Virus record (IMG/VR): IMGVR_UViG_3300027896_000010
Coordinates: 1-64,000 of that record
DNA from: a virus
Direction: 5' to 3' (one strand)
DNA: 64,000 nucleotides
Part shown: positions 1 to 64,000 of the stretch, piece after piece
How positions within the stretch are numbered: position 1 is the stretch's first letter
Layout of the letters: each line of letters begins with the position of its first letter
The notes under the pieces: generated by a model
What the model saw: only the letters and a program-made list of their open reading frames with translations
The model's database searches: none
What the model was told of the DNA's origin: nothing
Position numbers and translations under genes: made by a program

Positions 1-127
1 AGTTGCACCTAGAACCCACATTGAATTGTGAGTGGTATGAAGCCATGTGCAACTCTATCTTATAAGCAAAATACCCGACTTAATTGTCGGGTATTCCTTG
101 CCAATCCTCAGCTAGATTTAAATCAAA

Positions 128-346
128 TTACATTTCTATTCTGGGGATTCCTTCGCCCTGCTCTTCTCGCATAATGGTGAGATACAATACCTTGTCTTTA
201 ACGATGAAGCCTATAACGTTGGCATCTTCTTCGGAATCCAAAATCAAAATCTTGTCGTCGTCTAAGTCACTGTTAAAGCCCCTGCATGTGAATTCTCTTT
301 CGATAATACCTGCGCCTGTAGCAAACCCAACCCTTATCATATACAT
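128..346 (-). CDS. small hypothetical protein
   Basis: 72-aa ORF, AAGGAG upstream, same strand as all neighbours. Confidence 0.5.
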   Translation of the reverse strand: MYMIRVGFATGAGIIEREFTCRGFNSDLDDDKILILDSEEDANVIGFIVKDKVLYLTIMREEQGEGIPRIEM

Positions 347-412
347 CTTTTACTCCTTATCCTATCTAACTTATAATTTCAACCTCGGCCACACCATTAC
401 AGATTAAGCGCG

Positions 413-2746
413 TTATCCTAGGTTGCTTATGTTTGCTATAACCTGCGGGACAGTTATCAGTGGTGTACCTGTGGTCTGCATAAATCCTAGCCCCATGATT
501 AGCCCTGCGGTGGTCGAGGTGAGCGAACCCACAGTACCACTAGGTATTGTTCCTGATGCAACACCAAATCCTGTTGCTGTTGGTGCTTTATTAGATGGAA
601 CTATGCTCCAGTAAATTGCGCCTGTTCCTGCACCAATGGCTGTCCAACTTACCTGAACGGTCATTAACATATTATCTGCAACTGCCGTACTAGTGCCTAT
701 GGACTGAGTTACCAACGCTGTATCCGTTATGGCACCACCAACCCCAAGGTAAATCCTTATGTTGAACGCAGCTGTACCTGCGGCGTTCTTGGTCATGCCC
801 ACCTGCCATGTATATGTTGTGCCAACCCTAATGCCAGAGCCGGGAGTCATAGCCGCAGGGACTTTCAGGTTCGACCCCGCGATGTAATAGTACGTTCCCG
901 CCACCACGGTCTGTGACTGCAAAGTTGTGCTGTTACCATCGTTGCGTGGGGAGCTTGCTATCGGTGTTGTCGCGTCCCCATAACCTGCTGTAAAGGTCGT
1001 TTTGATTCCAACGCAACCGGGAGCGATAACGGGATTCAGGTTTGCGTATGCCGTCCCACTTATGTTACATATCTGCGTCATAACGCGAGAGCCTTGAACG
1101 AGGCACCACGTCCCGTACAGTGCCAGAACCCCGCCCGACTGTTGTATGAAACCTGTGCTTGTGGTGGAGGATATTATGTCACTCTGCATGGCTCCACCAT
1201 AGATAGCCAACGCGCCCGCACTCATAGTTATATAAGTATCAGTCCCTCCCCCCGCATTCTCGAATCGACAACCGAGCATGGTCACTCTCGCGGTCTGGTG
1301 GGAAATGTTCACCCCCGTCACCGAGTTGTCATCGAAGGCTACCATAGACAACTGAATCTCTCCGGCAGTTACACAAGCCATTCCAGTCGCACAGTTTCCT
1401 ATAAGACCACCAATTATCATAATGTTTTCGTTCGTCGGGTTTATCCCTGTGGTGCAATACTGAATCTTGCAGTTTATTAACATCTGAGCGTAAGCATAAC
1501 CGCCCGTTTTCCAATCCATCCCCTTACCGAACAGGTCAACCGAAACGTTCTTACAATATGAACCTGCAATTCCTACCACTGGACCGTCACAACCCCAATA
1601 AATACCTATGGTTGCGTTCGACGCTGATGTTCCTAACAATGAGAAGTCTTCAAGCGTTATCCCTCCGTGATTGCCGCTGCCACCTCCAACCGAGATAGCC
1701 GTCCCTGTTGACGCGCTGTAATAAAGCCTTGTCCCTGCGTTGCCGTCACCAGAGCCACGCAAGATAACACTGAAACCTACAGTTGCCATAACAATGGGTG
1801 TACTGAAAGAATAATTCCCCGGAGCTACCTCAATGACGCCGCCATAGTTCGCCGTGTAAGTTGCCACTAAATATGCATAAGCAGAATTTACCCATGCCCC
1901 GAAGTCAGCTCCCGCCCAACCCTGACTGTTGGCTGTGTCTATGTAGACCCTACCCTCGAAGTCTTTTGGTTTCCACGAAGCGGTGTTCATAAGAGTCATA
2001 AGGTTGGCTTGAGTCATGTCCGAAGGAGCGGCGGCACCACCAGAGATGTTTCCCTTGACGGTGTTATTCGCCATGTTCGCCATCTTCGCGTTCGTTACGG
2101 TACTAGCACCGATAGCTGTAGTTCCTGAACCAGCAGTTGCGGCTACATCTCCAGTTAAAGCTGAACGCTGTATGCCACCACCGCCAGTAAATTCCAGCCC
2201 ACCACCAATACTTATAACTTCTGGCGCACCAGAACCAGCGGAGTCTCTTCCAAGAACTGAATCTGTTGCCATGTTTGCCATTTTAGCCAACGTAACTGCA
2301 CTGTTGGCTATTGTAGTTGCTACTGAGTTACCTGTACCAACTCCTGTAACATCTCCAGTAAGTGTTATGTTAACTGAACTTAGTATCACTCCAGCATTGC
2401 TGTAAACAGTAACTACACCATCAGCGTACAAAGCAGTTCCATTAGCGGGGATAGTAATAGTTCCAGTTAACTGATTAGCAGCAAGTAATCCTTTGGCAAA
2501 TATCTTAATTCCAGTAATATCGCCAGCCGTAGCGTTAGCCAAAAAGACTGCCTTAATAAACGTAGGGCCATTAGCTGTAGCTGTGTAAATTGTAGCCGCA
2601 GCAGCCGCCAACTGTCCTTGCGCCAAAACCTTGTAAGTTTCTGCACTTGTAGCACTGTTTAATTCCAAACCAAAAATACTGTATGTTACAGACGTTGCTG
2701 CACTTGCTACCCCAGCTAATGTTTGACTTGCTTCTAACGTTATCAT
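413..2746 (-). CDS. tail fibre/tailspike-like virion protein with probable beta-helix domain
   Basis: 777 aa, Gly/Ala/Thr rich; repeated LTGDV(T/A)G and VT(L/N)AKMANMA fibre-type segments, central pectin-lyase-like beta-helix pattern. Confidence 0.6.
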   Translation of the reverse strand: MITLEASQTLAGVASAATSVTYSIFGLELNSATSAETYKVLAQGQLAAAAATIYTATANGPTFIKAVFLANATAGDITGIKIFAKGLLAANQLTGTITIPANGTALYADGVVTVYSNAGVILSSVNITLTGDVTGVGTGNSVATTIANSAVTLAKMANMATDSVLGRDSAGSGAPEVISIGGGLEFTGGGGIQRSALTGDVAATAGSGTTAIGASTVTNAKMANMANNTVKGNISGGAAAPSDMTQANLMTLMNTASWKPKDFEGRVYIDTANSQGWAGADFGAWVNSAYAYLVATYTANYGGVIEVAPGNYSFSTPIVMATVGFSVILRGSGDGNAGTRLYYSASTGTAISVGGGSGNHGGITLEDFSLLGTSASNATIGIYWGCDGPVVGIAGSYCKNVSVDLFGKGMDWKTGGYAYAQMLINCKIQYCTTGINPTNENIMIIGGLIGNCATGMACVTAGEIQLSMVAFDDNSVTGVNISHQTARVTMLGCRFENAGGGTDTYITMSAGALAIYGGAMQSDIISSTTSTGFIQQSGGVLALYGTWCLVQGSRVMTQICNISGTAYANLNPVIAPGCVGIKTTFTAGYGDATTPIASSPRNDGNSTTLQSQTVVAGTYYYIAGSNLKVPAAMTPGSGIRVGTTYTWQVGMTKNAAGTAAFNIRIYLGVGGAITDTALVTQSIGTSTAVADNMLMTVQVSWTAIGAGTGAIYWSIVPSNKAPTATGFGVASGTIPSGTVGSLTSTTAGLIMGLGFMQTTGTPLITVPQVIANISNLG

Positions 2747-2761
2747 TTTACTTATTCCCTC

Positions 2762-3106
2762 CTAAGCCATAAAAAACACGTAAGGCTTGCCAGCCCCACT
2801 AGACGAAACGGTATCCCACATCGGGTTGGCGGCATGACCCTGACTCTTTAAATATTGACCAGACGTACCGTGGACAAGCCTGTCCCATGTAGTACCACCA
2901 TAGTAAAGAACGTCTCCTTGCTCTGGAGTCGCAGGAAGAGCTATGTACTGACTATTCACATGCTCAGACCATGCACCAGACACCTTAACATAAAGCTTCA
3001 AAGTATCTGTCTCGAAAAAAACAGCACCGTCTGGTATAGTAGTCGTGGGTTTGGTGTCTCCAGAAGTTCCAGTTATTCTATTCCCAGCGTAATATACTAA
3101 TGCCAT
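2762..3106 (-). CDS. putative virion structural (tail fibre-associated) protein
   Basis: KPTTTIPDGAVFFETDTLKLY and GQYLKSQG..NPMW motifs typical of tail fibre segments. Confidence 0.5.
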   Translation of the reverse strand: MALVYYAGNRITGTSGDTKPTTTIPDGAVFFETDTLKLYVKVSGAWSEHVNSQYIALPATPEQGDVLYYGGTTWDRLVHGTSGQYLKSQGHAANPMWDTVSSSGAGKPYVFFMA

Positions 3107-3120
3107 TTATCCACCTCTGC

Positions 3121-3414
3121 TTAAACTAGCCAACTGAAAATTATGAATTCTACACCAGACTCGTTCATGTACTTCAAAGCTACCGTTCTGCTCGGCGTAA
3201 CTCCAGATGCAGTGATGTAAAGCGAACCAAAATCTGTCGTTACTGTCCCGGGAGCCGTAGCCGCTTTAAACAACTCTCTTCCTAAAGAATCTACCGAATG
3301 AACTAATGTATCGCTTGAATCTTGTATACTATGTTTATAAACACCTAGGGCATCTCCAACCTTCTCATATATGTTCTTGCCACTAACTATCCTGATGCCA
3401 GCAATTGTAGTCAT
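3121..3414 (-). CDS. putative virion protein; stand-alone paralog of the C-terminal domain of 3424-4545
   Basis: aligns by eye with the last ~95 aa of the adjacent gene (GIRIVSGKNIYEK / GVRIISAKHIYEK; KAATAP). Confidence 0.6.
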   Translation of the reverse strand: MTTIAGIRIVSGKNIYEKVGDALGVYKHSIQDSSDTLVHSVDSLGRELFKAATAPGTVTTDFGSLYITASGVTPSRTVALKYMNESGVEFIIFSWLV

Positions 3415-3423
3415 TGCTTTCTC

Positions 3424-4545
3424 CTATACAAACTGACTTGCTATGATTACAGTTATCCCAGCTTCATTTACGAACTTAATTCCAACTTCTTTAGTAGGTG
3501 TAGCTCCAGTCGAATACTCATACAACACACCTGTATCAGCACTCGGAGTACTTGGTGCCGTAGCGGCTTTCATTAGTTGCTTTCCAGTGTTATCAACAGA
3601 GTAAACTTCTGCGTCACTTGAATTTTGTACAACCCACTTTGTTGTACCTGTGGCACCAAGCTTTTCGTATATATGTTTCGCACTTATTATTCTTACTCCC
3701 TGAAGTGTGGATGCTGACGCATAGGCGTAACTGTCACCACCCCATATGTCAGCCCCCGTAAATGTACCAAGCAAAGCTCCACCATCAGTCTGATATACCT
3801 TGACCTTGCCGTTGAAAGGAAACTCCAAGGTAGGTACAGCTACAACTACACTTGCCCCGGCAGAAGTAGCGTCTGCCTTTACTACGTCAGCGGCATCCGT
3901 AACGTCAACATGATAAAGGTTGGACAGTCCCGTTACCGTTATATTCGCTCCACCTGTAAAACCCTGCAAATAGTCATACTTCAAATGACCAGTTCCTGAC
4001 AATGTACCAAACATCAACCATGCCGAATTAGTAAAAGCATAACCTGTTTTAGAAGCAGTACCAATGAGAGCCATTGTTGATGAGTTGTAATAAGTAAATA
4101 CCAACACCTTGCTGGTGTCCTGAAACTCTTGTTCATAAATGTAGTATGTTGCTACTGTTGGTTGCAGGTTATTATAGATGAATGAACCAGCATAAATACC
4201 CCAATGGTATGGGTGTTGAACACCAGCAAGCCAAGTCCCCTTGCCCTGCATATAGTCAGCAGGAGCAGTAGGTTGCGTGGCTTTATCTTCAATATGACCC
4301 CCAAGTTGCACATATTCATCTCCACCAGTGTGTACTACTTGGGCCTTACTTCGTAGAGTAAGTTTCCCGCCACCAGTGGGCAGAGTAAGTGGACTGGCCG
4401 TAACTACGCCTATAGCCAACCCATCAGTTATCATTTCGCCGCCAGAGAAAGAAGGTGAATTTATCTTAGTGAAGAATGCCGATATGTCTCCACTTACAAA
4501 ATCCTCATGGAATACTTTGCCTGTTGATGTTAGTGTTACTGGCAT
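3424..4545 (-). CDS. putative virion structural protein, lectin-like beta-sandwich plus accessory domains
   Basis: 373 aa, beta-rich, Thr/Gly rich; shares IWGGD module with 32608-34500. Confidence 0.55.
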   Translation of the reverse strand: MPVTLTSTGKVFHEDFVSGDISAFFTKINSPSFSGGEMITDGLAIGVVTASPLTLPTGGGKLTLRSKAQVVHTGGDEYVQLGGHIEDKATQPTAPADYMQGKGTWLAGVQHPYHWGIYAGSFIYNNLQPTVATYYIYEQEFQDTSKVLVFTYYNSSTMALIGTASKTGYAFTNSAWLMFGTLSGTGHLKYDYLQGFTGGANITVTGLSNLYHVDVTDAADVVKADATSAGASVVVAVPTLEFPFNGKVKVYQTDGGALLGTFTGADIWGGDSYAYASASTLQGVRIISAKHIYEKLGATGTTKWVVQNSSDAEVYSVDNTGKQLMKAATAPSTPSADTGVLYEYSTGATPTKEVGIKFVNEAGITVIIASQFV

Positions 4546-4560
4546 TTATGTCTCCTGTAC

Positions 4561-5202
4561 TTATACCCAATACATTTCAATTGTGTAACCAGTATCTAAA
4601 GTAACTCTTGTGGTTGTAGTTGCTGAGGCGTCATCCCACTTGAGTACCTTCGTAGTATCAATACTAATATCATCAGTAAACTTCTTTGCTCCACCAACTG
4701 TTTGGGCAGTTGTCTTATCGACCAGCCCTGCCGTGTCGGGAGTACCTGCAGATATTACGCTTGTGTCAGAAGCATAAAGAACATATCCAGAAGTTATCGC
4801 ATCTGGGAAGGTCAAAGTGCTCGCCGCAAAGTTCGTGCCATCTGACCTCAGTAATTTGCCAATAGTAGCACTTGCATTAGGATACGTAGGAGTCGAATAA
4901 ATTATGTTAGTACCATCTGCTATCAAAACCTGACCAGCAGTTCCAGAAGCACTTGGATAAGTTGGGGTAGACTCGCCGTAAGACGTTCCGTTACCAATCA
5001 GTACCTTGCCAGAGGAAGCTGTAGTCGCATACAAGCCAAGTCTGGTCTTAACGTCAGTCGAACCCCCCTTGGGAGTTGTGCCAAGCTCTGTCTCAATAGC
5101 AGTTATCTCGGCTTGCATATCATTGACATGAGCCGCAAAGACAGTATCGACATGGTCAGTCTTTGTTGTGAATGATTTTATTCCAGCAGGATACGTTGTC
5201 AT
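4561..5202 (-). CDS. putative tail fibre/baseplate-associated protein
   Basis: N-terminal FTTKTD..AAHVNDMQAEITAIETELG head-binding-type motif; repeated TPTYP and G(K/Q)VLI segments. Confidence 0.55.
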   Translation of the reverse strand: MTTYPAGIKSFTTKTDHVDTVFAAHVNDMQAEITAIETELGTTPKGGSTDVKTRLGLYATTASSGKVLIGNGTSYGESTPTYPSASGTAGQVLIADGTNIIYSTPTYPNASATIGKLLRSDGTNFAASTLTFPDAITSGYVLYASDTSVISAGTPDTAGLVDKTTAQTVGGAKKFTDDISIDTTKVLKWDDASATTTTRVTLDTGYTIEMYWV

Positions 5203-5203
5203 A

Positions 5204-5461
5204 TTATTCCTCCGTTACCTCCAGAATACCAAACATATCTTTTAATACTATGATATCTATCTCTAAACCATCCAGTTCGATATTGAATGCACTCTTCTCG
5301 TTAAAGTGCATGTCTGCCGTTGTATCAACTATCTCTCGCAAATATGTAGCCCTCTCTTCTAAGTCCTCTAGCAAAAACGTCAAGGGGTCAACCATCGTTC
5401 GCTTTTTCGGCTTAGTAGCTACTGTCATTTTTCCTCCCTTTACAGCAAGAGTCACTACCAA
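5204..5461 (-). CDS. hypothetical protein
   Basis: 85-aa ORF; true start probably the internal ATG after GGAGG (MTVATK). Confidence 0.5.
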   Translation of the reverse strand: MVVTLAVKGGKMTVATKPKKRTMVDPLTFLLEDLEERATYLREIVDTTADMHFNEKSAFNIELDGLEIDIIVLKDMFGILEVTEE

Positions 5462-5670
5462 TCTTCCATTTCATCAAGCTCATCTACATCCATATTCTTA
5501 TACTGCCTAAGCTTAGTGTTTACATCCTGCCGTCCAGCATCGCTTATATCTCGTTGCCTGACGGTGGGCTTTGGCATCTCCTTTCTTATTCCCTTATATA
5601 TCTCTCTCTGTGACATGCCCTTATTCTTGGGCTTCCGCTTTTTAGCTTGCGGTCTCCTTTCGTTCATCAT
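5455..5670 (-). CDS. small basic hypothetical protein
   Basis: 71-aa ORF overlapping the downstream gene. Confidence 0.5.
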   Translation of the reverse strand: MMNERRPQAKKRKPKNKGMSQREIYKGIRKEMPKPTVRQRDISDAGRQDVNTKLRQYKNMDVDELDEMEDW

Positions 5671-5675
5671 AGGGA

Positions 5676-8600
5676 TTATACCGTGTATCTACCCTCCTGT
5701 GTATCCATGTACCGCTGGTCTAGCTGATACGGCGCTCTGTAAGGCCCCTTGCCGGGGTCAGCAGGTTTCATCTGCTTCTTCCTCAGCATCTCTATCATCT
5801 CATAAGTCCTGATATCTTCCTTGCTGATATTGGGCTTTACCTTGCTTGAATCTTCTTCGATAGGATAGTTAGGTTCTGGCTGGTATGATTGCCATGAAAG
5901 AGGCTGTATGTGCTGAGCCTGTCCCATCAATTCATCCAGTTGCTCGAATATAGGGCCTGTCGCTTCATTGTATTGTTCCATAGACCAATGCTCCGCATCA
6001 GACTTCTGATTGATAAGCTTTAGCTGATTGAACAACTCTTGCTGGGCGTCTGAAATCTTCTGCTCCATATCAAAATGCTCGTGTATCTTTTGTTGCTCTT
6101 CTGGCGAAGGAGTCACCCCATATTCTGCTATAGCTCTCTGGCTAGTCGCCTTTCGATATCTATGCTCAGTCCAGTCTACCAACTGCTCGACTTCAGGCTT
6201 ACTGATGTGCATCTCTTCTGCAATCTCATCGAATGATTTCATGCGTTGCAGAAGACTTAGCATCTGCTCCTGTTGCTCCTGAGCCTCTTCGTCTGTCTCG
6301 AAATATGCTATCTGTCTTTGACTAGCCAAAGTATCCTCCCTGCTTGCCGCTTTCTCTCTGTTACGGAGCATCTCCCATGCTTTTGGATAACTATCCGCAC
6401 CAAGGTCAAAACCAAGACCACCAACATCTATGACTTCATCTACAAAGCGCCAAGGAATAATCCCCTTGGCATAGCCATCGAATTCAAAGAAATCCCAGCC
6501 CTTGCTTCTTTCCTGTTCTACTATCTCTTCATCAGTCAAAGCTTCGTTTGTTTCAGCATCAAAATTAAGTGGATTCATGCGTTTGATATCAAGCCGTTTC
6601 TGGACTTCCTTCTGCACAGGCTCATGTTCGTAAGTATGTCCTCCCGGCTGGTCATAGTCTTCCATATAATCGTGCAACCACTTCTTAGGCATTTCCAGTT
6701 TTAACACTACTGGGTGTCCCTCTGCTGGTGGTATCTCGCCCCTGTATCCTTTGTTGTGCCAAAGTTCTTCGTGTGAGTCTTCGCCCTCTTGCTCCAGTAA
6801 CCAAGCTCTGACCCTGTAACGAATTAGACCCCCTACTTCACCACCACCCTGAGCATAAGCGGATGCCTTAGCAAAATCAGAAGTGAGATAGATTTTCCAG
6901 TCAAGCACCTGTCCCACGCCTTGTAAATATTTGCTTCGATATTCTATATCATTCTTATAAATATCCGCTGGGACATCGGCTCTAGTCAGCCCAAATTCCT
7001 TAAGCACATCATCAATCTGCTTATCTATCGGGACTGCCCTGATACCCTTGCTCTTCATGTCAGGAATAAAACTCGACCATGTGCCATGGTACATAGTGAT
7101 GGTGGCTTCCTTCTCTGGAGGAGCCTTCCAGTATTCAACTGCCAATGCTCGTTGACCCCAAAGCTGGCCCATCCCCGGCAGTTGACCCCCAAGGGGCTTC
7201 TCGTCCTTAATCAAATCCCACAGGGCGTTAGCCGCCTCATCTTTGGTGGCACAGGCTTTAGGCTCGCCTAACAATTTCCTGTCCCAAGGCAAACCCTCAA
7301 GCTCATTACAAATCCAGCCATCTTGAGTCTCTGTGAACTTGCCAATCATATAGTTACCACCTATCAGAACTTGGTCTGACTTGCTAGCGAACTTCTCGAA
7401 GATGGCGTTCTCAAGCATAGGATATACGCCCTTCTGACCAGATACCAATTGCCCAAGACTATCAGCCATCATCTCACTGAAAGACTTCTGTGTCAGATGC
7501 CCATTTTCTATCTGCTCCCGCAATGACTTATCGAGGTAATACACATATCCATGCCCCCGATAATACTTACCTTTGTCATACGGACGAAGATGTTTCTTGA
7601 CAGTCTCTTCGTAGTCTTCATAAGACTGCAAATTCCTGTCAGCATTCATAGTCCTTAACTGCCACGCAAAGTTCTCAGCCTCTTTGCTGTTATGCTCAAA
7701 TGCATGCCAGCACTCATGCCCCATTATGCTTAGCAGTTCTGGCACTGACAGGTCTCTTACGTTATCAGACAAGTAATAATTGTTGATATACATGATGTTC
7801 TTGGATGGGCTATACCAAGCCGCTCTCTGCAAGGTCTTGCCACCCTGCCGAAATGGAACATTCTTAATAGCTGTATATATCTGGTTAGGCAACCGCTTCA
7901 GAACTTCTTCCTTCAGTCGCTTCAGCTTGTCTCTGCGATAAGCACTCTCTTGTTTCTTCCACTCATGCACCTTTAAATTATACGCATCTCTCTGGTCGGA
8001 GATGGTTGGATAGTCACGCGTATTCTTCTCAAAATCCTGCAACCGTGGTGGCTGTGGTCTGCCCCCTATAAACTCAGGAGCAAGCTCTTCAACCGTACGA
8101 TATTCTTGCATCGGTTCTGGTGGAACTTCTGCTATCACTCTACGAAACTCTGCCCATTCCCCACTGGGTAGCTGAATCTCATGAAGGAACATCTCGTCCC
8201 ATCTCTTCTTCATAGTCCTTAGCGCATCTTTGCCTTCAGAGGTCAATTCGAAATCATCTTTATCTTTGATATCAAACCATCCAGACATATACCCGCGCTT
8301 TAGCGATTCCATCTTGCTGGGATTAATGCCCTGCTTCTTCATAAGATTCTCGATAGCATCAGGGTCGAAATCCATATCCATCATATTCTGCCATGTGACC
8401 CCGAAGAATGTTTGTAGATTATCTGCCCAAGTACTAAGCGTGGCATCATAGAACCACATTCCCTTATCTTTATTGTTCTCCCAATTCTCAATGTGTGTAT
8501 CGGGCTTATCTTGCAGAGAATATTCCAGTATCCCTATCTCGCCTTCAGGTATCTGCCCAAGCGCCTTAACATCTATATGGACGAGAACCGGATTGATAAC

Positions 8601-10961
8601 ACCCCCGACTTCTTCTCTAGCCTTAAGCCAGTTCTTGAATACCTGCGCGGCTCCCCACTCATCGTAAGATTGATGTCCTTCCCCCTCTGGCAATGGATAC
8701 TCATACCAACACTTGACGTACACTCCATCGTCTAGGGTGACCACATCATTCGAAGAACACGGTTCTACCGAATCTCTGGCCTCACCCTCATCTATGAATG
8801 GCCCTTTCCAGTTTTCTTCTTTGTCCTTGTCTCGCTTTATCGCATAACCATGCTCCCAAGCATCTGCATCCCATTCTTTAGAATTAAAAAATTCATCTAT
8901 ATAAGGCTTGGGCGCACCTACGCCTTCTTTGGCATACCGAATCAAGTCTTGAATGCCTATCTCGTTAGCAAAAAACCGTCTGGCTATTACCAGCGTGTCG
9001 TATATCTGGACTGCATCTTCGTAGTTGTTGGTGAATGATATCAAGTCGCCCTCTCCACCGCCCAGCCCCAATCCTTTTTCTAAGCCAATTTCGTTACGAG
9101 TCTTGAGTCCCTCCTCAAGCACCTTGCTCTTATTGGTTGTCACATGATAGAGAATCCTGCCAGCCAGCTTCCTATGAGCTTGTATTCGAGCCACCATCTT
9201 GACATCATTCCAATCGATACGGTTCGTCCTGCTGTAGAGCCAATCGACTATCTGTTGAAGCTCTTCGTACCTTGGGTCATGTGGAGTCTCCCCAATACCC
9301 GCTTCGTTAGCGGCATCACCAAGCAGATGTTCCAGCATCGGTAGGTCGATGTGCATGGAACTCACAATGTTATCAATATAGATAATCACCCAACTTAGGT
9401 TCTCTTCCTTGAGATACTGGTTCAAGAACGCAAGGTATTCTTCATACTGTGGCAGGGCTTGTTCTGCCCTCTTGGCTCTACGAGCCTCTTCTGCGTTCTC
9501 GCTATCTTTTCTCCACGATACGGAATCTTCCAGCCAACCTATGAATTCACCATACCACTTGCTCAGGTTCCTAGCCAAGTCATAGACGAATACGGTATCG
9601 CCCACATGCCTGTCCAGCCAGTCTGGGTCGAGATGTCCAGCATCCTGCATCTCATAGAATTTCTTGAGACTCTTGATGACACCTTCGGCTGATGCTATCT
9701 TGGCTACTTCTTCTCTCACCCAATTGTAGCGATTAGTCCTTGAATACAACCAGTTGATTATGGGAGCCAATTCATCAAGCAACTCATCTGAGTCTGGCAT
9801 ATCGGGGTCTTGCCACCCAGAAGGATAGACTGCATCCATTAGGAGATGGTCAAACATCGGAATGTCCACATGCATAGAATTTGCAATATTATCAATTGCT
9901 ATGACCATCCAGTTTACTTGGCTACGCCGATAGGCATTCCTTAACAACTCCAAATACTCTTTGTATTTTGAAATGCTATTTATAGCATCGTAAGCAACTC
10001 GTTTATCTTCCTTGATTCCAGCCCACTCTGGGTGTTGAGCCTTTTCCAATACATCTACTCGAAGTCTGCAAGCCGCTATCAATTTCTTGATAAATATCTC
10101 ATACCAATCAGCTAAGCTCTTTGCGAAGTCATAAATAAAAACCGTATCACTTACATGATTATCAAGCCAATCAGAGTCAAGATGCCCATCATCAAGCATC
10201 TCATAGAACTTCTTGAATGAATGTATGATGCCAGCCACAGACGATGCTATCTTCCTCTGGCTCAGAACTGCCCCTGAGAGGCTCTGAGAGCCTTCAGGAC
10301 GCCCGATACCCCCTGAGTACGAGTCAATCCACCTAGAAGCCACCATCCGCTCTGGAGTCCACACTGGCTCCCCATTCCCAGAGCGTTCTTTTATGAAATC
10401 CAACATCTGCCAAAGCTCTTTGGTAGTCGTACAGGATATGTAATCGTGGCGGTTGTAATATTCCCCCAGTTCCTTAGACATCCTTTGGTATACATCGTGC
10501 CAGACATGAACCATGTTCAGGGCATTATCCAGAGCCACAACCGCATTGGAGATATCATTATCAAAGAGCTTGGGTGGGTTCAACAGGTCATTGATATACT
10601 TCTCATAGTCTGGCAGCAGCTTTGGCAGGTCAGGGTTCTTCCAACCCTTATTCCATGTAGTATGCTCAGTAACATCATGTACCACTTGCTGGGCGCAACT
10701 CAGCCAGTCACCGAAGTATCCTTCCTTGAACCAACGATTCAAATCTATCAGGGTCGAATCGAGAAGCTTCTCTGTACCGGGGTACACTTGGAGAAGCCCA
10801 CGCTCTTCCAAATCATAGACACGTTTTATCTTGCGTATCAGGTCAGGCAGAGATACTGCTTCCAAACTAAAACTAGCCAGTTCTCGCTGGCTAGCTTGGG
10901 GGTAAGGCATCTTAACCTTTATAAGAGGTGGCGGCTTCTTCTTCCGCTTACGTTTCTTCAA
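5676..10961 (-). CDS. 1761-aa multidomain polyprotein: three related helical domains, two ART-like domains, HExxH zincin peptidase, separated by QRxIA linkers
   Basis: YHVTT..GL..ISFT and YHGT..GI..IYLTSDFAKASAYA..VVLKL ART-fold motifs; GHECWH..SEMMAD; repeated SQR(E/K/Q/A)(L/I)A motifs. Confidence 0.75.
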   Translation of the reverse strand: MKKRKRKKKPPPLIKVKMPYPQASQRELASFSLEAVSLPDLIRKIKRVYDLEERGLLQVYPGTEKLLDSTLIDLNRWFKEGYFGDWLSCAQQVVHDVTEHTTWNKGWKNPDLPKLLPDYEKYINDLLNPPKLFDNDISNAVVALDNALNMVHVWHDVYQRMSKELGEYYNRHDYISCTTTKELWQMLDFIKERSGNGEPVWTPERMVASRWIDSYSGGIGRPEGSQSLSGAVLSQRKIASSVAGIIHSFKKFYEMLDDGHLDSDWLDNHVSDTVFIYDFAKSLADWYEIFIKKLIAACRLRVDVLEKAQHPEWAGIKEDKRVAYDAINSISKYKEYLELLRNAYRRSQVNWMVIAIDNIANSMHVDIPMFDHLLMDAVYPSGWQDPDMPDSDELLDELAPIINWLYSRTNRYNWVREEVAKIASAEGVIKSLKKFYEMQDAGHLDPDWLDRHVGDTVFVYDLARNLSKWYGEFIGWLEDSVSWRKDSENAEEARRAKRAEQALPQYEEYLAFLNQYLKEENLSWVIIYIDNIVSSMHIDLPMLEHLLGDAANEAGIGETPHDPRYEELQQIVDWLYSRTNRIDWNDVKMVARIQAHRKLAGRILYHVTTNKSKVLEEGLKTRNEIGLEKGLGLGGGEGDLISFTNNYEDAVQIYDTLVIARRFFANEIGIQDLIRYAKEGVGAPKPYIDEFFNSKEWDADAWEHGYAIKRDKDKEENWKGPFIDEGEARDSVEPCSSNDVVTLDDGVYVKCWYEYPLPEGEGHQSYDEWGAAQVFKNWLKAREEVGGVINPVLVHIDVKALGQIPEGEIGILEYSLQDKPDTHIENWENNKDKGMWFYDATLSTWADNLQTFFGVTWQNMMDMDFDPDAIENLMKKQGINPSKMESLKRGYMSGWFDIKDKDDFELTSEGKDALRTMKKRWDEMFLHEIQLPSGEWAEFRRVIAEVPPEPMQEYRTVEELAPEFIGGRPQPPRLQDFEKNTRDYPTISDQRDAYNLKVHEWKKQESAYRRDKLKRLKEEVLKRLPNQIYTAIKNVPFRQGGKTLQRAAWYSPSKNIMYINNYYLSDNVRDLSVPELLSIMGHECWHAFEHNSKEAENFAWQLRTMNADRNLQSYEDYEETVKKHLRPYDKGKYYRGHGYVYYLDKSLREQIENGHLTQKSFSEMMADSLGQLVSGQKGVYPMLENAIFEKFASKSDQVLIGGNYMIGKFTETQDGWICNELEGLPWDRKLLGEPKACATKDEAANALWDLIKDEKPLGGQLPGMGQLWGQRALAVEYWKAPPEKEATITMYHGTWSSFIPDMKSKGIRAVPIDKQIDDVLKEFGLTRADVPADIYKNDIEYRSKYLQGVGQVLDWKIYLTSDFAKASAYAQGGGEVGGLIRYRVRAWLLEQEGEDSHEELWHNKGYRGEIPPAEGHPVVLKLEMPKKWLHDYMEDYDQPGGHTYEHEPVQKEVQKRLDIKRMNPLNFDAETNEALTDEEIVEQERSKGWDFFEFDGYAKGIIPWRFVDEVIDVGGLGFDLGADSYPKAWEMLRNREKAASREDTLASQRQIAYFETDEEAQEQQEQMLSLLQRMKSFDEIAEEMHISKPEVEQLVDWTEHRYRKATSQRAIAEYGVTPSPEEQQKIHEHFDMEQKISDAQQELFNQLKLINQKSDAEHWSMEQYNEATGPIFEQLDELMGQAQHIQPLSWQSYQPEPNYPIEEDSSKVKPNISKEDIRTYEMIEMLRKKQMKPADPGKGPYRAPYQLDQRYMDTQEGRYTV

Positions 10962-11329
10962 ATCCCTAACACCTTTTTTATCTTGTCATGCAAACTGTAA
11001 ATCGCCTTCTTCAACCTCATAGAGTCCATTCTTTGACCCCATGCATTATTCCTAATCTCCCAATCACTTATATCGCCCAATTGCTCAAGCCTGTCCAGCA
11101 AATCCTCATTGACCAGACGATACTTGGATAGCGTCAAGACTCCATTTGCCACGATAGGCAGACAGTCTTTATAATCCTCTGGGATATCCATTCCATTATC
11201 TTCCCAACCCTCTTCAGGAACATTGATGAAATATTCATACATAGCAGGTAATGCCCACTCCAACACTACCTCTTCACTGGGAGTTATCCTAGGTATGACT
11301 TTGCGCTCTGCTATCTTGCGCTGGTTCAT
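10958..11329 (-). CDS. acidic hypothetical protein with MNQRKIA leader
   Basis: starts MNQRKIAE; overlaps flanking genes by 4 nt. Confidence 0.7.
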   Translation of the reverse strand: MNQRKIAERKVIPRITPSEEVVLEWALPAMYEYFINVPEEGWEDNGMDIPEDYKDCLPIVANGVLTLSKYRLVNEDLLDRLEQLGDISDWEIRNNAWGQRMDSMRLKKAIYSLHDKIKKVLGI

Positions 11330-11625
11330 CCTTCTTCCTTTAGCATCTTCTTCCCCTTCTGTTCCATCTCGTCCAGAAGCGTATAGTAATTGGGAAGCTC
11401 ATTCAGATGAGCCAGAGCTATCTTAGCGGTCAGCACAGGGTCGTCATTGGTGATATTGGTGCCGGAGTTAACCCTGCCATGCTCTAGCTCGACATTGATG
11501 CCCATATAGAACTCGTTGGCATCGTACTCGTCGGTCAAGCCCATGCCCTCCAGAACATCTGAGGCTTCTTCTTCGGAGAAGTCTTCCTTAGGCTCTTTAT
11601 CTTCTGCTATCTTGCGCTGATTCAT
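11326..11625 (-). CDS. DUF5661-like protein with MNQRKIA leader
   Basis: GINVELEHG..KIALAHLNELPNYYTLL motif; start moved to the ATG at 11625 (MNQRKIAE). Confidence 0.7.
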   Translation of the reverse strand: MNQRKIAEDKEPKEDFSEEEASDVLEGMGLTDEYDANEFYMGINVELEHGRVNSGTNITNDDPVLTAKIALAHLNELPNYYTLLDEMEQKGKKMLKEEG

Positions 11626-12079
11626 CTTTATACACTCCCACATCATGATAGCGCCAATCCCGTTCTGCCGCCCCACACTTAATATGAACAATATCTATCT
11701 CGACTTCATTTTGGCTAGCCAATGCTTCAACCTCTTTAAACAAATCAAACTCTTCATCAGGCGTTAATTGGTCAAATGGGTTTAATGTCGCAGTCAATGT
11801 CCTTAAGAGATAGCCAGCATCATGCGAAGAATCTATAACCCCCGGCATAATCAACCCTGTATTTTTCAAATCGATATAGAGCGCGTTCTGTTGTTCAGTT
11901 GTCACAGAACTACGATTTCGGCCCTTGGAATTATTCACACACACAAACTCTACCTGAATAAATTGCTCAGGACATTTCTCCCAACCACTATCAGACTCAA
12001 CTGCATATTTATCATCAATATATTGAAGTAAATCAGGAGCAATATGTTTTGTGTATCTCGCTATCCTGCGCTGGTTCAT
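11597..12079 (-). CDS. hypothetical protein with MNQRRIA leader
   Basis: starts MNQRRIAR. Confidence 0.65.
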   Translation of the reverse strand: MNQRRIARYTKHIAPDLLQYIDDKYAVESDSGWEKCPEQFIQVEFVCVNNSKGRNRSSVTTEQQNALYIDLKNTGLIMPGVIDSSHDAGYLLRTLTATLNPFDQLTPDEEFDLFKEVEALASQNEVEIDIVHIKCGAAERDWRYHDVGVYKDESAQDSRR

Positions 12080-12168
12080 TACTCGTTTCTCCCCGCGATA
12101 AACCCTGCGACAAATCCCACCAAGAACGCACTAACCACTACTAGGAATACGGTAATAGGTGTTGCCAC
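12079..12168 (-). CDS. 29-aa single-pass membrane peptide (below ORF-track cutoff)
   Basis: GTG start, MATPITVFLVVVSAFLVGFVAGFIAGRNE; fills the gap, stop overlaps the next ATG. Confidence 0.5.
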   Translation of the reverse strand: MATPITVFLVVVSAFLVGFVAGFIAGRNE

Positions 12169-12737
12169 TAAAACTCCCTCCATGCCTCATAAAGCTTATC
12201 TACGTCCTGACCAGTAATCAGTTTCAAATGCTCCCGTATCTTCTCTATCTCCCAGTCCCACCACTTCATTTTCAAGAGCTTCTCGACCTGCTCATCATCA
12301 AACCGTCTGCGAATCTCTTCGATAGCATTACCCCTTACTATAGCATACGGCCTTACCTTGCCAGCCACCACACAACAGGCTCCTACTATGGCTCCATCGC
12401 CTACGTTAGCACCAGCTAGCAAAGTTGCCTTGTCGCCTATCCAAACATCATTCCCGATAGTCACATTTTTAAGAGATGGCATAGGACTTCGCTCATGCTG
12501 GAATGCTTCTATCTCGGGCCAGTCCTCGTTATCAGCAAATGGGTAAGTCGTTATGTCGGTCTGGCGATGGTCAGCCAGAAGAGCAATAGTGACCCCACTT
12601 GCTATAGAACAGAACTTGCCAATCGTCAGTTTGCCACATCTCGGCGAACGATAGACCTGTGGCAATCCATACGTCCACTCGCCAATGTCTGCGTCTTCGA
12701 ATCCATCATAGTCTCTGGTCTGCATCACCCTAGCCAC
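12168..12737 (-). CDS. CatB/Vat-like hexapeptide-repeat O-acetyltransferase
   Basis: LTIGKFCSIA, DITTYPF, VTIGNDVWIG, IGDGA-like repeats, RRRF..LLKMKWWDW. Confidence 0.9.
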   Translation of the reverse strand: MARVMQTRDYDGFEDADIGEWTYGLPQVYRSPRCGKLTIGKFCSIASGVTIALLADHRQTDITTYPFADNEDWPEIEAFQHERSPMPSLKNVTIGNDVWIGDKATLLAGANVGDGAIVGACCVVAGKVRPYAIVRGNAIEEIRRRFDDEQVEKLLKMKWWDWEIEKIREHLKLITGQDVDKLYEAWREF

Positions 12738-13467
12738 CGAACATCAAGGGGTTCCAAGTGACGCCCCATTTCTCCTCAAATCGTTTCTTGTTAGCCGACC
12801 ATAACTTCCAGCGGGTTTGTACCTTAAGCTTCTCAAGAGTTTTACTCTCATAATGATAAACAAAGCCCCTGTACGTAATCAGGGGTGGGTGTTCTGCTTG
12901 TATTAGTTTCATAATGTAATCATTGTCTTCAAACCAGTATGGGGCATACCCCTCGTCGAAGCCCCCTAGCTCTTCATAGCATTTTCTGGAAATAACAAAA
13001 CAACAACCGAACAACCTGCCAGAAACAACCATATCGTTGGTCATCATCGCCTGTCGCTCTTCCACAAACTGATACCAACTCTTGTCTGGGTCGAACAGAT
13101 GCTTGCCCACGAACATAACTGGGCTAACCGCCCAAGCACCCTCGTGCTCCATCGCAGAGATTACGCCTTCCAAACAATCCTTCGACATCAATACATCATT
13201 GTTGGTGATGCATATGTAATCGGCAGTGGTCTTGGCTAATGCCTTATTGATTGAAAGCAGATAGCCTATGTTCTCCTCGTTACGTTCCACCACAAACCTA
13301 TCATCAGCCTCAGCGTTCTTAGTCAGGAATTCCCATGTCTTATCTTTCGAGCAATCATCTATAATGAAATATCTATGCTCTATCTTCGTATATCTCTCGG
13401 CACAATCAATGAACTGTTCCGTATAAGGCAACTGCCCATAGACCGCCATGCATATATCGATGTTCAC
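12730..13467 (-). CDS. family 2 glycosyltransferase
   Basis: IIDDCSKD, ENIGY, NNDVL, GGFDEGY..WFEDNDY motifs. Confidence 0.88.
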   Translation of the reverse strand: MNIDICMAVYGQLPYTEQFIDCAERYTKIEHRYFIIDDCSKDKTWEFLTKNAEADDRFVVERNEENIGYLLSINKALAKTTADYICITNNDVLMSKDCLEGVISAMEHEGAWAVSPVMFVGKHLFDPDKSWYQFVEERQAMMTNDMVVSGRLFGCCFVISRKCYEELGGFDEGYAPYWFEDNDYIMKLIQAEHPPLITYRGFVYHYESKTLEKLKVQTRWKLWSANKKRFEEKWGVTWNPLMFGG

Positions 13468-13476
13468 TAGATGTCC

Positions 13477-13725
13477 TTATTCAATAATAGGAGTTTCCAC
13501 GTTCGTCACAGCCGTCAACCAAGTATCGTCATCGGCTTTATTCTTATACTGTATCACAGCAAACCTGAGAAAATGCTCTATGAACCCCTTGGATTTACCG
13601 CCGGGGAACGTTAGCGTCTTCGTGGCAACCTTAGTGCCATCCTGAATGATATCAAAAGTGACTTTGGCTCCAGTTATCTCGTTGGTATAACTGGTAATAG
13701 TATACCCCCATAAAGTAGCCATCAT
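13477..13725 (-). CDS. hypothetical protein
   Basis: 82-aa ORF with SD. Confidence 0.55.
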   Translation of the reverse strand: MMATLWGYTITSYTNEITGAKVTFDIIQDGTKVATKTLTFPGGKSKGFIEHFLRFAVIQYKNKADDDTWLTAVTNVETPIIE

Positions 13726-13731
13726 CTCTCC

Positions 13732-14370
13732 TTATAGTAACGAGAAATCAACCGAATCCATATTCGGAATCGTAACAAACTTCTTGTAATAATATATGCG
13801 AGGATTAGTCGCGTCCTCTCTCCATGAGAATATAAACTGATACTGATTCCATGAAGGCACCAATAGCTCATTGGGAACCAAGGCTATCTCCCAATAACCA
13901 GTGCTAGTATCAACATACGCTATCCTCGGATGCGCCATGACCTCTTGCCCTGTAACGGTATGCACCGTAGTCGCTGACCATATCTTCACCTGTAATGTAG
14001 GATTATAGGTTATTTCCTGAGTGATGTCTCGTATGAACCCATATACAACGCAAACACTAGCGGCTGGCAATGCTGGGTGTGTGAATGGTATACCATGCCC
14101 GACAAACACCTGCCCAGTATCAGTAGATATAAATGCCTCTTCAAGGTCGAAATAATAGTCATCGGCATTTCTTACCAAGACATATTCATTCTTGGAGGGA
14201 ACTATAAGTTCTGTATAACCCTCGACATTTGTATAGCCTGAATCCATCAGGTTACTGAAGTCAGTATCATTCCGATAAAATATCTGTACCTCTACATCTT
14301 CCAATGCATTAGGCGTACTACCAGTATCAAAACAATATGCCTTAACCGTAACTTCTTTTTGGATACTCAC
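13732..14370 (-). CDS. putative virion protein with two Ig/prealbumin-like beta-sandwich domains
   Basis: T..EGY.EL.V and VD.STGYWEIAL patterns typical of carboxypeptidase-regulatory-like folds. Confidence 0.5.
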   Translation of the reverse strand: MSIQKEVTVKAYCFDTGSTPNALEDVEVQIFYRNDTDFSNLMDSGYTNVEGYTELIVPSKNEYVLVRNADDYYFDLEEAFISTDTGQVFVGHGIPFTHPALPAASVCVVYGFIRDITQEITYNPTLQVKIWSATTVHTVTGQEVMAHPRIAYVDTSTGYWEIALVPNELLVPSWNQYQFIFSWREDATNPRIYYYKKFVTIPNMDSVDFSLL

Positions 14371-14547
14371 TTACTCCTCCTGAGAATGCTTTATCTGGTC
14401 AGTCAAGTCATCTAAGTCTTTTTGCGTTTTCGCTACCTGCTTATCCAATTTCTTATGTGGCTTGCCATCCCTGTTTATCTCTTTCGATAATTGCTCCAGC
14501 CCGACATCAGTCTTCAACAACAACTCCTTGATATAACGATTCCACAC
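14371..14547 (-). CDS. small hypothetical protein
   Basis: GGAGG-N8-GTG start at 14547 avoids the 88-nt overlap of the ORF-track call. Confidence 0.4.
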   Translation of the reverse strand: MWNRYIKELLLKTDVGLEQLSKEINRDGKPHKKLDKQVAKTQKDLDDLTDQIKHSQEE

Positions 14548-14561
14548 ATTTGACACCTCCG

Positions 14562-14942
14562 CTAAAACATACGAATTTTGTTGCGGCAAATAGTATCGTA
14601 GAAGACCGAAATGAATATCCTCAGATAATCTTCTTGGTCCATAGGCCAAGCGTCAAAGCCCATGACAATGATGTGGGCAATCTCATGGATAAGAGTCTCA
14701 ATCTTCTCGGAATAAGGAGCGTCTGCATTGATGTATATGGTATGTTTCTCGTCATCAACTCGCCCATAGCATCCCTCTACTGATATCGCAAGACTGCTCA
14801 GTTCCTCTATGTCCATCAGGGGTTCTATCTTGTCACGGTCTATGACTATAATTTCAAGTTCTTTATGCCCCTCTGGGACTTCTTTGACTTTCCATTTGTG
14901 AGATAAAATTATGATTTCGGTGTAAGGCAGTGCCTTGGACAT
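14562..14942 (-). CDS. small HExxH zinc metallopeptidase-like protein
   Basis: CYG....IYI....ETLIHEIAHII motif. Confidence 0.7.
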   Translation of the reverse strand: MSKALPYTEIIILSHKWKVKEVPEGHKELEIIVIDRDKIEPLMDIEELSSLAISVEGCYGRVDDEKHTIYINADAPYSEKIETLIHEIAHIIVMGFDAWPMDQEDYLRIFISVFYDTICRNKIRMF

Positions 14943-15239
14943 TTAATAATCTCCTTCAGCTATCATCCTTTGAGTTATCTTCTTCCCCTCGATAGCTTTA
15001 ACATAATACAAGCCAAACGAGCTTGTTGAGTGATACCAAGCCTCTGCCTCATAGCCTATCTGGACATCTTGGGGAACCCCAGCCGCCCAAGCTTCGCCCT
15101 TGCGAGTTTGGAATCTGCCTTGAGTTACTCCCGGCCCCTCCCACACATATTCATGTTTTTCGATATCAACAAGCGTCACAATACCCATGAACCGATTGTC
15201 ATAAGCTGAGCGCCTTAGCCCTTCTTCATGCTCTCGCAC
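14943..15239 (-). CDS. hypothetical protein with C-terminal TQRMIAE motif
   Basis: 98-aa ORF. Confidence 0.5.
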   Translation of the reverse strand: MREHEEGLRRSAYDNRFMGIVTLVDIEKHEYVWEGPGVTQGRFQTRKGEAWAAGVPQDVQIGYEAEAWYHSTSSFGLYYVKAIEGKKITQRMIAEGDY

Positions 15240-15266
15240 CTGACCGATACGAACCCGCTTTTTCAG

Positions 15267-15419
15267 TCAGCCATAGCAATCATCATAAGAACTAGAGTGC
15301 TTGATAGCACGATATGCGGCATAAGCACGTTCAGCCGATGCACGACTGTGATACATACATTTTCCTTTTCCAATTCGCCATTTCTTTGTACCGCCATCCA
15401 TACACGGCCTAACAGGCAT
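15267..15419 (-). CDS. 50-aa basic Cys-containing protein (below ORF-track cutoff)
   Basis: MPVRPCMDGGTKKWRIGKGKCMYHSRASAERAYAAYRAIKHSSSYDDCYG fills the gap. Confidence 0.55.
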   Translation of the reverse strand: MPVRPCMDGGTKKWRIGKGKCMYHSRASAERAYAAYRAIKHSSSYDDCYG

Positions 15420-15425
15420 CAATCA

Positions 15426-16775
15426 TCACCCCACATACATCGTGACTTCATACCTTGAGCCACCATCTCTAGTTTCTTGCGTGTACCACTGGAAGAACAA
15501 TGAGCTATTCTTGGCCACTGGCACTTGAATCGTGGCGGCATCTCCTGTATAGATTCCATCTAGACCGTAAGGGTTGCCACCTTCCTCTTCTATAATCTTC
15601 CAGACATCACCTATCGGAAGCTCTTGGAAGTAAGTGCCAAGACCTCTGAGCCTCTTATTAATATTCTTGCGTATTTTTCCGTTGAACACAGGGGCGAAGC
15701 CACCTTCTTCAATTGAGAGCTTGTTGCGAAACTCTTCTGGTGCGCTTTCATAAGCAATAGGGTCTTGCTCGATAACCTCATACCCACCGAACAACGGTTG
15801 CGCTTTCAGTTTAGGCTTAGTCATGCTCTTGTATTTTCTGAGAGCTTCGTCCTGTGTAAAGTTTGTTTTCTGGTCAAGCTCTTTTCGCCTGAGTTCATTG
15901 GTGCGCCTATAATGCTCCATGGGAGATAGCTTCTTACGCCTGATGAACCACGCTTTCTTTGTAAACACGCCATTGGCATATTTGCTATTAACCTCTAGTC
16001 CGGGCAAGGGACTCTGCCAACCTATCTCTTCCCATGGAAATGGCTTGCCCATGAGCTTGTCTACAACAAGTCCTATCTTCAAATCAGCCTTCGGGTTTTC
16101 CATTTTATAGAGGTCTTCTCCGTAATTCTCACAACCCTTCTCAAGCCCATCCAGAATCATATCTTCCATGTGTGGTGTAATATGACCATCCATGAATGCT
16201 TCAGAATCTGCAGGAACCAGATGCTCAACAACATAGTTATAAGCATAGACAGGAATCTCTGTCTCTTCTTGGGTCATAGCCGCCTTCGGCATATCCTCGA
16301 TACTCTCTGGAACTGGCAAGGCCACCACATTCTCCTGAGGACTCATATAGCTCCATTCCTCAGAGCCACAGCGGGGGCAAGCCCATATGGAACTCATGCT
16401 TGGAGTAGAGTTGGCAGGGTTGATATCAACCAGTTCACTTTCACCACCACTCCAGCCGCATTCAGCACAAGTTGCCATGTCGGTAAGGTTTAAATCCCTA
16501 GCAAATATCTGCCTATAAGATTCCTTAGAAGGCATAGTGTTCTTATTTATTTCATCCATGACTCTTGCCTCTACCTCCTTACGTTCTTCGTCTGATACTG
16601 TCATCCCAAGATTGTGACTAGCAGACCCGATGGCCTTATCAACTATTGCTATAATATTAGATTGAGAATTATCCGTTCTCATACCCTTGATAGTCTCTCC
16701 AAGCCAGCCACCAGCATCAGCAGACTTCATTATCAATTTATATGTTTGCCTTACCAGCGTATCCAAATCTGCCAT
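15426..16775 (-). CDS. multidomain hypothetical protein with zinc ribbon
   Basis: CAECGW..CPRCGS; domains appear separated by IFAR, KAAM and KKAWF junctions. Confidence 0.65.
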   Translation of the reverse strand: MADLDTLVRQTYKLIMKSADAGGWLGETIKGMRTDNSQSNIIAIVDKAIGSASHNLGMTVSDEERKEVEARVMDEINKNTMPSKESYRQIFARDLNLTDMATCAECGWSGGESELVDINPANSTPSMSSIWACPRCGSEEWSYMSPQENVVALPVPESIEDMPKAAMTQEETEIPVYAYNYVVEHLVPADSEAFMDGHITPHMEDMILDGLEKGCENYGEDLYKMENPKADLKIGLVVDKLMGKPFPWEEIGWQSPLPGLEVNSKYANGVFTKKAWFIRRKKLSPMEHYRRTNELRRKELDQKTNFTQDEALRKYKSMTKPKLKAQPLFGGYEVIEQDPIAYESAPEEFRNKLSIEEGGFAPVFNGKIRKNINKRLRGLGTYFQELPIGDVWKIIEEEGGNPYGLDGIYTGDAATIQVPVAKNSSLFFQWYTQETRDGGSRYEVTMYVG

Positions 16776-16804
16776 GTATTCTCCCGATATTGTTGCAATA
16801 AATA

Positions 16805-17375
16805 AGGTCGCCCAGCTTATGCCAAGCGACCTGTAATATTCAAGCTGGTGGTGTATACTGACGCCTAGCTTGAGCCAGACGCCCCACCAGCCCCCGGACT
16901 AAATGGGCTTTCACCCAGTTCTTCCTAGCTAGCCCCCGCAATCTAGAGGAGGGGCTAGCTTACCAAAGGAGGTCTAAAGATGGAGAGCCATGTCGGAACT
17001 CTTATCCATCTACCGCCGATATTAAGGACTCAGCGGCTACGTCCTATGCCTACTTGGGTTCTGTCGCCCCTTCTCGAAAACAACAGAACCCTTTTTGCGT
17101 GGCCTTCCTCGCCTCACAAGTGCCATCTGCATACCTGCCTCAAGGTCTCAGTAGACCGTTGCTTCCTGAGGCTCTGCCTTGTGAGCAGAGCCTTTGATAT
17201 AGGCCGTGGGGACCTTTATCGAAATTAGCATACTACATCTTCCCACTCTATGCAAGCTTTTGAGGTCGGAACGCCCCAGCAACCTCCTACCGCCAAAGCT
17301 GGGAACACTGTCTTGCATCATTAATGACACCCGCGAAGTATCCCTCGTGGGCGTTGCCACTCAGACAGGCCCGAC
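16805..17375 (-). ncRNA. candidate large structured non-coding RNA (unassigned class)
   Basis: no convincing gene in a gene-dense genome; at least 8 hairpins with G-U pairs only on the minus strand; ends in a 12-bp hairpin plus U-rich tail. Confidence 0.6.
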
Positions 17376-17716
17376 TACTTACTATCCTTTATCCGCAAGT
17401 TTTCTATCATAGTCTCAATCTCAGCCCGATTACTATGAGGACAGACTACAGATTTGCCTTGAGGTTTCTTGCCCAGCCTCATCAGTTCGGTGATAATTGG
17501 GTCAGCGTATTCTTCAAACAACCAGTTAATTTCATCCTGCGGGATGTCCTCTATCTTCAAAGGCTCACAAACCCATGAAATATAATTGGTCTTGTTACAA
17601 CTCCGACACACAAAGTCAATCGACCCGCAAGTAGGCGCATACCAGACCTCGTCTGGATACTGCTCCCCACAATATGCACAGTTCAAGCCTTCGAGAGTAA
17701 AACGGTCACCCATCAC
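17375..17716 (-). CDS. zinc-ribbon protein
   Basis: CAYCG..CGS..CRSC. Confidence 0.6.
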   Translation of the reverse strand: MMGDRFTLEGLNCAYCGEQYPDEVWYAPTCGSIDFVCRSCNKTNYISWVCEPLKIEDIPQDEINWLFEEYADPIITELMRLGKKPQGKSVVCPHSNRAEIETMIENLRIKDSK

Positions 17717-17901
17717 TCATCACTCCACGCGATGTATATGACTCTGCCAAGTTCCTCGAAAAGTTTGTTCATCTCATCTCGATACTCTACCCATGCATTA
17801 TGGGCTTCAACAATACGCTCTTCCAACGGGAACCGAACAGTACGCCCGTCGAAGATGAATCCATGCATCTCCAGTAGCCTTTGCATCTGCTTCTCATTCA
17901 T
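17713..17901 (-). CDS. small hypothetical protein
   Basis: start reassigned to MNEKQ at 17901, overlapping the ligase stop. Confidence 0.5.
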   Translation of the reverse strand: MNEKQMQRLLEMHGFIFDGRTVRFPLEERIVEAHNAWVEYRDEMNKLFEELGRVIYIAWSDE

Positions 17902-19261
17902 CTCTTCCCACCCTCTCTCCGAAAGACTTCGTAGCCAACAACTCTTTGTACCACTCCGGTAGCCCAGCAACCGCCTTGCGCTTAAGGTCTCCACCAAACT
18001 CTTTCCAGAGAAATGCAAGTATCTCGTCCTTACACTCTCCCTCTATATCCAAGTGGACTTCTTTAAGTAGCCGCCCTATGTCTCTCGGCGCAGACTCAAG
18101 CTCACCCTTGTCTGCAAGATGCTGAACAGCTTTCTGCCAACGAGCTTCAGACCTGTACTGCTCACAGAAAACTTCCCATCTGCCTTTGGACTTATTCTCG
18201 CGGTTCCAGTCCTTCTCGTGCTTCTCCTTATACTTCTCGGACACGAATTTACCCATCATCAGCGGAATAGGCTGACCGCCCAACAGGAATGGTCTGGCGT
18301 AGTTCTTGCAAACCACACCCTCTACTTTATTGCCGCCCAGAAAGCTGTCGGTCTCAAGCAGTTCTACCAACTGCTCTATGGACTCGACCATGCCATAGTA
18401 AAGCATTGGCGCTACATCTATCTCTAGAAGCCTAGCATAGTCCTTAAGCTCATCATGAACGCTCACAAACTTCATAGAAGTATCTGACACCCCAAACAAT
18501 ACCAAGTTATTCTCTGGCACACGCTCATAGGCAAGGACATTGTGCCTTGAGGCCCGAAGATACTCAGCGTGGAATACCGTGTTATCAGGTATCCTGTCCT
18601 CTATCGACAATATATAATCGATAGCCTTATCGAACATCTTCTCTGGAAACTCTATGAATATCTCCTTGCCCTTGCTCCGCATACACAACTCTCCATCCAA
18701 CCTGCCGAAATTAAACTGGCTGTTGTGAACGAGAATGTTATTAACCAAGTAATTATGATTGCCTTCAACGCTAATGTCATATTTAGTTTTGTTGTGGGGC
18801 GTAAACGATTCTATTGAAAGAATCTCCCGGGGTTCAACAGGATTACCAGCCAGTTCTCTATGCAACACTCTTTCACCAACAGATATATCGTCAGCCTTGA
18901 CCCAACCTCTCCCGTCAATTTTTATATGGTGATTTGGGGTACAACGCAAGGCGTAACTTTGACCATGATAGCCCTTGACACTTATCTTCATCCAGTCCTT
19001 GGTTGTCCCATTTTTATGCCACCCGTTAATTGAGCAGACCTCCACTAGACCTGTCTCTTCATTAAAAGACAATACGTCCAAGAGCATTCGATTGTTAACA
19101 ATCTTGCCAATCTTCTCCTTGGAACCATCAGCCAAAATCACCAAACTCTCATAATCAAAACAACCATCCACCTTCTCCGTAATTTCGACTGGCTCATTGA
19201 AGAGGTCTCGTATGTAGTCCTGCCCTATAGCGAATATCTTAGGGAATGCCCTAAGCCCCAT
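17894..19261 (-). CDS. Rnl2-like ATP-dependent RNA ligase, intein-interrupted
   Basis: motif I EKVDG|SQF, III FHAEY, IIIa LVLFGV, IV EGVVCK, V KFVSEKYKE. Confidence 0.8.
   Translation of the reverse strand: MGLRAFPKIFAIGQDYIRDLFNEPVEITEKVDGCFDYESLVILADGSKEKIGKIVNNRMLLDVLSFNEETGLVEVCSINGWHKNGTTKDWMKISVKGYHGQSYALRCTPNHHIKIDGRGWVKADDISVGERVLHRELAGNPVEPREILSIESFTPHNKTKYDISVEGNHNYLVNNILVHNSQFNFGRLDGELCMRSKGKEIFIEFPEKMFDKAIDYILSIEDRIPDNTVFHAEYLRASRHNVLAYERVPENNLVLFGVSDTSMKFVSVHDELKDYARLLEIDVAPMLYYGMVESIEQLVELLETDSFLGGNKVEGVVCKNYARPFLLGGQPIPLMMGKFVSEKYKEKHEKDWNRENKSKGRWEVFCEQYRSEARWQKAVQHLADKGELESAPRDIGRLLKEVHLDIEGECKDEILAFLWKEFGGDLKRKAVAGLPEWYKELLATKSFGERVGRDE
18722..19162 (-). mobile_element. 147-aa mini-intein (no endonuclease)
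   Basis: C1 CFDYES, block B CTPNHH, block F YDISVEGNHNY, ends ILVHN followed by Ser+1. Confidence 0.9.
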
Positions 19262-19279
19262 AGCCCTACTCCTTTCCTC

Positions 19280-19462
19280 TCATCCATTCTGCTCGTCTTC
19301 TCCCTTGGAAGTAATACACTTCGTGCCAACGAGGCTCACCAGATGAACCGTGTCATCCTTCATAACTATTCTCATGACAGATTCACCTTGTATCAGGTGT
19401 GCATCCTCACAGTCCTTGAACGTACCTCTCATGCCGTCCCAGTATATAACATTAACATCCAT
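19280..19462 (-). CDS. small hypothetical protein
   Basis: 60-aa ORF with AGGAG SD. Confidence 0.55.
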   Translation of the reverse strand: MDVNVIYWDGMRGTFKDCEDAHLIQGESVMRIVMKDDTVHLVSLVGTKCITSKGEDEQNG

Positions 19463-19486
19463 TTCCTACTCCTTTCTCCTTGCCTA

Positions 19487-19666
19487 TTATTTCGACCTGT
19501 GATGGTCATCTCCCTCTGCTTCTGCTATTTCTCGTTGAGTTTTCTTGCTCGGCTTATCACCTATCCAGACTATTTCATCTTCCTCTTCTTCATCGAACGG
19601 CCCTCTGGCACATGGCAGGTTCGCTGGTGTGGCAGGATATGTTTCTATCCATCCTTGTTTCTTCAT
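19487..19666 (-). CDS. 59-aa acidic protein with TQREIAE motif (below ORF-track cutoff)
   Basis: ATGA-coupled to the upstream stop; MKKQGWIETY...KKTQREIAEAEGDDHHRSK. Confidence 0.55.
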   Translation of the reverse strand: MKKQGWIETYPATPANLPCARGPFDEEEEDEIVWIGDKPSKKTQREIAEAEGDDHHRSK

Positions 19667-19893
19667 GCGCTAACCCTCTTGCCTTCGTATATCATATCAC
19701 AATCGCAGAAAACGCACTTCTGCTTCTTGTTCTTGTGCCAAGGATAAGCCAGTAGACCTATATGGCACTCTGGGCAATCGAACACATGGGTCTGGTACTT
19801 AATAAGAAAATCTTCCCACATGAAACATAGGCGGGTCAATCTCGAAACTATAATCTCTCCGTTTTCGGTCTGGCCTATTTCCTTATAATACAT
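19663..19893 (-). CDS. zinc-ribbon protein
   Basis: CPEC..CVFCDC. Confidence 0.55.
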   Translation of the reverse strand: MYYKEIGQTENGEIIVSRLTRLCFMWEDFLIKYQTHVFDCPECHIGLLAYPWHKNKKQKCVFCDCDMIYEGKRVSA

Positions 19894-20268
19894 CTATAAC
19901 ACCTTGACCAGAATCACGACCAGAACGCCCGATAACAATGTGATAGCACCACCCATAATCCATATGGCTCCCCTGTAGAAATTTATGGTGCTTTCCAAGT
20001 CAGCAATGCGCCTCACAAACCCTTCGGGTGAGAACAACAGCCTATCATATTCTTCAAATTTCTGCCTATACGGACAAAGCTCCCCTCTATGCACTGGGCT
20101 ATCAATAACTTGCGCCTTAGTATCCAAGTCATTCGCAAACTTCTCAAGCTTTATCAGTCTATCGTTTATGCTCTTCAATTGCTCAGCCAGTGTAGCCGTT
20201 GTCAGAGCCAACTGCTCTGCCGCCGAAGTCAGCTTATCCAGTGTTGGTTTATATTCCTCAAACCCCAT
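19894..20268 (-). CDS. coiled-coil protein with C-terminal transmembrane helix
   Basis: heptad-rich N-terminus; GAIWIMGGAITLLSGVLVVILV. Confidence 0.6.
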   Translation of the reverse strand: MGFEEYKPTLDKLTSAAEQLALTTATLAEQLKSINDRLIKLEKFANDLDTKAQVIDSPVHRGELCPYRQKFEEYDRLLFSPEGFVRRIADLESTINFYRGAIWIMGGAITLLSGVLVVILVKVL

Positions 20269-20782
20269 GCGCCTGACTCTCCTTCAAAATCAAAGTAACC
20301 TCTTCCATAGCAGATTGCGCTTGGTCATATGCATCCCCAAGCTTGGCGAATACTTCGATAAGTATCTTCTGGAACTCTTTTTCTTTGGCTACTTCTGCTG
20401 TCGCCGCTACGACATCAATAAGTTCCTTGGGACTGGTCGTCTTGGGGAGAAACTTATCAACACCAATGTTAATTGCTTTTAAGAGGATATCTTTTTCGGT
20501 GTTATTGGATACAACTATTATACCTATATCAGGGCGTTGCGCTTTTGCTTTTTGGGCAAACTCCAGCCCTGCCGCCCTATCAGGAGATTCGTCTGGAAAG
20601 GCAAGGTCTAGGATGACAACGTCAAAGCGTTCATCCCTTATCTGTTTTTCTGCCTCAGACAGGGTGGTACAGACATATGTAACACAACCCGCATCATGCA
20701 GAATCTCCTCTAACAAGAAATCAAAATCATTATCGTCGTCTATAATCAGAACATCATCATCTATCCTAATTTTCGTGTCCAT
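20258..20782 (-). CDS. response regulator receiver-domain protein
   Basis: VLIIDDD acidic pocket, VVILD phospho-acceptor, IIVVS, FLPK lysine. Confidence 0.88.
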   Translation of the reverse strand: MDTKIRIDDDVLIIDDDNDFDFLLEEILHDAGCVTYVCTTLSEAEKQIRDERFDVVILDLAFPDESPDRAAGLEFAQKAKAQRPDIGIIVVSNNTEKDILLKAINIGVDKFLPKTTSPKELIDVVAATAEVAKEKEFQKILIEVFAKLGDAYDQAQSAMEEVTLILKESQAHGV

Positions 20783-21629
20783 TCTCTTTCACTTCCTCTA
20801 AAATAGCATTAGCCCTGTCCATGTTTCTCTGTAACCTGTGAAACAATCCATTAGATGCAAGGATATCGTGTTCCAGTTGAACGGCTCTGGTAATATCCTC
20901 GCCCGTACTAATCGTCGCAATAATCTTGCCATCCCTGTCCCTTATCAGACTGTTATACCAAGACATAGATATTTGTTTACCATTGCAATTCAATATCGTA
21001 TTCTCGTAAGCAGAACTGGTCGCATCTGACACGCCAGAAATAAGCCTTTGGAATTCCAGCTTCACGCACTCTCTCTCATCTTCAGGGACAAAACAATTAA
21101 ACCAGTTATGACCGATAATATCTTCCCTAGAACATTCCAGTATTGCAAGCCCCTTATTGTTAATATCTATTACCGTTTCATCGTGCTGGATTACTATCAT
21201 AAAAACTGGAGCCATATAAAAATATGAATGAGCCATCGAATAGCCATTGCCGAAAACTTCTTTCTGCATCAACTGATAAGACATATCTCTGAATATGCCC
21301 CACATCCCTATAGGATTTCCATCGTCATCTTTTATCAACCACACTCGAAGGTTAACTGGGAATATAGTGCCATCCTTGCGTATATATGCTTTCTCGTAAG
21401 GGTCTGCATGCCCTTTTGTCATTATCTGTTCTCTTACAATCTTCTCTTCAAAACTATGCCATTGCTCTGGAGTTAGGTCTTGATAGGTCAACTTTTTCAA
21501 CTCGTCCAGAGAATAGCCCACCATTGTTTGATACGCCCTATTGGCGTCCATGATATGCCCCTCCATATCAGTCAATAGAATCCCATCTAAACTGGTTTCA
21601 AACATATGCTGGTATCTTGTGTCCATCAC
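20766..21629 (-). CDS. tandem PAS/PAC-domain protein without a kinase domain
   Basis: two PAS-PAC repeats (ILLTD..G.I..AN; YIRKDGTIFPV; IIG.NWF; GEDIT). Confidence 0.85.
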   Translation of the reverse strand: MMDTRYQHMFETSLDGILLTDMEGHIMDANRAYQTMVGYSLDELKKLTYQDLTPEQWHSFEEKIVREQIMTKGHADPYEKAYIRKDGTIFPVNLRVWLIKDDDGNPIGMWGIFRDMSYQLMQKEVFGNGYSMAHSYFYMAPVFMIVIQHDETVIDINNKGLAILECSREDIIGHNWFNCFVPEDERECVKLEFQRLISGVSDATSSAYENTILNCNGKQISMSWYNSLIRDRDGKIIATISTGEDITRAVQLEHDILASNGLFHRLQRNMDRANAILEEVKENGHEN

Positions 21630-22087
21630 TCCTCCAAAACAATAATTCTAAGTCCATCCATGACCCCTAATATTTGCTTCTCACATCTCTGCTCTCCGTT
21701 ATCAAGCTCGTTCGTTCTCTGCCATCCTATACAATACATAATGTCATCGCTCAACTGCCCCGCACCGAATGATACCACCTGTGTGTGACGTCTGAAGAAG
21801 ATAAGTCTTCGAGGGGCTTCGTTCTCGTCATCAGGAGTAAGCGCCAGTTGGGCGTTGTTGATTGTGAACACCCCTGAATTCAAATCCACCCCAACTATAT
21901 TAGGCCCATCTGTGATGCAAAACCCTGCTATCCTGTTCTGGTCGATATCCCCAAAAGATACCTCTTCATCTTCCCAGTACTGAGTCAATGCTTGCCCATC
22001 ACTATAAATAGCCACCCAGTTGTACTCACACTCATCTGTCCTTAACCAATCGCCTTCCATTACCTGTGCCTGTGCTACCTCAGTCAT
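21626..22087 (-). CDS. hypothetical protein
   Basis: WVAIYSDG..L.Q, RRLIFFRR, YCIGWQ; strong GGAGG SD. Confidence 0.6.
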   Translation of the reverse strand: MTEVAQAQVMEGDWLRTDECEYNWVAIYSDGQALTQYWEDEEVSFGDIDQNRIAGFCITDGPNIVGVDLNSGVFTINNAQLALTPDDENEAPRRLIFFRRHTQVVSFGAGQLSDDIMYCIGWQRTNELDNGEQRCEKQILGVMDGLRIIVLEE

Positions 22088-22111
22088 AATTCCTCCTTGT
22101 CTATTTCCACT

Positions 22112-22137
22112 AAAAAAGCCTCTTTCTCAGAGGCTTA
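22112..22137 (-). terminator. intrinsic terminator closing the leader-gene cluster
   Basis: AAGCCTCT-gagaa-AGAGGCTT followed by TTTT on the minus strand. Confidence 0.75.
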
Positions 22138-22165
22138 CGAAAACCGACTTGTCTTTATCTAATAC

Positions 22166-22390
22166 TTAATCCTGCCATGCATTTTCAAGAGCATCCAAAG
22201 CGGCACCCACTGCAACGGCAGAAGAAACATCATCCATAAGATTTTTGTCCATTAATTCATCCAACAAGCCGTAAACAGAATCCATAAGCCTAGAAACCTT
22301 TGCTTCATACATATCTAAATCGGAGTCATCAGAGCCAAGAACCTCCCTCACTGCCTTCGCTACGACCTGCTCAATCCTCTCTTCATCCAT
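22166..22390 (-). CDS. leader-A acidic protein
   Basis: MDEERIEQVVAKAVREVLG. Confidence 0.75.
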   Translation of the reverse strand: MDEERIEQVVAKAVREVLGSDDSDLDMYEAKVSRLMDSVYGLLDELMDKNLMDDVSSAVAVGAALDALENAWQD

Positions 22391-22406
22391 TTTCTTCCTC
22401 CTATGA

Positions 22407-22700
22407 TTAGACCCCTCGCCGGGAATTCTGGTAAGCTATTTCCTTGTCCAGAGCCTTCAAATACTTCTCGACCATATCTGTCAGGCGACTGGTATTCATG
22501 TCCATATCAGACTGGAAATACCACCCAAGGAACTCCTCGTTCTCTGTTCGCCAGTCTGCCAGCAAATCATAAACATCCTCCAAGCCCGACATGGCTTGCT
22601 CCAGCGAAGCAACTAGATTCCCAGTGTCTTCCCAATTGATGTCTCCCAGCACTTCCTTGACCACTTTTGATACTACTGCTTCAAGCCTTTCTTCATCCAT
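22407..22700 (-). CDS. leader-A acidic protein
   Basis: MDEERLEAVVSKVVKEVLG. Confidence 0.75.
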   Translation of the reverse strand: MDEERLEAVVSKVVKEVLGDINWEDTGNLVASLEQAMSGLEDVYDLLADWRTENEEFLGWYFQSDMDMNTSRLTDMVEKYLKALDKEIAYQNSRRGV

Positions 22701-22701
22701 G

Positions 22702-22974
22702 TTATTCTCCTTGACTTAAGTCGCTCTGAACGTTCTCGCATATCTCCTGACACAAATCCCACAGGGCATCTTCTACTGACGCTGTGCGACACTCCAATGG
22801 TATAACCTGAACAGTCGCCTCGAACACATCGTATACGAAATCATCGAGCGACCCCATGTCTTCATACAAAGTCAGAGCATAGTTCTCGGTATCGCTAGCG
22901 AGGCGTTCGATATCAATCGCGTCTTCGTCTATCTTGAACTGCGCTACGAGTCTTTGAGATGGCTTGAGTTGCAT
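22702..22974 (-). CDS. acidic protein with SQRLVA (motif B) N-terminus
   Basis: MQLKPSQRLVAQ. Confidence 0.65.
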   Translation of the reverse strand: MQLKPSQRLVAQFKIDEDAIDIERLASDTENYALTLYEDMGSLDDFVYDVFEATVQVIPLECRTASVEDALWDLCQEICENVQSDLSQGE

Positions 22975-22984
22975 TACATCCCTC

Positions 22985-23320
22985 CTAGAACGATGGGGGT
23001 AATTCTTTGCCTAGTCTATCCAAGACCTTCCCTGCCAAGTTCAGAGCAGAACCGGCATCATCGCCCTGATTCATCATTGTCCTCAAAATATTGAGAGCCG
23101 CTACCACATTCGAATCCAGCCTTAATGCGTCACTAACAGCAATAGCCGCTTCCCTGCACCACTTGCTGGTATACGCATCATCCATATCAAACTCGAAATG
23201 ATTGACATAATCAGCCAGTTTCTCCATATCAATAATATATCCAATTACAGTATCGCCCCTTTCTGCCAATACTTCTTTCACTACTTTTGATATCACTTCT
23301 TCAAGCCGTTGTTCATCCAT
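22985..23320 (-). CDS. leader-A protein
   Basis: MDEQRLEEVISKVVKEVLA; ATG at 23320 coupled to the upstream TAA. Confidence 0.75.
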   Translation of the reverse strand: MDEQRLEEVISKVVKEVLAERGDTVIGYIIDMEKLADYVNHFEFDMDDAYTSKWCREAAIAVSDALRLDSNVVAALNILRTMMNQGDDAGSALNLAGKVLDRLGKELPPSF

Positions 23321-23712
23321 TACCATTCCTCCTCTAATCCGATTTCTTTTAACAGGTCGGGAACCGAAGTCATCTGGTCTGGGTCTTCTGCCCATACACG
23401 CAGATGCGGAATTATATATGCATCCATCCTTGCCGCAGTATTTGAAGAGCCTACATACTCTGCCGATTCAAACTGTGACTTCACAGCCTCTGCTAGTTCT
23501 ATAGCCTCATAAATTTTTTCCTCAAGCTCTTTGATGGCACCAGCCAGTTCTTCTACTTCAGTGTCTCGATTTTCTCTTTCCTCTTCACCAAGTTCGTCAT
23601 CTTCGTCATCAAACTCGTCGTCTGCAATATGCTCAATATGCATAGCACTCTTCACAACTCGTTCCACCATGTCCTCAAGCTCTTCTATTTCATAGCAATC
23701 AAAATCTGACAT
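23320..23712 (-). CDS. acidic protein with divergent leader-A
   Basis: EELEDMVERVVKSAM. Confidence 0.65.
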   Translation of the reverse strand: MSDFDCYEIEELEDMVERVVKSAMHIEHIADDEFDDEDDELGEEERENRDTEVEELAGAIKELEEKIYEAIELAEAVKSQFESAEYVGSSNTAARMDAYIIPHLRVWAEDPDQMTSVPDLLKEIGLEEEW

Positions 23713-23723
23713 CCTAATCCCTC

Positions 23724-24428
23724 CTACATAAAACCGATATCCTGTTCGACTGTAATAGGCTCGTCCTTAGGGCTAAGCAATTGCTGAAGTTTCTCAGGCG
23801 GTGCCAAATCAAGTGGTTCCGTATTTACAAAATCCATCAACTGCAAGGCATCCAGCATTACCTTGGTGGTACGTTTCCTACCACCCTCGTCCCATTCTAC
23901 TATGGCAAAATTGGGAGTAATCTCTATCACCGTTATCCTCTGACCCTTGGATACTCGCACTGGAAACCCATTGGGGTATCTGACGGTAGCGGTGTCGCCC
24001 TCTTCTAGTTCCCTGAATGCCAGCTTAGCTACGTGTTGTACTACTTTATTAAGGTCTTCAATATAATTGTCCACTGCAGATAACAGGTCGGCTTGGACAT
24101 CTCCATTCTCTAACAGTTCCTCTGGAAGACCATCGTATTTCTTAAGCAACCGAATGATATCAAATGGGATAGTGGGAAAAAATGCCGTAGCGGGGATTCC
24201 CTTGAGCTTGTTATAGGTGAACATCAATGCTGGCTTTACCCTGCCCATTTCTACATCCCCACCTATCAATGCTTTCAACAACGTATCCTTAATCTCTCTC
24301 AAGGCATAAGTTGAATCTATCAATGCTGGATAGTATTCGTCTATGGAATGCTGGGGCGGGGGCAACGCTTTGGGCTTCGACTCCTCTATTGCTTCTGCTA
24401 TGACTTCTTTCAGCGAATAATACCGCAT
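23724..24428 (-). CDS. hypothetical protein, possible C-terminal SH3-like barrel
   Basis: 234 aa; GDTATV..VSKGQRITVIEITPNFAIVEW. Confidence 0.6.
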   Translation of the reverse strand: MRYYSLKEVIAEAIEESKPKALPPPQHSIDEYYPALIDSTYALREIKDTLLKALIGGDVEMGRVKPALMFTYNKLKGIPATAFFPTIPFDIIRLLKKYDGLPEELLENGDVQADLLSAVDNYIEDLNKVVQHVAKLAFRELEEGDTATVRYPNGFPVRVSKGQRITVIEITPNFAIVEWDEGGRKRTTKVMLDALQLMDFVNTEPLDLAPPEKLQQLLSPKDEPITVEQDIGFM

Positions 24429-24452
24429 TGCTGTCCCCCCTAGGGCTGCCTT

Positions 24453-24995
24453 TTATATCAGCCCTAATTCAACTAACCAAGATGGATATCCATGAGGACA
24501 GGCCGTGCAGTCTGGTTCCACGCGACACCCATCTGTGGCTTTGGCTACACCATCGTACATCCATTTCTCCATCGTCTTGATGCTGGGCTGTTTGGTCTTG
24601 GGAGTCTTCTTCTGCCGATGCTCTCTCAAAAATTCCCCTGCTTCCTCTGGAGAGATATCCGCAAGAACTTCCTTGACCACCTTACTGATTATCTTCGCAA
24701 GCCTATCTTCATCCATGGTGACTTCCCCCTCGTTATAGTCATACAACTTATCATCAACCCAGTATCTAGGGTCGCTATAGTCTAGCCCTGACTTCAACCC
24801 GCCCTCATATTGCTTGCTACATTCCAACAGAGCCTTCTTCAATTGATGAACCTGCTGTTCTAAATCCGTTATCTTATTGATATAAGCAGTGCATTGGTCT
24901 TTGTGATACATCTTCATCTCGTCCATCTTATGAAGAACTTCTCCAACAGAAGGGTCTTTGCTTAGTGGGGGCAGACCACCTGATTTCTCTTCCAT
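24453..24995 (-). CDS. two-part ORF with internal leader-A start at 24716 and C-terminal Cys/His motif
   Basis: GAGGGG-N-ATG MDEDRLAKIISKVVKEVLA; DGCRVEPDCTACPHG. Confidence 0.7.
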   Translation of the reverse strand: MEEKSGGLPPLSKDPSVGEVLHKMDEMKMYHKDQCTAYINKITDLEQQVHQLKKALLECSKQYEGGLKSGLDYSDPRYWVDDKLYDYNEGEVTMDEDRLAKIISKVVKEVLADISPEEAGEFLREHRQKKTPKTKQPSIKTMEKWMYDGVAKATDGCRVEPDCTACPHGYPSWLVELGLI

Positions 24996-25294
24996 TACTC
25001 TCTCCAGTCTATATTCTTTCTCTCTTCAGTCTTTCTGGTTTTTATGAGAAAGACTTCTAGGGCATCATAGACAGCAGTCAATCTTTCTTTTATCTCCATG
25101 GATTCAGCGATGCCAGCTTCCCCAGAAATCTTCTCCAGCTCATCCTCGGCTTCACCTATCAGATTAAGAGCTTTGTGGGTAGCCACATCATCTTCCTCGC
25201 TCCAGTCTGAAGGATAGGCTCCCTCTTCGGTATCCCAAGCCAAAACCTCTTTCACCACTTTTGATATCACTTCTTCAAGTCTTTGCTCATCCAT
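24995..25294 (-). CDS. leader-A acidic protein
   Basis: MDEQRLEEVISKVVKEVLA. Confidence 0.75.
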   Translation of the reverse strand: MDEQRLEEVISKVVKEVLAWDTEEGAYPSDWSEEDDVATHKALNLIGEAEDELEKISGEAGIAESMEIKERLTAVYDALEVFLIKTRKTEERKNIDWRE

Positions 25295-25295
25295 G

Positions 25296-25724
25296 TTATT
25301 CCTCCGGCTTCACAGGTCGCCGTCTCTCTTGCATCCTCTTGCTCTGCTCTTCGAGGAACCATTCGTAATTATCCTTTGAGGCTCTCGCCCTGAATCGGAG
25401 ATTGTTAACAGCATCCTCAACCTTTGGCTTGAAGTCCTTGACGGTACGAGATACATCCTGAAGGTTGCCTATGACAGAATACCTGTAACTCATATACTCC
25501 CACTGTACCGTATTGGAATTGTTATGAAGATTCTCTTCAATGGTATCAGCTAGCTCAGCGACACTTTCTAGCTGAGTCACAAGAGCCTCTAGCTCATCGG
25601 TTACATCAGCAACCCTGCCTATCATGCCACCCATATCATCTCTAGCATCATACTTGAGTGCCATCTTCTTACCACCCAGTACTTCTGCGACTGCTTCTCG
25701 GACTATCCTTTCAATATCATCCAT
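25296..25724 (-). CDS. leader-A coiled-coil protein
   Basis: MDDIERIVREAVAEVLG..KKMAL. Confidence 0.72.
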   Translation of the reverse strand: MDDIERIVREAVAEVLGGKKMALKYDARDDMGGMIGRVADVTDELEALVTQLESVAELADTIEENLHNNSNTVQWEYMSYRYSVIGNLQDVSRTVKDFKPKVEDAVNNLRFRARASKDNYEWFLEEQSKRMQERRRPVKPEE

Positions 25725-25734
25725 GGCTCTCCCC

Positions 25735-26010
25735 TTAGTGCTTGTGGTGATGACGTCTCATGTGTTGCCTATCGGCTCTCGCTTTCGCCCTGCGCGAAGC
25801 CCTGTTAGGCTCTGTGTTATTAACTTTCTCCTTGGGGAACTTCACCCATACGGAGCGCCCCTTATGAACTATAATTTTGCCCAGAGGATTATCGTTATCT
25901 GGCGGTGGAACCATTAACAAATTGGCATCGTATCCAAATTCTTTTCCTGATTCTGCATCTTGCATTGTGTTCTCCCTAGTGTGAAATAAAGGCAACGTGC
26001 CTAGCACCAT
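25735..26010 (-). CDS. hypothetical protein
   Basis: true start probably MQDAESG, after the upstream stop. Confidence 0.5.
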   Translation of the reverse strand: MVLGTLPLFHTRENTMQDAESGKEFGYDANLLMVPPPDNDNPLGKIIVHKGRSVWVKFPKEKVNNTEPNRASRRAKARADRQHMRRHHHKH

Positions 26011-27301
26011 ATCTCGTCAGGCGCTCGTTTCTGGGTAACCAGCAGAACAGACAAAGCTCTACACCCTTTGGCCCCATCCCTTCTCCGCATCCTCCTGTCT
26101 CTTTATACGGACACATGAAAACTTCACTCGGCTTTATCCGGTCTCTCTTACCCAGCCCCTGATTCAATACATTGAGAGTCTGTTGAAGAGTGGCTCCTCC
26201 TTTGGGAATTATCAATGCCAATCCATCTACGTTAGGATTCTTGAGGAAAGACCTTATCTTTTCATTCGTACTGCCTTCATAATAAGTAGATTCTTCTTTC
26301 CAATTGACCTTGTCTTTCTTAGGCTCCATTTTTGGTAAACCAGTCGCCTTGTCATACACTATCTCATTTTGGTGATTGGGATTTTTGTTTCTCACAGGTT
26401 GCATTATCACTTCGCCAGTTTCTGGGTCTATGGATTCTGCTTCGTCATAGAAATTAGTAGGCAATTCATAATTAGGGTCAATGCTTCCGTTGAATACCAT
26501 GTTCTCTGGTTTATCCCTCATGTTCTCCAACAGCTTGTATACCTTGGTGAAAGCCATGAACCTGACCTGTGGGCATCCCCTTGCTACATCCATCCATTTA
26601 TAGAAATAGTCCTTATCATAGAAGTCTCCAGACTCATGTATCCTAATGATATCGACGCCATCTTTGTAAGCTTGCCTTATGCCAGTAATCATCAGGCTTG
26701 TGAAATTGGAGTCAAGAGATGTATAGTATCTATCCATCCTGTAAGGAAGAGATTGGTTATACATCCCCTCTGGCTTTCTGGCATAACAAAATTCATGACA
26801 AAACTCAGTTGATTCTGGACAAGTCTTCCAGCATGGAAGACACCACACCCCTATCCTCGCGTCTAACTTACGGTTACCATATTTCAATAAATCTTTTGAG
26901 GCCACAAGTACTCTCCCGCAAGGGCTTAGCATCTTATCCCCTGTGAACTTATCACTTCCCTTGGCAGGGTCATATTTATCCCTCTTCTGGGTGCGAGGCT
27001 TCTTCCCCCTATCAGTAGTTTGCTGTAAGTAAAGCCCCCTTTGCTCGTCTTTCTTTACTTTGAATTTCGATTCTAAGGTCATCCCAAGGCTAGACATATC
27101 GATATCATCTATGACCATAAACCCATTTTGCTTCGCTACTCCTATGAAGTCACCAACTGAGTGGATAGCTCTATGGACTATGTTCTTAAGCTTATCCCAT
27201 AGTCCAGCCTCTCTTATAATTTCATCAGCAATATGGGAAGCTATGACTTCAATGTTATCGCTTATAACCTTAGCTATAACATCATCTATCCAGTCATCCA
27301 A
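25976..27301 (-). CDS. Gp88-like (radical-SAM-like Cys cluster) protein with leader-A
   Basis: CLPCWKTCPESTEFCHEFCYA, IRIHESGDFY..Y..KW, FMAFTK; leader MDDWIDDVIAKVISDNI. Confidence 0.75.
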   Translation of the reverse strand: MDDWIDDVIAKVISDNIEVIASHIADEIIREAGLWDKLKNIVHRAIHSVGDFIGVAKQNGFMVIDDIDMSSLGMTLESKFKVKKDEQRGLYLQQTTDRGKKPRTQKRDKYDPAKGSDKFTGDKMLSPCGRVLVASKDLLKYGNRKLDARIGVWCLPCWKTCPESTEFCHEFCYARKPEGMYNQSLPYRMDRYYTSLDSNFTSLMITGIRQAYKDGVDIIRIHESGDFYDKDYFYKWMDVARGCPQVRFMAFTKVYKLLENMRDKPENMVFNGSIDPNYELPTNFYDEAESIDPETGEVIMQPVRNKNPNHQNEIVYDKATGLPKMEPKKDKVNWKEESTYYEGSTNEKIRSFLKNPNVDGLALIIPKGGATLQQTLNVLNQGLGKRDRIKPSEVFMCPYKETGGCGEGMGPKGVELCLFCWLPRNERLTRYGARHVAFISH

Positions 27302-27312
27302 TTGACTATCTC

Positions 27313-28536
27313 CTATTTCTTCTCTTCCTTCTTTTCCTTTACGGTCTCCTTCGCTTTCTCGGCAGAAGGAGTGGCACTCTTGCCCATCTTGTCTACTACC
27401 TCGTCATGCACCCAGTCGAGAATATCGTCTGCATACTCACGCACGACATCATAGACCAGAGCCTCGTCGCCCTTCTCTTCCTTCGCCCATCGTGCGACAT
27501 CGGTCATGAAGGATTGAATGTCTCCAAACACATATCCACTGTCTTGGTCAACTGGCATAGAATCCCCTACATCCAGCGTCTCTGGGAGCGTAGCTGGCTC
27601 CTCAGGGGCTTCTGGAGCCATCGGAGCCTCTGCCCCTATGTCCATGTCACCCTCGTCGCCCTTACCGGCAGGTGGGACGGGAGGGCCTTCAGGCTCAGCC
27701 GCTTCCTTCTCAATCTCCTGCTTAACCAACCTCGCTATTAACTTTACAAGCTCTTCGTCTTTCATGCTGTTCTCCTTTATGTAAGCTGATTTTTCTATAG
27801 GCCAGTAATTTCCACCTGATTCTTTCATATCTTTTTCTGGAACAGTTTGCATAAATCTTTTTACTACGACTGGATTATTGTCAGCACACGTTAACATATC
27901 TTCATCTTTAAACATTATGCAAACTCCATTACTGGAATTGCCTTTACTAGAAGTTAAGTAAGCCATCATTGTAGGTACGTAAGGAACAAGTTCGTCACCT
28001 TCTGGATGATAACCCCCAAAATCCAAATTTTTCTTTTTGTAAGTTGTTAGAATTCTCTTTATCTTTACTGAAGTAGGAGCGTACCAAACCCACGCACCTC
28101 TTCCAGTAATATGGTCATACTCTACTCCTGTATAAACCCAAGGTGTGCTGGGGTCAGTTAACATCTCTTGCTCTGCCAATTCCAACTTATTCAACCATGC
28201 TTGCCTTATGTCGCTATGTTCGTATTGCTTATCTCTATCAATAGGCCCAAACCTCTCTTCGTCCATCCTATCCATGTACGCATCTTCAGATTCATCTTCA
28301 CGCATACCATCTGCCAGCACCTCCTTGACCACCTTTGCTACTACCTGTGCAATCCTCTCTTCATCCATGATTCTCTCCTTTATCTTGCTAGCTTTATCAT
28401 GCGAGAACTCACTCCCGCAGTCCTGACAGCGGAACCATTCCTTAGCTCCAAGAGTACCCAGCGGGACTCCTATGCCTGAGCAATACGGGCAACTGGGATT
28501 CTCCAGCGGTTCATCTAACTCATCATAATCTTCCAT
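27313..28536 (-). CDS. composite ORF: zinc ribbon plus two internal leader-A units (starts 28368 and 27765)
   Basis: CPYC..CQDC; MDEERIAQVVAKVVKEVLA; MKDEELVKLIARLVKQEI; each preceded by AAGGAG. Confidence 0.7.
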   Translation of the reverse strand: MEDYDELDEPLENPSCPYCSGIGVPLGTLGAKEWFRCQDCGSEFSHDKASKIKERIMDEERIAQVVAKVVKEVLADGMREDESEDAYMDRMDEERFGPIDRDKQYEHSDIRQAWLNKLELAEQEMLTDPSTPWVYTGVEYDHITGRGAWVWYAPTSVKIKRILTTYKKKNLDFGGYHPEGDELVPYVPTMMAYLTSSKGNSSNGVCIMFKDEDMLTCADNNPVVVKRFMQTVPEKDMKESGGNYWPIEKSAYIKENSMKDEELVKLIARLVKQEIEKEAAEPEGPPVPPAGKGDEGDMDIGAEAPMAPEAPEEPATLPETLDVGDSMPVDQDSGYVFGDIQSFMTDVARWAKEEKGDEALVYDVVREYADDILDWVHDEVVDKMGKSATPSAEKAKETVKEKKEEKK

Positions 28537-28537
28537 T

Positions 28538-29422
28538 CTATTTCCCCCTCTTCAGCCAACTGAACCAGCCCTTCTTTACCTTGCCCTTACGGCAATAGTT
28601 GCTCGTCCTCAGTTTGAATTGCTTATAGATTGCACAGTTCTTGCATATGCAATGCGAAGGTGTCGGTGTCGGCGTAGGTGTTGGAGTCGGTGTAGGTGTA
28701 GGTGTGGGTGTCGGAGTTGGCGTAGGTGTAGGTGTAGGAGTAGGAGTAGGAACTGGAATCGGCACTGGCTGCACAGCAGCCCATGCTTCTCCCGGCGATT
28801 CGATACCATTTAACAGCTTCTGGAAATCAGAGATGAGGATTTTGAACTTGCCCTGCAAGCCCCAAGTCGTTCCCCATGAATTAACAGCGTCCAGATACAT
28901 ACTATCCTCACCGTTCTGGAACCAGCAGTGACCCCCCTGAACCGAACCAGTCGGCTTGATAACGCCATTCACTGGGTCAAACATATCGCTAGTCCACTCG
29001 GTTCCCACGAGAACAGATCCATGTTTTTGAAGCCAGTCCACGATTTCTGTCATGGTATTCAGCTTGGCGTAGCCACTTATCCAGCCCTTGTCTTTTGCTA
29101 CCTTCAATCCGTCTCTCACATAAGCCCCATCTTCGGCTCCCGGCTCTCCCTCCAGTATTTTGATATCAAGATAAAAGCCATGGCACTGTTCCCCGGAGAG
29201 ATGCGGGTCGATGTGATTCTCATCATCACAATTCAGCATACCTCCAGTGCCATATGCCACACACTCATTCGTGCTTCCTTGGTCAAGGATTTCGGTATCC
29301 GACCAGATAACTGGGACGGCTATCCCCTCGTCTATCATCGATTCTAATTGCTTGACGGTATAGTCCCTTGGGTCATCGACAAGGGGCTTTCTGCCTAGAC
29401 CGAACTGCTTATCCCCACTCAT
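28538..29422 (-). CDS. papain-like (C1) cysteine peptidase with Pro-Thr linker
   Basis: DQGSTNEC, GGHC, NSWG.TWG. Confidence 0.85.
   Translation of the reverse strand: MSGDKQFGLGRKPLVDDPRDYTVKQLESMIDEGIAVPVIWSDTEILDQGSTNECVAYGTGGMLNCDDENHIDPHLSGEQCHGFYLDIKILEGEPGAEDGAYVRDGLKVAKDKGWISGYAKLNTMTEIVDWLQKHGSVLVGTEWTSDMFDPVNGVIKPTGSVQGGHCWFQNGEDSMYLDAVNSWGTTWGLQGKFKILISDFQKLLNGIESPGEAWAAVQPVPIPVPTPTPTPTPTPTPTPTPTPTPTPTPTPTPTPSHCICKNCAIYKQFKLRTSNYCRKGKVKKGWFSWLKRGK
28665..28772. repeat. (Pro-Thr)n coding tandem repeat
   Basis: degenerate 6-nt repeat GG(T/A/C)GT(A/C/T/G) encoding roughly 18 PT units. Confidence 0.9.
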
Positions 29423-29973
29423 TTTTTTACTCCTTTAAATCCCTTATAACCCATCTCAACTTCACCCTTGTCTTCATCCTTGTCTCCACCCTCATCTGCT
29501 TTAGCCCATTCTCTTTCCTGCTCTGGCCCTTGCCCCGGCCCTTGACTAGTAAGCATCTTTATAGTTACCAGACGTCTCCTTAATATCTGCAAACGAGCCT
29601 TAACATGGGCATCGGGGTTAGATGTCATAGTCGTATAAACATCAATAACCCTTATCAGGTCACTAGCCATATCATCATTAAGCATCAACGGCCTATGATT
29701 GCCTAGTTCATATTCCTCGAATGCTTCTTCCTCTGCGCCTTCTGGGGGTTTCTCTTCGGCGAACTCGTCTTTGACCTTATGCAATGAACGCCGACCCTCA
29801 TAAGGGAACCGTCTCTCTATCTCATCGATGTCACCAAAATAAGTACTCACCCCAAGAGCCTCTTCTAGAGCCGACCTGACCTTAAGTCTGAGGGCTTCGC
29901 GGTCTTCATCATCAACGTCACGCACTTCCATGTTGCTCTCCTGTTCTATGCCTTCGATTTTACGCTGGTTCAT
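29419..29973 (-). CDS. acidic protein with MNQRKIE leader and a leader-A-like segment
   Basis: ATGA-coupled start at 29973; DDEDREALRLKVRSALEEALG. Confidence 0.65.
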   Translation of the reverse strand: MNQRKIEGIEQESNMEVRDVDDEDREALRLKVRSALEEALGVSTYFGDIDEIERRFPYEGRRSLHKVKDEFAEEKPPEGAEEEAFEEYELGNHRPLMLNDDMASDLIRVIDVYTTMTSNPDAHVKARLQILRRRLVTIKMLTSQGPGQGPEQEREWAKADEGGDKDEDKGEVEMGYKGFKGVKK

Positions 29974-30089
29974 GCCCACTCACATATCCAATCCATGGGC
30001 AAGAACCTCTTGAATGAACATTCCCAAGAGGCGTCACAATCCTCACAGCCCATATCTAATATGCAAAGAAAGCTACAAAATTCATTCAT
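29970..30089 (-). CDS. 39-aa Cys-rich peptide (below ORF-track cutoff)
   Basis: MNEFCSFLCILDMGCEDCDASWECSFKRFLPMDWICEWA; overlaps both neighbours. Confidence 0.4.
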   Translation of the reverse strand: MNEFCSFLCILDMGCEDCDASWECSFKRFLPMDWICEWA

Positions 30090-31152
30090 TAGTATCATCT
30101 CTAGAGTTATCGTGGTCACCGCCTACTTTTGTTATCTCATGGAAAAGTATTGCCTTATCAATCATTTCTTTGGTAGTAGAGCCAGCCTTATCTTTCGGCC
30201 TTAACATTTCAAGAACAGAATTAATCTCTGCCAGTTTACTCAGCATGGCGCTTGCCACCATCTCTTGGATATCCCTTTGCTCTTCATCGAAGTAATCCAT
30301 AGTATCTCCAGCCGCCTCGTGATAACGGTCTGTTATTTCCCCAGCTACCTGACCGATAAGCCAATTGATATCAGACTTTCTGAGTTGCGTATATAACTCA
30401 GTTAGCAGGGGAGCTATCTCTCTTTTAATCGCCTTCCTGAATGCCTCATAAGCCTTAGGGTCACGATAGAACCTCTCCAGAGGACTTTCGAATTTACCCT
30501 GAGGCAGGGCGTCTATAAACTTTCGTGCCTGTAGTTCACAGGAGTCCAACACATCGAAGATATAGGCTCTGCCTACGCTGACGTTGGCTTCGTTCCTGCC
30601 AAGGCTATAGGGGCCGTTAGAAGGCTCCAGATGCAATCTATTCCTATATTCTTGTAGTTCTTCAGTAAGAGCCGACAGAACCTCTAGCGTGGCTTCCCTG
30701 ATTATCCTGACTAGTTCTGGCCCCTTTATAGAAGCCTCTATCGCTGTCGGGTCATATTCCCAGAATGGGCAATCCATACCAGACCCCTCTCCCACTGGCT
30801 CGTCTGCTGGAGTCCTCGTTAGGTCTTCTGGCTCCGCATAGGTCAAATCCATGAAGTCCTTATCAGCCTCAAGCTCTGTACCAATTTCATCCCACGCTTG
30901 GTCATATTTAAGCTCATCTTGGTCGGTCTGCCCGGGATTGGCGACGATATCATTTACTTGAGGCCCGAACTTCTTGACCAGCTTTTTCTTCTTGCCATCC
31001 GACCATATAGCAAAAATGGCTTCCGCTTTCTCCCTGCGTTTCGGATTAGTGCAAAGCTCTTCCTCCTGATACGGGTCATACATAGAACTTGGGTTCATCC
31101 ACTCAGCCACTTCGTGCCATCTACAATTCATACATCCTATATCTTCATCCAT
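30082..31152 (-). CDS. two-domain hypothetical protein with an internal leader-A-like helix
   Basis: CxxC..C..C N-terminal domain; ELVRIIREATLEVLSA junction. Confidence 0.6.
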   Translation of the reverse strand: MDEDIGCMNCRWHEVAEWMNPSSMYDPYQEEELCTNPKRREKAEAIFAIWSDGKKKKLVKKFGPQVNDIVANPGQTDQDELKYDQAWDEIGTELEADKDFMDLTYAEPEDLTRTPADEPVGEGSGMDCPFWEYDPTAIEASIKGPELVRIIREATLEVLSALTEELQEYRNRLHLEPSNGPYSLGRNEANVSVGRAYIFDVLDSCELQARKFIDALPQGKFESPLERFYRDPKAYEAFRKAIKREIAPLLTELYTQLRKSDINWLIGQVAGEITDRYHEAAGDTMDYFDEEQRDIQEMVASAMLSKLAEINSVLEMLRPKDKAGSTTKEMIDKAILFHEITKVGGDHDNSRDDTNE

Positions 31153-31161
31153 GATTGCCCC

Positions 31162-31605
31162 CTACGGTTTCTCTACTGTTCGCTCAACATCAGATAGCCA
31201 GTCAAGTATTGGCCTCATACCTTCGCCATCAATGCTCCAAGCAGGTTCGCCACCATGCAGATTCAAACCCCCCTGCCCTAATCTATTAGAATCTTCAAGC
31301 AATGTCTCAATATAATAGGCAGAGACAAACTGGCTTGTATCCAGTGAATAGAACTCCGCAATCGGCATCGTCAGGAACTTCTTGTGGCTCTCACTTTCTT
31401 TGTCTACTATTCCTGTGTCATTAGTGTAGACGATGTTGACGAGCCACTTACCCACACACCCATCGTCATTAGGGGTTTCAAAGACCTTGGAAATACCCGT
31501 CTCGGTAAAATAGTCACCAGCGCGAGGGTCTTCGCTACGCATATTAATCCCCAACACCTCTCTCAGTACCTTTGATATTATTTCTTCAAGCCTATCTTCG
31601 TCCAT
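31162..31605 (-). CDS. leader-A protein
   Basis: MDEDRLEEIISKVLREVLG with AAGGGAG SD. Confidence 0.72.
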   Translation of the reverse strand: MDEDRLEEIISKVLREVLGINMRSEDPRAGDYFTETGISKVFETPNDDGCVGKWLVNIVYTNDTGIVDKESESHKKFLTMPIAEFYSLDTSQFVSAYYIETLLEDSNRLGQGGLNLHGGEPAWSIDGEGMRPILDWLSDVERTVEKP

Positions 31606-31858
31606 GGCTATCTCCCTTTTTCTTGCGCCTCTTTCTGGTCTTGGGGTTCTCTTCATCTAGCTTGACTTTGCCATTCTGCCCTAATGGACTTGGAATCAAA
31701 TTGAATAGCAATCCTATGATTACTGGCATCAGATATTTATCAACTTTCTCAAAGCCCTGAATAGCTCCTATCGTCAACAGGAATATAGCAATTAACCCCA
31801 AGATTATTGGGGTTAAAGCATAAGGATTTTTCTTGAGTTGTAGTATGAATCTTTCCAT
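31592..31858 (-). CDS. small two-TM membrane protein (holin-like)
   Basis: two hydrophobic helices and a basic C-terminal tail; start reassigned to MERFIL. Confidence 0.5.
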   Translation of the reverse strand: MERFILQLKKNPYALTPIILGLIAIFLLTIGAIQGFEKVDKYLMPVIIGLLFNLIPSPLGQNGKVKLDEENPKTRKRRKKKGDSHGRR

Positions 31859-31859
31859 A

Positions 31860-32351
31860 TCACTTCTTTTTCTTAGTCGGTTTCTTAGCTGGTTTCTTCG
31901 CTGGCTCCTTACACACAGCCTCAACAATCTTATCCAGTTCGTCAGCCATCATATCCAGCTTGTTAGACTCAATGCTTGCAAGCATAATATCCAGCTTCTC
32001 AACTATCTTCAAAGCCCTTTCGTCATTGGCATAATCACGCTCGGCTTTCTTCTTATCACGCTCTTCCTGCCTGTTCTGGGATAAGAGTAAAAATGATTGC
32101 ATGAGTAGGACAAATACCCCCAATACCAAGTTCAATAAAATGAAAGGATACTTATCAAACGCAATTCCTTTAGAGCTTACCAAGTGAAGTAACAGGGCGT
32201 TCCAGCCAACATACAAAACTATGAATACGCTGATGCCTATAATATATGCCCATGAACCTGCAAACTTTGCTACTGCATCTGCGGCTTTCTGCCCGATAGT
32301 TAATTCTTCTTTTTGTTCTTCATGCCAAGTCTTTCCGTTCTGTACACTCAT
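31860..32351 (-). CDS. DUF1003-like membrane protein
   Basis: AD.VAKFAGSW, FDKYPFILLNL, SQNRQEERD. Confidence 0.85.
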   Translation of the reverse strand: MSVQNGKTWHEEQKEELTIGQKAADAVAKFAGSWAYIIGISVFIVLYVGWNALLLHLVSSKGIAFDKYPFILLNLVLGVFVLLMQSFLLLSQNRQEERDKKKAERDYANDERALKIVEKLDIMLASIESNKLDMMADELDKIVEAVCKEPAKKPAKKPTKKKK

Positions 32352-32366
32352 ATTGTTTCTCCCCTA

Positions 32367-32579
32367 TCAAGGCGGTGGGGCTGGCGGTGTCCAAGTATCT
32401 GGGTCTACCGTGTCCATGACAGTAAAATCTGCTGGGATGCTCTCATCAGATTCCATGAACGACTCTAGGAACTTCCCCAACTGAACCCATTTCTCTTCAT
32501 CTGGCTTAAAAGCCATATACTTCCCGCCTATGGCTTCAAGACCGCTCCACAGGACATACGCTAATTTCGGGTATGACAT
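32367..32579 (-). CDS. stand-alone copy of the shared ~62-aa C-terminal module
   Basis: YPKLAYVLWSG..GKYM.F.PDE.KWV.LG..LESFMESD. Confidence 0.75.
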   Translation of the reverse strand: MSYPKLAYVLWSGLEAIGGKYMAFKPDEEKWVQLGKFLESFMESDESIPADFTVMDTVDPDTWTPPAPPP

Positions 32580-32607
32580 AACATCCTCCTATATCTTATT
32601 CGGGGGG

Positions 32608-34500
32608 TTATTCCCCATTGTCTGGGTCTACAATATCATTCACTGTAAAATTGCTGGGGAGGTTCCCATCCGAATCCATAAACGACTCCAGCAATTCTCC
32701 AAGAACTACCCACTTGGTTTCATCTGGATTGAAAACCATGTATTTACCACTTACCACCCCAGTGCCAGACCACGTTACATTCGCTACTTTGGGGTATGCA
32801 ACCCCACCTTCAGAAGAATACCAACTAACTTCTAACGTGTGGTTTGCAACAACGTTGTGCATAGTGTAAATAGTTACACCGTAATAATTATAAACTCCGT
32901 CAACCAAAATTCTGGTAGAATGGCCTTCATCTGGACTGCAAGTTACAGTCAAATCACTATTATAATTTACACTGACATGCCCCAAAGGACTTACGGTGCC
33001 ATGTAAAATACCACTTTCAAAAATATAAACATCAAACAATTGGGCAATATTTGCCCTAGCGGCCAACAAATAATTGAAAGTACTTTGAATATTTGACTGA
33101 GAATCCAAAATGGCGACTTCAGTATTTTTAACGTTTGCCTTAGTTGCCAATAAATAATTGAAAGTACTTTGAATATTTGACTGAGAATCCAAAATGGCGA
33201 CTTCAGTGTTTTTAACGTTTGCCCTAACTGCCAAGCTTTTTTCTTGCAAATTTGTTATTCTAGCACTAGAGTTAATGGTTTGTGTTTGAGTTTTACTTAA
33301 ATTGACTTTTGAAATTTCAGTGTACGTCATGGTCTCAGTAACTGTAAATCCATTGGAAAGAGTACCATTCCCAGTATCTGTATTTGTTACATTAATATCC
33401 CATGTACCTACAATAGCTCCTGTTATAGGGGCAATACAATCTATCTTCGTTGGAGAGTCCACATTTACTGAAGTACAATCAATGTCAAATTGCCCTATCT
33501 TCTTCAAAGCTACAGTCGCTCCTGAGGCAAATCCTGTTCCTTCAAGGTCAGTGATAGAGACTGAAGTGTTATTAAACCCTGAAGACGGGGCACAAGAGAT
33601 AACAGTAGGACTAATTATTGCTGTCCCTGCCCAAACGTCTCCACCCCAAATTGCATCATCAGCATTACCAATGGCAGGAAGTCTTCGAACTAAAGTCGCC
33701 CCATCACCTTGAAAGACTTTGAAGTATCCAGTAATACCAGTTCCACCGAAGTCCACAAGTGTACAATCCATAATAGCGGTTCCATCACTTGCCGCTGCGC
33801 TAGTAGCAAGAAGGGTATCAGAAGAATTGTAGAGTTTTACTATATAACCATCTTCAACTGTTTTTCCCGCTGAACCAATGGTTATGTTCAGTGAAGAAAA
33901 AATACTCATGTAGGCAACTGTAATGGTATTGTAATCATATACTGAACGTAAGTCACCTACAAGTACAAAAGGTAAATATGTATACGTAACCACATTTGAA
34001 TATGTGTCTATCGCGGCTATAGTTGATGGGTTACGACCAACCATCTTCTTATTACCAGCACCATCGCTTGTTATTTCATAAAGCCAATAATTATCATCCT
34101 CATAATTCGCCGGAGCATTAGCCGCACTAACTGACCAATAGAAACGACCTCCGTGGCCAGCACCATTGCTTATTTGACAACGACAAGGAGGGGATGACCA
34201 TGCTAGATTAGCGGCTGGCACAGAATCTATATCATTTACACCCGCTACACAAACAACGCTCTCCCCTACTGAAGTAACCTTTGTTTTTATTCTTACAACC
34301 CACGGTAAGGCATCATTCAACGCAACTGTTTTAACGATGTAAGCATAGTCTGTGTATGCCGCTGTCGTACAGGTACAGAGGTTCCCAGATACCGCTACTG
34401 TCCCGTTTCCTCCAACTACAGCATTAAGCCAAGCTGGAAGTGAAGAGCCGGGAAAGTTGGTAGCATTTATCAGACCATTAGTGATTTTATTAAAGCTCAT
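32608..34500 (-). CDS. virion decoration/adhesion protein (lectin-like, IPT/TIG-like, InlB-B-repeat-like, shared C-terminal module)
   Basis: PTVISCAPSSG..GTGFASGATV Ig pattern; GTVSPLGHVSV; 28-aa tandem repeat. Confidence 0.7.
   Translation of the reverse strand: MSFNKITNGLINATNFPGSSLPAWLNAVVGGNGTVAVSGNLCTCTTAAYTDYAYIVKTVALNDALPWVVRIKTKVTSVGESVVCVAGVNDIDSVPAANLAWSSPPCRCQISNGAGHGGRFYWSVSAANAPANYEDDNYWLYEITSDGAGNKKMVGRNPSTIAAIDTYSNVVTYTYLPFVLVGDLRSVYDYNTITVAYMSIFSSLNITIGSAGKTVEDGYIVKLYNSSDTLLATSAAASDGTAIMDCTLVDFGGTGITGYFKVFQGDGATLVRRLPAIGNADDAIWGGDVWAGTAIISPTVISCAPSSGFNNTSVSITDLEGTGFASGATVALKKIGQFDIDCTSVNVDSPTKIDCIAPITGAIVGTWDINVTNTDTGNGTLSNGFTVTETMTYTEISKVNLSKTQTQTINSSARITNLQEKSLAVRANVKNTEVAILDSQSNIQSTFNYLLATKANVKNTEVAILDSQSNIQSTFNYLLAARANIAQLFDVYIFESGILHGTVSPLGHVSVNYNSDLTVTCSPDEGHSTRILVDGVYNYYGVTIYTMHNVVANHTLEVSWYSSEGGVAYPKVANVTWSGTGVVSGKYMVFNPDETKWVVLGELLESFMDSDGNLPSNFTVNDIVDPDNGE
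33062..33233. repeat. 84-nt in-frame tandem duplication
   Basis: NVKNTEVAILDSQSNIQSTFNYLLA present twice, near-identical DNA. Confidence 0.9.
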
Positions 34501-34536
34501 AACTGAATCACCATTTGTTACTTACCCTTCTTTTTG

Positions 34537-36579
34537 CTATGCATCTAGACTTCTGGTACTGTTAATTGTAATGTTTTCTGGCAGACTTCCTGTTGAGTCC
34601 ATAAAAGACTCCAGAAGCTCTCCAAGAACTACCCACTTAGTTTCATCTGGATTAAAATCCATGTACTTGCCGCTTATCACGCCATCCCCATTCCACGTTA
34701 CATTTGCCAGCTTAGGGGTTGCTGTTGAAAAAGATGAATTTTCTATGTTACTCTTTGCCCTAAGTGTTCTAGTCGTGTGTATTGTTGGAATCAGAATGTT
34801 GCTCTTTACCGTAAGTGTTCTAGTCGTGTGTATTGTTGGAATCAGAATGTTACTTTTCGCTATAAGCGTTTGGACTATAGTTGTCTGTCGTTCTACCCAG
34901 CTTACCCCCAAGGTGTGATTGCCACGTACATCAGTAAACAGATAAGAGCCGACAGTTCCAATATCTTCTCCGTCGATAAATATGTGGAACGTCCAATCTT
35001 CACTCTCTGAGTTGATAGTAAACAGAACACCCTCACCAAAATCAACTAACACTACTCCACTTGGGTCTAAAGTACCGTGTGAAGGCGAACCCTGTGTTGC
35101 TGTTATCGTAAATGTAGGTGCATCAACATTGAAGTTAGGGAAGTTGCTTTCACCTTGGTCTGTCATGACTTCCATAGGAATAGTGCCATAATTGGCATCC
35201 ATGCCCACAGTACAGACTATCTCTTTATCACTCCAAGAAACTATGTCGGCAGCAATACTTCCTATTATGACCCTGCCATATTCTCCCTGTGCCGCCCCAA
35301 AACTGTACCCATCAATGGTAACCGTCCCGCCCCTTGACGCGTGGTCTGGAGACAGGCTAGTTATATATGGTGTCCTGTCTACAGTGAAAGCATAATGATT
35401 GCTCTCCCCTGCTTCAGTGGTAATCACTTCCGCAAAGCCAACACCAAATGGTACGCCCTCTACCACCTTACAGACTATCTCTGTGCCACTCCAAGAAACT
35501 ACGTCTGCAACTTCATAGCAAATAACCGCTATATCTTCTTCCCCTTGAGTGTCCCCAAAGCCAGAACCACTAATGGTTACTGGCGCACCTATCGGAGCAT
35601 GGTCAGGAACTATGTCAGCTATGTGCGTAGGCACCCACGCCTTAGCGGTTAAACTATGAGCAGTGAGACGAAAATCCGTAACGTCTGTCTTACCAGTTAA
35701 AGTCCTTGTAGTTGTCTTCTTGACATCAGCCTCACTGGTTTCTGTCTTGATATGCCTCTGCAATATAAGTGCTTTCGAAGTCTCGGTATGCTTGACCAGC
35801 CAATGAACCTTCGCCTTGGAAGTTACAGTTTCTGTTGTGTGCGTCACAAGCTCAAAAGGAATCGTATTTGACCACATTGGTGTGTATGCATTGGTAACAT
35901 ATATTCCGCTTGCTAATGTGTGTAGGCTTGGCGGTACTGGGCAGGTTATCGAAGTGTCTGACCATGATGTGTAATAAGATTCTACGTTGTCAGGAACAAA
36001 TGTGACAAAACTCGACTCATGCTCATCGCCAAAACCTTCCCCTGTCAACACCACGCTGTCCATAAGAGCAGCTTCATTTGGAACCACCGAAAGCACAATA
36101 GGATTGCCAAAGCTGTACTGGAGCCACTCAGGGCCACCATCCCAATCTGCCATCCACGAAAGAGCGTCATCGGCATGGAAGGCAGTATACGGAAGCCAAC
36201 CACCACTGGTATGACTCGCGCTGACAACGTTCGGTGCTGGAGAGCTATTGGCTTCCATGTTGTAGCAAATATCGGTGCCGTTGAGCGTAAGACCCATCTT
36301 GTATATCAGAACGGAAGTGTCTACACCTTGGATAGCGGTGACGGTTATCCGAAAGTCCCTGTACAGCACAGGGGTCTGGTACAAAACATAACTTTGCTTC
36401 TGGGCCACAGTTGTTGTATTAAAGCTCTGGTTCGTCACAGAATGTAAAAGCGTGGACGTACTGAACCCATCGTTGCTCCCAGATAGCGTCCACGACTTTA
36501 TGGCCTTGGACAGACCGCCCCCATCATGGGCTGGTATTATCCAGTACCCATTGATTTTGTGTGCGCCCGGAGTCGCCAT
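34537..36579 (-). CDS. virion decoration/adhesion protein (discoidin F5/8-like, three IPT/TIG, InlB-like, shared C-terminal module)
   Basis: IKSWTLSGSNDG, EWLQYSF, (L/I)TG(E/S)GFG..SWS(D/G)TEI repeats. Confidence 0.75.
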   Translation of the reverse strand: MATPGAHKINGYWIIPAHDGGGLSKAIKSWTLSGSNDGFSTSTLLHSVTNQSFNTTTVAQKQSYVLYQTPVLYRDFRITVTAIQGVDTSVLIYKMGLTLNGTDICYNMEANSSPAPNVVSASHTSGGWLPYTAFHADDALSWMADWDGGPEWLQYSFGNPIVLSVVPNEAALMDSVVLTGEGFGDEHESSFVTFVPDNVESYYTSWSDTSITCPVPPSLHTLASGIYVTNAYTPMWSNTIPFELVTHTTETVTSKAKVHWLVKHTETSKALILQRHIKTETSEADVKKTTTRTLTGKTDVTDFRLTAHSLTAKAWVPTHIADIVPDHAPIGAPVTISGSGFGDTQGEEDIAVICYEVADVVSWSGTEIVCKVVEGVPFGVGFAEVITTEAGESNHYAFTVDRTPYITSLSPDHASRGGTVTIDGYSFGAAQGEYGRVIIGSIAADIVSWSDKEIVCTVGMDANYGTIPMEVMTDQGESNFPNFNVDAPTFTITATQGSPSHGTLDPSGVVLVDFGEGVLFTINSESEDWTFHIFIDGEDIGTVGSYLFTDVRGNHTLGVSWVERQTTIVQTLIAKSNILIPTIHTTRTLTVKSNILIPTIHTTRTLRAKSNIENSSFSTATPKLANVTWNGDGVISGKYMDFNPDETKWVVLGELLESFMDSTGSLPENITINSTRSLDA
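34745..34860. repeat. 51-nt in-frame tandem duplication
   Basis: KSNILIPTIHTTRTL present twice. Confidence 0.9.
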
Positions 36580-36588
36580 CTATTCTCC

Positions 36589-36885
36589 TTACTCTGCCCT
36601 TCTGTCGTCAAACATCTGAAGCACTTCATCATATATGCGTCTGATTGCCTCTTCTTTGGCTCTTTCAAACCACATGTCTACTTCCTTTTTCGCCATGCTT
36701 TTGACTTCACCAGTACTGGCATTGGGCTTATTCTTCACAAACCAATTGAATATGGCAGTCGCCTCGGCTCGGACTTCGACATCAGGCATAGAAGGATATG
36801 ACCAAGCTTCCTTCGACAGGCCTCTATCTTCTCCAAGAACTTCATCAACCACTTTTGATATGATTTGGTCTAGCTGGTCGCCCAT
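36589..36885 (-). CDS. leader-A protein
   Basis: MGDQLDQIISKVVDEVLG. Confidence 0.72.
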   Translation of the reverse strand: MGDQLDQIISKVVDEVLGEDRGLSKEAWSYPSMPDVEVRAEATAIFNWFVKNKPNASTGEVKSMAKKEVDMWFERAKEEAIRRIYDEVLQMFDDRRAE

Positions 36886-37108
36886 AACATCACATCCTCC
36901 CTTTGAGTCCCTCTATGTCTCGCTAAGTCCCACATGGAGCGCGAGAAGCCGTCAGCATTGCTGTATCGTTGGAGGAAATCTATAACCTCTCGATTGGCTT
37001 CTCGAACCTGTAGCTTTTCATAGAGAACTCCTTTTGACATACTGCTTACTGTCCTATCTCAAACTGGCGTTTCCCACGCTCCAGTTGTGGGTCTATTCTC
37101 GGACACTT

Positions 37109-37360
37109 TTAGTCCATTAAACTTTTAATAATTTGCAATGCTCGTGCTGTATCCTTTCCCAATCCAGTGATTACATCACCAAGCCACTTTTTGGCACCTT
37201 CCAAATCGCCATGGTTTATATCTTCGAGCGCCCAAGGCAATTTAGTTTCGGCGTAATAACGCATCCCACCAATAATCTCTAGAAGCTGAGACATGTCCGA
37301 CCATCCCAACACTTCATGAACTGCTTCCTTTACTATCTCTCCAATGCGCTCTTCATTCAT
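37109..37360 (-). CDS. leader-A protein
   Basis: MNEERIGEIVKEAVHEVLG. Confidence 0.72.
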   Translation of the reverse strand: MNEERIGEIVKEAVHEVLGWSDMSQLLEIIGGMRYYAETKLPWALEDINHGDLEGAKKWLGDVITGLGKDTARALQIIKSLMD

Positions 37361-38141
37361 TCTCTTCTTCCTCCAAGTCGCTCAAGATATCATCAAGCTG
37401 GTCAATGCAATCCGCTAACTGGTCTATGGCTTCATCTATTGATGAGACAGGATTAAGCTTAAGGTCTATAAGCTGTTGCCCTATCTCAGCGATATCTGTC
37501 TGCCACTGTTCGGCATCATCTTCTATGCCATCTTCTTGCAGTTCGTCAAATGGCTCTTCCTCTTCACCCAGTACTTCTCTCAGTACCTTTGATATCACAG
37601 CTTCAAGCTTATCTTCATCCATAGCTATCTCCTTTATACTTGCCGCTGGTCGTAATGACCAAGGCCCTTTGGCGCTCCACTCTTCTGGCTCATTCTGATT
37701 ATACTCAGCAGTACCTATCTCCTGACCGCACTCTGGGCAGTGGAGAATCCAGCATGCAGGTTCGAAATCGCAATCATCATTGCTCTCGTATTCCTTATCC
37801 GCTTTCGATTCACTACCTTTCCATCCACAGAAATCACAGGTCAATAACCTTGTAGGCTCTCCCCATCTTGCTTCCTTGTGGTACTTCATATATTGCTCAC
37901 CGAACTCTGTAAAGCCATCCTCGGTAGTCCAGTAGACTTTGTCTATGTCCTCATCTGCGAACCACGCTTGTACCCTCGCTGGGACTCCGTATTGTTCGCT
38001 CAGCTTCTGAGCTTTCTTGATGGCATTAGGGACATTCGTCGCGCCCTGCCCACTTGACCTCCAGCCACTTGGTGTGCCAGATATCTTTTTCCCGAATTGG
38101 AGATATACTTGATAGGCTCCATAGCCACCATGTTTAGTCAT
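37353..38141 (-). CDS. composite ORF: N-terminal domain, zinc ribbon, internal leader-A unit (start 37622)
   Basis: CDFCGW..CPECG; AAGGAG-N7-MDEDKLEAVISKVLREVLG. Confidence 0.7.
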   Translation of the reverse strand: MTKHGGYGAYQVYLQFGKKISGTPSGWRSSGQGATNVPNAIKKAQKLSEQYGVPARVQAWFADEDIDKVYWTTEDGFTEFGEQYMKYHKEARWGEPTRLLTCDFCGWKGSESKADKEYESNDDCDFEPACWILHCPECGQEIGTAEYNQNEPEEWSAKGPWSLRPAASIKEIAMDEDKLEAVISKVLREVLGEEEEPFDELQEDGIEDDAEQWQTDIAEIGQQLIDLKLNPVSSIDEAIDQLADCIDQLDDILSDLEEEENE

Positions 38142-38322
38142 CTATATCCCCCCTAAGCATCTCCAAAGCTTTCTGTGTCTTGCTATGCATCTCGTCTATT
38201 AAATCTAATATCATAGTTGACTCTGCATGTCTCATAACCGCTACTCTGGCGAACCAGTTCATTCCGTCTATATCGTTAAGCAATCCCTTAACGACTTTGA
38301 TATCAATTTCTTCCGAAGGCAA
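38134..38322 (-). CDS. small hypothetical protein
   Basis: 62-aa ORF. Confidence 0.5.
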   Translation of the reverse strand: MPSEEIDIKVVKGLLNDIDGMNWFARVAVMRHAESTMILDLIDEMHSKTQKALEMLRGDIDD

Positions 38323-38325
38323 TTG

Positions 38326-38844
38326 CTAGGTTCCTTGGTTAAGCTGATGTCTATCGATAGTGACGTCTGCCCTTCGATATGCATCATTTCCATATTGCAT
38401 TTTGAATGCTTCATACTCTGCCGACATTATGTTCTCATAGAAATCTCTTGCTGTTTCTCCAGTATGAGTATCAACCCCCAACTCTATGCTTTTATCATCA
38501 TCATAGGTCGAATCATTTGATGGGAAGATATCCCAGCCTCTATCATAGTTGACTAGGACATTGGCCCAAGAGTCATTGGGGACCCTAGCCGAAGTATCCG
38601 ATATCGTGAGCCTAGAAATATGACCGTTGTTTATGCCGAACTCAGATGGCTCATCAAAGAACTGAACGTTAGCCTTAAGGTTGTCCTTGCCAACCAATAC
38701 ATAATTACTCCCTGAATCTACATTTACCGTATAGCCCATCTTCCTCAAGATGCTTGCGAAGTGTTCTAGTATCTGGCTCTCCTCTTCCTCCTGCCCCAAA
38801 ACTTCCTTTACCACTTTTGATATGATTTGCTCTAGTTCGTCCAT
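38326..38844 (-). CDS. leader-A protein
   Basis: MDELEQIISKVVKEVLG. Confidence 0.75.
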   Translation of the reverse strand: MDELEQIISKVVKEVLGQEEEESQILEHFASILRKMGYTVNVDSGSNYVLVGKDNLKANVQFFDEPSEFGINNGHISRLTISDTSARVPNDSWANVLVNYDRGWDIFPSNDSTYDDDKSIELGVDTHTGETARDFYENIMSAEYEAFKMQYGNDAYRRADVTIDRHQLNQGT

Positions 38845-38919
38845 AATCAATCCTCCCACTTATATTCCCCACACTCCACTTCATGCTCATTGCGGTTGTA
38901 CCATCCCAGCGGCTCCGTC

Positions 38920-39177
38920 CTATATTCTTGTCCAGAACCCTATTTCATATTCTGTTAATTTATACAGGTCATCATATGTCTTGAACTCTCCCTTATCTAT
39001 CGCCTCACTCAATCGACTTAAACGATGCTTAATCTCAGTAATATCGCCATCTAATGACTCTTGATAAAATTTCTGTTGCCTTTGATATAGCTCATCAGAT
39101 TCCTCTTCTGCCAAATTGGGATTGGCCCCCAGCACCTCTTTGACTACTTTTGATATAATTTTTTCTACTTCGTCCAT
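38920..39177 (-). CDS. leader-A protein
   Basis: MDEVEKIISKVVKEVLG. Confidence 0.75.
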   Translation of the reverse strand: MDEVEKIISKVVKEVLGANPNLAEEESDELYQRQQKFYQESLDGDITEIKHRLSRLSEAIDKGEFKTYDDLYKLTEYEIGFWTRI

Positions 39178-39195
39178 ACTTCGTCCACCACCCCT

Positions 39196-39417
39196 TTAAG
39201 TTCCATCCTGCGCTTGCACTTCTGCTATCATTCTCTGCACTTCTTCGATAAGGGCTATGACGTTCTGGTAAGCCCCCTCCAAGATAGTCCTCAAATCTCT
39301 ATCGAGTCTCCTGTCTGGCTCCCCGGGTTCATTCTGGGGATGTAGTATCTCGTATGCTATAGTGTCTAGCTCGGTAATAATCGTTTGGAGAAAAATTACA
39401 TACTGGTCATTTAGCAT
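39196..39417 (-). CDS. small helical hypothetical protein
   Basis: 73-aa ORF with SD. Confidence 0.5.
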   Translation of the reverse strand: MLNDQYVIFLQTIITELDTIAYEILHPQNEPGEPDRRLDRDLRTILEGAYQNVIALIEEVQRMIAEVQAQDGT

Positions 39418-39429
39418 CTGTGTCTCCCC

Positions 39430-39723
39430 TTACTCAGCACTGCCCTGCCACTTAGGATTCATTTGATATTCTCTGATAATATCTCTGGCGTCTGCCAGAT
39501 GGGCATAGATTCTCTGAACATCACCAATAGGGAGATAGGCATCCTGTTCACTACCAGTGTACATATGGTCTTTGATACCATACATTATTCTCGCCGCATG
39601 ATGTGTCGCTTCCCTCACCTCCAAATCCAGACTCTCTAGGTCTTGGTCGAAAGTCTTTCCTGTATCAGCCAGTACTTCTTTGACCACTCTGGTCACTACC
39701 TCTGTTACTCTGGCTTCGTCCAT
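39430..39723 (-). CDS. leader-A protein
   Basis: MDEARVTEVVTRVVKEVLA. Confidence 0.75.
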   Translation of the reverse strand: MDEARVTEVVTRVVKEVLADTGKTFDQDLESLDLEVREATHHAARIMYGIKDHMYTGSEQDAYLPIGDVQRIYAHLADARDIIREYQMNPKWQGSAE

Positions 39724-39733
39724 GCTGTCCCTC

Positions 39734-40375
39734 CTAGATATGTTCCTCCCAGTATTCGGTAAGCTTCTCCGCTAGCTCCTGTGCATCGTGAGGAATTCGC
39801 CTGACCGCCTTCATCATCAGCATAGGCTCACCAGACATCTCCATCCTAGCGTTCACATAATCCCTGATGCCTATCATGGCATCGCCTATCTCTTCGGTGA
39901 TGTGCAGGATTTCTTCTTTCAGTTCTGCCCTGTCGGAAGCCATCTTGCCCTCAAGCCCAAAGCCTACCCCTGCCTTCATCTCCCCGCACACAGGACACCA
40001 GTATTCATAGACGCCCCCGTACATCTTGGTTTTCTGGAGAGGCGCTCCGCAGTCGGCACACTTTGCGGCTAAGACTTCCTTGACCACCTTTGATATGATT
40101 TGCTCTAGCTCATCCATGATATCCTCCTTGTAGCTGGCGGCGACTAGTTCGACCTGCCCCCTGCCACGCAATACGTCAGCACAACTATTCAACAGTCTCG
40201 TCAACTCTTCGTAATCGACCCCATCATCACGAGTCTCGGCAAACAACTCCGCATTGGTAATTAGGTTTTCAATTACACGCAAGAAGCCCTCACTGTCCCA
40301 GAACAGTTCATCTACTCCACTTACGCTTTCCTTGACTACCTTTGCTATGATTTCATAAAGCCGTTGCTCACTCAT
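39734..40375 (-). CDS. tandem leader-A ORF (second unit starts 40117) with zinc ribbon
   Basis: MSEQRLYEIIAKVVKESV; AAGGAGG-N-MDELEQIISKVVKEVLA; CADC..CPVC. Confidence 0.72.
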   Translation of the reverse strand: MSEQRLYEIIAKVVKESVSGVDELFWDSEGFLRVIENLITNAELFAETRDDGVDYEELTRLLNSCADVLRGRGQVELVAASYKEDIMDELEQIISKVVKEVLAAKCADCGAPLQKTKMYGGVYEYWCPVCGEMKAGVGFGLEGKMASDRAELKEEILHITEEIGDAMIGIRDYVNARMEMSGEPMLMMKAVRRIPHDAQELAEKLTEYWEEHI

Positions 40376-40387
40376 GATGCTCTCCTC

Positions 40388-41065
40388 CTATGGGAGAACG
40401 ACTACATCTTCAAGATAAGTCCTGAGGTATTTCTGGAAGCCTTCGATGTCTGCGTCTATCTCCTCCATGAAATTCTCCACAACTCCCTCGACATCCCAAC
40501 TAAAAGCTGGCCCCTGATAATGATTGGTCCAGTATTGATGAGCCTCTTGTGCCAACCTCATAGCCATTTCTTCAAGATTGCGACTGTTCAATCTGCTTTC
40601 CAAGCTGACATAGCTATCCACAAATTCATCTTCATCGTTCTCGTAATCAACCGCTTCCTTCACCACAGCACCAGCCGCCTTCTCTTCTGTCCTCTGGGGC
40701 TTGGCCTTTACCGATGGCTTAAAATCCTTACATACGGTACAGCGCCATCCCGGTGGGTTCTTCCTACCCTCTCCACCTGCCCTGTTATGGAGCCTTTTGC
40801 CCTCGCCGTACTTCTCGTCCTGATAATCGTTCTTGCAAGTGCATGGCAGGACTTTGGTATTCTCTGCGGCTATAACTTCTGCAATTACCCTATCTACAAC
40901 TTCTTCAAGCTGTTTCTCGTCCACTAGCTCGTCCTCCAGCTTCCCTACAACATCTGTAATCTGTTCCCCACTAAGAGCATCTTCCTCTTGCCCTATCACT
41001 TGCTCTGTGGCTAGAACTTCCATGACTACTTTTGATATGATTTGCTCAAGCTTTTCTTCGTCCAT
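40388..41065 (-). CDS. double-leader-A protein with small Cys/His zinc domain
   Basis: MDEEKLEQIISKVVMEVLA; DEKQLEEVVDRVIAEVIAA; CTC..H..CTVC. Confidence 0.72.
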   Translation of the reverse strand: MDEEKLEQIISKVVMEVLATEQVIGQEEDALSGEQITDVVGKLEDELVDEKQLEEVVDRVIAEVIAAENTKVLPCTCKNDYQDEKYGEGKRLHNRAGGEGRKNPPGWRCTVCKDFKPSVKAKPQRTEEKAAGAVVKEAVDYENDEDEFVDSYVSLESRLNSRNLEEMAMRLAQEAHQYWTNHYQGPAFSWDVEGVVENFMEEIDADIEGFQKYLRTYLEDVVVLP

Positions 41066-41077
41066 GATACCCCCCCC

Positions 41078-41386
41078 CTAGTCTTCGAGCGTTTCTGTAT
41101 TTATTGAGAGATAAACAAGCCTTGCTTCCGTAAACAGTTCTTCCATCTTCTGGAACTTCTGTGTGAGGTCTGCATACTTGAGATTCGTTTCGTCTGGCTC
41201 CATCCCATATATCTGGCTTATAGCCGCCCTCACAGAGTCTATGCCATTGGCAGCATACTCAGCCGCATTGTCAGCCAATCTCTGCACTTCCTCTGCCGAA
41301 GTACCTTCCCAGTCTATTTCCTTAACTGCTTCCTTGGCTTGCCTCATTGCTCTCGACACTATAGCTTCTAGTTTTTTATCATCCAC
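41078..41386 (-). CDS. leader-A protein (divergent)
   Basis: GTG start, MDDKKLEAIVSRAMRQA. Confidence 0.65.
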   Translation of the reverse strand: MDDKKLEAIVSRAMRQAKEAVKEIDWEGTSAEEVQRLADNAAEYAANGIDSVRAAISQIYGMEPDETNLKYADLTQKFQKMEELFTEARLVYLSINTETLED

Positions 41387-41494
41387 GATATTCCCCTTAA
41401 CTTAAATCGCTTTACCATCCTCAGAACCGCCACCTGCTTCATCTATAGCGAGATACCCACTTGTCCATGTCAAATCTGTATTGCCCCTCCTAAA

Positions 41495-41797
41495 TTATAT
41501 CCCTCGTTGTTTTTGATATGGATTGTCCCAATGCTCTTTTTCCCAATTTCTTTTATGTCTTATCGGTGTACCATCGTACTCTGTTAGTCTAGAAATCTTA
41601 GGCCAACGTACCCTTAATTCTTTTTGGGGGTCACTTGGGTCTTCAATAATTATGGCTTCATCGTTAACTTCCAAAACATTAAAATTATCTCTCATGCCTT
41701 TTTCAAGTATGTCAAAAATTTGTTGGTAAGAATTCCCTGCCCCAATTACTTCTCTCACAGCTTCCCTGACTATTCTCTCTATCTGTCGTTCGTCCAT
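41495..41797 (-). CDS. leader-A protein
   Basis: AGGAGG SD, MDERQIERIVREAVREVIG. Confidence 0.72.
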   Translation of the reverse strand: MDERQIERIVREAVREVIGAGNSYQQIFDILEKGMRDNFNVLEVNDEAIIIEDPSDPQKELRVRWPKISRLTEYDGTPIRHKRNWEKEHWDNPYQKQRGI

Positions 41798-41805
41798 GGC
41801 TCCTC

Positions 41806-42183
41806 CTAGTTGATTGCTGGCGGCAGGTTCCCACTCGACCATGACTGGTCTGTATTTCCAGTGGTATAAACCTTATAATCTCCAGTCCCTGAGATGGTAG
41901 ATGATGTCCACGTATACTTATAAGGTTCGTACTGCCATGTAATGAGAGGCTTGGGATACTCATAGTACGGATAGATGCGAACGGGTGGATAGTAGTACGG
42001 CACTTCCTTGATTATCTCCCTCTCGATGACTGGCGGTCTCTCCAGAAGCTCATCGACTTTCGCCTCTAGCTCTTCGACCCTTTCCTTCATGGGCTTGGGC
42101 TTGGGCTTGGCTGGTACACTGGCTTCCAGTTCCTTGATTCTCTTCTCTAGCTCTTCGATTTTCTGCGCCTGTGACTTTGCCAT
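41806..42183 (-). CDS. coiled-coil plus Pro/Tyr-rich hypothetical protein
   Basis: 125-aa ORF with AAGGAG SD. Confidence 0.6.
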   Translation of the reverse strand: MAKSQAQKIEELEKRIKELEASVPAKPKPKPMKERVEELEAKVDELLERPPVIEREIIKEVPYYYPPVRIYPYYEYPKPLITWQYEPYKYTWTSSTISGTGDYKVYTTGNTDQSWSSGNLPPAIN

Positions 42184-42224
42184 TGTTCTTCTCCTTTTCT
42201 CACATATAAATACCTGATTGGTAT

Positions 42225-42740
42225 TTATTCTTCCTCTTCTTCATATTCTTCAGGTTCAGGCTCATCTTCAAACAAAGTATATCTTTCTTCATGGTGGAAT
42301 CGGAATAGGACATCAGAGAACATATCTGGCAGCAGCCTGTCTATGTTATTTCTGCAATAGATATAATCTTTCGGGCTATCTGCATTCTCATTAAGAAACC
42401 CGAAAGTGTCTGACAATATCTTCTTAAAACCCTCTAGCACCATACCATAAGCCTCTTGAAACAAAGACTCCATCTCCATTGCTACCTTCCGACTACCCCT
42501 CGACCTTCTTATAGCTTCGTCTCGCTGGTCTTTCAGAGCATCCCTGTTCTCTGTGAAGAGGTCTGAGTAGTCACCCTTAGCGAAACTCTCCCACTTCTCA
42601 AACATGAAATCTTTCGGGAGTGGGTCTATTCCAGCTTTCGCACACACTTCTTCATACTCTGCATAGCGACCCTCTAGGTCTTGTGGATTCAGTATCTCGC
42701 TCACGACTCTAGCAATGATTTCATTTAGCTGGTCATCCAT
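42225..42740 (-). CDS. leader-A protein
   Basis: MDDQLNEIIARVVSEIL; internal RKVAM junction. Confidence 0.72.
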   Translation of the reverse strand: MDDQLNEIIARVVSEILNPQDLEGRYAEYEEVCAKAGIDPLPKDFMFEKWESFAKGDYSDLFTENRDALKDQRDEAIRRSRGSRKVAMEMESLFQEAYGMVLEGFKKILSDTFGFLNENADSPKDYIYCRNNIDRLLPDMFSDVLFRFHHEERYTLFEDEPEPEEYEEEEE

Positions 42741-42827
42741 ATCGGTTCCCCCCCGTTTTACCTAGCGTTTTACCTACTATAGCTAAAATGACGTTTTACT
42801 TAGTTTTATCTAACTTCACAATAAAAT

Positions 42828-42853
42828 AGGCTCCCTACCGTGGTAGAGAACCT
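42828..42853 (-). terminator. probable intrinsic terminator
   Basis: 11-bp hairpin AGGTTCTCTAC-cacg-GTAGGGAGCCT with G-U pairs, then ATTTTATT. Confidence 0.6.
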
Positions 42854-43000
42854 CATATGACTAGCCTATCCTGTCTATTGTTTTACTTAAACTGTTATTT
42901 TATAAATCTGATACCACTGCTCTTAGCATAAGCAGGTCGCTGAGTCATCCAACGTCTATGTCTACTTTATCGTTACCGTTATCGTCTGGTCTGCTATTCA

Positions 43001-43270
43001 TCAGGGAAACATCTCCAGCCATTGAGTCAGGTCGCCACATACGTCCAAGGCTTTATCCAGATACTCTTTGATATTCCCACTCTCACCAGATACCTTCCCA
43101 GATATCGTTCCCTTCGTCTGGAGGAAGTCGAATATCGGTTCGAGCTTTGCTGAGGCTCCCGACAGTTCCGTATATATCGTGTTAAGAGCGGTAAGCAGGT
43201 CGAACCTGTCTACCGCTAGGACTACCCTTATGGCATCTGCTGTGATGGCTTCGAGCCTGTCTTCATCCAT
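43001..43270 (-). CDS. leader-A protein
   Basis: MDEDRLEAITADAIRVVLA. Confidence 0.72.
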   Translation of the reverse strand: MDEDRLEAITADAIRVVLAVDRFDLLTALNTIYTELSGASAKLEPIFDFLQTKGTISGKVSGESGNIKEYLDKALDVCGDLTQWLEMFP

Positions 43271-43281
43271 GGCGTTCTCCT

Positions 43282-43545
43282 TCAGTCCAATAAATCGTTT
43301 GAAAGCCTTCTAAGGTCTGCCAGCCTGTTTGAAATCACACTTAGCCAGAAGGACATTCCTTCTTCGAGTACTTCTCTAGGAGAGAACTGAGGGACTCGCT
43401 CCTTATCCTTACAGGCTTCCATTATCGAGTGTGCCGCTTGGAAGATATCGTATGCCTTATCCGATATTTCTTCGAACTCTTCTCCGCTCTGGAAAACCTG
43501 ACGAACAGTCTCGGCTATAATTTCTTCGAGTCGCTCTTCGTCCAT
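43282..43545 (-). CDS. leader-A protein
   Basis: MDEERLEEIIAETVRQVF. Confidence 0.72.
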   Translation of the reverse strand: MDEERLEEIIAETVRQVFQSGEEFEEISDKAYDIFQAAHSIMEACKDKERVPQFSPREVLEEGMSFWLSVISNRLADLRRLSNDLLD

Positions 43546-43560
43546 GGTATTCTCCTTGTG

Positions 43561-43836
43561 TTAGACCTTATGCTCAGAGCATTTACAATTATCGTGGATA
43601 TCCCCGGGCATCAGACCCCCAGCATACTCTCCCCCTGCGGGTCGCCTCTCCCCATCCATCTCTTGACAAGCCTCACAGCATCCGGGCATACTCGTCCATT
43701 CATACTCTTCTTCGTCGTCGTCCTGACCGTAGACCTCGAAATGTTCCTTGATACCCATTAAGCTACTCCCAATCCCAGTTACAGCTATTAATAAGCCACC
43801 CAACTTCATCAGATACCAAGTTAGCAATCTGGTCAT
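43561..43836 (-). CDS. small membrane protein with C-terminal Cys/His motif
   Basis: hydrophobic N-terminus; CCEACQ..HDNCKC. Confidence 0.45.
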   Translation of the reverse strand: MTRLLTWYLMKLGGLLIAVTGIGSSLMGIKEHFEVYGQDDDEEEYEWTSMPGCCEACQEMDGERRPAGGEYAGGLMPGDIHDNCKCSEHKV

Positions 43837-44512
43837 CTATAATCTCTTCATCCCAATCATCAGGAACTTCAACTTTTACTGTGTCGGGCAAATCGATATC
43901 AACATCTTCTCCCAACTCTTCGTCATAAGTATCCCAGTTGATATCAGTTACAATAGCAACCCTTGCAGTTTTATAGATAGCCCCAACCACCCTAGCTATA
44001 ATATCATCAATCTTTTCATCCATACTGTAACTGGCTACCGCTCCAAGCCCCAAGCCCTCTAAAGTTTCATTGAGCTTCTCGGCTAGGTCAGGGTTAGAAT
44101 GGACGAGACGCTTATAGATATACTTCCACGAGCCACCACGAATCCGAACATCTTCCACCATATGCTCTAGCTCTGGCATGGCTTCCAGTACCTCATCTTC
44201 CCATGGCAAGTTCACAGCAATCTCAACTCGTTTAGCCTCAGTTATTTCAGCAACTACTCTAGTTATAATTTCATCAAGATTGTCCATGCCATTTCTCCTA
44301 GCATAGTATGGCATGTCATAAGGAACGACCATGGGTCGTTTACTGATAGGCTGGTCTTCGCCACGTTGGTAGTCCTGACCAGTAGGGGTGGAGATGTTTC
44401 CTCGGAAGGGGTCTAGAAATCCTGTGTAGATTTCGTAGTTGAGAGCTTCATCCTCAACTTCTTTTTCTTCTTCTTCTTTTTCTTTTCTTGGTCTAGATTT
44501 ATATCCCATCAC
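43763..44512 (-). CDS. composite ORF with two internal leader-A units (starts 44286 and 44023)
   Basis: MDNLDEIITRVVAEI; MDEKIDDIIARVVGAI. Confidence 0.7.
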   Translation of the reverse strand: MMGYKSRPRKEKEEEEKEVEDEALNYEIYTGFLDPFRGNISTPTGQDYQRGEDQPISKRPMVVPYDMPYYARRNGMDNLDEIITRVVAEITEAKRVEIAVNLPWEDEVLEAMPELEHMVEDVRIRGGSWKYIYKRLVHSNPDLAEKLNETLEGLGLGAVASYSMDEKIDDIIARVVGAIYKTARVAIVTDINWDTYDEELGEDVDIDLPDTVKVEVPDDWDEEIIDDQIANLVSDEVGWLINSCNWDWE

Positions 44513-44548
44513 CTATACTATAACAACCCCCCCAAGAAAAGATAACTA

Positions 44549-44868
44549 TTACGCTTGATTTTTTTTGGCAGAATATTTGAGAAGTTCTATAGCAAGATAT
44601 TCCTCGTACTCTAGTCGCACTTTAACCCTAGCAACTCCTCGACGTCCACGAGGTGGTCTGACCAGTATAATGTCATCGCTCTCTGGGTATTCGCCAGCGT
44701 TCTTCTTCTCCCAGCCCAAGGGCGATTCTACATAAAGCCAGATAACAAAATTGTCCTGACCCTTGGCAAGCATGTAATCGAAATTCTCATCCAAGAATTC
44801 ACTAAGCTTTGTCTGAAAGATAATTTCGGTCAGTACAACGCCCTTCATGTCATCTACGAAACTCATGC
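44549..44868 (-). CDS. hypothetical protein
   Basis: likely start MSFVDD after AGAGG; the ORF track extends it to 44917. Confidence 0.5.
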
Positions 44869-44923
44869 TACATCCTCTCTTACTCGGTCTTGCAGTTCTA
44901 AGAAAACCATCGTCCAATCATTC

Positions 44924-47900
44924 TCAAACAATCTGTTCACGGCGACGAGCATCCAATTCACCAAGTTTTCCATCATTCCATGAAGACACCTTAGAGAAAT
45001 ATCCAGTTATGCGAGTCATCCCATACACATGCCGTGATTTGCAGAAGGAGCATTTGTCATACAGCCCTCTGGTAGTTTTGCCACAATCCTCGCACACCGT
45101 GAATTCTGGCGAAAAAGCGACCTGCGTACAACCTGTGTTATTATAAATCTTCATCACTACTGTTTCGATACTCGCTGGATATGGTTCGTATTCTCCCAGC
45201 CACACATGACAGATAGCTCCTGCTTTTATGAACTGGTGGAACTGAGATTGCTTCTCAATTCTTTCTATGAAATCAACAGGAGCGTCTGTAGCGAGATGAA
45301 CGCTGTTAGTATAGTAGTAATGACCATTGGAAGTATCACCCTTGACCACGCTCTTAGCCTGTTCTGGGAACTGTTGGAGGTCAAGAGTGGCAAGCCTATA
45401 CCCACTAGACTCTGCGGGAGTCTCTTCAAGAGCAAGTTTGATTTTATACTTATCGCTTGCTATCAAAACTTCTCCAGCCATGCGCCCTATAACGTCCAAG
45501 CCAAATTCAAAAGCCTCATCACTTTCATGTAGCTGGGTGCCTTTGTGAAATTGCACCATCTCATTCAAACCAAAGACGCCAATCAAAAAAGTAGTTTCAT
45601 CAAGCCGAAGGTATGCTTCCCCATCCTCTGATTTCACAAAGAAATTAAGTGGCCCCGCATCACCGATATCAACCAGCCTTTTGATGAACTTCTTTTTCTG
45701 GAGGTGGCTCTTAACTGCAAGCTCGATATGCTCCTTGATAAGCTCGAATAATTTCTTATCATCGCCATCAGCCCTGTACGCCAGCCTTGGCAAGTTAATG
45801 GTGGTATTCTGGAGGGCGGTGAACCGAAGCTTCTCTGGTTGCATGGCTCGTTCCAAATCACGCTCATCCAGCTTCAGGTTAAGGCGGCAGTTATGGGTAA
45901 TAATCCCATTGGGAAGAGAAAACAGTTGGGAATCTGAATCCACTACAAAATCATATACATATTTTTGATTAGGATTTCTCTTGCGCCTATCAACCTCCAC
46001 AACTTCCAGATAAGCCCTGTTTGTCTTATCTCTTTTCGCCTTCCCGAATAGGCACATATTAGGGTAATCTGTACCACCCATGCCATTCAACACCAAATGT
46101 CGTGTGTCCTTAAGAATATTGACTATATAGGAAGTATATTTGTACCCCTCTTTAGTAGTATTAGCCTTATTGGTTCGAATAGAATAATGCGCCCCAACAG
46201 AAACAAGTATAGACGCTATGTCTTTAACCAATTGCTTACTACTCAAATGTATAGAGCAATCATTATCCCTGCTATAGCCATCTCCATCAAACATCCCCTG
46301 TATAAATCCCATCCTGAACGACAAACCCATATTGAATACCCTGCTATATAAACATTTCTCTGGAGCCGTTTTGCCCCCTATATATTCTTTCATCAGGGCG
46401 GTGAACCACTTGCTTTTAACTGAAACTGTACAGGCATTCCATTTCTTATCATAATATATATGCGACAAAGCCCCAAAGCGTTCTTTAGCAAAGCCAATTA
46501 TGAAATCAATTAACTCATCCTCTTTGGGATGAAGACAAAAAATCGTTTCGGACCCCCTGCTACAATACCCTTCGCTTGCGTACAGCCCAACTATTCTGCC
46601 TAGGTCATAATCCCCCAAGCCACTAGAGTCTTCGGACTCCATCAAATCCTTATCGGTTACAGGCAACCAATCCCCAACACTTAAGTCAGAAGCATTTATG
46701 ATTTTATAATCATCCCCATCCAATATCGGTTGTAAATGGTCTTCCGTAACAATAATAGAAGAACCATTAGACAGCGTCACCTTAATCATATATTCTGGCG
46801 AGGGCAATACTATCAACTCTTTCACTTTCGCCCAGCCCTCGGGTGACCATGTTTCCAAACCATCTAGGTCTGAGTAATCCTTGAGAGTACTAAAGTTAAC
46901 ATACTTAACAATATTGTTATGCCTGATAAACACTCTAGTATCACCAGCTAGGCAACATTGAGCCACGCTTGCCCCATCTCTGTCGAACAGGAAATAGGTG
47001 ATGCCCTGCTTGCTTGCCACACTACATATTAATTCAAAGAAACAATCCCAACCCGGGCTATCCATGGCTTCTTGATTGATATGAACTAGTGGCTTGGGGA
47101 AGACAAATGTGGAGCCTCTGGAGTCACCCTTCTTGTAGATTTCAAACAACGCCTTGGCGAACAAATTGGACTCCCACTCAAAGTCTTGATAGGTCACCCA
47201 CCGATAGCCCTCTGGTAATATCTCATCGGTCTCATCGGCAATGATTGTCCCTGTTAGGCCATCATTCTTAACCGCCATGTATTTGCCACCAGAAACAATA
47301 GCAGGAGTATTCTTAAAACGATTTGGGATTCCATAGTAGATATTAAAATCGGAAAATACAGCCTGACCACCACGAGCGCCAGCCAACTGATTAAACTCGA
47401 AGATAAGCATCTGGGCAATCTGCTCGATTTCATCATAGTTCAGCCCACGCAATAGAGGGGCGAAGAAAACGTTGACCGCTTCCCATCCAACTGCCCCAGC
47501 ATAGTTCGCTTGCAATACTGATGCCATCTTCACCATGTGACCGACAAGGACTGCTGAATGTTTTGCTGGACTGCTGGTACTAGTGATATTGGGTAGCCTC
47601 AGTCCATACTTCTTGACATACTCTAGGCTATGTCCACCGCAGTAGGGCCTAACAACTAAGCCTAAGTCATGGACATGGATATCGCCCTTGAGATGAGCCT
47701 CGGCTATGTCTGGAGTAAAAACGTGCTGGAGAGCGTACTGTTTTAAAACTGTTTCTGCTATTGTGAGATTAATACTTTCGGGACTGTAGGGAGTGTTACT
47801 ATTTTCTTTGTTCGCCCCAGTGAGAATGCTATCCAAATTATGGGTTGGAATTCCAAGGATGTTATACTTGGCAAGGGTGCCAGAGTATCCTTCCCTTACA

Positions 47901-48175
47901 AGGATGGAGTTAATCATTTCACGAATCTGGTTCGTGGTGATACGGTCAAATCCTGACTCTATGATTAGGTCTTCTACTTCGTCTGCTATCTCCTGTATTT
48001 TGACTTCACCTAGTCTATGATGGCCTTCCTCTTTAAGGCTGTCTACTATCTTCTGCTTATCCCAAATAACTATCTCTTCACCAGCAAATGCATTAACCAT
48101 TAATGCTACATCTGTGGCGCTTGAAACGGCTCCCCCATTACCATTGCCATTGGTTTTTATAACTTTTACAGGCAT
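44924..48175 (-). CDS. nrdD: anaerobic (class III) ribonucleoside-triphosphate reductase with ATP cone, intein-interrupted
   Basis: ATP-cone WDKQKI; AHLKGDIHVHDL; finger loop AQC|CRL; CEDC..CSFC; glycyl radical RITGY. Confidence 0.93.
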   Translation of the reverse strand: MPVKVIKTNGNGNGGAVSSATDVALMVNAFAGEEIVIWDKQKIVDSLKEEGHHRLGEVKIQEIADEVEDLIIESGFDRITTNQIREMINSILVREGYSGTLAKYNILGIPTHNLDSILTGANKENSNTPYSPESINLTIAETVLKQYALQHVFTPDIAEAHLKGDIHVHDLGLVVRPYCGGHSLEYVKKYGLRLPNITSTSSPAKHSAVLVGHMVKMASVLQANYAGAVGWEAVNVFFAPLLRGLNYDEIEQIAQMLIFEFNQLAGARGGQAVFSDFNIYYGIPNRFKNTPAIVSGGKYMAVKNDGLTGTIIADETDEILPEGYRWVTYQDFEWESNLFAKALFEIYKKGDSRGSTFVFPKPLVHINQEAMDSPGWDCFFELICSVASKQGITYFLFDRDGASVAQCCLAGDTRVFIRHNNIVKYVNFSTLKDYSDLDGLETWSPEGWAKVKELIVLPSPEYMIKVTLSNGSSIIVTEDHLQPILDGDDYKIINASDLSVGDWLPVTDKDLMESEDSSGLGDYDLGRIVGLYASEGYCSRGSETIFCLHPKEDELIDFIIGFAKERFGALSHIYYDKKWNACTVSVKSKWFTALMKEYIGGKTAPEKCLYSRVFNMGLSFRMGFIQGMFDGDGYSRDNDCSIHLSSKQLVKDIASILVSVGAHYSIRTNKANTTKEGYKYTSYIVNILKDTRHLVLNGMGGTDYPNMCLFGKAKRDKTNRAYLEVVEVDRRKRNPNQKYVYDFVVDSDSQLFSLPNGIITHNCRLNLKLDERDLERAMQPEKLRFTALQNTTINLPRLAYRADGDDKKLFELIKEHIELAVKSHLQKKKFIKRLVDIGDAGPLNFFVKSEDGEAYLRLDETTFLIGVFGLNEMVQFHKGTQLHESDEAFEFGLDVIGRMAGEVLIASDKYKIKLALEETPAESSGYRLATLDLQQFPEQAKSVVKGDTSNGHYYYTNSVHLATDAPVDFIERIEKQSQFHQFIKAGAICHVWLGEYEPYPASIETVVMKIYNNTGCTQVAFSPEFTVCEDCGKTTRGLYDKCSFCKSRHVYGMTRITGYFSKVSSWNDGKLGELDARRREQIV
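45890..46954 (-). mobile_element. 355-aa intein with LAGLIDADG homing endonuclease
   Basis: C1 CLAGD, block B VTEDH, LAGLIDADG-type LGRIVGLYASEG and FIQGMFDGDG, ends THN followed by Cys+1. Confidence 0.92.
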
Positions 48176-48229
48176 ACCATACCGCCTTTAAGATAGAAAT
48201 GAATTTGTGAATATACAGAAAATGATGCC

Positions 48230-48844
48230 CTAGTCCTGACTCTTTTTCTTGTCTTCTCCCTGTCCTTTGGGCTTGCCCAAAAACGCTCCACTACCAGAGC
48301 CAGATACGTTTTCCTCAAAGTCAAGCCAATCATTGAAACCATAGTCACGAGTCTTACCGGGGGAGTAGCTCGTCTGTGGATTGCTTGACCTAGCCTCTTC
48401 CTGCAATGCCGCCCTTGCCGATGTCCCGGGTATCATGCCACCGCCAGCAGAATGTCCCTCATTCTCTGGTGGGAGCTTGGTCTCTAACGAGAGAGAATCC
48501 TCATCGCCCTCTCCTTTATCTTCGTCAGCGACTTCTTTATTTTTATTATCTTGCTCCTGATTCTGATTGGTCTCCTCGCCACCAGACATAGTAATCTGGT
48601 CTGGGAATATGGCTACCGTATCATCTTCAAGATTAGGGTCAACATTAGGCCCTTTGCTTTCCCATTCTTCAGGGTCTATATTTTCTCGCCATGCTTCAGC
48701 AAGATTTTCTGAGACTGTGATGCTGTCTGCATTAATAGACTGCACATTGTTCCAGTCAATATTTGCTTTCTCAAGAATTTCTCGCGGGGAATAATCAGAC
48801 ATCTCGTTGGGGGAGACTTTAATTTTGTTGGCTCGTATTCTCAT
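48230..48844 (-). CDS. acidic low-complexity hypothetical protein
   Basis: 204-aa ORF, strong AGGAGG SD. Confidence 0.65.
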   Translation of the reverse strand: MRIRANKIKVSPNEMSDYSPREILEKANIDWNNVQSINADSITVSENLAEAWRENIDPEEWESKGPNVDPNLEDDTVAIFPDQITMSGGEETNQNQEQDNKNKEVADEDKGEGDEDSLSLETKLPPENEGHSAGGGMIPGTSARAALQEEARSSNPQTSYSPGKTRDYGFNDWLDFEENVSGSGSGAFLGKPKGQGEDKKKSQD

Positions 48845-48965
48845 GCTCTCCTCCTATGGTTGCTTATCTAAACCTGAATATCATAGCTACAAGCATAATG
48901 ATTAACAGTATGCAAACTACAGTCCAAAATATTGACATAACCTTGTTCCTTTATAAAAGGTGGAA

Positions 48966-48995
48966 GGGGTAGTTTCATTGGATTGACTCTACCCC
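48966..48995 (-). terminator. possible terminator hairpin
   Basis: GGGGTAG...CTACCCC stem downstream of the 49062 gene. Confidence 0.35.
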
Positions 48996-49061
48996 GCCCA
49001 AGTCACTTACCCATTGAATTGAGCGAGATACTTCCAATAGAAACAATAATCGACCACTAGG

Positions 49062-49562
49062 TCAATTTTCATCATATTGGACAGTAAAAGTGACAGTCCC
49101 TGTGTCGCCCGGAGCCGCCGAAGCAGTCGTTTTTAGCTGTGTCAGGATATATCTAGTATACCCAGCAGCCACCAACGAACCTCCTGCTATACTCACGTTA
49201 GACCCACTTGGCTGAGCCGCTGGAATAGCGAACGTAGCCTTAGCACTAGTAACTGTAGTACCCTGTGCATAAGTCGCATATCCACCAGACGCCCATACCA
49301 AAGCGCAACCCGGCCCTAGACTCCCAGCACTCTGCCAGAATTTGACATTCTGCACCTTATTGAAAGTATCAGTAAAGTGCAGACGAAGCCAAACTTCATA
49401 GGAATTGCTTCCTGCTGTTACAGGGTAACTTGTATAATTCCCGGGAGTAGCATCATCTGCTCGTTTCCAGTTCATCAAGTTTCCCATCGTTCCTAGGTCA
49501 GCATTAGTCGGACCCGGCCCATACGATTGCGCCCATTTGAAAGTTGCGGGAATCGGACTCAC
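49062..49562 (-). CDS. putative virion structural protein (beta-sandwich)
   Basis: NSYEVWLRLHF..NVKFW..YILTQL..FTVQYDEN; start possibly ATT at 49553. Confidence 0.6.
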   Translation of the reverse strand: MSPIPATFKWAQSYGPGPTNADLGTMGNLMNWKRADDATPGNYTSYPVTAGSNSYEVWLRLHFTDTFNKVQNVKFWQSAGSLGPGCALVWASGGYATYAQGTTVTSAKATFAIPAAQPSGSNVSIAGGSLVAAGYTRYILTQLKTTASAAPGDTGTVTFTVQYDEN

Positions 49563-49733
49563 CTCCTTTCTCGTTCATTAAGAACGAGCCGCATTATGCG
49601 GAATTTTAATACCAAACCCTTATCGTCAACTAACTGCCTACTCAATCCTATTCCATATCCTTTCTACCACAAAAATATCAATTCACCTATTCTAGTTCAA
49701 TTAGCCCCAGAAAAGATAACCGACTTTATCATA

Positions 49734-49949
49734 TCAATTTTCGGAGGCTATTCGTTTCTCCGCTGGAACCCGATTAGAATCCAATATCCCTTCTACGCAT
49801 TCACCACACAAACCTTGGAAATGTAATCTGCCCCAAGTATAATCCATCCAAAAATATCCATTAAATTTCCCGCCACACCAATGACAACGTTTATTGTCTA
49901 AAGATTTCCCCCACTCTTCCTCAGATACCCTTTTCCAATAATTGCCCAT
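49734..49949 (-). CDS. small zinc-binding protein
   Basis: CHWC..CGEC. Confidence 0.5.
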   Translation of the reverse strand: MGNYWKRVSEEEWGKSLDNKRCHWCGGKFNGYFWMDYTWGRLHFQGLCGECVEGILDSNRVPAEKRIASEN

Positions 49950-49999
49950 TTCCTTCTCCAGTTCTCCTTCTAATTCTCAGCCAGTGACTCGTCTCCATA

Positions 50000-50527
50000 T
50001 TATCCGACTCTTTCCTTCTTCTTTTTATAATATGCCTTTGCCTTCTCTTTTACTTCTGTTGTGTGTTCTCGATAATATTTTCTATGTTGCCTTATATCCT
50101 GTAATCTGAGGTTCTCTTCCTGATGGTCATAACAATATTTAACCCTGCCATTACCATGTACCGTTTTTGGATACCAAGTGAGTTCTATTTCGCATCCGGG
50201 CCATTGGCAGAAACTTCTTTTGGTGGGAACTCGGTCAGCCTTAACTTCTTCTGCAGTTTCATGGTCTTCTAGCAATAATCGATTTCGATTTGTTTCTTCG
50301 GGTGTTTCGGCTGGAACCAATTCAATTGTCATATGCTCTGTCATGCTCAACTTAACTAGCTTGCCTAATTCATCGTTAGTAAAAGCTCCTACTTTTAGTC
50401 CCAATAATAAAGGGCGTAATGTGCAATCTCTGGGACAAAGGTTAGGCCACCCCTGTTCCATTATACATTCGAAAGTGTCGTCTTCACGATAGTATTGCCA
50501 CCCATGACACAACCGCATTTTTGACAT
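50000..50527 (-). CDS. Cys-rich hypothetical protein
   Basis: start reassigned to MSKMRLC; several Cys pairs, basic tail. Confidence 0.55.
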   Translation of the reverse strand: MSKMRLCHGWQYYREDDTFECIMEQGWPNLCPRDCTLRPLLLGLKVGAFTNDELGKLVKLSMTEHMTIELVPAETPEETNRNRLLLEDHETAEEVKADRVPTKRSFCQWPGCEIELTWYPKTVHGNGRVKYCYDHQEENLRLQDIRQHRKYYREHTTEVKEKAKAYYKKKKERVG

Positions 50528-50563
50528 AATTATTAACTTACCACCTTTCCTTTGCACCTTTGA

Positions 50564-50759
50564 TACTTGCAGGAAACCCAAGCTCAGTACAAGTGGCATC
50601 TAGTGGTTTCGCCTATCTGGGCTTTAGGCTTTTCGCCCATCTTAGGGGCTTATCCCTTAAGGGGCCACCAGAACTACCCAGACCACTCTCGATACTCGTT
50701 CACCCCGATAATGTGGGGCTACTAAAGCACCTCCTCGTTGCTTGGGTTTCCTGCAAGTA
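50564..50759 (-). ncRNA. candidate ~200-nt structured RNA or inverted-repeat element
   Basis: perfect 20-bp inverted repeat (50564-50583 / 50740-50759) enclosing nested stems; promoter just upstream. Confidence 0.55.
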
Positions 50760-50784
50760 CCATCAACCGCATTGCTATTCTAGC

Positions 50785-50813
50785 ATATTAAGACTGTCTT
50801 CGTCATATTGCAA
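50785..50813 (-). promoter_or_regulatory. sigma70-like promoter
   Basis: TTGCAA-N17-TAATAT on the minus strand. Confidence 0.5.
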
Positions 50814-51031
50814 GCCCCGCTTGGTCTTCGGGTTCCAATCAGAAAAATCGCAAATCCAAGGCCCAATACCCTATACTCCCCTCCCTTCAGCAAACTGTGA
50901 AATTATTATTATCAAATAAAACACGCTGGGACTACCTCATTAAACGGCTAACAACGAAGAGAGGAGACGACATTGTTGTTGAGACAAGCGGTGATAAGAC
51001 TTATCTATGGCTGTATAGGCAATCCCAGCGT

Positions 51032-51442
51032 TCAATTCAACATGCTCCTAAACTTTTTCTCGATATCGTCTTGAACCTGATGGTCATCATCTAATCCCAT
51101 CATATCTGATTCCAGCATGCCATTTGCCAGCATTTTTGTCAACAGACAAACAGTAGCCGCAAAGGCCTCATCGGACAACATCATCAGCATAATGGCTCTC
51201 ATCTGGTTGATAACAATATCAGCTATTTCGGGTAGGAGTACACAAATTGGCTCTGGGAATTTGAACTCCAGCTTCCCCATAACCATAGCATCACTATCAG
51301 CTATGAGCGTCTGCTCTTTGATTCCACCATCTTCGCACATCTTCTGGAGTATTTCGTGGGCTTGACCAAGGAGCATCTTCCTGAACTCTTCGAGCATCTC
51401 CGTTCGCCATCCCTCCATCTCGCCTTCGTCATCTGGTTCCAT
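51032..51442 (-). CDS. acidic hypothetical protein
   Basis: 136-aa ORF with SD. Confidence 0.55.
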   Translation of the reverse strand: MEPDDEGEMEGWRTEMLEEFRKMLLGQAHEILQKMCEDGGIKEQTLIADSDAMVMGKLEFKFPEPICVLLPEIADIVINQMRAIMLMMLSDEAFAATVCLLTKMLANGMLESDMMGLDDDHQVQDDIEKKFRSMLN

Positions 51443-51452
51443 ATCGTTTCTC

Positions 51453-51887
51453 CTATTCTTCTACGTCTACATATTCTTTGGTTGGAGTATAAGGGAATTC
51501 AATGTCCACTCTGCTCTCATACTTTGTCCAACACGTTCCGTTCGACTCTCGAAATACTTTCCCCTCACTATCATATGCTTGCCCGTTCTTCTTAAAAACG
51601 TGACCACATCTTTTGTTTTGATACTCGTTCTCGCCTATCTCGTTCCACTCGTCGTCTGTTCCTTGCAACGATGTTAACGGCTCAAAAGCCGCAACTCGCT
51701 TGAACATCCCAAGAGTTATACCGGCTGACATCCCGCTATGCCCCTGCTTGGCAAATACTCTTATAAGCTCCAAGACGGCCTCTGCACACATCTTGTTATA
51801 CTCTGCATACATATCGCCCTTCTCTTTCATCATCCCCGCCGCTATCAATTCATCTTTCGCGTAATCTTCCAGACTAGCCATCATCAT
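51453..51887 (-). CDS. hypothetical phage protein
   Basis: FAKQGHSGMSA, EPLT.L.G.DDEW, QNKRC..VFK motifs. Confidence 0.6.
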   Translation of the reverse strand: MMMASLEDYAKDELIAAGMMKEKGDMYAEYNKMCAEAVLELIRVFAKQGHSGMSAGITLGMFKRVAAFEPLTSLQGTDDEWNEIGENEYQNKRCGHVFKKNGQAYDSEGKVFRESNGTCWTKYESRVDIEFPYTPTKEYVDVEE

Positions 51888-51890
51888 CTC

Positions 51891-52583
51891 CTATACCTTG
51901 TCTTCTAGCATCTTCGCTACTCTCTTCGCCTCTTTGCTATGATGCCCCTTCCTTGACACGATATAATCTGAGACAGAGAGAATCCAGAAAACGTCCATCC
52001 CTTGATTTGGTATGGAATCATAAATCCCCATATGCTTCTCTACCGACATACATATATCTTTGATTGTCTTGCTAGGTAATTTGCCCTTGGCGAACTTGGC
52101 AAACTCGTTAGCTACAAGTTGACCATGGTCTGCTGTGGCTCTTACGGCTTTCTTCTTCGCCATCCGTTCATAGTCTTTCTGCGTCCCATATTTGAAAGCA
52201 TCGTGAATCAAAATAGCTACCCTGAGAATATCAACCTCATACAATGGTAATCTGGTTCCATTGACACCTTTAATCATATCTTCCATACACTCAAGCATGG
52301 CAAGGTTATGGATGAACAACCCACCTTCAACATTCATCTCTGCTGGATGATATTGCTGGGAACCTGAGGCTGTCATCGTCAGGAAATACTGAGGGATTTG
52401 ATTGGCTAAAAACCCTCTCACTATTAATCGTAACTTTTCATCTTCTATCTTATCTGTAGCTTTTTCCAGTTCACCTTCAAGCATCAACCTTTTCGTTTCC
52501 CTGTTCAACATCCGTCTCCTTCCCCTTGACATCAGCCTCTCTAACCTCAACCTCAGTTCGTTGCTTTGGTGGTGGCGCTCCAA
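51891..52583 (-). CDS. HD-domain phosphohydrolase
   Basis: FIH..ILIHDAFK..DHG..KHMG..SD; true start probably downstream of the ORF-track start. Confidence 0.78.
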   Translation of the reverse strand: MERHHQSNELRLRLERLMSRGRRRMLNRETKRLMLEGELEKATDKIEDEKLRLIVRGFLANQIPQYFLTMTASGSQQYHPAEMNVEGGLFIHNLAMLECMEDMIKGVNGTRLPLYEVDILRVAILIHDAFKYGTQKDYERMAKKKAVRATADHGQLVANEFAKFAKGKLPSKTIKDICMSVEKHMGIYDSIPNQGMDVFWILSVSDYIVSRKGHHSKEAKRVAKMLEDKV

Positions 52584-62605: not shown

Positions 62606-63564
62606 AGCTCCTCATAGACATCTGCTATTGATGACCAACTCTGTGACAATGCCCATTGTCTATTGCCTTCCATTACCTCTGGTGGTATGCCCTCCCGTAT
62701 TCTTAATGTGATGTCTTCAAGACTAATCACGCTTGCCGTGATTAACTTACCGGGGAACCATTCCACGTAATCTCGTTTGAGATTATTAGTCCATAACGAT
62801 ATCACCGACTTGAAATTCGCCAACCCCTTAAGCATGGATAAATAACCACCAGCAAAAACATAGCTGGCTTTCTCATAAAGCTCAGAATACTCGTCCATCC
62901 ACCCATGCAAATCAACATCCAAATTATAGGAACCAATATATTCAAGCAAAGACTCTTCTACCTTCGGATGACCTCCTCCCACAATATCAAGTTTTGGTTC
63001 CCAGCCATCATTCTTGAGACAAGCCAACAAACCCAAATAGGACATCAAATCCATATCGTCCCTTAGACCGCCTACCCAGATGAATCTCTGTGGCTCCATC
63101 TTATCCATCGGGACAATATCCTCTGCCCCAATCCCTCCCCAAATATTGAAATCACATTTGGTTCCATACCATCGCTCAAGATACATGCCAACACCAATCG
63201 AACCATCACATTTCTCTTTGATTATCTGACGCTTTTGCACCACCGATTCCTCTGGTGGATAACGCCCCTCCCAGCCGTGAAATGTCATAGTTATTTTGGG
63301 AGCATATTCACGAAGCTTATCAGAATAAGTATAGAAATCCTGACAGGCGATGATGTCATATTTCTCGGCAGGAATGAATCTGTTATGGTCGTCACTTACC
63401 CTGCGAATCTTGTATTCATACGTCAGCCCTTTCCAGCCGGGAGTGGTGCATTGAACCGTTACATCGTGCTTCCTTCTGGTAAGCTCCGAAGCCACTCGGT
63501 CTACATGAATCTCAACCCCGCCAATCAAAGGCAAATGGCGACCAGTAAGAAGTAAAATCTTCAT
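62590..63564 (-). CDS. GT4-like (GT-B) glycosyltransferase
   Basis: GGVEIHV, TFHG, LDIVGGG, EGL-like region, SWSSIA. Confidence 0.8.
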   Translation of the reverse strand: MKILLLTGRHLPLIGGVEIHVDRVASELTRRKHDVTVQCTTPGWKGLTYEYKIRRVSDDHNRFIPAEKYDIIACQDFYTYSDKLREYAPKITMTFHGWEGRYPPEESVVQKRQIIKEKCDGSIGVGMYLERWYGTKCDFNIWGGIGAEDIVPMDKMEPQRFIWVGGLRDDMDLMSYLGLLACLKNDGWEPKLDIVGGGHPKVEESLLEYIGSYNLDVDLHGWMDEYSELYEKASYVFAGGYLSMLKGLANFKSVISLWTNNLKRDYVEWFPGKLITASVISLEDITLRIREGIPPEVMEGNRQWALSQSWSSIADVYEELWQKK

Positions 63565-63628
63565 GCTACCACCTTTTTAGAAAAATATTCTGTCCAGTAT
63601 TCCCTGTTGTAATTTTCTTGCTCATCCC

Positions 63629-64000
63629 CTACACCTTCCTCAGAACACAATCGAATGACCATTCGTTACCAAGGGTGTCATACTGCATCATCTTGGCTTT
63701 CCCTGTAGTATCAATCAGTTCAAAAATAATCTCTTTGAATTCCACAGGATTGAACTCCCTAAAATGGGTTATATCATGACCGGGAGTCCCGGGCTGTGGG
63801 GTATAGCGCCTATCAGGAACTATGAGACAGAGATGGCCCTCTGGCCTTATAACCCTTAGCCATTCTTTCAGGACGTCCATAGTATTTAAAAAATGTTCTA
63901 TGGCATGGATAGCAACAACAAAATCCAATACATTATCTTTAAAAGGCAACTCCCCACAATCAAAACACAGTTGAGCCACAGAGTTATTTTTCCAAGGCTC
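63629..64000 (-). CDS. class I SAM-dependent methyltransferase (5' end outside the window)
   Basis: LPFKDNVLDFVVAIHAIEHF..EWLRVIRPEGHL. Confidence 0.82.
   Translation of the reverse strand, partial: EPWKNNSVAQLCFDCGELPFKDNVLDFVVAIHAIEHFLNTMDVLKEWLRVIRPEGHLCLIVPDRRYTPQPGTPGHDITHFREFNPVEFKEIIFELIDTTGKAKMMQYDTLGNEWSFDCVLRKV

Follow-up and report, generated by a model that had tools for sequence, protein, structure and literature searches.

QRx[I/L]A, a recurring peptide at module boundaries and gene starts of a phage genome, as a candidate processing joint

In phage T4, the protease gp21 processes the internal proteins IPI-III and Alt, and the account given in PMC9026906, which cites Mullaney and Black 1996, describes a targeting peptide of 10 residues in IPIII. 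In phiKZ, 201phi2-1, and SPN3US, the cut sites of head and ejection proteins read S/A-x-E or A-x-E (PMC10052503, PMC9026906). For the polyvalent proteins of phages and conjugative elements, processing by peptidase modules has been proposed by Iyer et al. 2017 (PMC5512222).

Here, we analyze a window of 64,000 nucleotides (positions 1 to 64,000 of IMG/VR virus record IMGVR_UViG_3300027896_000010), part of the 193-kb genome of an uncultured phage, in which the short peptide [S/N/T/G]QRx[I/L]A recurs. The original prediction had placed this peptide at N-termini and domain junctions and had proposed that an Ala-specific protease, probably the prohead protease, cuts after its final Ala. The copies named there are all present, on the minus strand, and two further degenerate ones were added: RRVIAE of the 1761-aa protein, which aligns with KNQRAIAE of a relative, and SQREIY of the 5455-5670 gene (Table 1).

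The motif and the proteins that carry it

The main carrier is a protein of 1761 aa (P0001), a single phage polypeptide that combines several unrelated effector-type domains (ART-like, HExxH, YHGT-type, and HTH-like). A basic leader (residues 1-29) is followed by module A (30-233), two repeats (240-420 and 425-592), an ART-like module (602-815) with a tail to about residue 939, a zincin module (945-1274), a second module of YHGT type (1275-1546), a small HTH-like module (1553-1606), and a conserved C-terminal tail. These modules are bounded by motif copies.

Table 1. Motif copies and their carriers, in positions of the window
Feature	Position	Strand	Remark
1761-aa multi-module protein P0001	5676..10961	-	TTG start overlapping upstream stop
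SQRELA, residues 24-29	10875..10892	-	directly behind Lys/Arg-rich leader
SQRKIA, residues 234-239	10245..10262	-	opens repeat 1
KIAS, residues 421-424 (position for KIA, 421-423)	9693..9701	-	degenerate; opens repeat 2; aligns with RKIAS of repeat 1
HRKLAG, residues 596-601 (position for HRKLA, 596-600)	9162..9176	-	degenerate; ART-like domain (LYHVTT...) 3-4 residues downstream
RRVIAE, residues 940-945 (position for RRVIA, 940-944)	8130..8144	-	degenerate; opens zincin module
HECWH (HExxH), residues 1082-1086	7704..7718	-	zincin-like module; motif and surroundings kept in relative
GQRALA, residues 1269-1274	7140..7157	-	closes zincin module
SQRQIA, residues 1547-1552	6306..6323	-	joint between second and HTH-like modules
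SQRAIA, residues 1607-1612	6126..6143	-	about 75 extra residues inserted behind, compared with relative
160-aa gene, starts MNQRRIA	11597..12079	-	tag 12059-12079
99-aa gene, starts MNQRKIAE	11326..11625	-	tag 11605-11625; acidic linker, then DUF5661 at residues 34-90
123-aa gene, starts MNQRKIAE	10958..11329	-	tag 11309-11329; ATGA and TTGA overlaps couple it to its neighbors
MNQRKIE, possible start of 184-aa gene 29419-29973	29953..29973	-	Glu for Ala; weakest N-terminal copy
TQRMIA, gene 14943-15239	14958..14975	-	four residues ahead of stop (TQRMIAE-GDY-stop)
TQREIA, 59-aa gene 19487-19666	19523..19540	-	near C-terminus (TQREIAE + 11 residues)
SQRLVA (PSQRLVA), residues 6-11 of 90-aa gene 22702-22974	22942..22959	-	weak copy, Val for Ile/Leu
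SQREIY, 71-aa gene 5455-5670	5596..5613	-	degenerate, behind Lys-rich leader; SQRDIY in relative

The motif is far from random, as the original prediction had held. Against chance expectations derived from residue frequencies, the 57,876 coding residues of the genome contain 11 strict copies (0.22 expected), the 1761-aa protein alone has five (0.007 expected; at most one in any of 5000 shuffles), and gene starts of the MNQR type number three by script, or four with the copy at 29973 (0.016 expected), figures that are inflated by a pattern set post hoc and yet are not accounted for by it. Synonymous codons differ among the copies (CAG/CAA for Gln; CGC/CGA/AGA/AGG/CGT for Arg; GCA/GCT/GCG for Ala), so selection acts on the peptide rather than on the DNA. 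Across 20 copies, the P3 residue varies (K6, A5, E2, Q2, R2, and one each of M, L, and S), while the final Ala is invariant and P1' is Glu in eight and Ser in three. A T4-like, Glu-specific cut after I-A-E was ruled out, Glu occupying that position in only those eight copies. The prefix is usually Ala-Ser or an aromatic residue followed by Gly, linker-like stretches of Gly, Ser, and Pro lie ahead of the motif, and downstream modules start immediately behind its Ala. All five N-terminal copies have Asn behind Met; under the Met-aminopeptidase rule, Met is kept in this context, which fixes the length before QR.

The three adjacent tagged genes had been described as near-identical over their first 23 nt, and they indeed agree at 19-22 of these 23 positions. 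The likeness begins exactly at the ATG, and the ribosome-binding regions differ. Four genes here and the polyprotein of the relative described below open with MNQR[K/R]I, and the remainder of these proteins is unrelated (21-26% identity in forced alignment). Independent gene callers agree on the MNQR starts of the genes at 12079, 11625, and 11329 and likewise give the 184-aa form at 29973; for this last gene, one caller prefers a later ATG, which has the better Shine-Dalgarno sequence and yields a 170-aa form, and a word-indexed protein search with it returned only itself. MNQR[K/R]IA starts modules encoded as separate genes. Translational coupling links the tagged genes and the 1761-aa protein gene; tail-fibre-like genes stand immediately downstream on the same strand, and the head module comes next once the genome ends are joined. 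Two other carriers stand beside peptidase genes: an M78-like HExxH peptidase gene (14562-14942) starts directly behind the stop of the 14943-15239 gene, and a papain-like peptidase gene is the next after the 29419-29973 gene. The DUF5661 protein shows a weak match to a profile named head maturation protease. Complex prediction with residues 1-240 of the prohead protease and the first 40 residues of the DUF5661 protein scored 0.00 against a mark of 0.32, which speaks neither for nor against an interaction. A search of IMG/VR with the DNA pattern of the MNQR tag gave 0 matches.

Among the modules of the 1761-aa protein, the ART-like one has 327 library matches at E<=0.001, and more than 300 homologues begin 1-3 residues past HRKLAG. 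Many of these homologues reside within polyvalent proteins of 2000-5900 aa, and the stand-alone ones start M..LYHVTT; across 148 other homologue proteins that were examined, QRx[I/L]A shows no enrichment (5 copies against 3.8 expected). The zincin-like module falls below any Pfam peptidase threshold (M13, E 0.04), Atlas leads for it score only 0.90, no third zinc ligand was identified in it, and a sequence search of solved structures gave nothing significant. A local search of the collected homologues with the second YHGT module found no match beyond the relative, and Pfam and PHROG profiles detected no MuF, portal-fused, or other known head-anchoring domain in the protein. A single-sequence model of residues 901-1761, of low confidence (pLDDT 38.6), puts four motif copies at the ends of helices and not in coil; because this confidence makes the model unusable for the purpose, whether the motif falls in linkers was judged by sequence comparison.

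Comparison with the one relative

A word-indexed protein search found a single relative of the 1761-aa protein, a 999-aa protein from another metagenome (P0003) that is 66% identical where aligned. No relatives of the whole protein or of its zincin module were found in IMG/VR and JGI metagenome contigs, and near-identical DNA of the region had no match in the phage collection. The relative starts MNQRRIV and has eight further copies, nine in all, and its first 52 residues consist of three motif copies with short spacers between them.

All homology breakpoints between the two proteins (5/5) fall on motif copies. The counterpart of SQRKIA at residues 234-239 reads GASQRKIA, with the same PEGSQSLSGA linker ahead and a different module behind, and GQRALA corresponds to GQRKIA, again followed by a different module. 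At the SQRQIA joint, it is the upstream modules that differ between the phages, the downstream module being common to both, and SQRAIA corresponds to SQRSIA, with the shared C-terminal tail straight behind. At 65% identity, the zincin module is the best conserved of the long modules, and it has a motif copy on either side in both phages. The relative's locus lacks the three tagged small genes.

Between the two related phages, modules are thus gained, lost, fused, or split at the motif. Since the breakpoints lie on motif copies and the tagged genes are missing from the relative's locus, the motif is both a joint between modules and a tag at N-termini. Together with the start of the ART-like homologues just past HRKLAG, this bears out the placement at N-termini and domain junctions that the original prediction had given.

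The prohead protease and the joints of head proteins

The prohead protease that the original prediction expected elsewhere in the genome was found at 176622-177566 (phrog_18299, E 3.8e-20). A sequence search of solved structures with this protein gave nothing significant. Its structural model (pLDDT 76.9) aligns with T4 gp21 (5jbl) at Z 11.2 and an rmsd of 2.9 over 143 residues, and with the varicella-zoster protease at Z 7.0, so that the predicted fold is that of T4 gp21 and herpesvirus assemblin. Herpesvirus assemblins cut after Ala, at maturation and release sites of the form (V/L/I)-x-A↓S, the arrow marking the cut.

The core RK[T/I/L]A occurs 13 times in the genome against 2.6 expected, and only in motif-bearing proteins, the capsid protein, the protease, and two head polyproteins. 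The N-termini of the capsid protein (MARERKTA) and of the protease (SFRKLA) have an RK[T/L]A core in common, with no QR. The capsid protein of the relative, 93% identical, reads MAKELTNA and has not kept the RKTA tag, and FRKLA of the protease falls in a modeled helix. The head polyproteins, encoded beside the portal, carry joints of the ASRK[T/I/V]A type, and that of the relative mixes ASRKTA, ASRKIA, TSRKIA, ASRRVA, and ASRRTA. Gln is the sole difference between ASRKIA and ASQRKIA, and aromatic-Gly prefixes are common to both joint types (WGQR and YGQR versus FGRK and WGKK). In head joints, P3 is nearly always Lys, whereas in Gln-form joints it varies. In both phages, the Gln form is found only in the polyprotein and a few small genes, and head-module proteins never carry it. 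Beyond these two phages, gp97 of mycobacteriophage Myrna is a protease-scaffold fusion with LASRRKTAG and TASRRVAA, and more distant members of the protease family have ASRTAA behind the catalytic domain. A literature search on capsid processing of the Bxz1 type found nothing relevant.

What the joint may do

We tentatively favor, with somewhat less than even confidence, the reading that QRx[I/L]A is a processing joint of modular phage proteins cut by the prohead protease. The joint would be a proteolytic site, severed at or just behind the invariant Ala by this enzyme of the gp21/assemblin fold. The 1761-aa protein would enter the head as a single chain and then be diced into separate enzymes and small domains, and the seven-residue tag of the small proteins would act as an entry-and-removal signal, comparable to the 10-residue capsid targeting sequence of T4. 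QRx[I/L]A would then be a local dialect of the A-S-R-K-T-A head joints, with an extra Gln and with Ile/Leu for Thr. Enrichment, breakpoints, likeness to the head joints and to Myrna, protease fold, and gene context make such cutting plausible, and the cut after the final Ala put forward by the original prediction keeps that standing in our analysis. Against it stand the variability of P3, the capsid tag missing in the relative, FRKLA in a modeled helix, the four copies that a low-confidence model sets at helix ends, and a 1761-aa protein with no known head-anchoring domain detected, and a cut at TQRMIA or TQREIA, close to the C-termini, would remove almost nothing. Moreover, the Gln and head forms are kept apart over about 34% divergence, which suggests two distinct recognition events.

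Because the two forms are separate in both phages, the zincin domain of the 1761-aa protein is a live and equally available rival cutter, although we regard self-processing by this module (HECWH), before packaging or after injection, as unlikely. Ile/Leu could then be P1' (QRx↓[I/L]A), as for a thermolysin-like enzyme, and the phage would hold two protease/site pairs. Gluzincins prefer a hydrophobic P1', which the invariant hydrophobic residue would suit; the module is the best-conserved long one, has motif copies on either side in both phages, and co-occurs with the Gln form away from the head joints; the two other motif-bearing genes directly upstream of peptidase genes (M78-like and papain-like) point the same way, and autoproteolysis of polyvalent proteins has been proposed (PMC5512222). 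On the other hand, the module reaches no Pfam peptidase threshold and no third zinc ligand was identified, the head-joint likeness and the common prefixes would become coincidence or mere shared descent, and domains of this kind may instead be effectors against host proteins. A shade less probable still is a scheme with two cutting codes, in which KTA joints would be cut by the gp21-fold protease and QRx[I/L]A by the internal zincin, one set of cargo being diced within the head and a second set freed on another schedule, for instance only once injected, and the joint serving also as the point of module swap, fusion, and split. Just as probable as self-processing is an uncut docking or addressing peptide (for example for scaffold, portal, protease exosite, or ejection), retained by each module, with the large protein remaining whole. 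It would account for N-terminal copies on stand-alone proteins, where the loss of seven residues alone seems pointless, for the C-terminal copies, and for Asn behind Met in 5/5 N-terminal copies with its fixed length before QR; Q, R, I/L, and A also favor helix, and the low-confidence model has them in helices. Up to nine copies per chain, at each module boundary and three in a row in the relative, are instead what a cutting site predicts, and modules begin right behind the Ala with linker-like stretches ahead of the motif.

The joint could also be mainly a recombination scar, that is, microhomology for module exchange with a functionless peptide. Gain, loss, fusion, and fission exactly at the motif and the 19-22/23 nt identity of three adjacent tags would agree with this, but the codons for a given residue differ among the internal copies, which points to conservation of the peptide, a stretch of 15-18 nt would be a very short target for homologous exchange, and both phages retain the invariant residues within protein sequence that is only about 66% identical; we consider this very improbable. 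We give next to no credence to chance or to an HTH fragment, in which [S/T]QRxIA would resemble the start of the second HTH helix. SQRELA and SQREIA do occur in HTH proteins, a superficial likeness to the motif, and weak, sub-threshold HTH matches (E 0.03-0.07) exist in the C-terminal part of the 1761-aa protein. However, these matches (residues 1565-1601) lie between two motif copies rather than on them, and no copy is followed by a turn and recognition helix, which rules out the HTH reading; the motif counts rule out chance.

If the joints are cut, one gene would deliver about eight separate proteins into the host, including two ADP-ribosyltransferase-like enzymes, a metallopeptidase, and a small DNA-binding module. 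Adding a further module would then merely require its placement behind a six-residue peptide. Such cutting would extend the tag-plus-cut logic of T4 and phiKZ, with its Glu-ending sites, to an Ala-ending code in phages whose heads are of the Bxz1/Myrna type, and would offer a simple rule by which the ends of mature proteins and the injected cargo could be predicted from genomes of this kind. That fused and split forms pair up between these two phages is a clear natural example of the interconversion of a polyprotein and an operon of tagged small genes. A tag or joint this short and portable could also serve to load phage heads with foreign proteins.

Set against the described systems, the locus resembles polyvalent proteins in its long chain of unrelated enzyme-like modules (ART-like and zincin) near virion genes, although Iyer et al. 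define domains and not a conserved joint peptide (PMC5512222). As with the capsid targeting sequence of T4, a very short N-terminal peptide (7-8 residues here) on unrelated proteins ends at the proposed cut, and the protease has a modeled gp21 fold (Z 11.2). Unlike T4, where the cut follows Glu at (L/I)-x-E and an N-terminal propeptide of single proteins is removed, Ala is last here, Arg and Gln stand at P4 and P5, and the putative cut would fall at joints between up to nine modules. One short motif in many proteins, with several sites per protein, is also found in the phiKZ group, whose protease cleaves itself; in contrast, the sites there end in Glu, are defined by mass spectrometry, and serve mostly to remove N-terminal propeptides rather than to dice a chain of enzymes. 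The same-fold assemblin cuts after Ala, and Ser stands behind the motif in 3/20 copies, whereas assemblin requires an aliphatic P3 and Ser at P1' and the motif has a variable or basic P3 and Glu at P1' in 8/20 copies. The ASRKTA/KTA joints of this phage and of the Bxz1/Myrna type differ in lacking the extra Gln, in having Thr for Ile/Leu and a less variable P3, and in occurring in different proteins, the two forms never being mixed. With these joints, nevertheless, QRx[I/L]A has in common the Ala end, the beta-branched or aliphatic residue before it, the basic P3/P4, the Ala-Ser or aromatic-Gly prefixes, and the position at module joints and N-termini.

Recurrence of the motif and its place at module edges

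The recurrence of the Gln-form motif, [S/N/T/G]QRx[I/L]A, is confirmed, as all the copies originally listed were found in the sequence. Strict copies number 11 in the whole proteome against 0.22 expected from residue frequencies, and 5 in the 1761-aa multi-module protein (the effector polyprotein) against 0.007; 5000 shuffles of this protein never yielded more than one copy. MNQR gene starts amount to three by script, or four including the copy at 29973, against 0.016 expected. The three adjacent starts and the 184-aa MNQR form at 29973 are the same in the gene calls of the public collections. The first 23 nt of the three adjacent genes, described earlier as near-identical, agree at 19–22 positions. 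Selection thus acts on the peptide, since this similarity starts exactly at the ATG, with unrelated ribosome-binding regions, and motif copies encode the same residues in different codons (CAG/CAA; CGC/CGA/CGT/AGA/AGG; GCA/GCT/GCG). Beyond the tag, the four tagged proteins are unrelated to one another.

Coordinates of head genes and motif copies (window positions unless marked; residues are those of the 1761-aa protein)
Feature	Position	Remark
Portal	genome 178645-180990	781 aa
HNH endonuclease gene	genome 177557-178219	between portal and prohead protease
Prohead protease	genome 176622-177566	
Major capsid protein	genome 170661-171668	
MNQRRIA	gene start 12079	first of three adjacent, translationally coupled genes
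MNQRKIA	gene start 11625	second of the three
MNQRKIA	gene start 11329	third of the three; 1761-aa protein (5676-10961) follows
SQRELA	residues 24-29	full copy
SQRKIA	residues 234-239	full copy
GQRALA	residues 1269-1274	full copy
SQRQIA	residues 1547-1552	full copy
SQRAIA	residues 1607-1612	full copy
KIAS	residue 421	degenerate copy
HRKLAG	residue 596	degenerate copy
RRVIAE	residue 940	degenerate copy
MNQRKIE	29973	start uncertain; Glu replaces Ala
TQRMIA	gene 14943-15239	stop codon four residues later
TQREIA	gene 19487-19666	59 aa
SQRLVA	gene 22702-22974	
SQREIY	gene 5455-5670	

About 25 proteins in window 22166-44512 carry an amphipathic N-terminal leader (MDEERLEEIISKVVKEVLG-like), and some variants (genes at 39196, 40388 and 43763) contain R-[VM]-I-A-E, which overlaps the motif core. 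Directly downstream of motif-bearing genes lie a small M78/DUF6782-like HExxH peptidase (window 14562-14942) and a papain-like peptidase (28538-29422).

Within the large protein, the stretches before the motif are Gly/Ser/Pro-rich and linker-like; in the structure prediction used to check linker position, residues 901-1761 were modelled without an alignment and reached a pLDDT of only 38.6. The ART-like module (residues 602-815) gave 327 matches at E<=0.001, many within proteins of 2000-5900 aa. Nearly all of these begin at query residue 600-604, 0-4 residues past the Ala of HRKLAG, and stand-alone homologues start MSSRVIYHVTT, MPKKLWHVTT or MPPVLYHVTT; modules therefore begin directly after the motif.

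Relatives of the large protein were sought in 5.8 billion clustered proteins and, separately, with HMMER in 1.8 billion representative proteins; both searches returned a single one, P0003 (999 aa), from a 4.1-kb contig of run SRR15116522. It starts (TTG) NQRRIV and holds eight further copies (AQRAIA, SQRKIA, NQRAIA, GQRKIA, SQRALA, SQRQIA, SQRSIA and one degenerate). The two proteins share a repeat module, a zincin (HExxH) module (65% identity), a small HTH-like module and a C-terminal tail, while the modules in between differ, and homology starts or stops at a motif copy in 5 of 5 places. The linker PEGSQSLSGA-SQRKIA precedes different modules in the two phages, and VKMVA continues as RIQAHRKLAG and the ART-like module here, and as KKNQRAIAE and the zincin module in P0003. 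The shared tail comes right after SQRSIA in P0003, where the large protein has ~75 additional residues. Residues 1-52 of P0003 hold three copies set 12-20 residues apart, an arrangement suggestive of module loss. None of the three tagged small genes occurs at the P0003 locus; the polyprotein is immediately preceded there by genes for a glycosyltransferase and for a 36-aa membrane peptide. This comparison indicates that the peptide marks a module start, whether in its own gene or within a chain. Together, the breakpoints and the ART-like starts bear out the predicted location at N-termini and domain junctions, and that the motif is a module joint and tag is well supported, to the point of near certainty.

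The C-terminal ~75 residues of the large protein (window 5676-5900, ..SWQSYQPE.. to ..QEGRYTV) form the most conserved short stretch relative to P0003; they match no known family and are a candidate anchoring or loading signal. An identical large protein (1761/1761 residues) is encoded on a 10.2-kb contig from JGI sample 3300003852, so the phage is present in at least two samples.

The head protease and Ala-ending joints

The contig of this uncultured phage (193,437 bp, single, linear per IMG/VR, estimated by CheckV as 95% complete) carries nearly all its genes on the minus strand. Its head module is at the end remote from the window; with the contig ends joined, the large-protein region falls just upstream of tail-fibre-like genes, followed by the head module. 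In the window, a double-PAS protein (287 aa) adjoins a response-regulator receiver protein (174 aa) at 20258-21629.

The prohead protease, expected elsewhere in the genome, was indeed located there. Both it and the capsid protein share 30-41% identity with their counterparts in cluster C mycobacteriophages (Myrna, ScottMcG, I3) and Gordonia phages. Its model (15-sequence alignment, pLDDT 76.9) matches T4 gp21 (Z 11.2, rmsd 2.9, 143/165 residues aligned) and the varicella-zoster virus protease (Z 7.0), with a helical bundle attached at the C-terminus. Within the gp21-like fold, the family has an insertion with invariant Cys-x-x-Cys ... Cys-x-His residues (C186, C189, C200, H202) that resembles a zinc ribbon; T4 gp21 lacks it.

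Next to the portal, two large genes each encode a chain of modules with [A/G]SRKTA and xKTA joints. RK[T/I/L]A has 13 genomic copies where 2.6 would be expected, each located in the large protein, in one of two tagged genes, in the capsid protein, in the protease or in the head polyproteins; the capsid protein starts MARERKTA, and the protease has SFRKLA close to its N-terminus. In the relative phage, whose head module came from a 32-kb contig, the joints of one head polyprotein vary among ASRKTA, AGRKTA, ASRRTA, ASRRVA, TSRKIA and ASRKIA. The last differs from ASQRKIA of the effector polyprotein solely in the Gln, and an aromatic residue plus Gly is an alternative prefix common to both forms. 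Myrna gp97 (L004:1740-5375) is recorded as a tape measure, an assignment rejected here: the protease family aligns over its first ~200 residues, including GYLYTVVRAIS.., SMG and CSACGN, and the protein combines this protease with a long scaffold-like region that carries LASRRKTAG and TASRRVAA. In more distant family members, ASRTAA follows the catalytic domain, and ~10 residues ahead of it stands a conserved K-x-A. These joints suggest an Ala-ending basic joint as the substrate signature for this lineage of proteases, and at the sequence level the Gln-form motif is a dialect of it.

The capsid proteins of this phage and the relative (L007:19455-20441) are 93% identical and differ at the extreme N-terminus alone (MARERKTA-GVDTLPEIPQ here, MAKELTNA-LPQ there); Myrna's starts MTLPTA, about where this phage's would start if cut behind RKTA. 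The relative's portal gene (L007:10001-13573) encodes 1190 aa rather than 781, has weak intein and LAGLIDADG matches, and is probably interrupted by an intein.

Candidate cutters

Proteolytic cutting at the joints is somewhat favoured when both candidate cutters are taken together. That the head protease performs it is the leading, though tentative, reading, a little short of an even chance. Its lineage's signature resembles the motif, but in both phages the Gln form is restricted to the effector polyprotein with its satellites and never occurs in head polyproteins, and P3 Lys, nearly invariant in head joints, is free in the Gln form. Also against a single protease for both forms, the relative's capsid protein, 93% identical, has no RKTA tag, the protease's own FRKLA lies within a modelled helix, and two motif copies sit at C-termini.

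Self-processing by the polyprotein's zincin is a less likely but live alternative. This HExxH module is conserved and flanked by motif copies; Atlas leads for it suggest the zincin, Wss1 and M90-like families, with a score of 0.90 that is borderline. A thermolysin-like preference would make the motif's invariant Ile/Leu P1'. Metallopeptidase modules have been proposed to self-process polyvalent proteins (Iyer et al., PMC5512222). Between head protease and zincin, the sequence data support no choice. An uncut docking tag is about as probable as the zincin.

Spread of the joints and known systems

QRx[I/L]A shows no enrichment across 148 further homologue proteins (5 against 3.8 expected) and is thus lineage-specific, whereas KTA is enriched (95 against 43), so that joints of the KTA type may extend far outside this phage. 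In polyvalent proteins of unrelated phages, KTA often stands 5-15 residues ahead of the first strand of the ART-like domain (..KTA....LYHGT); large KTA-bearing examples among the ART-like matches are P0006, P0017, P0020, P0052, P0104, P0108, P0117, P0139, P0142 and P0146.

The motif follows the same logic as the T4 capsid targeting sequence, in which, according to PMC9026906, ten residues are enough for loading, with cutting by gp21 governed by residues 8 and 10. Head and ejection proteins of phiKZ and SPN3US show it as well, in their S/A-x-E sites (PMC10052503, PMC9026906). Unlike these, the present motif ends in Ala with an invariant Gln-Arg, recurs as the joint from one enzyme module to the next, and occurs in one phage alongside a second, related motif.

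Follow-up and report, generated by a model that had tools for sequence, protein, structure and literature searches.

The question raised by this locus is what kind of protein a phage encodes in a single, very long frame that joins disparate domains, and how the parts of such a chain would be set free. The window, i.e. the whole stretch of DNA that was analysed, comprises 64,000 nucleotides (positions 1 to 64,000 of IMG/VR record IMGVR_UViG_3300027896_000010). On its minus strand, positions 5676-10961 form an uninterrupted open frame, as the original prediction had it, with 1761 aa if counting begins at a TTG overlapping the upstream stop. An ATG at 10910 (codon 18) with AAAGG in front is the likelier start, giving a product of 1744 aa and 203 kDa. 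The genes directly downstream are tail-fibre-like and repeat-rich, with a match to DUF5907. The head module is located at 170-187 kb of the linear 193-kb record of this uncultured phage, which places the polyprotein gene outside it; the two would adjoin only if the linear record were joined end to end. A conserved 44-bp 'late' motif that precedes two head operons is absent from the window, and a promoter/terminator scan remained at chance level.

Compared as a whole to Pfam, PHROGs and the PDB sequences, the protein returned nothing at threshold, and a whole-protein search for related loci in IMG/VR found nothing either. A megablast of the gene and a tblastn of its first ART-like module against the phage collection gave no match, and a genome search for paralogues of each module retrieved none elsewhere. 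The layout of the chain, numbered from the TTG, and the three small genes upstream of it are as follows.

5676-10961, minus strand: whole open reading frame, 1761 codons from TTG; probable start ATG 10910; stop 5676-5678
10260-10910, minus strand: helical domain copy 1 (aa 18-234); first joint SQRELA, 7 residues past the probable Met
9711-10259, minus strand: SQRKIA joint and helical domain copy 2 (aa 235-417)
9177-9710, minus strand: (A)KIASAE joint and helical domain copy 3 (aa 418-595)
8145-9176, minus strand: HRKLA joint and ART-like 1, with LYHVTT, GLKTRxE, GLGGG and ISFT (aa 596-939)
7380-8144, minus strand: RRVIAE joint and zincin-like unit (aa 940-1194); HECWH at nt 7704-7718, conserved Glu in SEMMAD
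7155-7379, minus strand: small domain of about 75 aa (aa 1195-1269); C-terminal joint context QLWGQR
6321-7154, minus strand: QRALA joint and ART-like 2 (aa 1270-1547); YHGT invariant, resemblance to the NAD lobe of Tpt1/KptA
6141-6320, minus strand: SQRQIA joint and helix-turn-helix-like unit of 60 aa (aa 1548-1607)
5679-6140, minus strand: SQRAIAE joint, helical piece and C-terminal tail (aa 1608-1761)
10958-11329, minus strand: upstream gene of 123 aa; N-terminus MNQRKIAE, the joint motif
11326-11625, minus strand: upstream DUF5661 gene of 99 aa; N-terminus MNQRKIAE
11597-12079, minus strand: upstream gene of 160 aa; N-terminus MNQRRIA

The chain consists of eight independently mobile modules, namely three helical domains, the LYHVTT module (ART-like 1), the zincin-like unit with the small domain, the ART-fold module (ART-like 2), the helix-turn-helix (HTH) unit and the tail, with a short peptide of the form S/x-Q-R-x-[I/L]-A ahead of each. 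It combines disparate domain types in this way: ART fold, HExxH unit, HTH-like unit and orphan helical repeats. The motif positions given beforehand were recovered, with YHVTT at aa 605 (nt ~9149), HECWH at aa 1082-1086 (nt 7704-7718) and YHGT at aa 1291 (nt ~7091). The three helical domains are indeed related, as had been proposed: copies 2 and 3 share 46% identity (E 2e-48) and copies 1 and 3 share 22% (E 2e-5), copy 1 being the distant one. Copy 3 is 65% identical to the sole helical copy of a relative, P0003. A search for a shorter homologue of the helical repeat found none, and these orphan repeats make up one third of the chain.

Solo homologues, each corresponding to a single joint-delimited module, exist for ART-like 1 (P0004 and P0015), for the zincin-like unit (P0007 and P0009), for the small domain (the short proteins P0005 and P0014) and for ART-like 2 (P0006-P0013). 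The relative P0003 (66-70% identical) retains the joints, one helical copy, the zincin, the HTH unit and the tail; it carries neither ART-like module and has a second HExxH module in place of ART-like 2. Over aa 1608-1761, the chain aligns with the last 158 aa of P0003, the identity being 47%, and the final ~75 aa of the tail appear, by eye, to be the best conserved.

The QRxIA delimiters named in the original prediction proved to be far more frequent than chance would allow, with seven occurrences of [QHR]R.[IL]A in the polyprotein, where 20,000 shuffles gave 0.10 on average and never more than 3. The same motif opens the three small upstream genes (MNQRKIAE, MNQRKIAE and MNQRRIA). A DNA repeat at the joints was considered and ruled out: the codons vary between sites, so the signal is a peptide. 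Across the 274 ORFs of the genome, the core RK[ITLV]A occurs 15 times, with 3.8±1.8 expected. Fourteen of these occurrences are found in the polyprotein, in two of the small upstream proteins, in the capsid protein (at its N-terminus), in the head protease and in three large proteins encoded within or next to the head module, namely two SRKTA polyproteins adjoining the portal and a protein of 1713 aa. The remaining one is in a small leader-tagged protein. A separate 19-aa leader, found on about 26 proteins of the same phage, is another candidate cargo tag.

The capsid protein, the head protease and the portal were identified using PHROGs (E 6.5e-75, 3.8e-20 and 1.8e-110, respectively), Pfam being uninformative on the head region. 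The protease, at genome positions 176622-177608, belongs to phrog_18299 and is of the Bxz1-like type. The gp21-family prohead protease (PF03420) is absent from the genome, and a literal T4 model, which would include this T4-type head protease, was therefore dropped. The capsid protein has the leader MARERKTA, with the motif 4-8 residues from its Met, and the head protease carries the RK[ITLV]A core at aa 36. With its core present in both the capsid leader and the head protease, the joint is consistent with a payload that is packaged in the head and cleaved.

If the chain is cut, the prohead protease is more likely to be the cutting enzyme than the zincin within the chain. Iyer et al. (2017; PMC5512222) list ART and zincin-like metallopeptidase (MPTase) domains as the commonest in polyvalent proteins and argue for autoprocessing by the MPTase, citing P1 DdrB. 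Applied to this locus, their proposal would have the zincin-like metallopeptidase cleave the chain of which it is part, either in cis or once injected, with the joints as its sites. In mid-chain there is indeed an HExxH unit followed by a conserved Glu, and P0003 has two such units. The unit shares its layout, HExxH and then a Glu in a subsequent helix, with the polyvalent-protein metallopeptidases described by the same authors (PMC5512222). The Glu of S-x-x-E-[IM]-M-A-D is kept in the alignment with P0007 and P0009, and the identical SEMMAD string is found in P0003. The part of the original prediction that named a zincin peptidase thus stands as far as HECWH followed by SEMMAD and its conserved Glu are concerned; a Pfam or PDB family match at threshold did not emerge. 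Peptidase_M13 scores 16.8 bits for this unit, compared to a cut-off of 24.5, its homologue P0007 matches SprT-like at E 0.001, and the zincin profile gave no match to PDB sequences. The assignment as a putative zincin is accordingly one of motifs (HExxH and the conserved downstream Glu) and of sub-threshold Pfam matches.

Against self-cutting, however, the R-K-[T/I/L]-A core is also found on the capsid leader, on the head protease and on the two SRKTA polyproteins, which contain no HExxH, and the motif stands at the N-termini of three single-module proteins that lack a zincin. A trans-acting protease therefore fits the SRKTA polyproteins better than an in-chain zincin, and the recurrence of the joint on the capsid leader and in the head protease suggests the prohead protease rather than an MPTase as the processing enzyme. 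Processing by the chain's own zincin is consequently judged quite improbable.

A second possibility is that the chain is not cut at all. It would then be a large multidomain protein in the virion or a non-virion protein, and the motif would serve as a linker that caps a helix or as a tag on which a common partner docks. In the structural model of ART-like 2, the first helix of the domain does begin with the motif (residues 3-9), and a distant homologue of this module has a similar RRLAAKW at the same position. Moreover, a cut at the capsid-protein motif would take off very little, cleavage in the capsid and the small proteins freeing just ~7 residues from the Met; two small proteins carry QRMIAE close to the C-terminus; and the N4 vRNAP is packaged unprocessed. 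However, T4 Alt sheds a 7-residue propeptide of exactly such a kind (PMC9026906), no constraint is seen on the residue that follows the Ala, as would be expected of a P1' position, and relatives exchange modules exactly at the joints. In addition, the motif does not occur in the other ~265 ORFs, compared to about 3.4 occurrences expected as estimated from the genome count. Taken together, an uncut chain seems unlikely, if slightly less so than self-cutting by the zincin.

Cleavage at the joints by the prohead protease, the preferred reading, leaves the question of what the released modules would do. In its structural model (pLDDT 66.8, pTM 0.62), ART-like 2 has an ADP-ribosyltransferase fold, in agreement with the original prediction. 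Foldseek placed Tpt1 first (probability 0.91, E 0.14), followed by DarT, TccC3, diphtheria toxin and pertussis toxin. In VIA, the module reached Z 8.8 with an rmsd of 3.0 over 84 aa to residues 91-180 of KptA (9ld3_A), while TreX scored Z 7.0 and mouse Tpt1 Z 6.8; of the best 50 rows, at least 45 are ART-fold. The family profile also matches Tpt1 at LYHGT (E 0.03). The strand-1 His in YHGT is invariant (8/8 family members), while the second strand has a Tyr in the window copy (KIYLT) where the family varies between Y, F, H, W and A. The 8-member alignment shows no conserved acid in the last strand; the PVVxxVE strand has E or D in seven of the eight members and GGE is invariant.

Among known enzymes, the one that aa 1270-1547 match best in structure is Tpt1/KptA (PDB 9ld3, 8tg4 and 7yw2), and the order of motifs, read by eye from the alignment, is the same: LYHGT, GL, second strand, PVVL-type strand and final IP..I. 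Unlike Tpt1/KptA, the phage module consists of the NAD lobe alone, with ~15 residues ahead of strand 1 and without the N-terminal RNA-binding lobe. In Tpt1, this RNA-binding lobe carries the catalytic Arg-His-Arg-Arg tetrad. As both the lobe and its tetrad are absent, ART-like 2 is no Tpt1 orthologue.

ART-like 1, so designated in the original prediction, has a possible ART fold that is unproven, the hints being weak and concordant. Its model has a pLDDT of 52; with this model, Foldseek gave no match, and in VIA the best Z was 4.4, with 11 of 50 rows being ART-fold at Z 3.1-4.3. PDB profile searches returned nothing usable, and hhalign of ART-like 1 against the ART-like 2 family gave probabilities of 4-13% (12.7% with a deeper alignment of 18 sequences). 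Among the named ESM clusters, Arr-ms and PARP are nearest, at 0.88-0.89. All 18 unique sequences of the family keep the His of YH(V)T, and strand 2 reads ISFT, with a Ser in place of the Tyr. Most family members have a Glu in the C-terminal GEWR, where the window copy and P0004 have a Thr; given this replacement, ART-like 1 may be inactive or no ART. Neither ART-like module is of the R-S-E type seen in Alt. One of the two ART-like families has about seven structural look-alikes in Bacillus phage G, and the phage G paper makes no mention of these proteins.

These observations bear on a third alternative, in which the ART-like modules are non-enzymatic, being either degenerate ART folds or unrelated domains with a binding or structural role, and the main contribution of the protein is internal head or scaffold mass. 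It would account for the lack of a confident fold in ART-like 1 and of the GEWR Glu in its window copy, for the missing conserved last-strand acid in ART-like 2 and for the third of the chain taken up by an orphan helical repeat. However, the strand-1 His and several charged residues are invariant in both families, and in other phages members of both are found together with genuine effector domains. A non-enzymatic role is thus considered rather doubtful, although it is the most plausible of the three alternatives.

The predicted kinship with polyvalent proteins is strengthened by the recurrence of both ART-like modules in the polyvalent proteins of other phages. At one locus (L003), the LYHVTT module is part of a 1254-aa protein that also contains Phage_Mu_F and an intein. 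A protein of 1623 aa at another (L002) combines it with ADPrib_exo_Tox and lies next to a portal-2H-ART (Portal_Mu) fusion and a MuF protein. In a 331-kb phage (L007), the ART-like 2 module follows an R-S-E ART motif set seen by eye, without a Pfam match. As in the polyvalent proteins of Iyer et al. (PMC5512222), many unrelated domains, an ART fold and an HExxH unit among them, are joined in one very large phage polypeptide, the modules are also found solo or linked to MuF or portal proteins in other phages, and delivery together with the DNA is predicted. In contrast to those proteins, the Pfam PolyVal models remain unmatched, neither ART-PolyVal (PF18760) nor MPTase-PolyVal (PF18818) having a match at E<=10 in the genome, and the chain lacks MuF, portal and ArdC domains. 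A further difference is the one explicit short peptide between the modules, which recurs in the capsid leader and in the head protease. MuF-toxin and portal-effector fusions are comparable, a relative of the LYHVTT module being part of a MuF fusion at L003 and the neighbour of a portal-2H-ART protein at L002; unlike them, the window protein has neither a MuF nor a portal domain, and the conserved tail would be the candidate anchoring element.

Packaged cargo of other phages provides a second comparison. In T4, gp21 takes off propeptides of 7-65 residues, and a 10-residue CTS targets cargo (PMC9026906). Like T4 Alt and IPI-III with their CTS (PMC9026906), the phage studied here would have short N-terminal peptides of 7-10 residues on unrelated candidate cargo, including an ART-fold module. 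Removal of the peptide by the head protease and ejection of the cargo into the host are features of T4 that are proposed for the window phage. Differences are that Alt is an R-S-E ART whereas the window modules are His-type, that the protease is Bxz1-like and that the signal joins eight modules within one chain. In the giant phages SPN3US (gp245) and phiKZ (gp175), head-internal proteins are cleaved at a short motif, sometimes at several sites each, and an abundant ejection protein is among the head proteins cleaved by SPN3US gp245 (PMC10052503). In contrast to the window chain, the motif there is A-X-E and the cuts mostly remove propeptides, not a series of different enzymes.

Weighing these points, we regard the polyprotein, with moderate confidence, as a phage-type polyvalent protein that is probably cut at its joints by the prohead protease. 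We infer its packaging and cleavage, the identity of the cutting enzyme and any enzymatic activity of the modules. The precursor of ~200 kDa would be synthesized late and taken up into the procapsid, where the phage's own head-maturation protease would cleave it at the joints, probably just past the Ala, as the next residue varies freely. Pieces of ~7-40 kDa would be carried in the head and enter the host along with the DNA. There, the ART-fold domain or domains may use NAD+ on a host protein or nucleic acid, the other modules having other targets. The three small MNQRKIA-type upstream proteins would represent single-module cargo with the same signal, comparable to T4 Alt and the internal proteins, whose N-terminal propeptides are 7-10 residues long. 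More tentatively, and falling somewhat short of an even chance, R-K-[T/I/L]-A may be a single maturation and loading code of Bxz1-like large phages, read by the head protease on the capsid, on itself and on effector cassettes. The flanked modules, including two undescribed His-type ART-fold families, could then be recombined, loaded, released and injected, and this model would take the place of MPTase autoprocessing for such polyvalent proteins.

Polyvalent proteins are thought to be a main phage route for delivering anti-defence and takeover enzymes, and the published proposal for their release is self-cutting by their own zincins. The five- to six-residue joint, which marks each module boundary and several single-module proteins and is common to the capsid leader and the head protease, offers a concrete alternative. 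Confirmation would provide a portable tag with which foreign proteins could be loaded into phage heads, a rule for spotting cargo genes in uncultured large phages, and at least one, possibly two, new ART-fold families.

The phage record has a length of 193,437 bp (IMG/VR), of which the window is the first 64 kb, and nearly all genes of the window lie on the minus strand. One open frame (5676-10961, minus strand) encodes 1761 residues, counted from a TTG overlapping the upstream stop codon. The ATG at codon 18 appears the likelier start, because it has AAAGG ahead of it and the first joint motif then lies 7 residues from the Met; the resulting protein has 1744 aa, a mass of 203 kDa and a pI of 5.0. 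The whole polyprotein gave nothing at threshold against Pfam, PHROGs and PDB sequences. The landmarks named in the original prediction were all found: YHVTT starts at aa 605, HECWH occupies aa 1082-1086 ahead of SEMMAD, and YHGT lies at aa 1291.

Modules of the polyprotein (5676-10961, minus strand; residues numbered from the TTG) and their homologues
aa 596-939: ART-like 1, the LYHVTT module; stand-alone homologues P0004 and P0015
aa 940-1194: zincin-like unit; stand-alone homologues P0007 and P0009
after the zincin-like unit: domain of ~75 aa; stand-alone homologues P0005 and P0014
aa 1270-1547: ART-like 2, the YHGT module; homologues P0006, P0008 and P0010-P0013
aa 1548-1607: HTH-like unit

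Just downstream, repeat-rich genes resembling tail fibres occupy 413-5202 (minus strand). One of them encodes 777 aa with a DUF5907 repeat, and a C-terminal module of ~95 residues is common to the 3121-3414 product and the end of the 3424-4545 product.

Modules are introduced by a short joint peptide. Matches to [QHR]R.[IL]A lie at aa 25, 235, 596, 940, 1270, 1548 and 1608. These are seven sites, compared to 0.10 on average and at most 3 in 20,000 shuffles, so the QRxIA-type delimiters proposed earlier are far more frequent than chance would give; a variant, AKIASAE, lies near aa 418. Since the codons differ from site to site, the joint is a peptide signal. The three genes directly upstream, one of which encodes a DUF5661 protein, also start with it (MNQRKIAE twice, MNQRRIA once). 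The residue following the joint Ala is free to vary (E, S, G, W, Q, N, M, D, Y or V), which suggests cleavage just after the Ala. Similar peptides were observed in other proteins:

14943-15239 and 39196-39417, minus strand: small proteins with QRMIAE within 9-13 residues of their C-termini, not N-terminal
29419-29979 and 22702-22974, minus strand: small proteins headed by the near-copies MNQRKIEG and MQLKPSQRLVA
31162-31656, minus strand: ARKREIA immediately ahead of the phage's other, 19-residue leader (MDEDRLEEIISKV...)

If cleavage takes place at the motif, the first two proteins would shed a short C-terminal peptide, while the last arrangement indicates that the two signals can stand in tandem.

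Homologues were searched exhaustively with aa 688-1761 and by a word search with aa 590-945. The short proteins from both searches each match a single module, and the edges of these stand-alone units fall at the joints. The only close relative is the 999-aa P0003, with 66-70% identity over the aligned parts and eight copies of this joint. It retains one helical domain, the zincin-like unit with the small domain, the HTH unit and the C-terminal tail. Neither ART-like module is present in it, and the site of ART-like 2 is occupied precisely by a different HExxH module. Taken together, the single-module homologues and the differences in P0003 argue, at the level of sequence comparison, that the polyprotein is a string of cassettes exchanged at the joints.

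The three helical domains are related, as had been suggested by eye: copies 2 and 3 share 46% identity (E 2e-48), and copy 1 is only distantly related, at 22% (E 2e-5). No shorter homologue and no paralogue in the genome were found for this domain. For the proposed zincin peptidase, the motifs hold, with HECWH and a Glu ~95 residues downstream (in SEMMAD) common to the polyprotein and P0003 and conserved in the alignment with P0007 and P0009. By eye, a helix, three short strands and a helix precede the HExxH. The family assignment stays below threshold, both for the unit itself (Pfam Peptidase_M13, E 0.0056, 16.8 bits with a cut-off of 24.5) and for its homologue P0007 (SprT-like, E 0.001).

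Of the two ART-like domains predicted, ART-like 2 has an established ART fold at the level of a structure model, whereas ART-like 1 may have one. Eight ART-like 2 family members were aligned, including a module from a 331-kb phage record which sits behind an R-S-E-type ART. T-x-T-x-Y-H-G-T is invariant in them, as are an Arg, a Tyr and a G-E; the alignment also shows a PVVxxV[E/D]xP strand and, as the last one, an IP..I strand. The profile weakly matches Tpt1/KptA at LYHGT (E 0.03). With the AlphaFold model (pLDDT 66.8, pTM 0.62) as query, the top Foldseek hit was Tpt1 (probability 0.91, E 0.14); DarT, TccC3, diphtheria toxin and pertussis toxin came next. The Foldseek-independent VIA search aligned 84 aa to KptA residues 91-180 (Z 8.8, rmsd 3.0); the Rhs toxin TreX scored Z 7.0 and mouse Tpt1 Z 6.8, and of the 50 chains listed, at least 45 are ART-fold proteins. 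The domain is not a Tpt1 orthologue, since it comprises the NAD lobe alone. The aromatic residue of strand 2 (Tyr in the window copy) varies across the family, and the alignment has no conserved acid in the last strand. Among predicted viral structures (BFVD), the best matches are seven Bacillus phage G proteins and a Vibrio phage protein; a MuF-domain protein is found at probability 0.96, with ART-PolyVal-like and LPD proteins further down. The phage G look-alikes, about seven (Gp610, Gp251, Gp53, Gp233, Gp336, Gp568 and Gp141), are all uncharacterised and a recent phage G paper is silent on them.

The ART-like 1 family was assembled from viral, genome and metagenome contigs and comprises 18 unique sequences. 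It keeps L-Y-H-V-T-T (Tyr-His in all 18), G-L-K-T-R-x-E, a Gly-rich loop, I-S-F-T, and R-E-x-A-G-G-x-x-D-P; most members also have G-E-W-R in the C-terminal part. The Glu of this last motif is replaced by Thr in the window copy and P0004, so the window copy may be atypical even if the module is an ART. The structure model is poor (pLDDT 52); Foldseek found nothing with it, and the best VIA score (Z 4.4) is within noise. At such noise-level Z, 11 of 50 VIA rows are ART-fold proteins spanning the whole core, e.g., PltA (4.3), pertussis S1 (3.9), KptA (3.8), a diphtheria-toxin homologue (3.7) and PARP16 (3.7). In hhalign, LYHVTT...ISFT falls on LYHGT...IYLT of ART-like 2 at a probability of only 4-13%. 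A language-model search placed Arr-ms and PARP nearest among named clusters (0.88-0.89); its ten best named hits all belong to one clan, as is true of a third of shuffled proteins. These hints are concordant and individually weak, and on balance slightly favour an ART fold.

The solid point about ART-like 1, as read from gene content, is the company it keeps. Relatives occur in a 1254-aa protein that also contains Phage_Mu_F and an intein and whose gene lies downstream of one for a ParB_N plus ART-PolyVal protein (locus L003); in a 1623-aa protein with ADPrib_exo_Tox at its end, the flanking products being a Portal_Mu-2H-ART fusion, topoisomerase IB and MuF (L002); in a 575-aa protein with a part that is acetyltransferase-like by eye, with no Pfam hit (L005); and in P0016, which also has a YYHGT module and an HExxH unit. 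Each lineage has its own repeated joint peptide. In L002:8288-13159 and its neighbours L002:6908-8143 and L002:13156-14220 (60-kb phage record), it is a ~30-residue RGPRGG..W.NxxTG that Pfam scores as ribosome modulation factor (RMF, E ~2e-7) and that also heads a topoisomerase IB protein. In L003:9599-13363 it is GDxPGHxFRGNQW, and there the intein (Intein_splicing, E 6e-6) interrupts a MuF domain fused to cargo modules. Most relatives (L015-L029) have a conserved ~45-residue helical piece (EW...A...G.IS.E.A..G) and 'LP' ahead of the LYHVTT module; the window copy and P0004 lack this piece.

A candidate reader of the joint is found among the head genes.

Head genes of the phage (genome coordinates)
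170661-171680: major head protein (PHROGs E 6.5e-75, match beginning at residue 25)
176622-177608: head maturation protease (PHROGs E 3.8e-20)
178645-180990: portal (PHROGs E 1.8e-110)

The capsid protein shares 41% identity with its counterparts in cluster C mycobacteriophages and Gordonia phages. It starts with MARERKTA, and FRKLA lies at residue 36 of the protease. Within 274 non-nested minus-strand ORFs of the genome, the joint core RK[ITLV]A occurs 15 times compared to 3.8±1.8 in shuffles: two sites in the polyprotein, two in two of the small upstream proteins, one each in the capsid-protein leader and the head protease, seven in two SRKTA polyproteins beside the portal (which contain no HExxH), one in an adjoining 1713-aa protein and one in a small protein bearing the other leader. 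To our knowledge, the capsid protein is a protease substrate processed by all tailed phages. With a signal common to capsid protein, protease and polyprotein joints, the most economical explanation is cleavage at this signal by the prohead protease, which would place the polyprotein inside the procapsid, to be cut at its joints. We infer its packaging, cleavage and enzymatic activity alike. The N-terminus of Mycobacterium phage ScottMcG gp94 (L014:4279-8388), annotated as 'tape measure', matches the head maturation protease (YLYxxVRAIS), and this protein looks like a protease-scaffold fusion.

The propeptides removed by T4 gp21 range from 7 residues in Alt to 65 in gp23, and in T4 a 10-residue N-terminal sequence is both targeting signal and cut (PMC9026906). 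This precedent is close. The protease of this phage is outside the T4 family. In SPN3US, head proteins, an abundant ejection protein among them, are cut by gp245 at a short motif, in some cases at several sites per protein (PMC10052503). Iyer et al. defined polyvalent proteins, with ART and zincin MPTase as the commonest enzymatic and hub domains, modelled their ARTs on T4 Alt and proposed MPTase autoprocessing (PMC5512222). The domains described here differ in that they match none of the curated PolyVal models, and the ART-fold domain has its closest resemblance to the NAD lobe of Tpt1, not recognisably to the HYD2-type ART-PolyVal. Overall, the sequence observations behind the original prediction were confirmed, while its interpretation as a cleavable enzyme payload is partly supported. 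Based on its architecture and the company its modules keep, the polyprotein can be considered a polyvalent protein, one which, unlike those of Iyer et al., is linked to the head protease by one explicit joint.

Follow-up and report, generated by a model that had tools for sequence, protein, structure and literature searches.

The pRNA of the phi29 family, ~120–174 nt long and located at the genome end of small podoviruses, has a demonstrably conserved secondary structure, which relatives keep with almost no sequence identity. Hence, failure to align between related phages is compatible with a phage RNA being functional. The PeSL cassettes (early promoter plus stem-loop) of T4-type phages are present in many copies per genome and carry a short conserved stem-loop sequence at the border of conserved and swapped gene segments. 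ROOL, GOLLD and similar large structured phage RNAs are among the least understood RNA classes. ROOL (RF03087) and GOLLD (RF01998) are GC-enriched noncoding RNAs of ~0.5–0.8 kb from phages and prophages, the function of which is unknown, and both retain conserved nucleotides across distant hosts (PMC5737381, PMC12286853). In jumbo phages, ncRNAs have been mapped by RNA-seq, four of them in PA5oct, for example (PMC7318152).

We analysed a window comprising the first 64 kb of the 193-kb IMG/VR phage record IMGVR_UViG_3300027896_000010, which is estimated to be 95% complete. One gap between genes in this window resembles ROOL and GOLLD in its size, its carriage by a phage and its GC enrichment relative to the surroundings. 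It differs from both in that it is predicted to form a row of hairpins, has no tRNA neighbours and has only a terminator in common with a fairly close relative, the contig L002. Unlike the case of phi29 pRNA, a structure common to the window and L002 gaps was not found with covariance models. As in PeSL, the conserved hairpin of the gap sits at the border of conserved and swapped gene blocks, but it is single-copy, and the adjoining structured body of 400–600 nt has no PeSL counterpart. The gap shares with the jumbo-phage ncRNAs an intergenic position in a large phage. A long structured stretch followed by a terminator hairpin and the ribosome-binding site of the next gene also recalls T-box and riboswitch attenuator leaders; unlike these, the gap has no match to a known aptamer or T-box model, no clear conserved antiterminator and no conserved body. 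It is set apart from deposited phages as well, since blastn of both gaps against 50,697 deposited phage genomes gave no match. We regard the locus as a well-supported RNA candidate in a very poorly sampled phage lineage, not as a demonstrated new class.

An ORF-free gap folds strongly on the gene strand

The minus strand carries essentially all genes of the phage. The gap (16776–17374) lies between a 113-aa Cys-rich ORF (17375–17716) and a 449-aa ORF (15426–16775). No credible ORF was found in 16776–17374 under genetic code 11 or with TAG read as Gln or TGA as Trp, and neither recoding opens a long frame in the gap, which bears out the preliminary description of a large gap without a credible gene. 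Hidden small protein genes are scarcely believable as an explanation, even though one of them, a 31-aa basic ORF at 17132–17037, has GAGG five bases ahead of its ATG as a plausible ribosome-binding site. Such ORFs cover just a small part of the gap and none is in common with L002; moreover, Arg/Lys-rich peptides are expected from a G-/A-rich structured RNA in any frame. The gap is also neither a MITE nor another repeat element, because it lacks terminal inverted repeats and has no further copy in the 193-kb genome; notable internal direct repeats are likewise absent.

Folding of the gap is considerably more favourable on the minus strand (−249 kcal/mol, z −5.6) than on the plus strand (−200 kcal/mol, z −3.5), supporting the earlier proposal of a minus-strand RNA. 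When 200-nt windows were slid across 12–22 kb, z fell below −3.6 only at 16701–17200, with a minimum of −6.7. Among all gaps of at least 180 nt genome-wide, this is the sole minus-strand gap with z < −3.0 (its GC is 0.52), and the coding sequence and remaining gaps of the phage genome stay within z of about ±3. GC content is 52% in the gap versus ~45% in its surroundings; in the structured part it is 0.51–0.54, versus ~0.45 in the flanks.

The MFE, shuffles, 200-nt windows and GC content together delimit a 426-nt structured core of the candidate RNA, running on the minus strand from 17222 to 16797, with an MFE of −189 kcal/mol (z −5.8) that none of 100 shuffles equalled. The 5' 154 nt of the gap fold at chance level (z −1.0; 34 of 200 shuffles equally stable). 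Hence, of the structured extent of ~570 nt originally put forward, the core stands and the 5' part does not, and a stem proposed at 17275–17303 (CCCAGC/GCTGGG) is unsupported: it is present in the sequence, but other pairings replace it in the predicted folds. We therefore describe 17223–17374 (minus strand) as a 5' noncoding spacer that is not significantly structured, holds no credible ORF and has a weak promoter-like site inside.

The gap contains several perfect inverted repeats and is positioned at a mosaic boundary of conserved versus variable gene blocks, both of which could suit an element acting at the DNA level, for instance an origin of replication, a site for packaging or a hot spot of recombination, built from palindromes that form cruciforms. 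We consider this very unlikely. The gap is rich in GC, not in AT, and lacks iterons and direct repeats, the cumulative GC skew does not turn there, and the terminase gene is 43 kb distant. Moreover, many of the pairs on the minus strand are G–U, which would be A–C mismatches on the other strand, and the gene strand gives the better fold in both phages.

The core is predicted to be mostly a row of local hairpins

All stems picked out in the preliminary description are present on the minus strand at their positions, and most of them recur in the MFE fold as well as the MEA fold, at pair probabilities (P) of 0.9–1.0. From its 5' end, the predicted core (all features on the minus strand) begins with a hairpin of 4+5 bp at 17196–17220 (mean pair probability ~0.8) and a 10-bp hairpin at 17169–17193, the arms of which, AGGCUCUGCU and GGCAGAGCCU, form a perfect inverted repeat (P 0.97). 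The hairpin GGUCU-ACUG-AGACC with a 3-bp extension follows at 17141–17161 (P 0.92 and 0.55), then one of 5+3 bp in the predicted fold at 17095–17119 and one of 15 bp with G–U pairs at 17056–17091 (P 0.91). An 8-bp hairpin formed by GCCGCUGA and UCGGCGGU (17012–17045; P 0.99) is followed by a hairpin of 7+5 bp (16978–17011; P 0.91 and 0.82) and an 11-bp hairpin with a 12-nt loop (16927–16960; P 0.98). Towards the 3' end lie a GAAA-tetraloop hairpin at 16896–16925 (P 0.94–0.98) that includes UGGGU-GAAA-GCCCA (16917–16904; P 0.98) and a nested hairpin of 10+10 bp at 16842–16893 (P 0.94 and 1.00). Overall, the prediction is largely a succession of local hairpins rather than an ornate fold with multiple junctions, and it lacks conserved junctions.

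A few pairings beyond these local stems may be drawn. CUUGUGAG (17120–17113), the 5' strand of the hairpin at 17095–17119, is a perfect 8-nt complement on the minus strand of CUCACAAG (17185–17178), ~60 nt upstream, which spans the loop of the 10-bp hairpin at 17193–17169 together with its top pairs; this complementarity, absent from the preliminary description, could reflect a possible pseudoknot or an alternative fold. A candidate H-type pseudoknot at 17045–17012 would combine AGGAC (17045–17041) and GUCCU (17029–17025) with GCCGCUG (17037–17031) and CGGCGGU (17018–17012). Just the second of these stems, GCCGCUG/CGGCGGU, is predicted (P 0.99), and pairing of the hairpin-loop GUCCU with the upstream AGGAC would be sterically possible. 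The 12-nt loop of the 11-bp hairpin at 16960–16927 contains the palindrome UCUAGA (16947–16942, minus strand), which could support loop–loop dimerisation and could easily be due to chance. The inner hairpin GGCGUCUGGC-UCAA-GCUAGGCGUC (16883–16860, minus strand) resembles the terminator hairpin GGUCGCUUGGC-AUAA-GCUGGGCGACC (16832–16805), a likeness scored by model R1 at 14.9 bits (E 0.02), and the two may have arisen by local duplication of a hairpin.

A terminator-like hairpin closes the core

The 3' end of the core is an intrinsic-terminator-like element (16797–16832, minus strand), identified by a terminator scan and consisting of a 12-bp hairpin (16832–16805; P 0.99) and a U-rich tail. Seven of the 12 bp are G–C, the loop is of 4 nt, and the tail, UAUUUAUU, is imperfect. 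With a stem rich in G+C and, after it on the transcribed strand, a tail rich in U, the element has the features of a Rho-independent terminator, and it ranks first among the terminator candidates in the first 40 kb. It ends 29 nt ahead of the ATG of the 449-aa gene. The intervening segment and start codon (16773–16796, minus strand) comprise a conserved short leader, UUGCAA, the ribosome-binding site GGGAG and the ATG. Further good intergenic terminator-like hairpins on the gene strand are found at 22136–22116 and 2799–2780 (minus strand); together with 16832–16805, their spacing suggests transcription units of ~5 kb and ~14 kb.

The start of any transcript is less distinct. A promoter scan found no convincing promoter for a gap RNA. 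Read by eye, a weak σ70-like site, TTGCAT-N17-TATGCT (7/12), lies at 17227–17255 on the minus strand and scores below the threshold of the scan. Its L002 counterpart, TTGCAC-N17-TATACT at 1292–1320, was also read by eye; it occupies the corresponding 5' border of the structured part and overlaps a scan site. The pattern TTGCA-N17-TAT..T shows no clear enrichment genome-wide, nor is the promoter-like word TGCAMGACARTGT, common to both phages, enriched.

The arrangement at the 3' end bears directly on whether the gap is a gene at all. It could instead be a cis-acting structured spacer, that is, a long hairpin-rich 3' untranslated or intercistronic region, which would protect the mRNA upstream of it against attack by 3' exonucleases, separate two transcription units via the terminator and set the level of read-through into the 449-aa gene. 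We view this as somewhat unlikely, although several features are in keeping with it. Only bulk structure would be selected in such a spacer, and its sequence would therefore drift freely, consistent with the simple row of hairpins and with sequence conservation being limited to the terminator and leader. The genes are all co-oriented, the next strong minus-strand terminators being those at 22136–22116 and 2799–2780, and the terminator stands immediately ahead of the next ribosome-binding site. There is no room for a separate promoter after it, so the 449-aa gene needs either read-through or a promoter within the gap. However, a single hairpin suffices for termination or exonuclease protection, whereas the compact genomes of two diverged phages retain 400–600 nt here and no similar gap exists elsewhere in the 193 kb. 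Complementarity to the ribosome-binding site of the 449-aa gene is at chance level. In folds lacking the 3' arm of the terminator, its 5' arm finds a partner at the 5' edge of the gap; this apparent antiterminator pairing occurs in both phages, is confined to 6–7 weak, G–U-rich bp and may be a folding artefact.

The gap matches no known RNA family

Rfam 15, a search of which the preliminary description had proposed, returned no family at the gathering score in the 64-kb window. Under permissive filters at E ≤ 10, the region 16600–17600 gave two chance matches, one on the opposite strand and the other inside the upstream ORF, neither of them relevant, and L002 gave nothing relevant at E ≤ 10, including no ROOL. 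ARAGORN found no tRNA or tmRNA in the 64-kb window. Because Rfam 15 gives nothing relevant even at E ≤ 10, the gap belongs to none of the classes GOLLD, ROOL, group I and II introns, RNase P RNA and tmRNA. The suggestion that it might be GOLLD or ROOL is thus rejected; that it could not be assigned to tRNA, tmRNA, RNase P or group I/II introns agrees with the Rfam and ARAGORN results.

Individual classes fail on further grounds. GOLLD has no covariance-model match in the window or, at E ≤ 10, in 16600–17600, and ROOL has none in the window, that region or L002. Nor does the gap have the setting beside tRNA genes that is frequent for these RNAs in phages and prophages, the three tRNA genes of the phage genome being at 122–133 kb. 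For group I introns (RF00028) there is no match to the P3–P9 core, and AUUGCGGG and UAGUCC, which were noted by eye 35 nt apart, have the wrong P/S spacing. The flanks of the gap are not exons of either intron type: the upstream ORF stops at TAG, and the one downstream starts from an ATG with a ribosome-binding site of its own. L002, moreover, keeps its gap though its upstream ORF is unrelated. Group II introns (RF00029 and relatives) have no Rfam match, and the neighbouring genes encode no RT domain. No covariance-model or ARAGORN match was obtained for tmRNA, RNase P RNA, 6S RNA or SRP RNA. HEARO/IscB omega RNA, which lies upstream of an HNH/RuvC nuclease gene, gave no covariance-model match either, and neither Pfam nor PHROG recognises a domain in the 449-aa neighbouring protein. 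A sponge of the CsrA type is discounted because GGA motifs are, by rough count, no commoner than base composition predicts.

A diverged GOLLD, ROOL, group I/II intron, HEARO/IscB omega RNA, RNase P RNA or tmRNA that the models miss would have a size within the ROOL/GOLLD range and a phage setting in its favour (PMC12286853, PMC5737381). Given the empty searches, the lack of nearby tRNA genes, flanks that are separate genes rather than exons and a neighbouring protein without HNH, RuvC or RT domains, we hold this to be highly improbable.

A related phage has a different sequence in the same slot

A word-index search combined with exhaustive HMMER searches identified a single full-length relative of the 449-aa protein, P0002, which is 59% identical and encoded on the 4.4-kb Logan contig L002. 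No further relative was found in IMG/VR, JGI metagenomes or INPHARED. Searches of IMG/VR and JGI metagenomes for related loci via the 449-aa protein, the 113-aa protein, the terminase and a two-sequence alignment returned none, and scanning DNA for patterns of the terminator and of two internal motifs turned up nothing beyond chance matches in unrelated DNA. This phage lineage is barely sampled. P0004, a distant match to the C-terminal part of the 449-aa protein, is not accompanied by a gap.

L002 has a 640-nt ORF-free gap (1286–1928) in exactly the same slot. This gap folds with z −6.2 on the gene strand versus −3.5 antisense, and its GC content is 0.54–0.58 versus ~0.45 in the flanks. Pairwise alignment and a short-word dot plot revealed no homology alignable between the two gaps outside the terminator hairpin and the leader that follows it. 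Single-sequence covariance models of the two best-structured segments of the window scored insignificantly against L002 (7.2 bits, E 2; 4.1 bits, E 8.6). In the terminator hairpin, 11 pairs are identical and one is changed from G–U to A–U, with no double change, and the tail reads UUUCGUU; the single change would fit pairing on the minus strand.

Different sequences that occupy one slot with similar length, GC rise and strand-specific folding excess are hard to call junk, and this two-phage signature points to selection acting on the structure of a gene-strand RNA. The gap could still be a relic without function, left behind by a gene that decayed or by a mobile insertion and rich in GC and palindromes by chance. 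There is no sequence conservation with the single relative, and the surroundings are mosaic, with an RNA ligase gene and two ORFs in the window versus two unrelated small ORFs in L002. Such a relic is nevertheless decidedly unlikely to account for two unrelated sequences at z ~ −6 in the same slot with equal strand asymmetry and GC rise, when the coding sequence and other gaps of the genome lie within about ±3. Nor does the gap hold an ORF remnant, inverted terminal repeats or other copies.

The two loci also indicate which gene the gap accompanies. Upstream of the L002 gap, the RNA ligase and the 113-aa ORF are absent and are replaced by the two unrelated small ORFs, one of 84 aa. Because the upstream genes differ, the RNA ligase is not the partner of the gap. 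At a third locus, L037, genes directly follow a homologue of the 113-aa ORF, with no gap. Hence, the gap travels with the 449-aa gene and not with the ligase.

Within the L002 gap we observed a 24-nt direct repeat, GGTCYTCTGCCAAGACCTTATAAA (23/24 identical), at 1441–1464 and 1517–1540. Each copy contains a 6-bp hairpin, to which GGUCU-ACUG-AGACCUU (17157–17142) is a loosely similar analogue in the window.

A candidate lineage-specific RNA

A structured noncoding RNA is partly supported by thermodynamics, GC enrichment and the similar gap in a second phage. The explanation that we favour, tentatively and short of calling it probable, is a minus-strand structured noncoding RNA that is specific to this lineage and encoded at a fast-evolving locus. 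The length of the gap, its uniqueness in a compact genome and the weak promoter-like sites at the 5' edge in both phages speak for a discrete RNA gene. Against one are the hairpin-row fold, the failure of the two sequences to align outside the terminator, and a promoter-like motif that is weak, read by eye and not enriched.

Such an RNA would consist of the ~426-nt core from 17222 to 16797, some ten stable G–U-containing hairpins closed by a strong intrinsic terminator. It would be transcribed either from its own weak promoter near 17255–17227 or as the 3' end of a ~5-kb unit with the RNA ligase gene, and would accumulate as a discrete stable RNA. The locus occupies a fixed slot directly upstream of the conserved 449-aa zinc-ribbon gene, and the body would evolve fast or be freely swapped, leaving just the terminator hairpin and a short leader in common at 59% identity of the neighbouring protein. 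The RNA might then work by way of generic helices, for instance as a scaffold or decoy that binds proteins.

Should a stable RNA be made, it would be a case in which related phages retain only the density of folding and the 3' hairpin, the body having turned over entirely. Such a pattern points to a role in an arms race or as a decoy, rather than in catalysis or architecture. Of the RNA, just the 3' hairpin, being conserved, would offer a sequence-specific handle; it would serve as a terminator and perhaps also as an operator for the neighbouring Arg-rich protein, an idea that is unlikely at best. That the 449-aa protein binds the conserved hairpin is speculation. Quite unlikely, too, is the broader conjecture that the slot upstream of this protein harbours a new, rapidly diversifying RNA class of ~0.4–0.6 kb, which would form an RNP with the protein, using the hairpin as handle, and have a hypervariable, host-specific body serving, for example, as decoy for a host RNA-binding defence or RNase.

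Proteins encoded around the gap

The 449-aa gene (15426–16775, minus strand) is the only conserved neighbour of the gap. A sequence alignment shows a zinc ribbon (CxxC...CxxC) as well as a stretch rich in Arg and Lys that is conserved. The protein has no Pfam or PHROG match, the ESM Atlas gave no lead on it, and its AF2 model is poor (pLDDT 47). Its C-terminal ~80 aa (residues ~370–449) also occur free-standing, in proteins of ~88 aa (overall ~86–118 aa), and in other fusions; this domain has 21 representatives at E ≤ 1e-3 and corresponds to no Pfam family. On the other side of the gap, the 113-aa Cys-rich ORF (17375–17716, minus strand) is not linked to it, the 84-aa ORF of L002 at this position being unrelated.

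Several genes farther upstream have features of their own. The RNA ligase gene (PF09414, phrog_548; 17894–19261, minus strand) is interrupted by a mini-intein (PF14890, residues 41–180). A PAS-PAS protein (PF13426, PF08448) without a kinase domain is encoded at 20766–21629 (minus strand). A 1083-aa NrdD-like anaerobic ribonucleotide reductase (44924–48175, minus strand) has PHROG matches mainly to residues 788–1079, one match starting at residue 402, and the long N-terminal part of this protein may hold an insertion or extra domain.

Follow-up and report, generated by a model that had tools for sequence, protein, structure and literature searches.

The question raised by this locus is why so many genes for unrelated proteins in one viral genome carry the same short helix. 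The genome is that of an uncultured 193-kb myovirus with a head of the Bxz1/Myrna/phage G-like type, and the window analyzed here is a stretch of 64,000 nucleotides of it. Within the window, an amphipathic helix of ~19 amino acids (hereafter, the tag) occurs in 28 copies in 24 minus-strand ORFs, 19 of them N-terminal and nine internal to longer ORFs (Table 1). A preliminary description had counted about 26 proteins, a figure that these numbers replace; the motif is present, on the minus strand, at each of its 26 listed leader starts, with 44286 corrected to 44287. Of its degenerate copies, 40920 is real (at 40921), whereas 23690 reaches just 3.3 bits and ~29870 was not picked up by the matrix.

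A position matrix evaluated by leave-one-out gave 21–46 bits for 23 window copies, 14.7 bits for the copy at 41386, and 8–10 bits for those at 27301, 27765, and 44023, and it added one copy at 30723 (12.5 bits). Nothing further of at least 10 bits was found in the six frames of the 193-kb genome, and shuffling produced no such score in 391,820 windows. The whole genome holds 31 copies on 27 proteins, the three outside the window being in the head module (genome positions 166917, 167709, and 176279): one in a gene between the protease and the scaffold, and two after the capsid gene. The capsid, scaffold, portal, and protease genes fall within genome positions 170661-180990. The tag starts with acidic residues, ends in A or G in 22 of 30 copies, and is helical in a low-confidence AlphaFold2 model. 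Its hydrophobic residues fall at i, i+3/4, i+7/8, and i+11/12 (mean hydrophobic moment 0.62), confirming the helical face described earlier.

Table 1. Features of the tag array and its surroundings (window positions).
Feature	Position	Strand	Tag	Cargo and remarks
Tag array	22166..44512	-	28 copies/24 ORFs	untagged genes interspersed
Untagged genes within array				TIG-domain and fibre-like proteins, C1 peptidase, DUF1003
Terminator-like hairpin	about 22100-22130			after array
74 aa	22166..22390	-	N-terminal, 22334-22390	acidic, helical by eye
97 aa	22407..22700	-	22644-22700	acidic, helical by eye
111 aa	22985..23320	-	23264-23320	ortholog P0070 in another phage; identity 15/19 in tag, 72/92 in cargo
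130 aa	23320..23712	-	marginal tag-like helix near N-terminus, 3.3 bits	conserved in relative L085
234 aa	23724..24428	-	very weak tag-like N-terminus, -0.3 bits	counterpart in L085 fused behind DUF1281_C domain
180 aa	24453..24995	-	internal, 24660-24716	own SD + ATG
99 aa	24995..25294	-	consensus, 25238-25294	acidic
142 aa	25296..25724	-	25674-25724	
441 aa, TTG start	25976..27301	-	degenerate, 27248-27301	Gp88 domain PF17338, E 1e-27
407 aa	27313..28536	-	internal, 28312-28368 and 27709-27765	Zn ribbon, then tags, each with SD + ATG
356 aa	30082..31152	-	internal, degenerate, 30673-30723	tag without start codon
147 aa	31162..31605	-	31549-31605	
98 aa	36589..36885	-	36832-36885	
83 aa	37109..37360	-	37304-37360	
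262 aa	37353..38141	-	internal, 37566-37622	Zn ribbon; tag with SD + ATG; very acidic cargo
172 aa	38326..38844	-	38794-38844	DUF7678, E 7e-16; also in unrelated Bacillota and Actinomycetota phages
85 aa	38920..39177	-	39127-39177	
97 aa	39430..39723	-	39667-39723	
213 aa	39734..40375	-	40319-40375 and internal 40067-40117	Zn ribbon; second tag with own SD + ATG
225 aa	40388..41065	-	tandem, 41009-41065 and internal 40868-40921	low-confidence model shows the tags as two distinct helices
102 aa, GTG start	41078..41386	-	divergent, 41330-41386	
100 aa	41495..41797	-	41741-41797	
171 aa	42225..42740	-	42687-42740	
89 aa	43001..43270	-	43214-43270	
87 aa	43282..43545	-	43489-43545	
249 aa	43763..44512	-	internal, 44237-44287 and 43970-44023	

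A strong Shine-Dalgarno (SD) sequence lies no more than 20 bases upstream of 25 of the 28 window copies, including copies inside longer ORFs, in line with the earlier remark that most copies follow one, and seven of the nine internal copies keep their own SD and start codon. These signals, the shared ancestry visible in some tag codons, and an internal SD kept in a relative would fit an SD-ATG-helix cassette for translation or solubility that spread by duplication and whose helix has no binding partner; such a unit would raise the expression of captured genes and supply homology for recombination. At synonymous positions, the same codon is used in 41.6% of cases against 34.8% expected; these positions are nearly random, which indicates that the peptide is selected and not the DNA. 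The tag is thus under protein-level constraint, and the same near-random silent sites led us to reject a DNA repeat or recombination site. A cassette with an idle helix is very unlikely in our estimate, since the 19 residues keep a strict hydrophobic face although silent sites are almost saturated, and several copies have no start codon or are placed after the cargo.

The tagged cargos are mutually unrelated (best cargo-cargo score, 8 bits) and include Gp88, DUF7678, and Zn-ribbon domains, the others being proteins without an assigned family; the Gp88-like and Zn-ribbon cargos reported earlier are confirmed. The preliminary description had named, as a finding that would speak against it, a leader belonging to one folded domain shared with the cargo; the cargos proved to be unrelated and of different classes, and we rejected the view that the tag forms the first helix of a single conserved fold. 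Many cargos are small and acidic and most lie within 10 residues of the tag; cargo charge is -0.11 per residue versus -0.03 in early genes, and such strongly acidic cargo is awkward for packing with DNA. No cargo matched an informative Pfam, PHROG, or PADLOC family bearing on host-defence inhibition.

Cargo also differs between close relatives at the same locus. In a close relative whose capsid is 91% identical, two tags follow the capsid gene on other cargos, and in its array the tag is kept while cargo is swapped or moved. The slot at 24453..24995 retains its N-terminal part, SD, and tag in relative L085, with an unrelated cargo, and a tagged homolog of the 39430..39723 cargo (45%) stands at a different place in L085; in relative L003, cargo precedes the tags. 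Protein-level constraint on the tag, together with this exchange of cargo, upholds the "plug-and-play" reading of the preliminary description.

All 31 copies fall within 17% of the genome, in either the array or the head module, and the 45–166 kb stretch, which includes the early/replication arm, contains none. All ten TGnTATAAT-type promoters lie in that arm and no late promoter was found for the array; the position of the array and its lack of early promoters suggest that it is expressed late. The cargo of 40388..41065 shows 58% identity over 36 amino acids to an untagged early-arm gene (genome positions 132431-132228), as would be expected if an early gene had been captured for pre-loading. 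Based on these sequence features, we consider it probable, on balance, that the tag loads a variable set of co-injected proteins into the prohead. The capsid address proposed earlier stands to this extent as the best reading, with copies flanking protease and capsid genes both here and in unrelated jumbo phages.

Prohead loading might proceed as follows. Small genes captured into the late arm would receive an SD-ATG-tag cassette, either ahead of the gene or within it, and the tagged products would be made with the head proteins, given the presumed late timing. The hydrophobic face may then bind the scaffolding core, through a core protein or through other tags in helical bundles, with enclosure as the shell forms. 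By analogy with T4 IPI, the tagged proteins would remain with the DNA and enter the next infected cell, where this variable set would act early or against host defences.

The four ORFs with two tags each, the N-terminal as well as internal positions, the occurrence in unrelated head types, and the many small acidic cargos would also suit a helix that self-associates, gathering tagged proteins in a condensate or assembly body of the infected cell (a factory, or a decoy sink that takes up host defence proteins) without virion entry. Encapsulation peptides of bacterial microcompartments (BMCs) match the tag in size and pattern; they assemble into trimeric bundles and can bring about condensation unaided, an effect that is stronger in tandem, where partitioning also rises (PMC12339742). 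We regard this as unlikely, as it leaves unexplained both the absence of tags from early/replication genes and the copies beside protease and capsid genes in the phage, its relative, and two T4-like phages; self-association may, moreover, simply be the loading mechanism. Another alternative is that the tag docks cargo elsewhere on the virion (head outside, neck, or tail) or binds one adaptor protein, of host or phage origin, late in infection. The interleaving of the array with TIG-domain and fibre-like genes, the lack of an evident cut site, and the acidic cargo, which fits the outside, are compatible with this; Zn ribbons, Gp88, and DUF7678, however, look like cytoplasmic domains, and the helix of T4-like phages ends in a prohead-protease site, which points to the head interior, making such docking distinctly unlikely.

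That helix is a similar N-terminal tag, in the same helical register, found in uncultured T4-like rumen jumbo phages (IMG/VR); we found no paper describing it. Of 59 rumen tags, 51 end in L-x-E, the T4 cut site, and in two complete T4-like genomes the distance between such tagged genes and the gene for the prohead protease is 33 and 5 bases. A cross-test matrix built solely from these 59 tags ranked four tag copies highest among 53,822 windows of the proteome, at 22.4 (reached by head-module copies), 14.9, 12.6, and 11.7 bits, versus 6.6 for the best non-tag window. The link may nonetheless be convergence, since the BMC peptide EutC scores 8.6 bits, like the average rumen tag (8.3 bits), and the pattern is generic to amphipathic helices; matches of 13–17 bits were obtained with designed repeat proteins. 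It is rather doubtful, if conceivable, that the tag family is a loading signal independent of capsid type. Such a tag would bundle with itself and with an anchor copy in the core, condensing dozens of interchangeable proteins into proheads of T4-like, Bxz1/phage G-like, and possibly 0305phi8-36-like lineages; only its last residues would change, to suit the site of the local protease or to lose it, and it would be the phage counterpart of BMC encapsulation peptides.

Scanning the genome and related phages, as proposed earlier, gave further copies in the head module of the phage and, in its close relative, after the capsid gene and in the array; no cultured phage bearing the tag was found, including by tblastn. 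A 1.2-kb contig carries a near-identical tag next to a terminase of an unrelated kind, and an exhaustive profile search of 1.8 billion representatives yielded three more tagged proteins, all from other samples, plus one spurious repeat, with no hit recognisable as a cellular peptide of this kind. A word-indexed protein search matched only the source genome. Exact DNA-pattern scans of IMG/VR, JGI metagenomes, and GTDB genomes gave no match, with no copy of the exact pattern among 185,579 prokaryote genomes, and the tag is absent from Myrna, Stormageddon, the Bxz1 and phage G head regions, and 100 kb of Moorella phage MTATph1. The tag could be assigned to no family in PDB, Pfam, NCBIfam, or the ESM Atlas, and no paper on such tag arrays was found in a literature search that covered mainly open-access papers.

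The length and helical pattern of the tag, and the score of 8.6 bits for the EutC peptide cited in the preliminary description, would agree with a hijacked encapsulation peptide sending cargo into a host BMC. The PduP peptide, in contrast, scores -0.9 bits, no microcompartment core enzyme is found among the cargos, no cellular copy emerged from the exact-pattern scan or the profile search, and the tag copies track head genes. The phage genome has no BMC shell gene (PF00936), in a search whose positive control matched two of 14 genomes. Docking onto a host microcompartment, the second option of the preliminary description, is thus unsupported and highly improbable.

Removal of the tag by a T4-like prohead protease, as earlier envisaged, is not supported either: gp21-type protease (PF03420) and gp23-type capsid (PF07068) are absent here but were detected in the rumen-phage controls, the tag is not followed by any conserved cut site, and it carries no L-x-E. 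Tagged proteins also lack the K/R-K-T/I-A motif, which is enriched in the phage's own polyproteins (three, of 864–1761 aa). In phage G, the capsid protein is shortened from 282 to 255 aa (PMC5646251), which implies a cut after Ala27 and makes an Ala-cutting protease plausible. A tag copied from a scaffold helix was a weak candidate and was rejected: likeness to the phage's own scaffold is not significant (p 0.16), and across four scaffolds the p values were 0.16, 0.02, 0.16, and 0.03, while an unrelated control protein reached 0.02.

If prohead loading is correct, a large phage would deliver ~27 interchangeable proteins to each new host before any gene is read, versus the few known in T4, and the Bxz1/phage G lineage would join T4-like heads in using tag-based loading. 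The tag would mark candidate anti-defence proteins without need for homology, and a position-tolerant tag of 19 residues could be a useful tool for packing proteins in phage heads. To our knowledge, the mechanism by which the T4 targeting sequence finds the core is not settled; a helix with a clear binding face would make that question testable.

Among known systems, the BMC encapsulation peptides PduP, PduD, and EutC resemble the tag as ~18-residue amphipathic helices fused in modular fashion to unrelated cargo. The tag differs from them in being phage-encoded, with no shell genes, no core enzymes, and usually no long linker, and the sequence likeness is weak. Polyvalent proteins and MuF fusions are variable, multi-module, and encoded near head genes, with packaging and injection as their predicted fate (Iyer et al., 2017; PMC5512222, whose text does not contain DUF2958, DUF1281, or YubB). 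The present genome resembles this system in its three polyproteins; its shared unit is instead a short helix, mostly on single small cargos. The rumen jumbo-phage tag has a basic N-terminus and its L-x-E end, whereas the present tag has an acidic start and ends in A/G, and the heads of the two groups are unrelated. The internal proteins of T4 are diverse and have in common only a targeting sequence, through which they reach the scaffolding core (PMC3012670). This capsid-targeting sequence (CTS) of IPI/II/III and Alt is likewise a short peptide shared by diverse, lineage-specific small proteins, with cargo exchange between relatives and a link to head assembly (PMC3012670). The T4 CTS is, however, a 10-aa peptide rather than a 19-aa amphipathic helix, scores -23 bits, and occurs on a few proteins, compared with 27 here; unlike it, the tag is also found internally (nine of 28 window copies) and in tandem, in a phage with no L-x-E site and with a Bxz1/Myrna/phage G-like rather than a gp21/gp23-type head. 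On the favored reading, the tag would work like the T4 CTS without belonging to the T4 system.

The tag, an amphipathic helix of about 19 amino acids, was found at every start listed in the preliminary description, where about 26 proteins were said to share it; the sharing holds, while the count becomes 28 copies in 24 ORFs of the window, 19 of them N-terminal and 9 internal, the latter with their own SD and start codon in seven cases. The tag core is L-x-x-I-I-x-x-V-V-x-x-V-L, the next residue being A or G in 22/30 copies, and the hydrophobic helix face claimed for it is confirmed by a mean hydrophobic moment of 0.62. With a position-specific matrix built from 30 copies and leave-one-out scoring, most copies reached 21-46 bits and four divergent ones 8-15 bits. 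A six-frame scan of the whole genome with this matrix, the profile search proposed earlier, added one copy (30723) and gave no further match of at least 10 bits, a score reached by 0 of 391,820 shuffled windows. At identical-residue pairs the codon was the same in 41.6% of cases vs 34.8% expected from codon usage. Judged by their sequences, the copies have a common origin, with selection on the peptide rather than on the DNA. Selection on the helix face is at odds with the tag being a pure expression cassette, which we consider very unlikely.

The virus record has 193,437 bases (CheckV completeness 95%; the window is its bases 1-64000), with nearly all genes on the minus strand. In its capsid, protease, portal and terminase the phage comes nearest to mycobacteriophages Bxz1/Myrna and related phages of Gordonia and Rhodococcus; for protease and portal, Bacillus phage G is a match as well. 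It is a myovirus, having genes for sheath, tube and baseplate-like proteins (identified by eye). The last ~100 bases of the contig repeat bases 31-130; the genome is probably circular, and its closure would join the head module (160-193 kb) to window 1-22000 and the array as a single continuous minus-strand late arm. Read across the joined ends, the genome runs from the terminase through ribonucleotide reductase, the tag array (44.5 to 22.2 kb), the polyproteins, the portal, the protease, the scaffold and the capsid to the tail genes, and on into the early and replication arm.

All 31 tag copies are confined to 17% of the genome, and none of them lies in the early/replication arm, which holds all ten extended -10 promoters. 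This position beside the head genes does not suit a tag that gathers proteins into a condensate outside the virion; such a role would suit the helix itself, and we regard it as unlikely. The cargo (the protein part attached to the tag) that follows the tag at 40921 matches an untagged early-arm gene with 58% identity across 36 residues (E 1e-8), which suggests that an early gene was captured behind the tag. The bipartite motif GGTTATCAA ... TTATTGAC, common to two head-module promoters, is a candidate late promoter; it was not found upstream of the array. A gap within the array is a possible promoter or regulatory site. Three neighbouring genes in the window have a common ~45-aa C-terminal segment, possibly a virion anchor for TIG-domain fibres; the shortest consists of almost nothing else.

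The cargos show no resemblance to one another (best score 8 bits) and belong to several classes, including Gp88, DUF7678, Zn ribbons and about a dozen acidic proteins (helical hairpins by eye), so that the tag is not part of one conserved domain shared with its cargo. A single-sequence model of the 225-aa tandem-tag protein gave the tags as separate helices, with little of the chain resolved (mean pLDDT 50, weak). From sequence comparison, the tag is an independent module behind which cargo is interchangeable. The modular part of the plug-and-play address proposed earlier is thus borne out, and relatives' loci directly display cargo exchange. If, as we infer, the contigs of one sample belong to one phage, SRR15116522 contains a phage with a capsid protein 91% identical and a contig syntenic with window 23320-24995. 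In its ortholog of the 24995 gene, the N-terminal part, internal SD and tag are kept and the cargo is unrelated; the gene after it combines a tag with the cargo of window 39723; the ortholog of the 24428 gene is fused behind a DUF1281_C domain; and the head module has two strong tags with cargos that differ from those here. Rubrerythrin/ferritin-like domains, one of which precedes one of these two tags (L003), are a type of encapsulin cargo. In SRR12594517 (capsid 82% identical), pooled likewise, the ortholog of the 23320 gene is identical at 15/19 tag and 72/92 cargo residues; therefore cargos are also under selection. Docking onto a host microcompartment, also proposed earlier, finds no shell genes in the phage, no enzyme cargo and, by exact-pattern scan of 185,579 prokaryote genomes, no cellular tag copy, and we give it hardly any credence.

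Trimming shortens the phage G capsid protein from 282 to 255 residues (PMC5646251), placing the cut after Ala27 by our own residue count; capsid proteins of this family keep R/K-x-A near the N-terminus, and K-T-A and K-I-A motifs punctuate the tag phage polyproteins. Because of these features, its protease likely cuts at Ala, and the terminal A/G of the tag may be an Ala-type cleavage site. The polyprotein K-T-A/K-I-A motif occurs 0 times in 4261 residues of tagged proteins. This absent cut site, like the acidic cargo, suits a tag that docks cargo to another part of the virion or to an adaptor, which we nonetheless hold to be quite unlikely. The capsid protein begins with the (A/G)S-R/H-K-T-A motif, whose class has 11 occurrences in 5038 aa of polyproteins and scaffold vs 2 in 21607 aa of early genes. 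Q-R-K/R-I-A is a second candidate protease site.

The head-module copies resemble a motif found at N-termini in gut jumbo phages. Scanning for its pattern gave 59 distinct copies at 49 loci; their helical register is that of the tag, and 51 of them have Glu two residues past the last Leu. A matrix from these 59 copies alone ranked four tags of our phage top among 53,822 windows (best 22.4 bits), the gut/rumen motif having been picked for its likeness to the tag and the shared pattern being that of a generic helix; it is matched by designed repeat proteins too, and the EutC peptide scores 8.6 bits on the tag matrix vs 8.3 for the average rumen tag. The independent part of this evidence is the common position adjoining the protease gene: in two complete jumbo-phage genomes, with T4-type protease and capsid genes that are absent from the tag phage genome, the distance between tagged gene and protease gene is 33 and 5 bases. 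The terminase type beside the L087 tag (1.2-kb contig only) places it in a different phage lineage. Cluster C mycobacteriophage-type genomes have a different repeated N-terminal peptide (core T-A-R-E-Q, end W-R-x-A; 1-3 genes each), mostly directly after the capsid gene, a candidate loading tag with a terminal Ala site; its carriers include cultured Myrna, which puts a candidate tag in growable phages.

Coordinates of tags, motifs and neighbouring features (L001 and L002, stretches of the tag phage genome)
Feature	Location	Description
Head-module tag	genome 176279	gene between protease and scaffold
Head-module tags	genome 167709, 166917	two genes after capsid gene
Regulators	window 20258-21629; genome 132821-136139	PAS-domain and receiver-domain proteins, OmpR-type regulator, ECF-like sigma factor
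Bipartite motif	genome 187342, 178291 (L002, L001)	two head-module promoters
Gap in array	window 42741-43000	260 bases; terminator-like hairpin and four TAAAAC repeats upstream of 42740 gene
Common C-terminal segment	window 32367-36579	genes of 680, 630 and 70 aa
Two polyproteins	L002:994-7259 (genome 180994-187259)	upstream of portal; repeated (A/G)S-R/H-K-T-A spacers, DUF2958 module
Q-R-K/R-I-A motif	window 11329, 11625, 12079, 29973 and inside 5676-10961	three adjacent N-termini and junctions of 1761-aa polyprotein
Tag, close relative	L003:15674-16222	follows PF02915, DUF2383
Near-consensus tag	L087:973-1176	67-aa gene, divergent from 0305phi8-36/MTATph1-type terminase
Tag-like helix, more distant relative	L004:3003-3650	starts a gene after scaffold, 8.1 bits
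Tandem tag-like helices, more distant relative	L142:7616-9451	inside scaffold, 12.2 bits
T-A-R-E-Q peptide	L043/G005:51699, 53590; L048/G006:54782, 57096, 58699; Myrna 52499; G007:64963	

The tag, the selection on its peptide, its modular exchange and its position are observed; beyond these, we propose that tagged proteins would be synthesized late, that the tag's hydrophobic face would attach them to other tags or to the scaffolding core, that they would be enclosed in the head and delivered together with the DNA, and that the cargo would act against host defences. Likeness between the tag and the phage's own scaffold helices was not significant. Encapsulation peptides, helices of tag size, can collect cargo by associating with one another, an effect that is stronger for tandem copies (PMC12339742); self-association of the tag would account for internal and tandem copies and for its occurrence with unrelated heads, one copy adjoining a terminase of a different family.

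We found no paper on such tag arrays in the literature accessible. In T4, diverse internal proteins have only a core-directing sequence in common (PMC3012670), and by analogy the tag would work alike; however, the defining cut site and head type of the T4 system are absent from the tag phage, and for this reason we do not count it as a member. What distinguishes the tag phage is its Bxz1/phage G-type head, the lost Glu site, the internal and tandem use of the tag, and the direct evidence that cargo is exchanged.

Follow-up and report, generated by a model that had tools for sequence, protein, structure and literature searches.

A predicted leader helix on unrelated small phage proteins is maintained by selection on the peptide

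In the 64,000-nucleotide stretch of viral DNA analysed here (the window), a short leader recurs along the minus strand. We found that this repeat is a protein module under purifying selection, not a DNA element. It is a predicted amphipathic alpha-helix of 17-19 residues with an acidic start, fused to about 25 unrelated small proteins (the cargos), mostly acidic ORFans with a pI of about 4-5. The leader could be a docking tag that gathers its cargos on one common partner, most likely at the assembling prohead, a reading that we judge about evenly balanced between right and wrong.

Leader copies and selection on the peptide

With the leader profile, 23 copies scored strongly and about 5 weakly across the 193-kb genome of this uncultured phage from a freshwater sample, all on the minus strand, and about 25 copies fall within 22.1-44.5 kb of the window, where the leader and leader-like segments are as follows.

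22334-22390, minus: N-terminal leader, 74-aa protein 22166-22390 (HMM E 1e-8, translation checked)
22644-22700, minus: N-terminal leader, 97-aa protein 22407-22700 (HMM E 2e-9)
23264-23320, minus: N-terminal leader, 111-aa protein 22985-23320 (HMM E 1e-9; ortholog P0019, fragment L011)
24660-24716, minus: internal leader with own SD and ATG, 180-aa ORF 24453-24995 (HMM E 1e-9; same layout in relative P0022)
25238-25294, minus: N-terminal leader, 99-aa protein 24995-25294 (HMM E 7e-10)
25674-25724, minus: short-form leader of the second subtype (Arg-Glu-Ala-Val core), 142-aa protein (HMM E 1e-6)
27709-27765, minus: degenerate leader-like segment, internal, with SD and ATG, 407-aa ORF 27313-28536 (DNA repeat families D1/D3, below HMM threshold)
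28312-28368, minus: internal leader with own SD and ATG, 407-aa ORF 27313-28536 (HMM E 3e-7)
31549-31605, minus: N-terminal leader, 147-aa protein (HMM E 6e-10)
36832-36885, minus: short-form leader, 98-aa protein (HMM E 7e-9)
37304-37360, minus: leader of the second subtype, 83-aa protein (HMM E 2e-7)
37566-37622, minus: internal leader with own SD and ATG, 262-aa ORF 37353-38141 (HMM E 5e-8)
38794-38844, minus: short-form leader, 172-aa DUF7678 protein (HMM E 3e-9)
39127-39177, minus: short-form leader, 85-aa protein (HMM E 2e-8)
39667-39723, minus: leader, 97-aa protein (HMM E 1e-7; cargo ortholog on L013 has another leader subtype)
40067-40117, minus: short-form internal leader, 213-aa ORF 39734-40375 (HMM E 8e-9)
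40319-40375, minus: diverged leader at the N-terminus, 213-aa ORF 39734-40375 (HMM E 3e-4)
40868-40924, minus: internal leader with GTG codon and SD, 225-aa ORF 40388-41065 (HMM E 4e-5)
41009-41065, minus: leader at the N-terminus, 225-aa ORF 40388-41065 (HMM E 1e-8)
41330-41386, minus: weak leader-like N-terminus, 102-aa protein (HMM E 0.12)
41741-41797, minus: leader of the second subtype, 100-aa protein (HMM E 9e-7)
42687-42740, minus: short-form leader, 171-aa protein (HMM E 2e-7)
43214-43270, minus: weak leader-like N-terminus, 89-aa protein (HMM E 0.13, repeat family D1)
43489-43545, minus: diverged leader, 87-aa protein (HMM E 5e-4)
43967-44023, minus: weak leader-like segment, internal, ATG without SD, 249-aa ORF 43763-44512 (HMM E 1.2)
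44237-44287, minus: short-form internal leader with own SD and ATG, 249-aa ORF 43763-44512 (HMM E 4e-7)

Between 8 and 10 copies, about a third, are internal rather than N-terminal, and some have no Met. A degenerate pattern of the 8-residue core gave six matches in the window, on the minus strand only, and none in 100 shuffles.

A sequence-only reading of this DNA had pointed to two pairs of copies that differ silently, and both were borne out. The segments 23264-23320 and 25238-25294 (minus strand) translate into an identical 19-residue peptide, and 7 of their 57 bases differ; every change is synonymous, and the codons affected are exactly the six that it had named (GAA/GAG, CGG/AGA, GTA/GTG, GAA/GAG, GTA/GTT, and GCA/GCT). 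The segments 38797-38844 and 40070-40117 (minus strand) encode 16 identical residues and differ at 6 of 48 bases, at third positions only. When substitutions were placed at random, the peptide remained intact in about 1e-5 of the trials for the first pair (7 substitutions) and about 3e-5 for the second (6 substitutions).

The purifying selection proposed from these pairs holds for the whole set: the pooled pN/pS is not near 1, and third positions and flanks are less conserved. Indeed, pooled pN/pS over the 17-codon core was 0.42 among the 253 pairs of 23 copies and 0.33 among the 15 full-length copies, values that are upper bounds because pS is saturated (0.78-0.81). In the 19 codons immediately 3' of the leader the ratio rose to 0.92, with a pN of 0.70 versus 0.26-0.33 in the leader. 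Pairwise identity at codon positions 1, 2, and 3 of the leader was 0.59, 0.74, and 0.375, respectively; upstream, identity reached 0.41-0.63 over the Shine-Dalgarno (SD) sequence only (-14 to -7) and was about 0.24 elsewhere, against a background of 0.26.

Where two copies share a residue, the identity of the codons (0.428) slightly exceeds the codon-usage null (0.345-0.389). This excess sits mostly in a single 6-base island, ATA-TCA, which is kept in 9 of the 10 copies having Ile-Ser there; across all copies, Ser11 is encoded by TCA in 10 of 11, a codon with a genome share of 0.16 (P 9e-8). A phage tRNA was considered as the cause of the island and rejected, the genome encoding only tRNA-Gln, Asp, and Glu. 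Outside the island, synonymous columns are randomised (0.39-0.41 versus a null of 0.35-0.39).

These data bear on the possibility that what is conserved is nucleic acid (for example a site of recombination, a cassette with a ribosome site, or a signal in RNA), with the peptide as a by-product. At the DNA level the leader can be recognised as a family of diverged repeats (58-77 bases, 60-83% identity), its copies carry an SD, including 7 of the 8 internal ones (P 3e-6), the ATA-TCA island is synonymously conserved, and mosaic junctions coincide with the leader borders. Against this stand the randomised synonymous columns outside the island and the saturation of pS although the peptide is kept; furthermore, the upstream likeness is limited to a generic SD, present in 60% of all genes. 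The leader shows no excess folding: in mRNA sense, the -30 to +57 segments of the 23 copies fold no better than shuffles (mean z 0.11, one below -2). An Rfam search of the leader gave no match, and no tyrosine recombinase of the Phage_integrase family (PF00589) was found in the genome, while controls were detected in 14 of 14 cases. An attC-like recombination site, which had been argued against from the silent differences, is thus unlikely, since there is no hairpin folding and no Phage_integrase, and identity follows codon position in the order 2>1>3. The accompanying argument against a simple ribosome-site cassette stood in part: what is shared upstream is only the generic SD, but each copy keeps its own. 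Start codons are kept in the same way, including at 7 of the 8 internal copies, and the presence of a ribosome site on every copy, even on 7 of the 8 internal ones, indicates that the repeated unit is the SD plus the leader. Taken with the absence of an RNA fold, an Rfam match, or a tyrosine recombinase, the saturated synonymous sites lead us to conclude that selection acts on the peptide and not on a DNA repeat. The nucleic-acid explanation is largely refuted by the synonymous-site data, and we consider it very improbable.

Predicted helix, cargos, and modular exchange

The hydrophobic residues of the leader occupy positions 6, 9, 10, 13, 14, 17, and 18, with a Gly or Ala cap at 19. Glu16 is nearly invariant, as is the triplet Val/Leu/Ile14-x-Glu16, which is followed by conserved residues 17-19; no conservation extends beyond position 19. 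From the 23-copy alignment, AF2 predicted a helix at residues 3-20 (pLDDT about 80) and then coil, and the hydrophobic moment of the leader was 1.69 versus 0.80 in shuffles. The best PDB profile matches were de novo designed helical-repeat proteins, which have an idealised helix-packing sequence. The AF2 model of the 111-aa protein with its single ortholog had low confidence (pLDDT 48.5), so only its secondary structure was used, with caution. A protein atlas search with residues 1-24 returned single-helix matches only, which carry no meaning. A SUMO-like or lysine-tagging motif in the leader was rejected, its lysines being often replaced by Arg.

The cargos range from 55 to more than 300 residues and have no shared pattern. 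All-against-all BLAST among them gave nothing below E 0.008, and they have almost no Pfam or PHROGs matches. The leader usually precedes the cargo, although it sometimes lies between two domains. The single recognisable cargo domain is DUF7678, about 35 residues after the leader in the 172-aa protein; in Gardnerella and Clostridia phages, DUF7678 occurs as stand-alone proteins of 70-75 aa without leader.

Outside this genome, the leader was found only on three metagenome fragments. The leader profile, searched against 1.84 billion representatives, found no foreign family, and homolog searches started from the 99-aa protein, from the leader alignment, or from the DUF7678 protein retrieved this genome's own proteins only. 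Degenerate leader-core DNA patterns gave only chance, non-leader matches in IMG/VR and JGI metagenome contigs, and the MCP, used as a query for related loci, retrieved no close relative. A k-mer search of the intergenic gaps for a shared promoter yielded nothing usable, and a search of sequencing runs listed just the probable source DNA run, with no RNA run among the results.

On the metagenome fragments, leaders and cargos have discordant histories, which points to modular exchange. The cargo of gene 39430-39723 is 45% identical to that of a gene on L013, while the two leaders match at just 5 of 19 residues; the leader of the L013 gene matches the window copy 41797 at 14 of 19. Between P0022 and ORF 24453-24995, the N-domain and leader are in common and the C-terminal cargo is different. 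P0020 and the first gene of L011 carry the leader on cargos absent from this genome. In comparisons of orthologs, conservation of the leader does not exceed that of the cargo (pN 0.255 versus 0.258).

Possible roles of the leader

In the docking explanation, the leader has become attached to its cargos, and has moved from one to another, through recombination at its edges. Its hydrophobic face and Glu16 would contact a single shared partner, or further copies of the helix, and thereby gather a changing set of proteins in one place, most likely the assembling prohead; delivery together with the DNA could follow, as for proteins with the T4 capsid targeting sequence (CTS). Binding to a common partner is proposed here, and the head as the destination is a more tentative proposal. 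The structural genes include three leader-like copies, at genome positions 166917, 167709, and 176276. The copy at 176276 is inside a 243-aa protein whose gene lies between those for the prohead protease and for a scaffold-like protein of 1194 aa. A predicted complex of the MCP, this 243-aa protein, and the 99-aa leader protein scored 0.00, which gives no verdict and is evidence neither way.

The motif Arg-Lys-Thr/Ser-Ala marks the N-terminus of the MCP and the joints of the head polyproteins. It is absent from the whole leader block, and the phage appears to have already a separate polyprotein route for head cargo. The only match of the prohead protease is the PHROG 'head maturation protease', and neither Pfam nor PDB sequence search assigned it a family. 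Peptidase_S77 (T4-type) had no match in the genome, but the control of that search was equally silent. The MCP is related to those of cluster C mycobacteriophages, not of T4. With the apparent head-cleavage motif absent from the block and the Peptidase_S77 search silent, a T4-like processing is unsupported.

The acidic cargos, the leader being no more conserved than the cargo, and the internal position of about a third of the copies were counted against the docking explanation.

A bolder version of the docking explanation, which we put forward only tentatively, is that the helix serves as an address label in a sorting system private to the phage, docking inside the assembling HK97-type head (on the MCP, the scaffold, or the 243-aa core protein) as encapsulin cargo-loading peptides dock inside their shell; about 25 ready-made and mostly acidic effectors, perhaps anti-defence proteins, would enter the host along with the injected DNA, and the leader would serve as a joint for cargo swaps between related phages.

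The helix could also work away from the head, as a self-associating or condensate tag gathering proteins in the cytoplasm, or by docking on some hub other than the capsid, for instance a host target. Its broad hydrophobic face does resemble designed helix-bundle sequences, and the acidic cargos and the missing head-protease motif fit a head cargo poorly. Encapsulation peptides of bacterial microcompartments (BMCs) have been reported to drive aggregation or condensation (PMC4594438, PMC12339742), and the best matches among eut operon proteins were the N-termini of Escherichia coli EutC and EutE (both residues 1-11; 5.5 and 0.7 bits against the leader HMM, non-significant). However, the phage has no BMC shell gene (PF00936 had no match in the 193-kb genome, with controls detected), the structural module contains three leader-like copies, including one next to the prohead protease, which points to the head, and the near-invariance of Glu16 suggests a specific partner and not generic bundling. 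We regard this alternative as unlikely.

Less probable again is an old paralog family, in which one gene was duplicated and the bodies diverged while the N-terminal helix was kept for folding, stability, or expression, with no common partner. The leader genes are indeed in tandem, on one strand and in one block, and copies 31605 and 37622 have 81% of 21 upstream bases in common, which indicates duplication at the DNA level. Nevertheless, leaderless DUF7678 homologs exist in unrelated phages, leader and cargo histories are discordant between relatives, leaders occur also between two domains and without Met, and the cargos share no pattern over their wide range of lengths.

A recognition tag for a phage-encoded cutting or modifying enzyme, as in RiPP or bacteriocin leaders, seems to us slightly more improbable still. 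Conserved leaders on hypervariable bodies are what leader-guided processing systems show, and they are seen here too; in addition, the last residue of the leader is small (Gly or Ala). Candidate enzymes would be a putative papain-like C1 peptidase encoded inside the block (28538-29422), in which we read by eye the Cys, His, and Asn-Ser-Trp-Gly signatures of such peptidases, and a ubiquitin-like conjugation cassette elsewhere in the genome. Conversely, the leader has no double-glycine motif, the replacement of its lysines means that they are not obligatory conjugation sites, the cargos have the size of folded proteins and not of short peptides, and the peptidase is tied to the leader by proximity alone.

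If the docking explanation holds, one short helix would be a sorting code for a tenth of the phage's genes, many more than the few proteins that carry the CTS in T4, and the lineage differs from T4 in its capsid and protease. A protein-level tag with swaps at its borders would explain how the fast-changing payload of large phages stays compatible with one fixed loading machine. Candidate injected effectors could then be listed from sequence alone, and foreign proteins might be loaded with the helix as a small, portable tag. It is the synonymous-site analysis that distinguishes such a tag from a recombination site or a regulatory repeat.

Comparison with known systems

The T4 CTS is carried by the internal proteins IPI, IPII, IPIII, and Alt (PMC9026906, PMC3012670, PMC5694885), and the internal proteins of T-even phages are diverse, with only the conserved targeting sequence in common (PMC3012670, PMC9026906). 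As in our phage, a short N-terminal peptide of 10-20 residues is conserved across diverse small proteins of one phage, and the set of cargos changes from one related phage to another. In T4, a gp21-type protease removes the propeptide, the end of which is a prohead-protease site (Leu/Ile-x-Glu); the hydrophobic-x-Glu of the leader (14-16) resembles this site. The differences are that about 25 proteins are tagged here versus a handful in T4, that the cargos are acidic whereas the T4 internal proteins are basic, that about a third of the tags are internal, that the apparent head-cleavage motif of the phage is absent from the tagged proteins, and that the MCP is not T4-related.

BMC encapsulation peptides, such as those of EutC, EutE, PduD, and PduP (PMC4594438, PMC11157265, PMC12339742), resemble the predicted helix of the leader in being amphipathic helices, about 18 residues long, placed N-terminally or between domains and attached to unrelated cargo. 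In these peptides a poorly conserved linker separates the helix from the functional domain; a similar break may follow the leader, but most of its cargos have no defined domain that would show one. The N-terminal pattern of the leader resembles that of EutC and EutE, although its cargos are not metabolic enzymes.

RiPP and bacteriocin leaders share with our leader the presence of many genes per genome with a conserved leader and hypervariable bodies. Prochlorosins, for example, are multi-copy RiPP precursors of this kind, and their leaders, like double-glycine bacteriocin leaders, are recognised by one partner. Here, instead, the bodies have 55 to more than 300 residues, there is no Gly-Gly site, and a modification enzyme or transporter was not identified.

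MuF-domain polymorphic toxins and phage polyvalent proteins have a conserved N-terminal part, the proposed role of which is to carry their variable C-terminal effectors into the capsid. That part is an entire domain of a head protein, whereas the conserved piece in our phage is one helix attached to small proteins that stand alone.

Leader copies and selection on the peptide

The window covers the first 64 kb of one virus record, which is 193,437 bp long. CheckV estimated the genome to be 95% complete, nearly all its genes lie on the minus strand, and the phage MCP is 41% identical to the MCPs of cluster C mycobacteriophages and Gordonia phages. The leader profile search on the whole genome identified 23 strong and about five weak copies of the leader (a repeated peptide of 17-19 residues), all on the minus strand, and an independent genome search found 25 copies. 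About 25 copies lie within 22.1-44.5 kb, in the leader block, and three in the structural module.

Leader-like copies in the structural module (genome coordinates, minus strand)
166917: N-terminal copy, 84-aa protein
167709: internal copy, zinc-ribbon protein of 109 aa
176276: internal copy, 243-aa protein flanked by the prohead protease and by a scaffold-like protein of 1194 aa

Furthermore, a degenerate core pattern had six matches in the window and none in 100 shuffles. The very acidic 130-aa protein at 23320-23712 (minus strand) has, close to the N-terminus, a degenerate helix resembling the leader; its ortholog on the metagenome fragment L013 (2264-2659) is 57% identical.

The sequence-only reading had proposed, from two pairs of copies, that the leader is conserved as a peptide and not as a DNA repeat, and both pairs were as described. 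The copies at 23264-23320 and 25238-25294 (minus strand) encode the same 19 residues and differ at 7 of 57 bases, all synonymous and in exactly the six codon pairs claimed; those at 38797-38844 and 40070-40117 specify one and the same 16-residue sequence with 6 of 48 bases different, each at a third position. When equal numbers of substitutions were placed at random, the peptide survived in about 1e-5 and 3e-5 of the trials, respectively.

Pooling the 253 pairs among the 23 strong copies, pS was 0.78 and pN 0.33 (0.81 and 0.26 for the 15 full-length copies). These pS values reach or exceed Jukes-Cantor saturation, so the formal dS is infinite and the pN/pS ratio of 0.33-0.42 is an upper bound. 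It is not near 1; in the next 19 codons downstream of the leader, used as control, pN was 0.70 and pN/pS 0.92. Pairwise identity at codon positions 1, 2 and 3 was 0.59, 0.74 and 0.375, which is the order expected under coding constraint. Ahead of the start codon, only the Shine-Dalgarno (SD) region at -14 to -7 had higher identity (0.41-0.63); the other upstream positions had about 0.24, with a compositional background of 0.26. Third positions and flanks are thus not conserved like the peptide. The saturated pS, the low pN and the codon-position pattern bear out purifying selection on the leader as a peptide, and this interpretation stands, the repeat not being an attC-like site.

Nucleotide-level signals and internal copies

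The argument against an attC-like site held in other analyses too. Indeed, no excess folding over shuffles was seen in mRNA-sense segments spanning -30 to +57 (mean z 0.11), Rfam gave no match across 22-45 kb, and the genome has no Phage_integrase-family recombinase. The leader is detectable as a diverged DNA repeat (58-77 bases, 60-83% identity), which is what any repeated coding motif would show.

Codon identity at sites with identical residues was 0.428, against nulls of 0.345-0.348 (codon usage of the genome or of the cargos) and 0.389 (usage pooled over the leader itself), and more similar peptides did not share more codons (Spearman 0.06). The excess is local: Ile10-Ser11 is ATA-TCA in nine of the ten copies with Ile-Ser (codon identity 0.80), while the other columns of these ten are randomised (0.41) and the remaining copies have 0.39. 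TCA encodes Ser11 in 10/11 copies, compared with a genome-wide share of 0.16 (P 9e-8). Columns 10-11 thus hold a 6-base island of synonymous conservation (e.g., 23288-23293 and 25262-25267). The phage encodes no tRNA matching these codons, and TCA is preferred neither at gene starts nor in the MCP.

The copies starting at 31605 and 37622 have 81% of 21 upstream bases in common, so the ribosome site was copied along in at least one recent duplication at the DNA level. Among the copies internal to a protein, 7/8 have retained a start codon with an SD-like motif ahead of it, compared with only 12% of the in-frame ATGs found ordinarily inside genes (P 3e-6).

Internal leader copies with their own SD-like motif and start codon (leader start, minus strand)
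24716
27765
28368
37622
40117
40924
44287

A diverged orthologous internal copy (L013, 387-404) likewise has both. Since these elements are kept at internal copies, the repeated unit is the SD plus the leader. Internal copies may in addition be translated separately, and their SD motifs and start codons suggest nested in-frame genes or old gene fusions.

Cargo proteins, relatives and neighbouring genes

The leader-bearing proteins could possibly be a plain paralog family. An all-against-all BLAST of the cargos (the proteins without their leaders) gave nothing below E 0.008 apart from nested self-matches, and the sole cargo paralog elsewhere in the genome is one short zinc-ribbon-like protein. 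The cargos are nearly all acidic (pI ~4-5, against a genome median of 5.3) and nearly empty in Pfam and PHROGs. One protein, 38326-38844, does have a recognisable domain, DUF7678. Stand-alone 70-75-aa proteins of Gardnerella and Clostridia-type phages start directly with this domain and have no leader, so the leader on 38326-38844 is an addition.

We searched the leader profile against 1.84 billion representative proteins and a word-indexed set of 5.8 billion. Besides the genome's own proteins, it matched three foreign leader-bearing ones (P0019, P0020 and P0022), on metagenome fragments of 1-2.7 kb (L011-L013) syntenic with 22.4-25 kb of the window; the other foreign matches are long proteins, matched in several stretches and at profile positions 9-38 only. 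Phage Myrna has no leader copy. Between window and fragment orthologs dS is saturated too, with omega ~0.1, and pN is 0.255 in the leader and 0.258 in the rest of the proteins. The leader being no more conserved, the oddity is its sharing by non-homologous proteins and not its rate of change.

Leader and cargo have different histories. An L013 gene is 45% identical to 39430-39723 in the cargo but shares only 5/19 leader residues with it, and 14/19 with the copy at 41797. P0022 shares its N-domain (44%) and leader with 24453-24995 and continues in a cargo without homolog in this genome; P0020 and the first L011 gene carry the leader on cargos missing from it. With such discordance, the leader marks mosaic junctions in a tagged repertoire that turns over fast. 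The L013 homolog (1044-2252) of 23724-24428 has an extra N-terminal region of ~165 residues, annotated DUF1281_C, which adds a further rearrangement of domains in this region.

Other genes in and around the leader block (minus strand; domains of 17894-19261, 20258-21629, 28538-29422 and 44924-48175 read by eye)
17894-19261: ligase-like 455-aa ORF, apparently intein-interrupted
20258-21629: one PAS-like sensor and one receiver-domain protein just downstream of the block, an unusual signalling set for a phage
28538-29422: mid-block 294-aa protein with papain-like C1 peptidase signatures (catalytic Cys, His, Asn-Ser-Trp-Gly), a linker of Pro-Thr repeats and a Cys-rich basic tail
32367-32579: 70-aa protein
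32608-34500 and 34537-36579: large proteins (630 and 680 aa) with near-identical internal tandem repeats (84-nt and 51-nt units)
44924-48175: 1083-aa anaerobic ribonucleotide reductase, apparently intein-interrupted

The 70-, 630- and 680-aa proteins, which interrupt the block, have a C-terminal module of ~50 residues in common (DNA repeat family D4) and look like surface or fibre proteins.

Predicted helix and destination of the leader proteins

AF2 on the 23-copy alignment predicted a helix at residues 3-20 (pLDDT ~80), then coil. The hydrophobic moment is double the value for shuffled leaders, and the conserved positions are hydrophobic 6, 9, 10, 13, 14, 17 and 18, Glu16 (22/23 copies) and Gly/Ala19. 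The best matches of a PDB profile search were helical-repeat and cage proteins designed de novo (lowest E 5e-4), suggesting a near-idealised helix-packing sequence that would pack on other helices. That 25 unrelated co-encoded proteins all keep a helix with a broad hydrophobic face and an invariant acidic residue speaks for one binding partner common to them.

As destination of these proteins we infer, and rank first, the prohead, because leader-like helices occur in three structural-module proteins, one adjoining the protease and scaffold, and because the pattern resembles that of T-even internal proteins. The latter are diverse, with the targeting sequence alone in common (PMC3012670, PMC9026906). 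Against a T4-like mechanism stand the acidic cargos, the many internal tags, the lack of an S77 protease match in a search whose control was also silent, and the absence of the Arg-Lys-Thr/Ser-Ala motif from every ORF of the leader block, where its single match (34591) is in a 24-residue frame. Among long open frames, it is confined to the N-terminus of the MCP, the 1194-aa scaffold-like protein and two large ORFs with seven occurrences between them.

Arg-Lys-Thr/Ser-Ala motif (genome coordinates)
171656
175233
181254-185888: two large ORFs at ~181-186 kb

The leader could possibly also be a cytoplasmic self-association tag, or mark proteins for processing by the papain-like peptidase of 28538-29422. 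The best eut-operon matches were the E. coli EutC and EutE encapsulation peptides (residues 1-11, not significant), and the genome has no bacterial microcompartment shell gene. We found no paper on so large a leader family. The leader would act like the capsid targeting sequence of phage T4 internal proteins and like encapsulation peptides, yet by sequence and accompanying machinery it stands outside both families.
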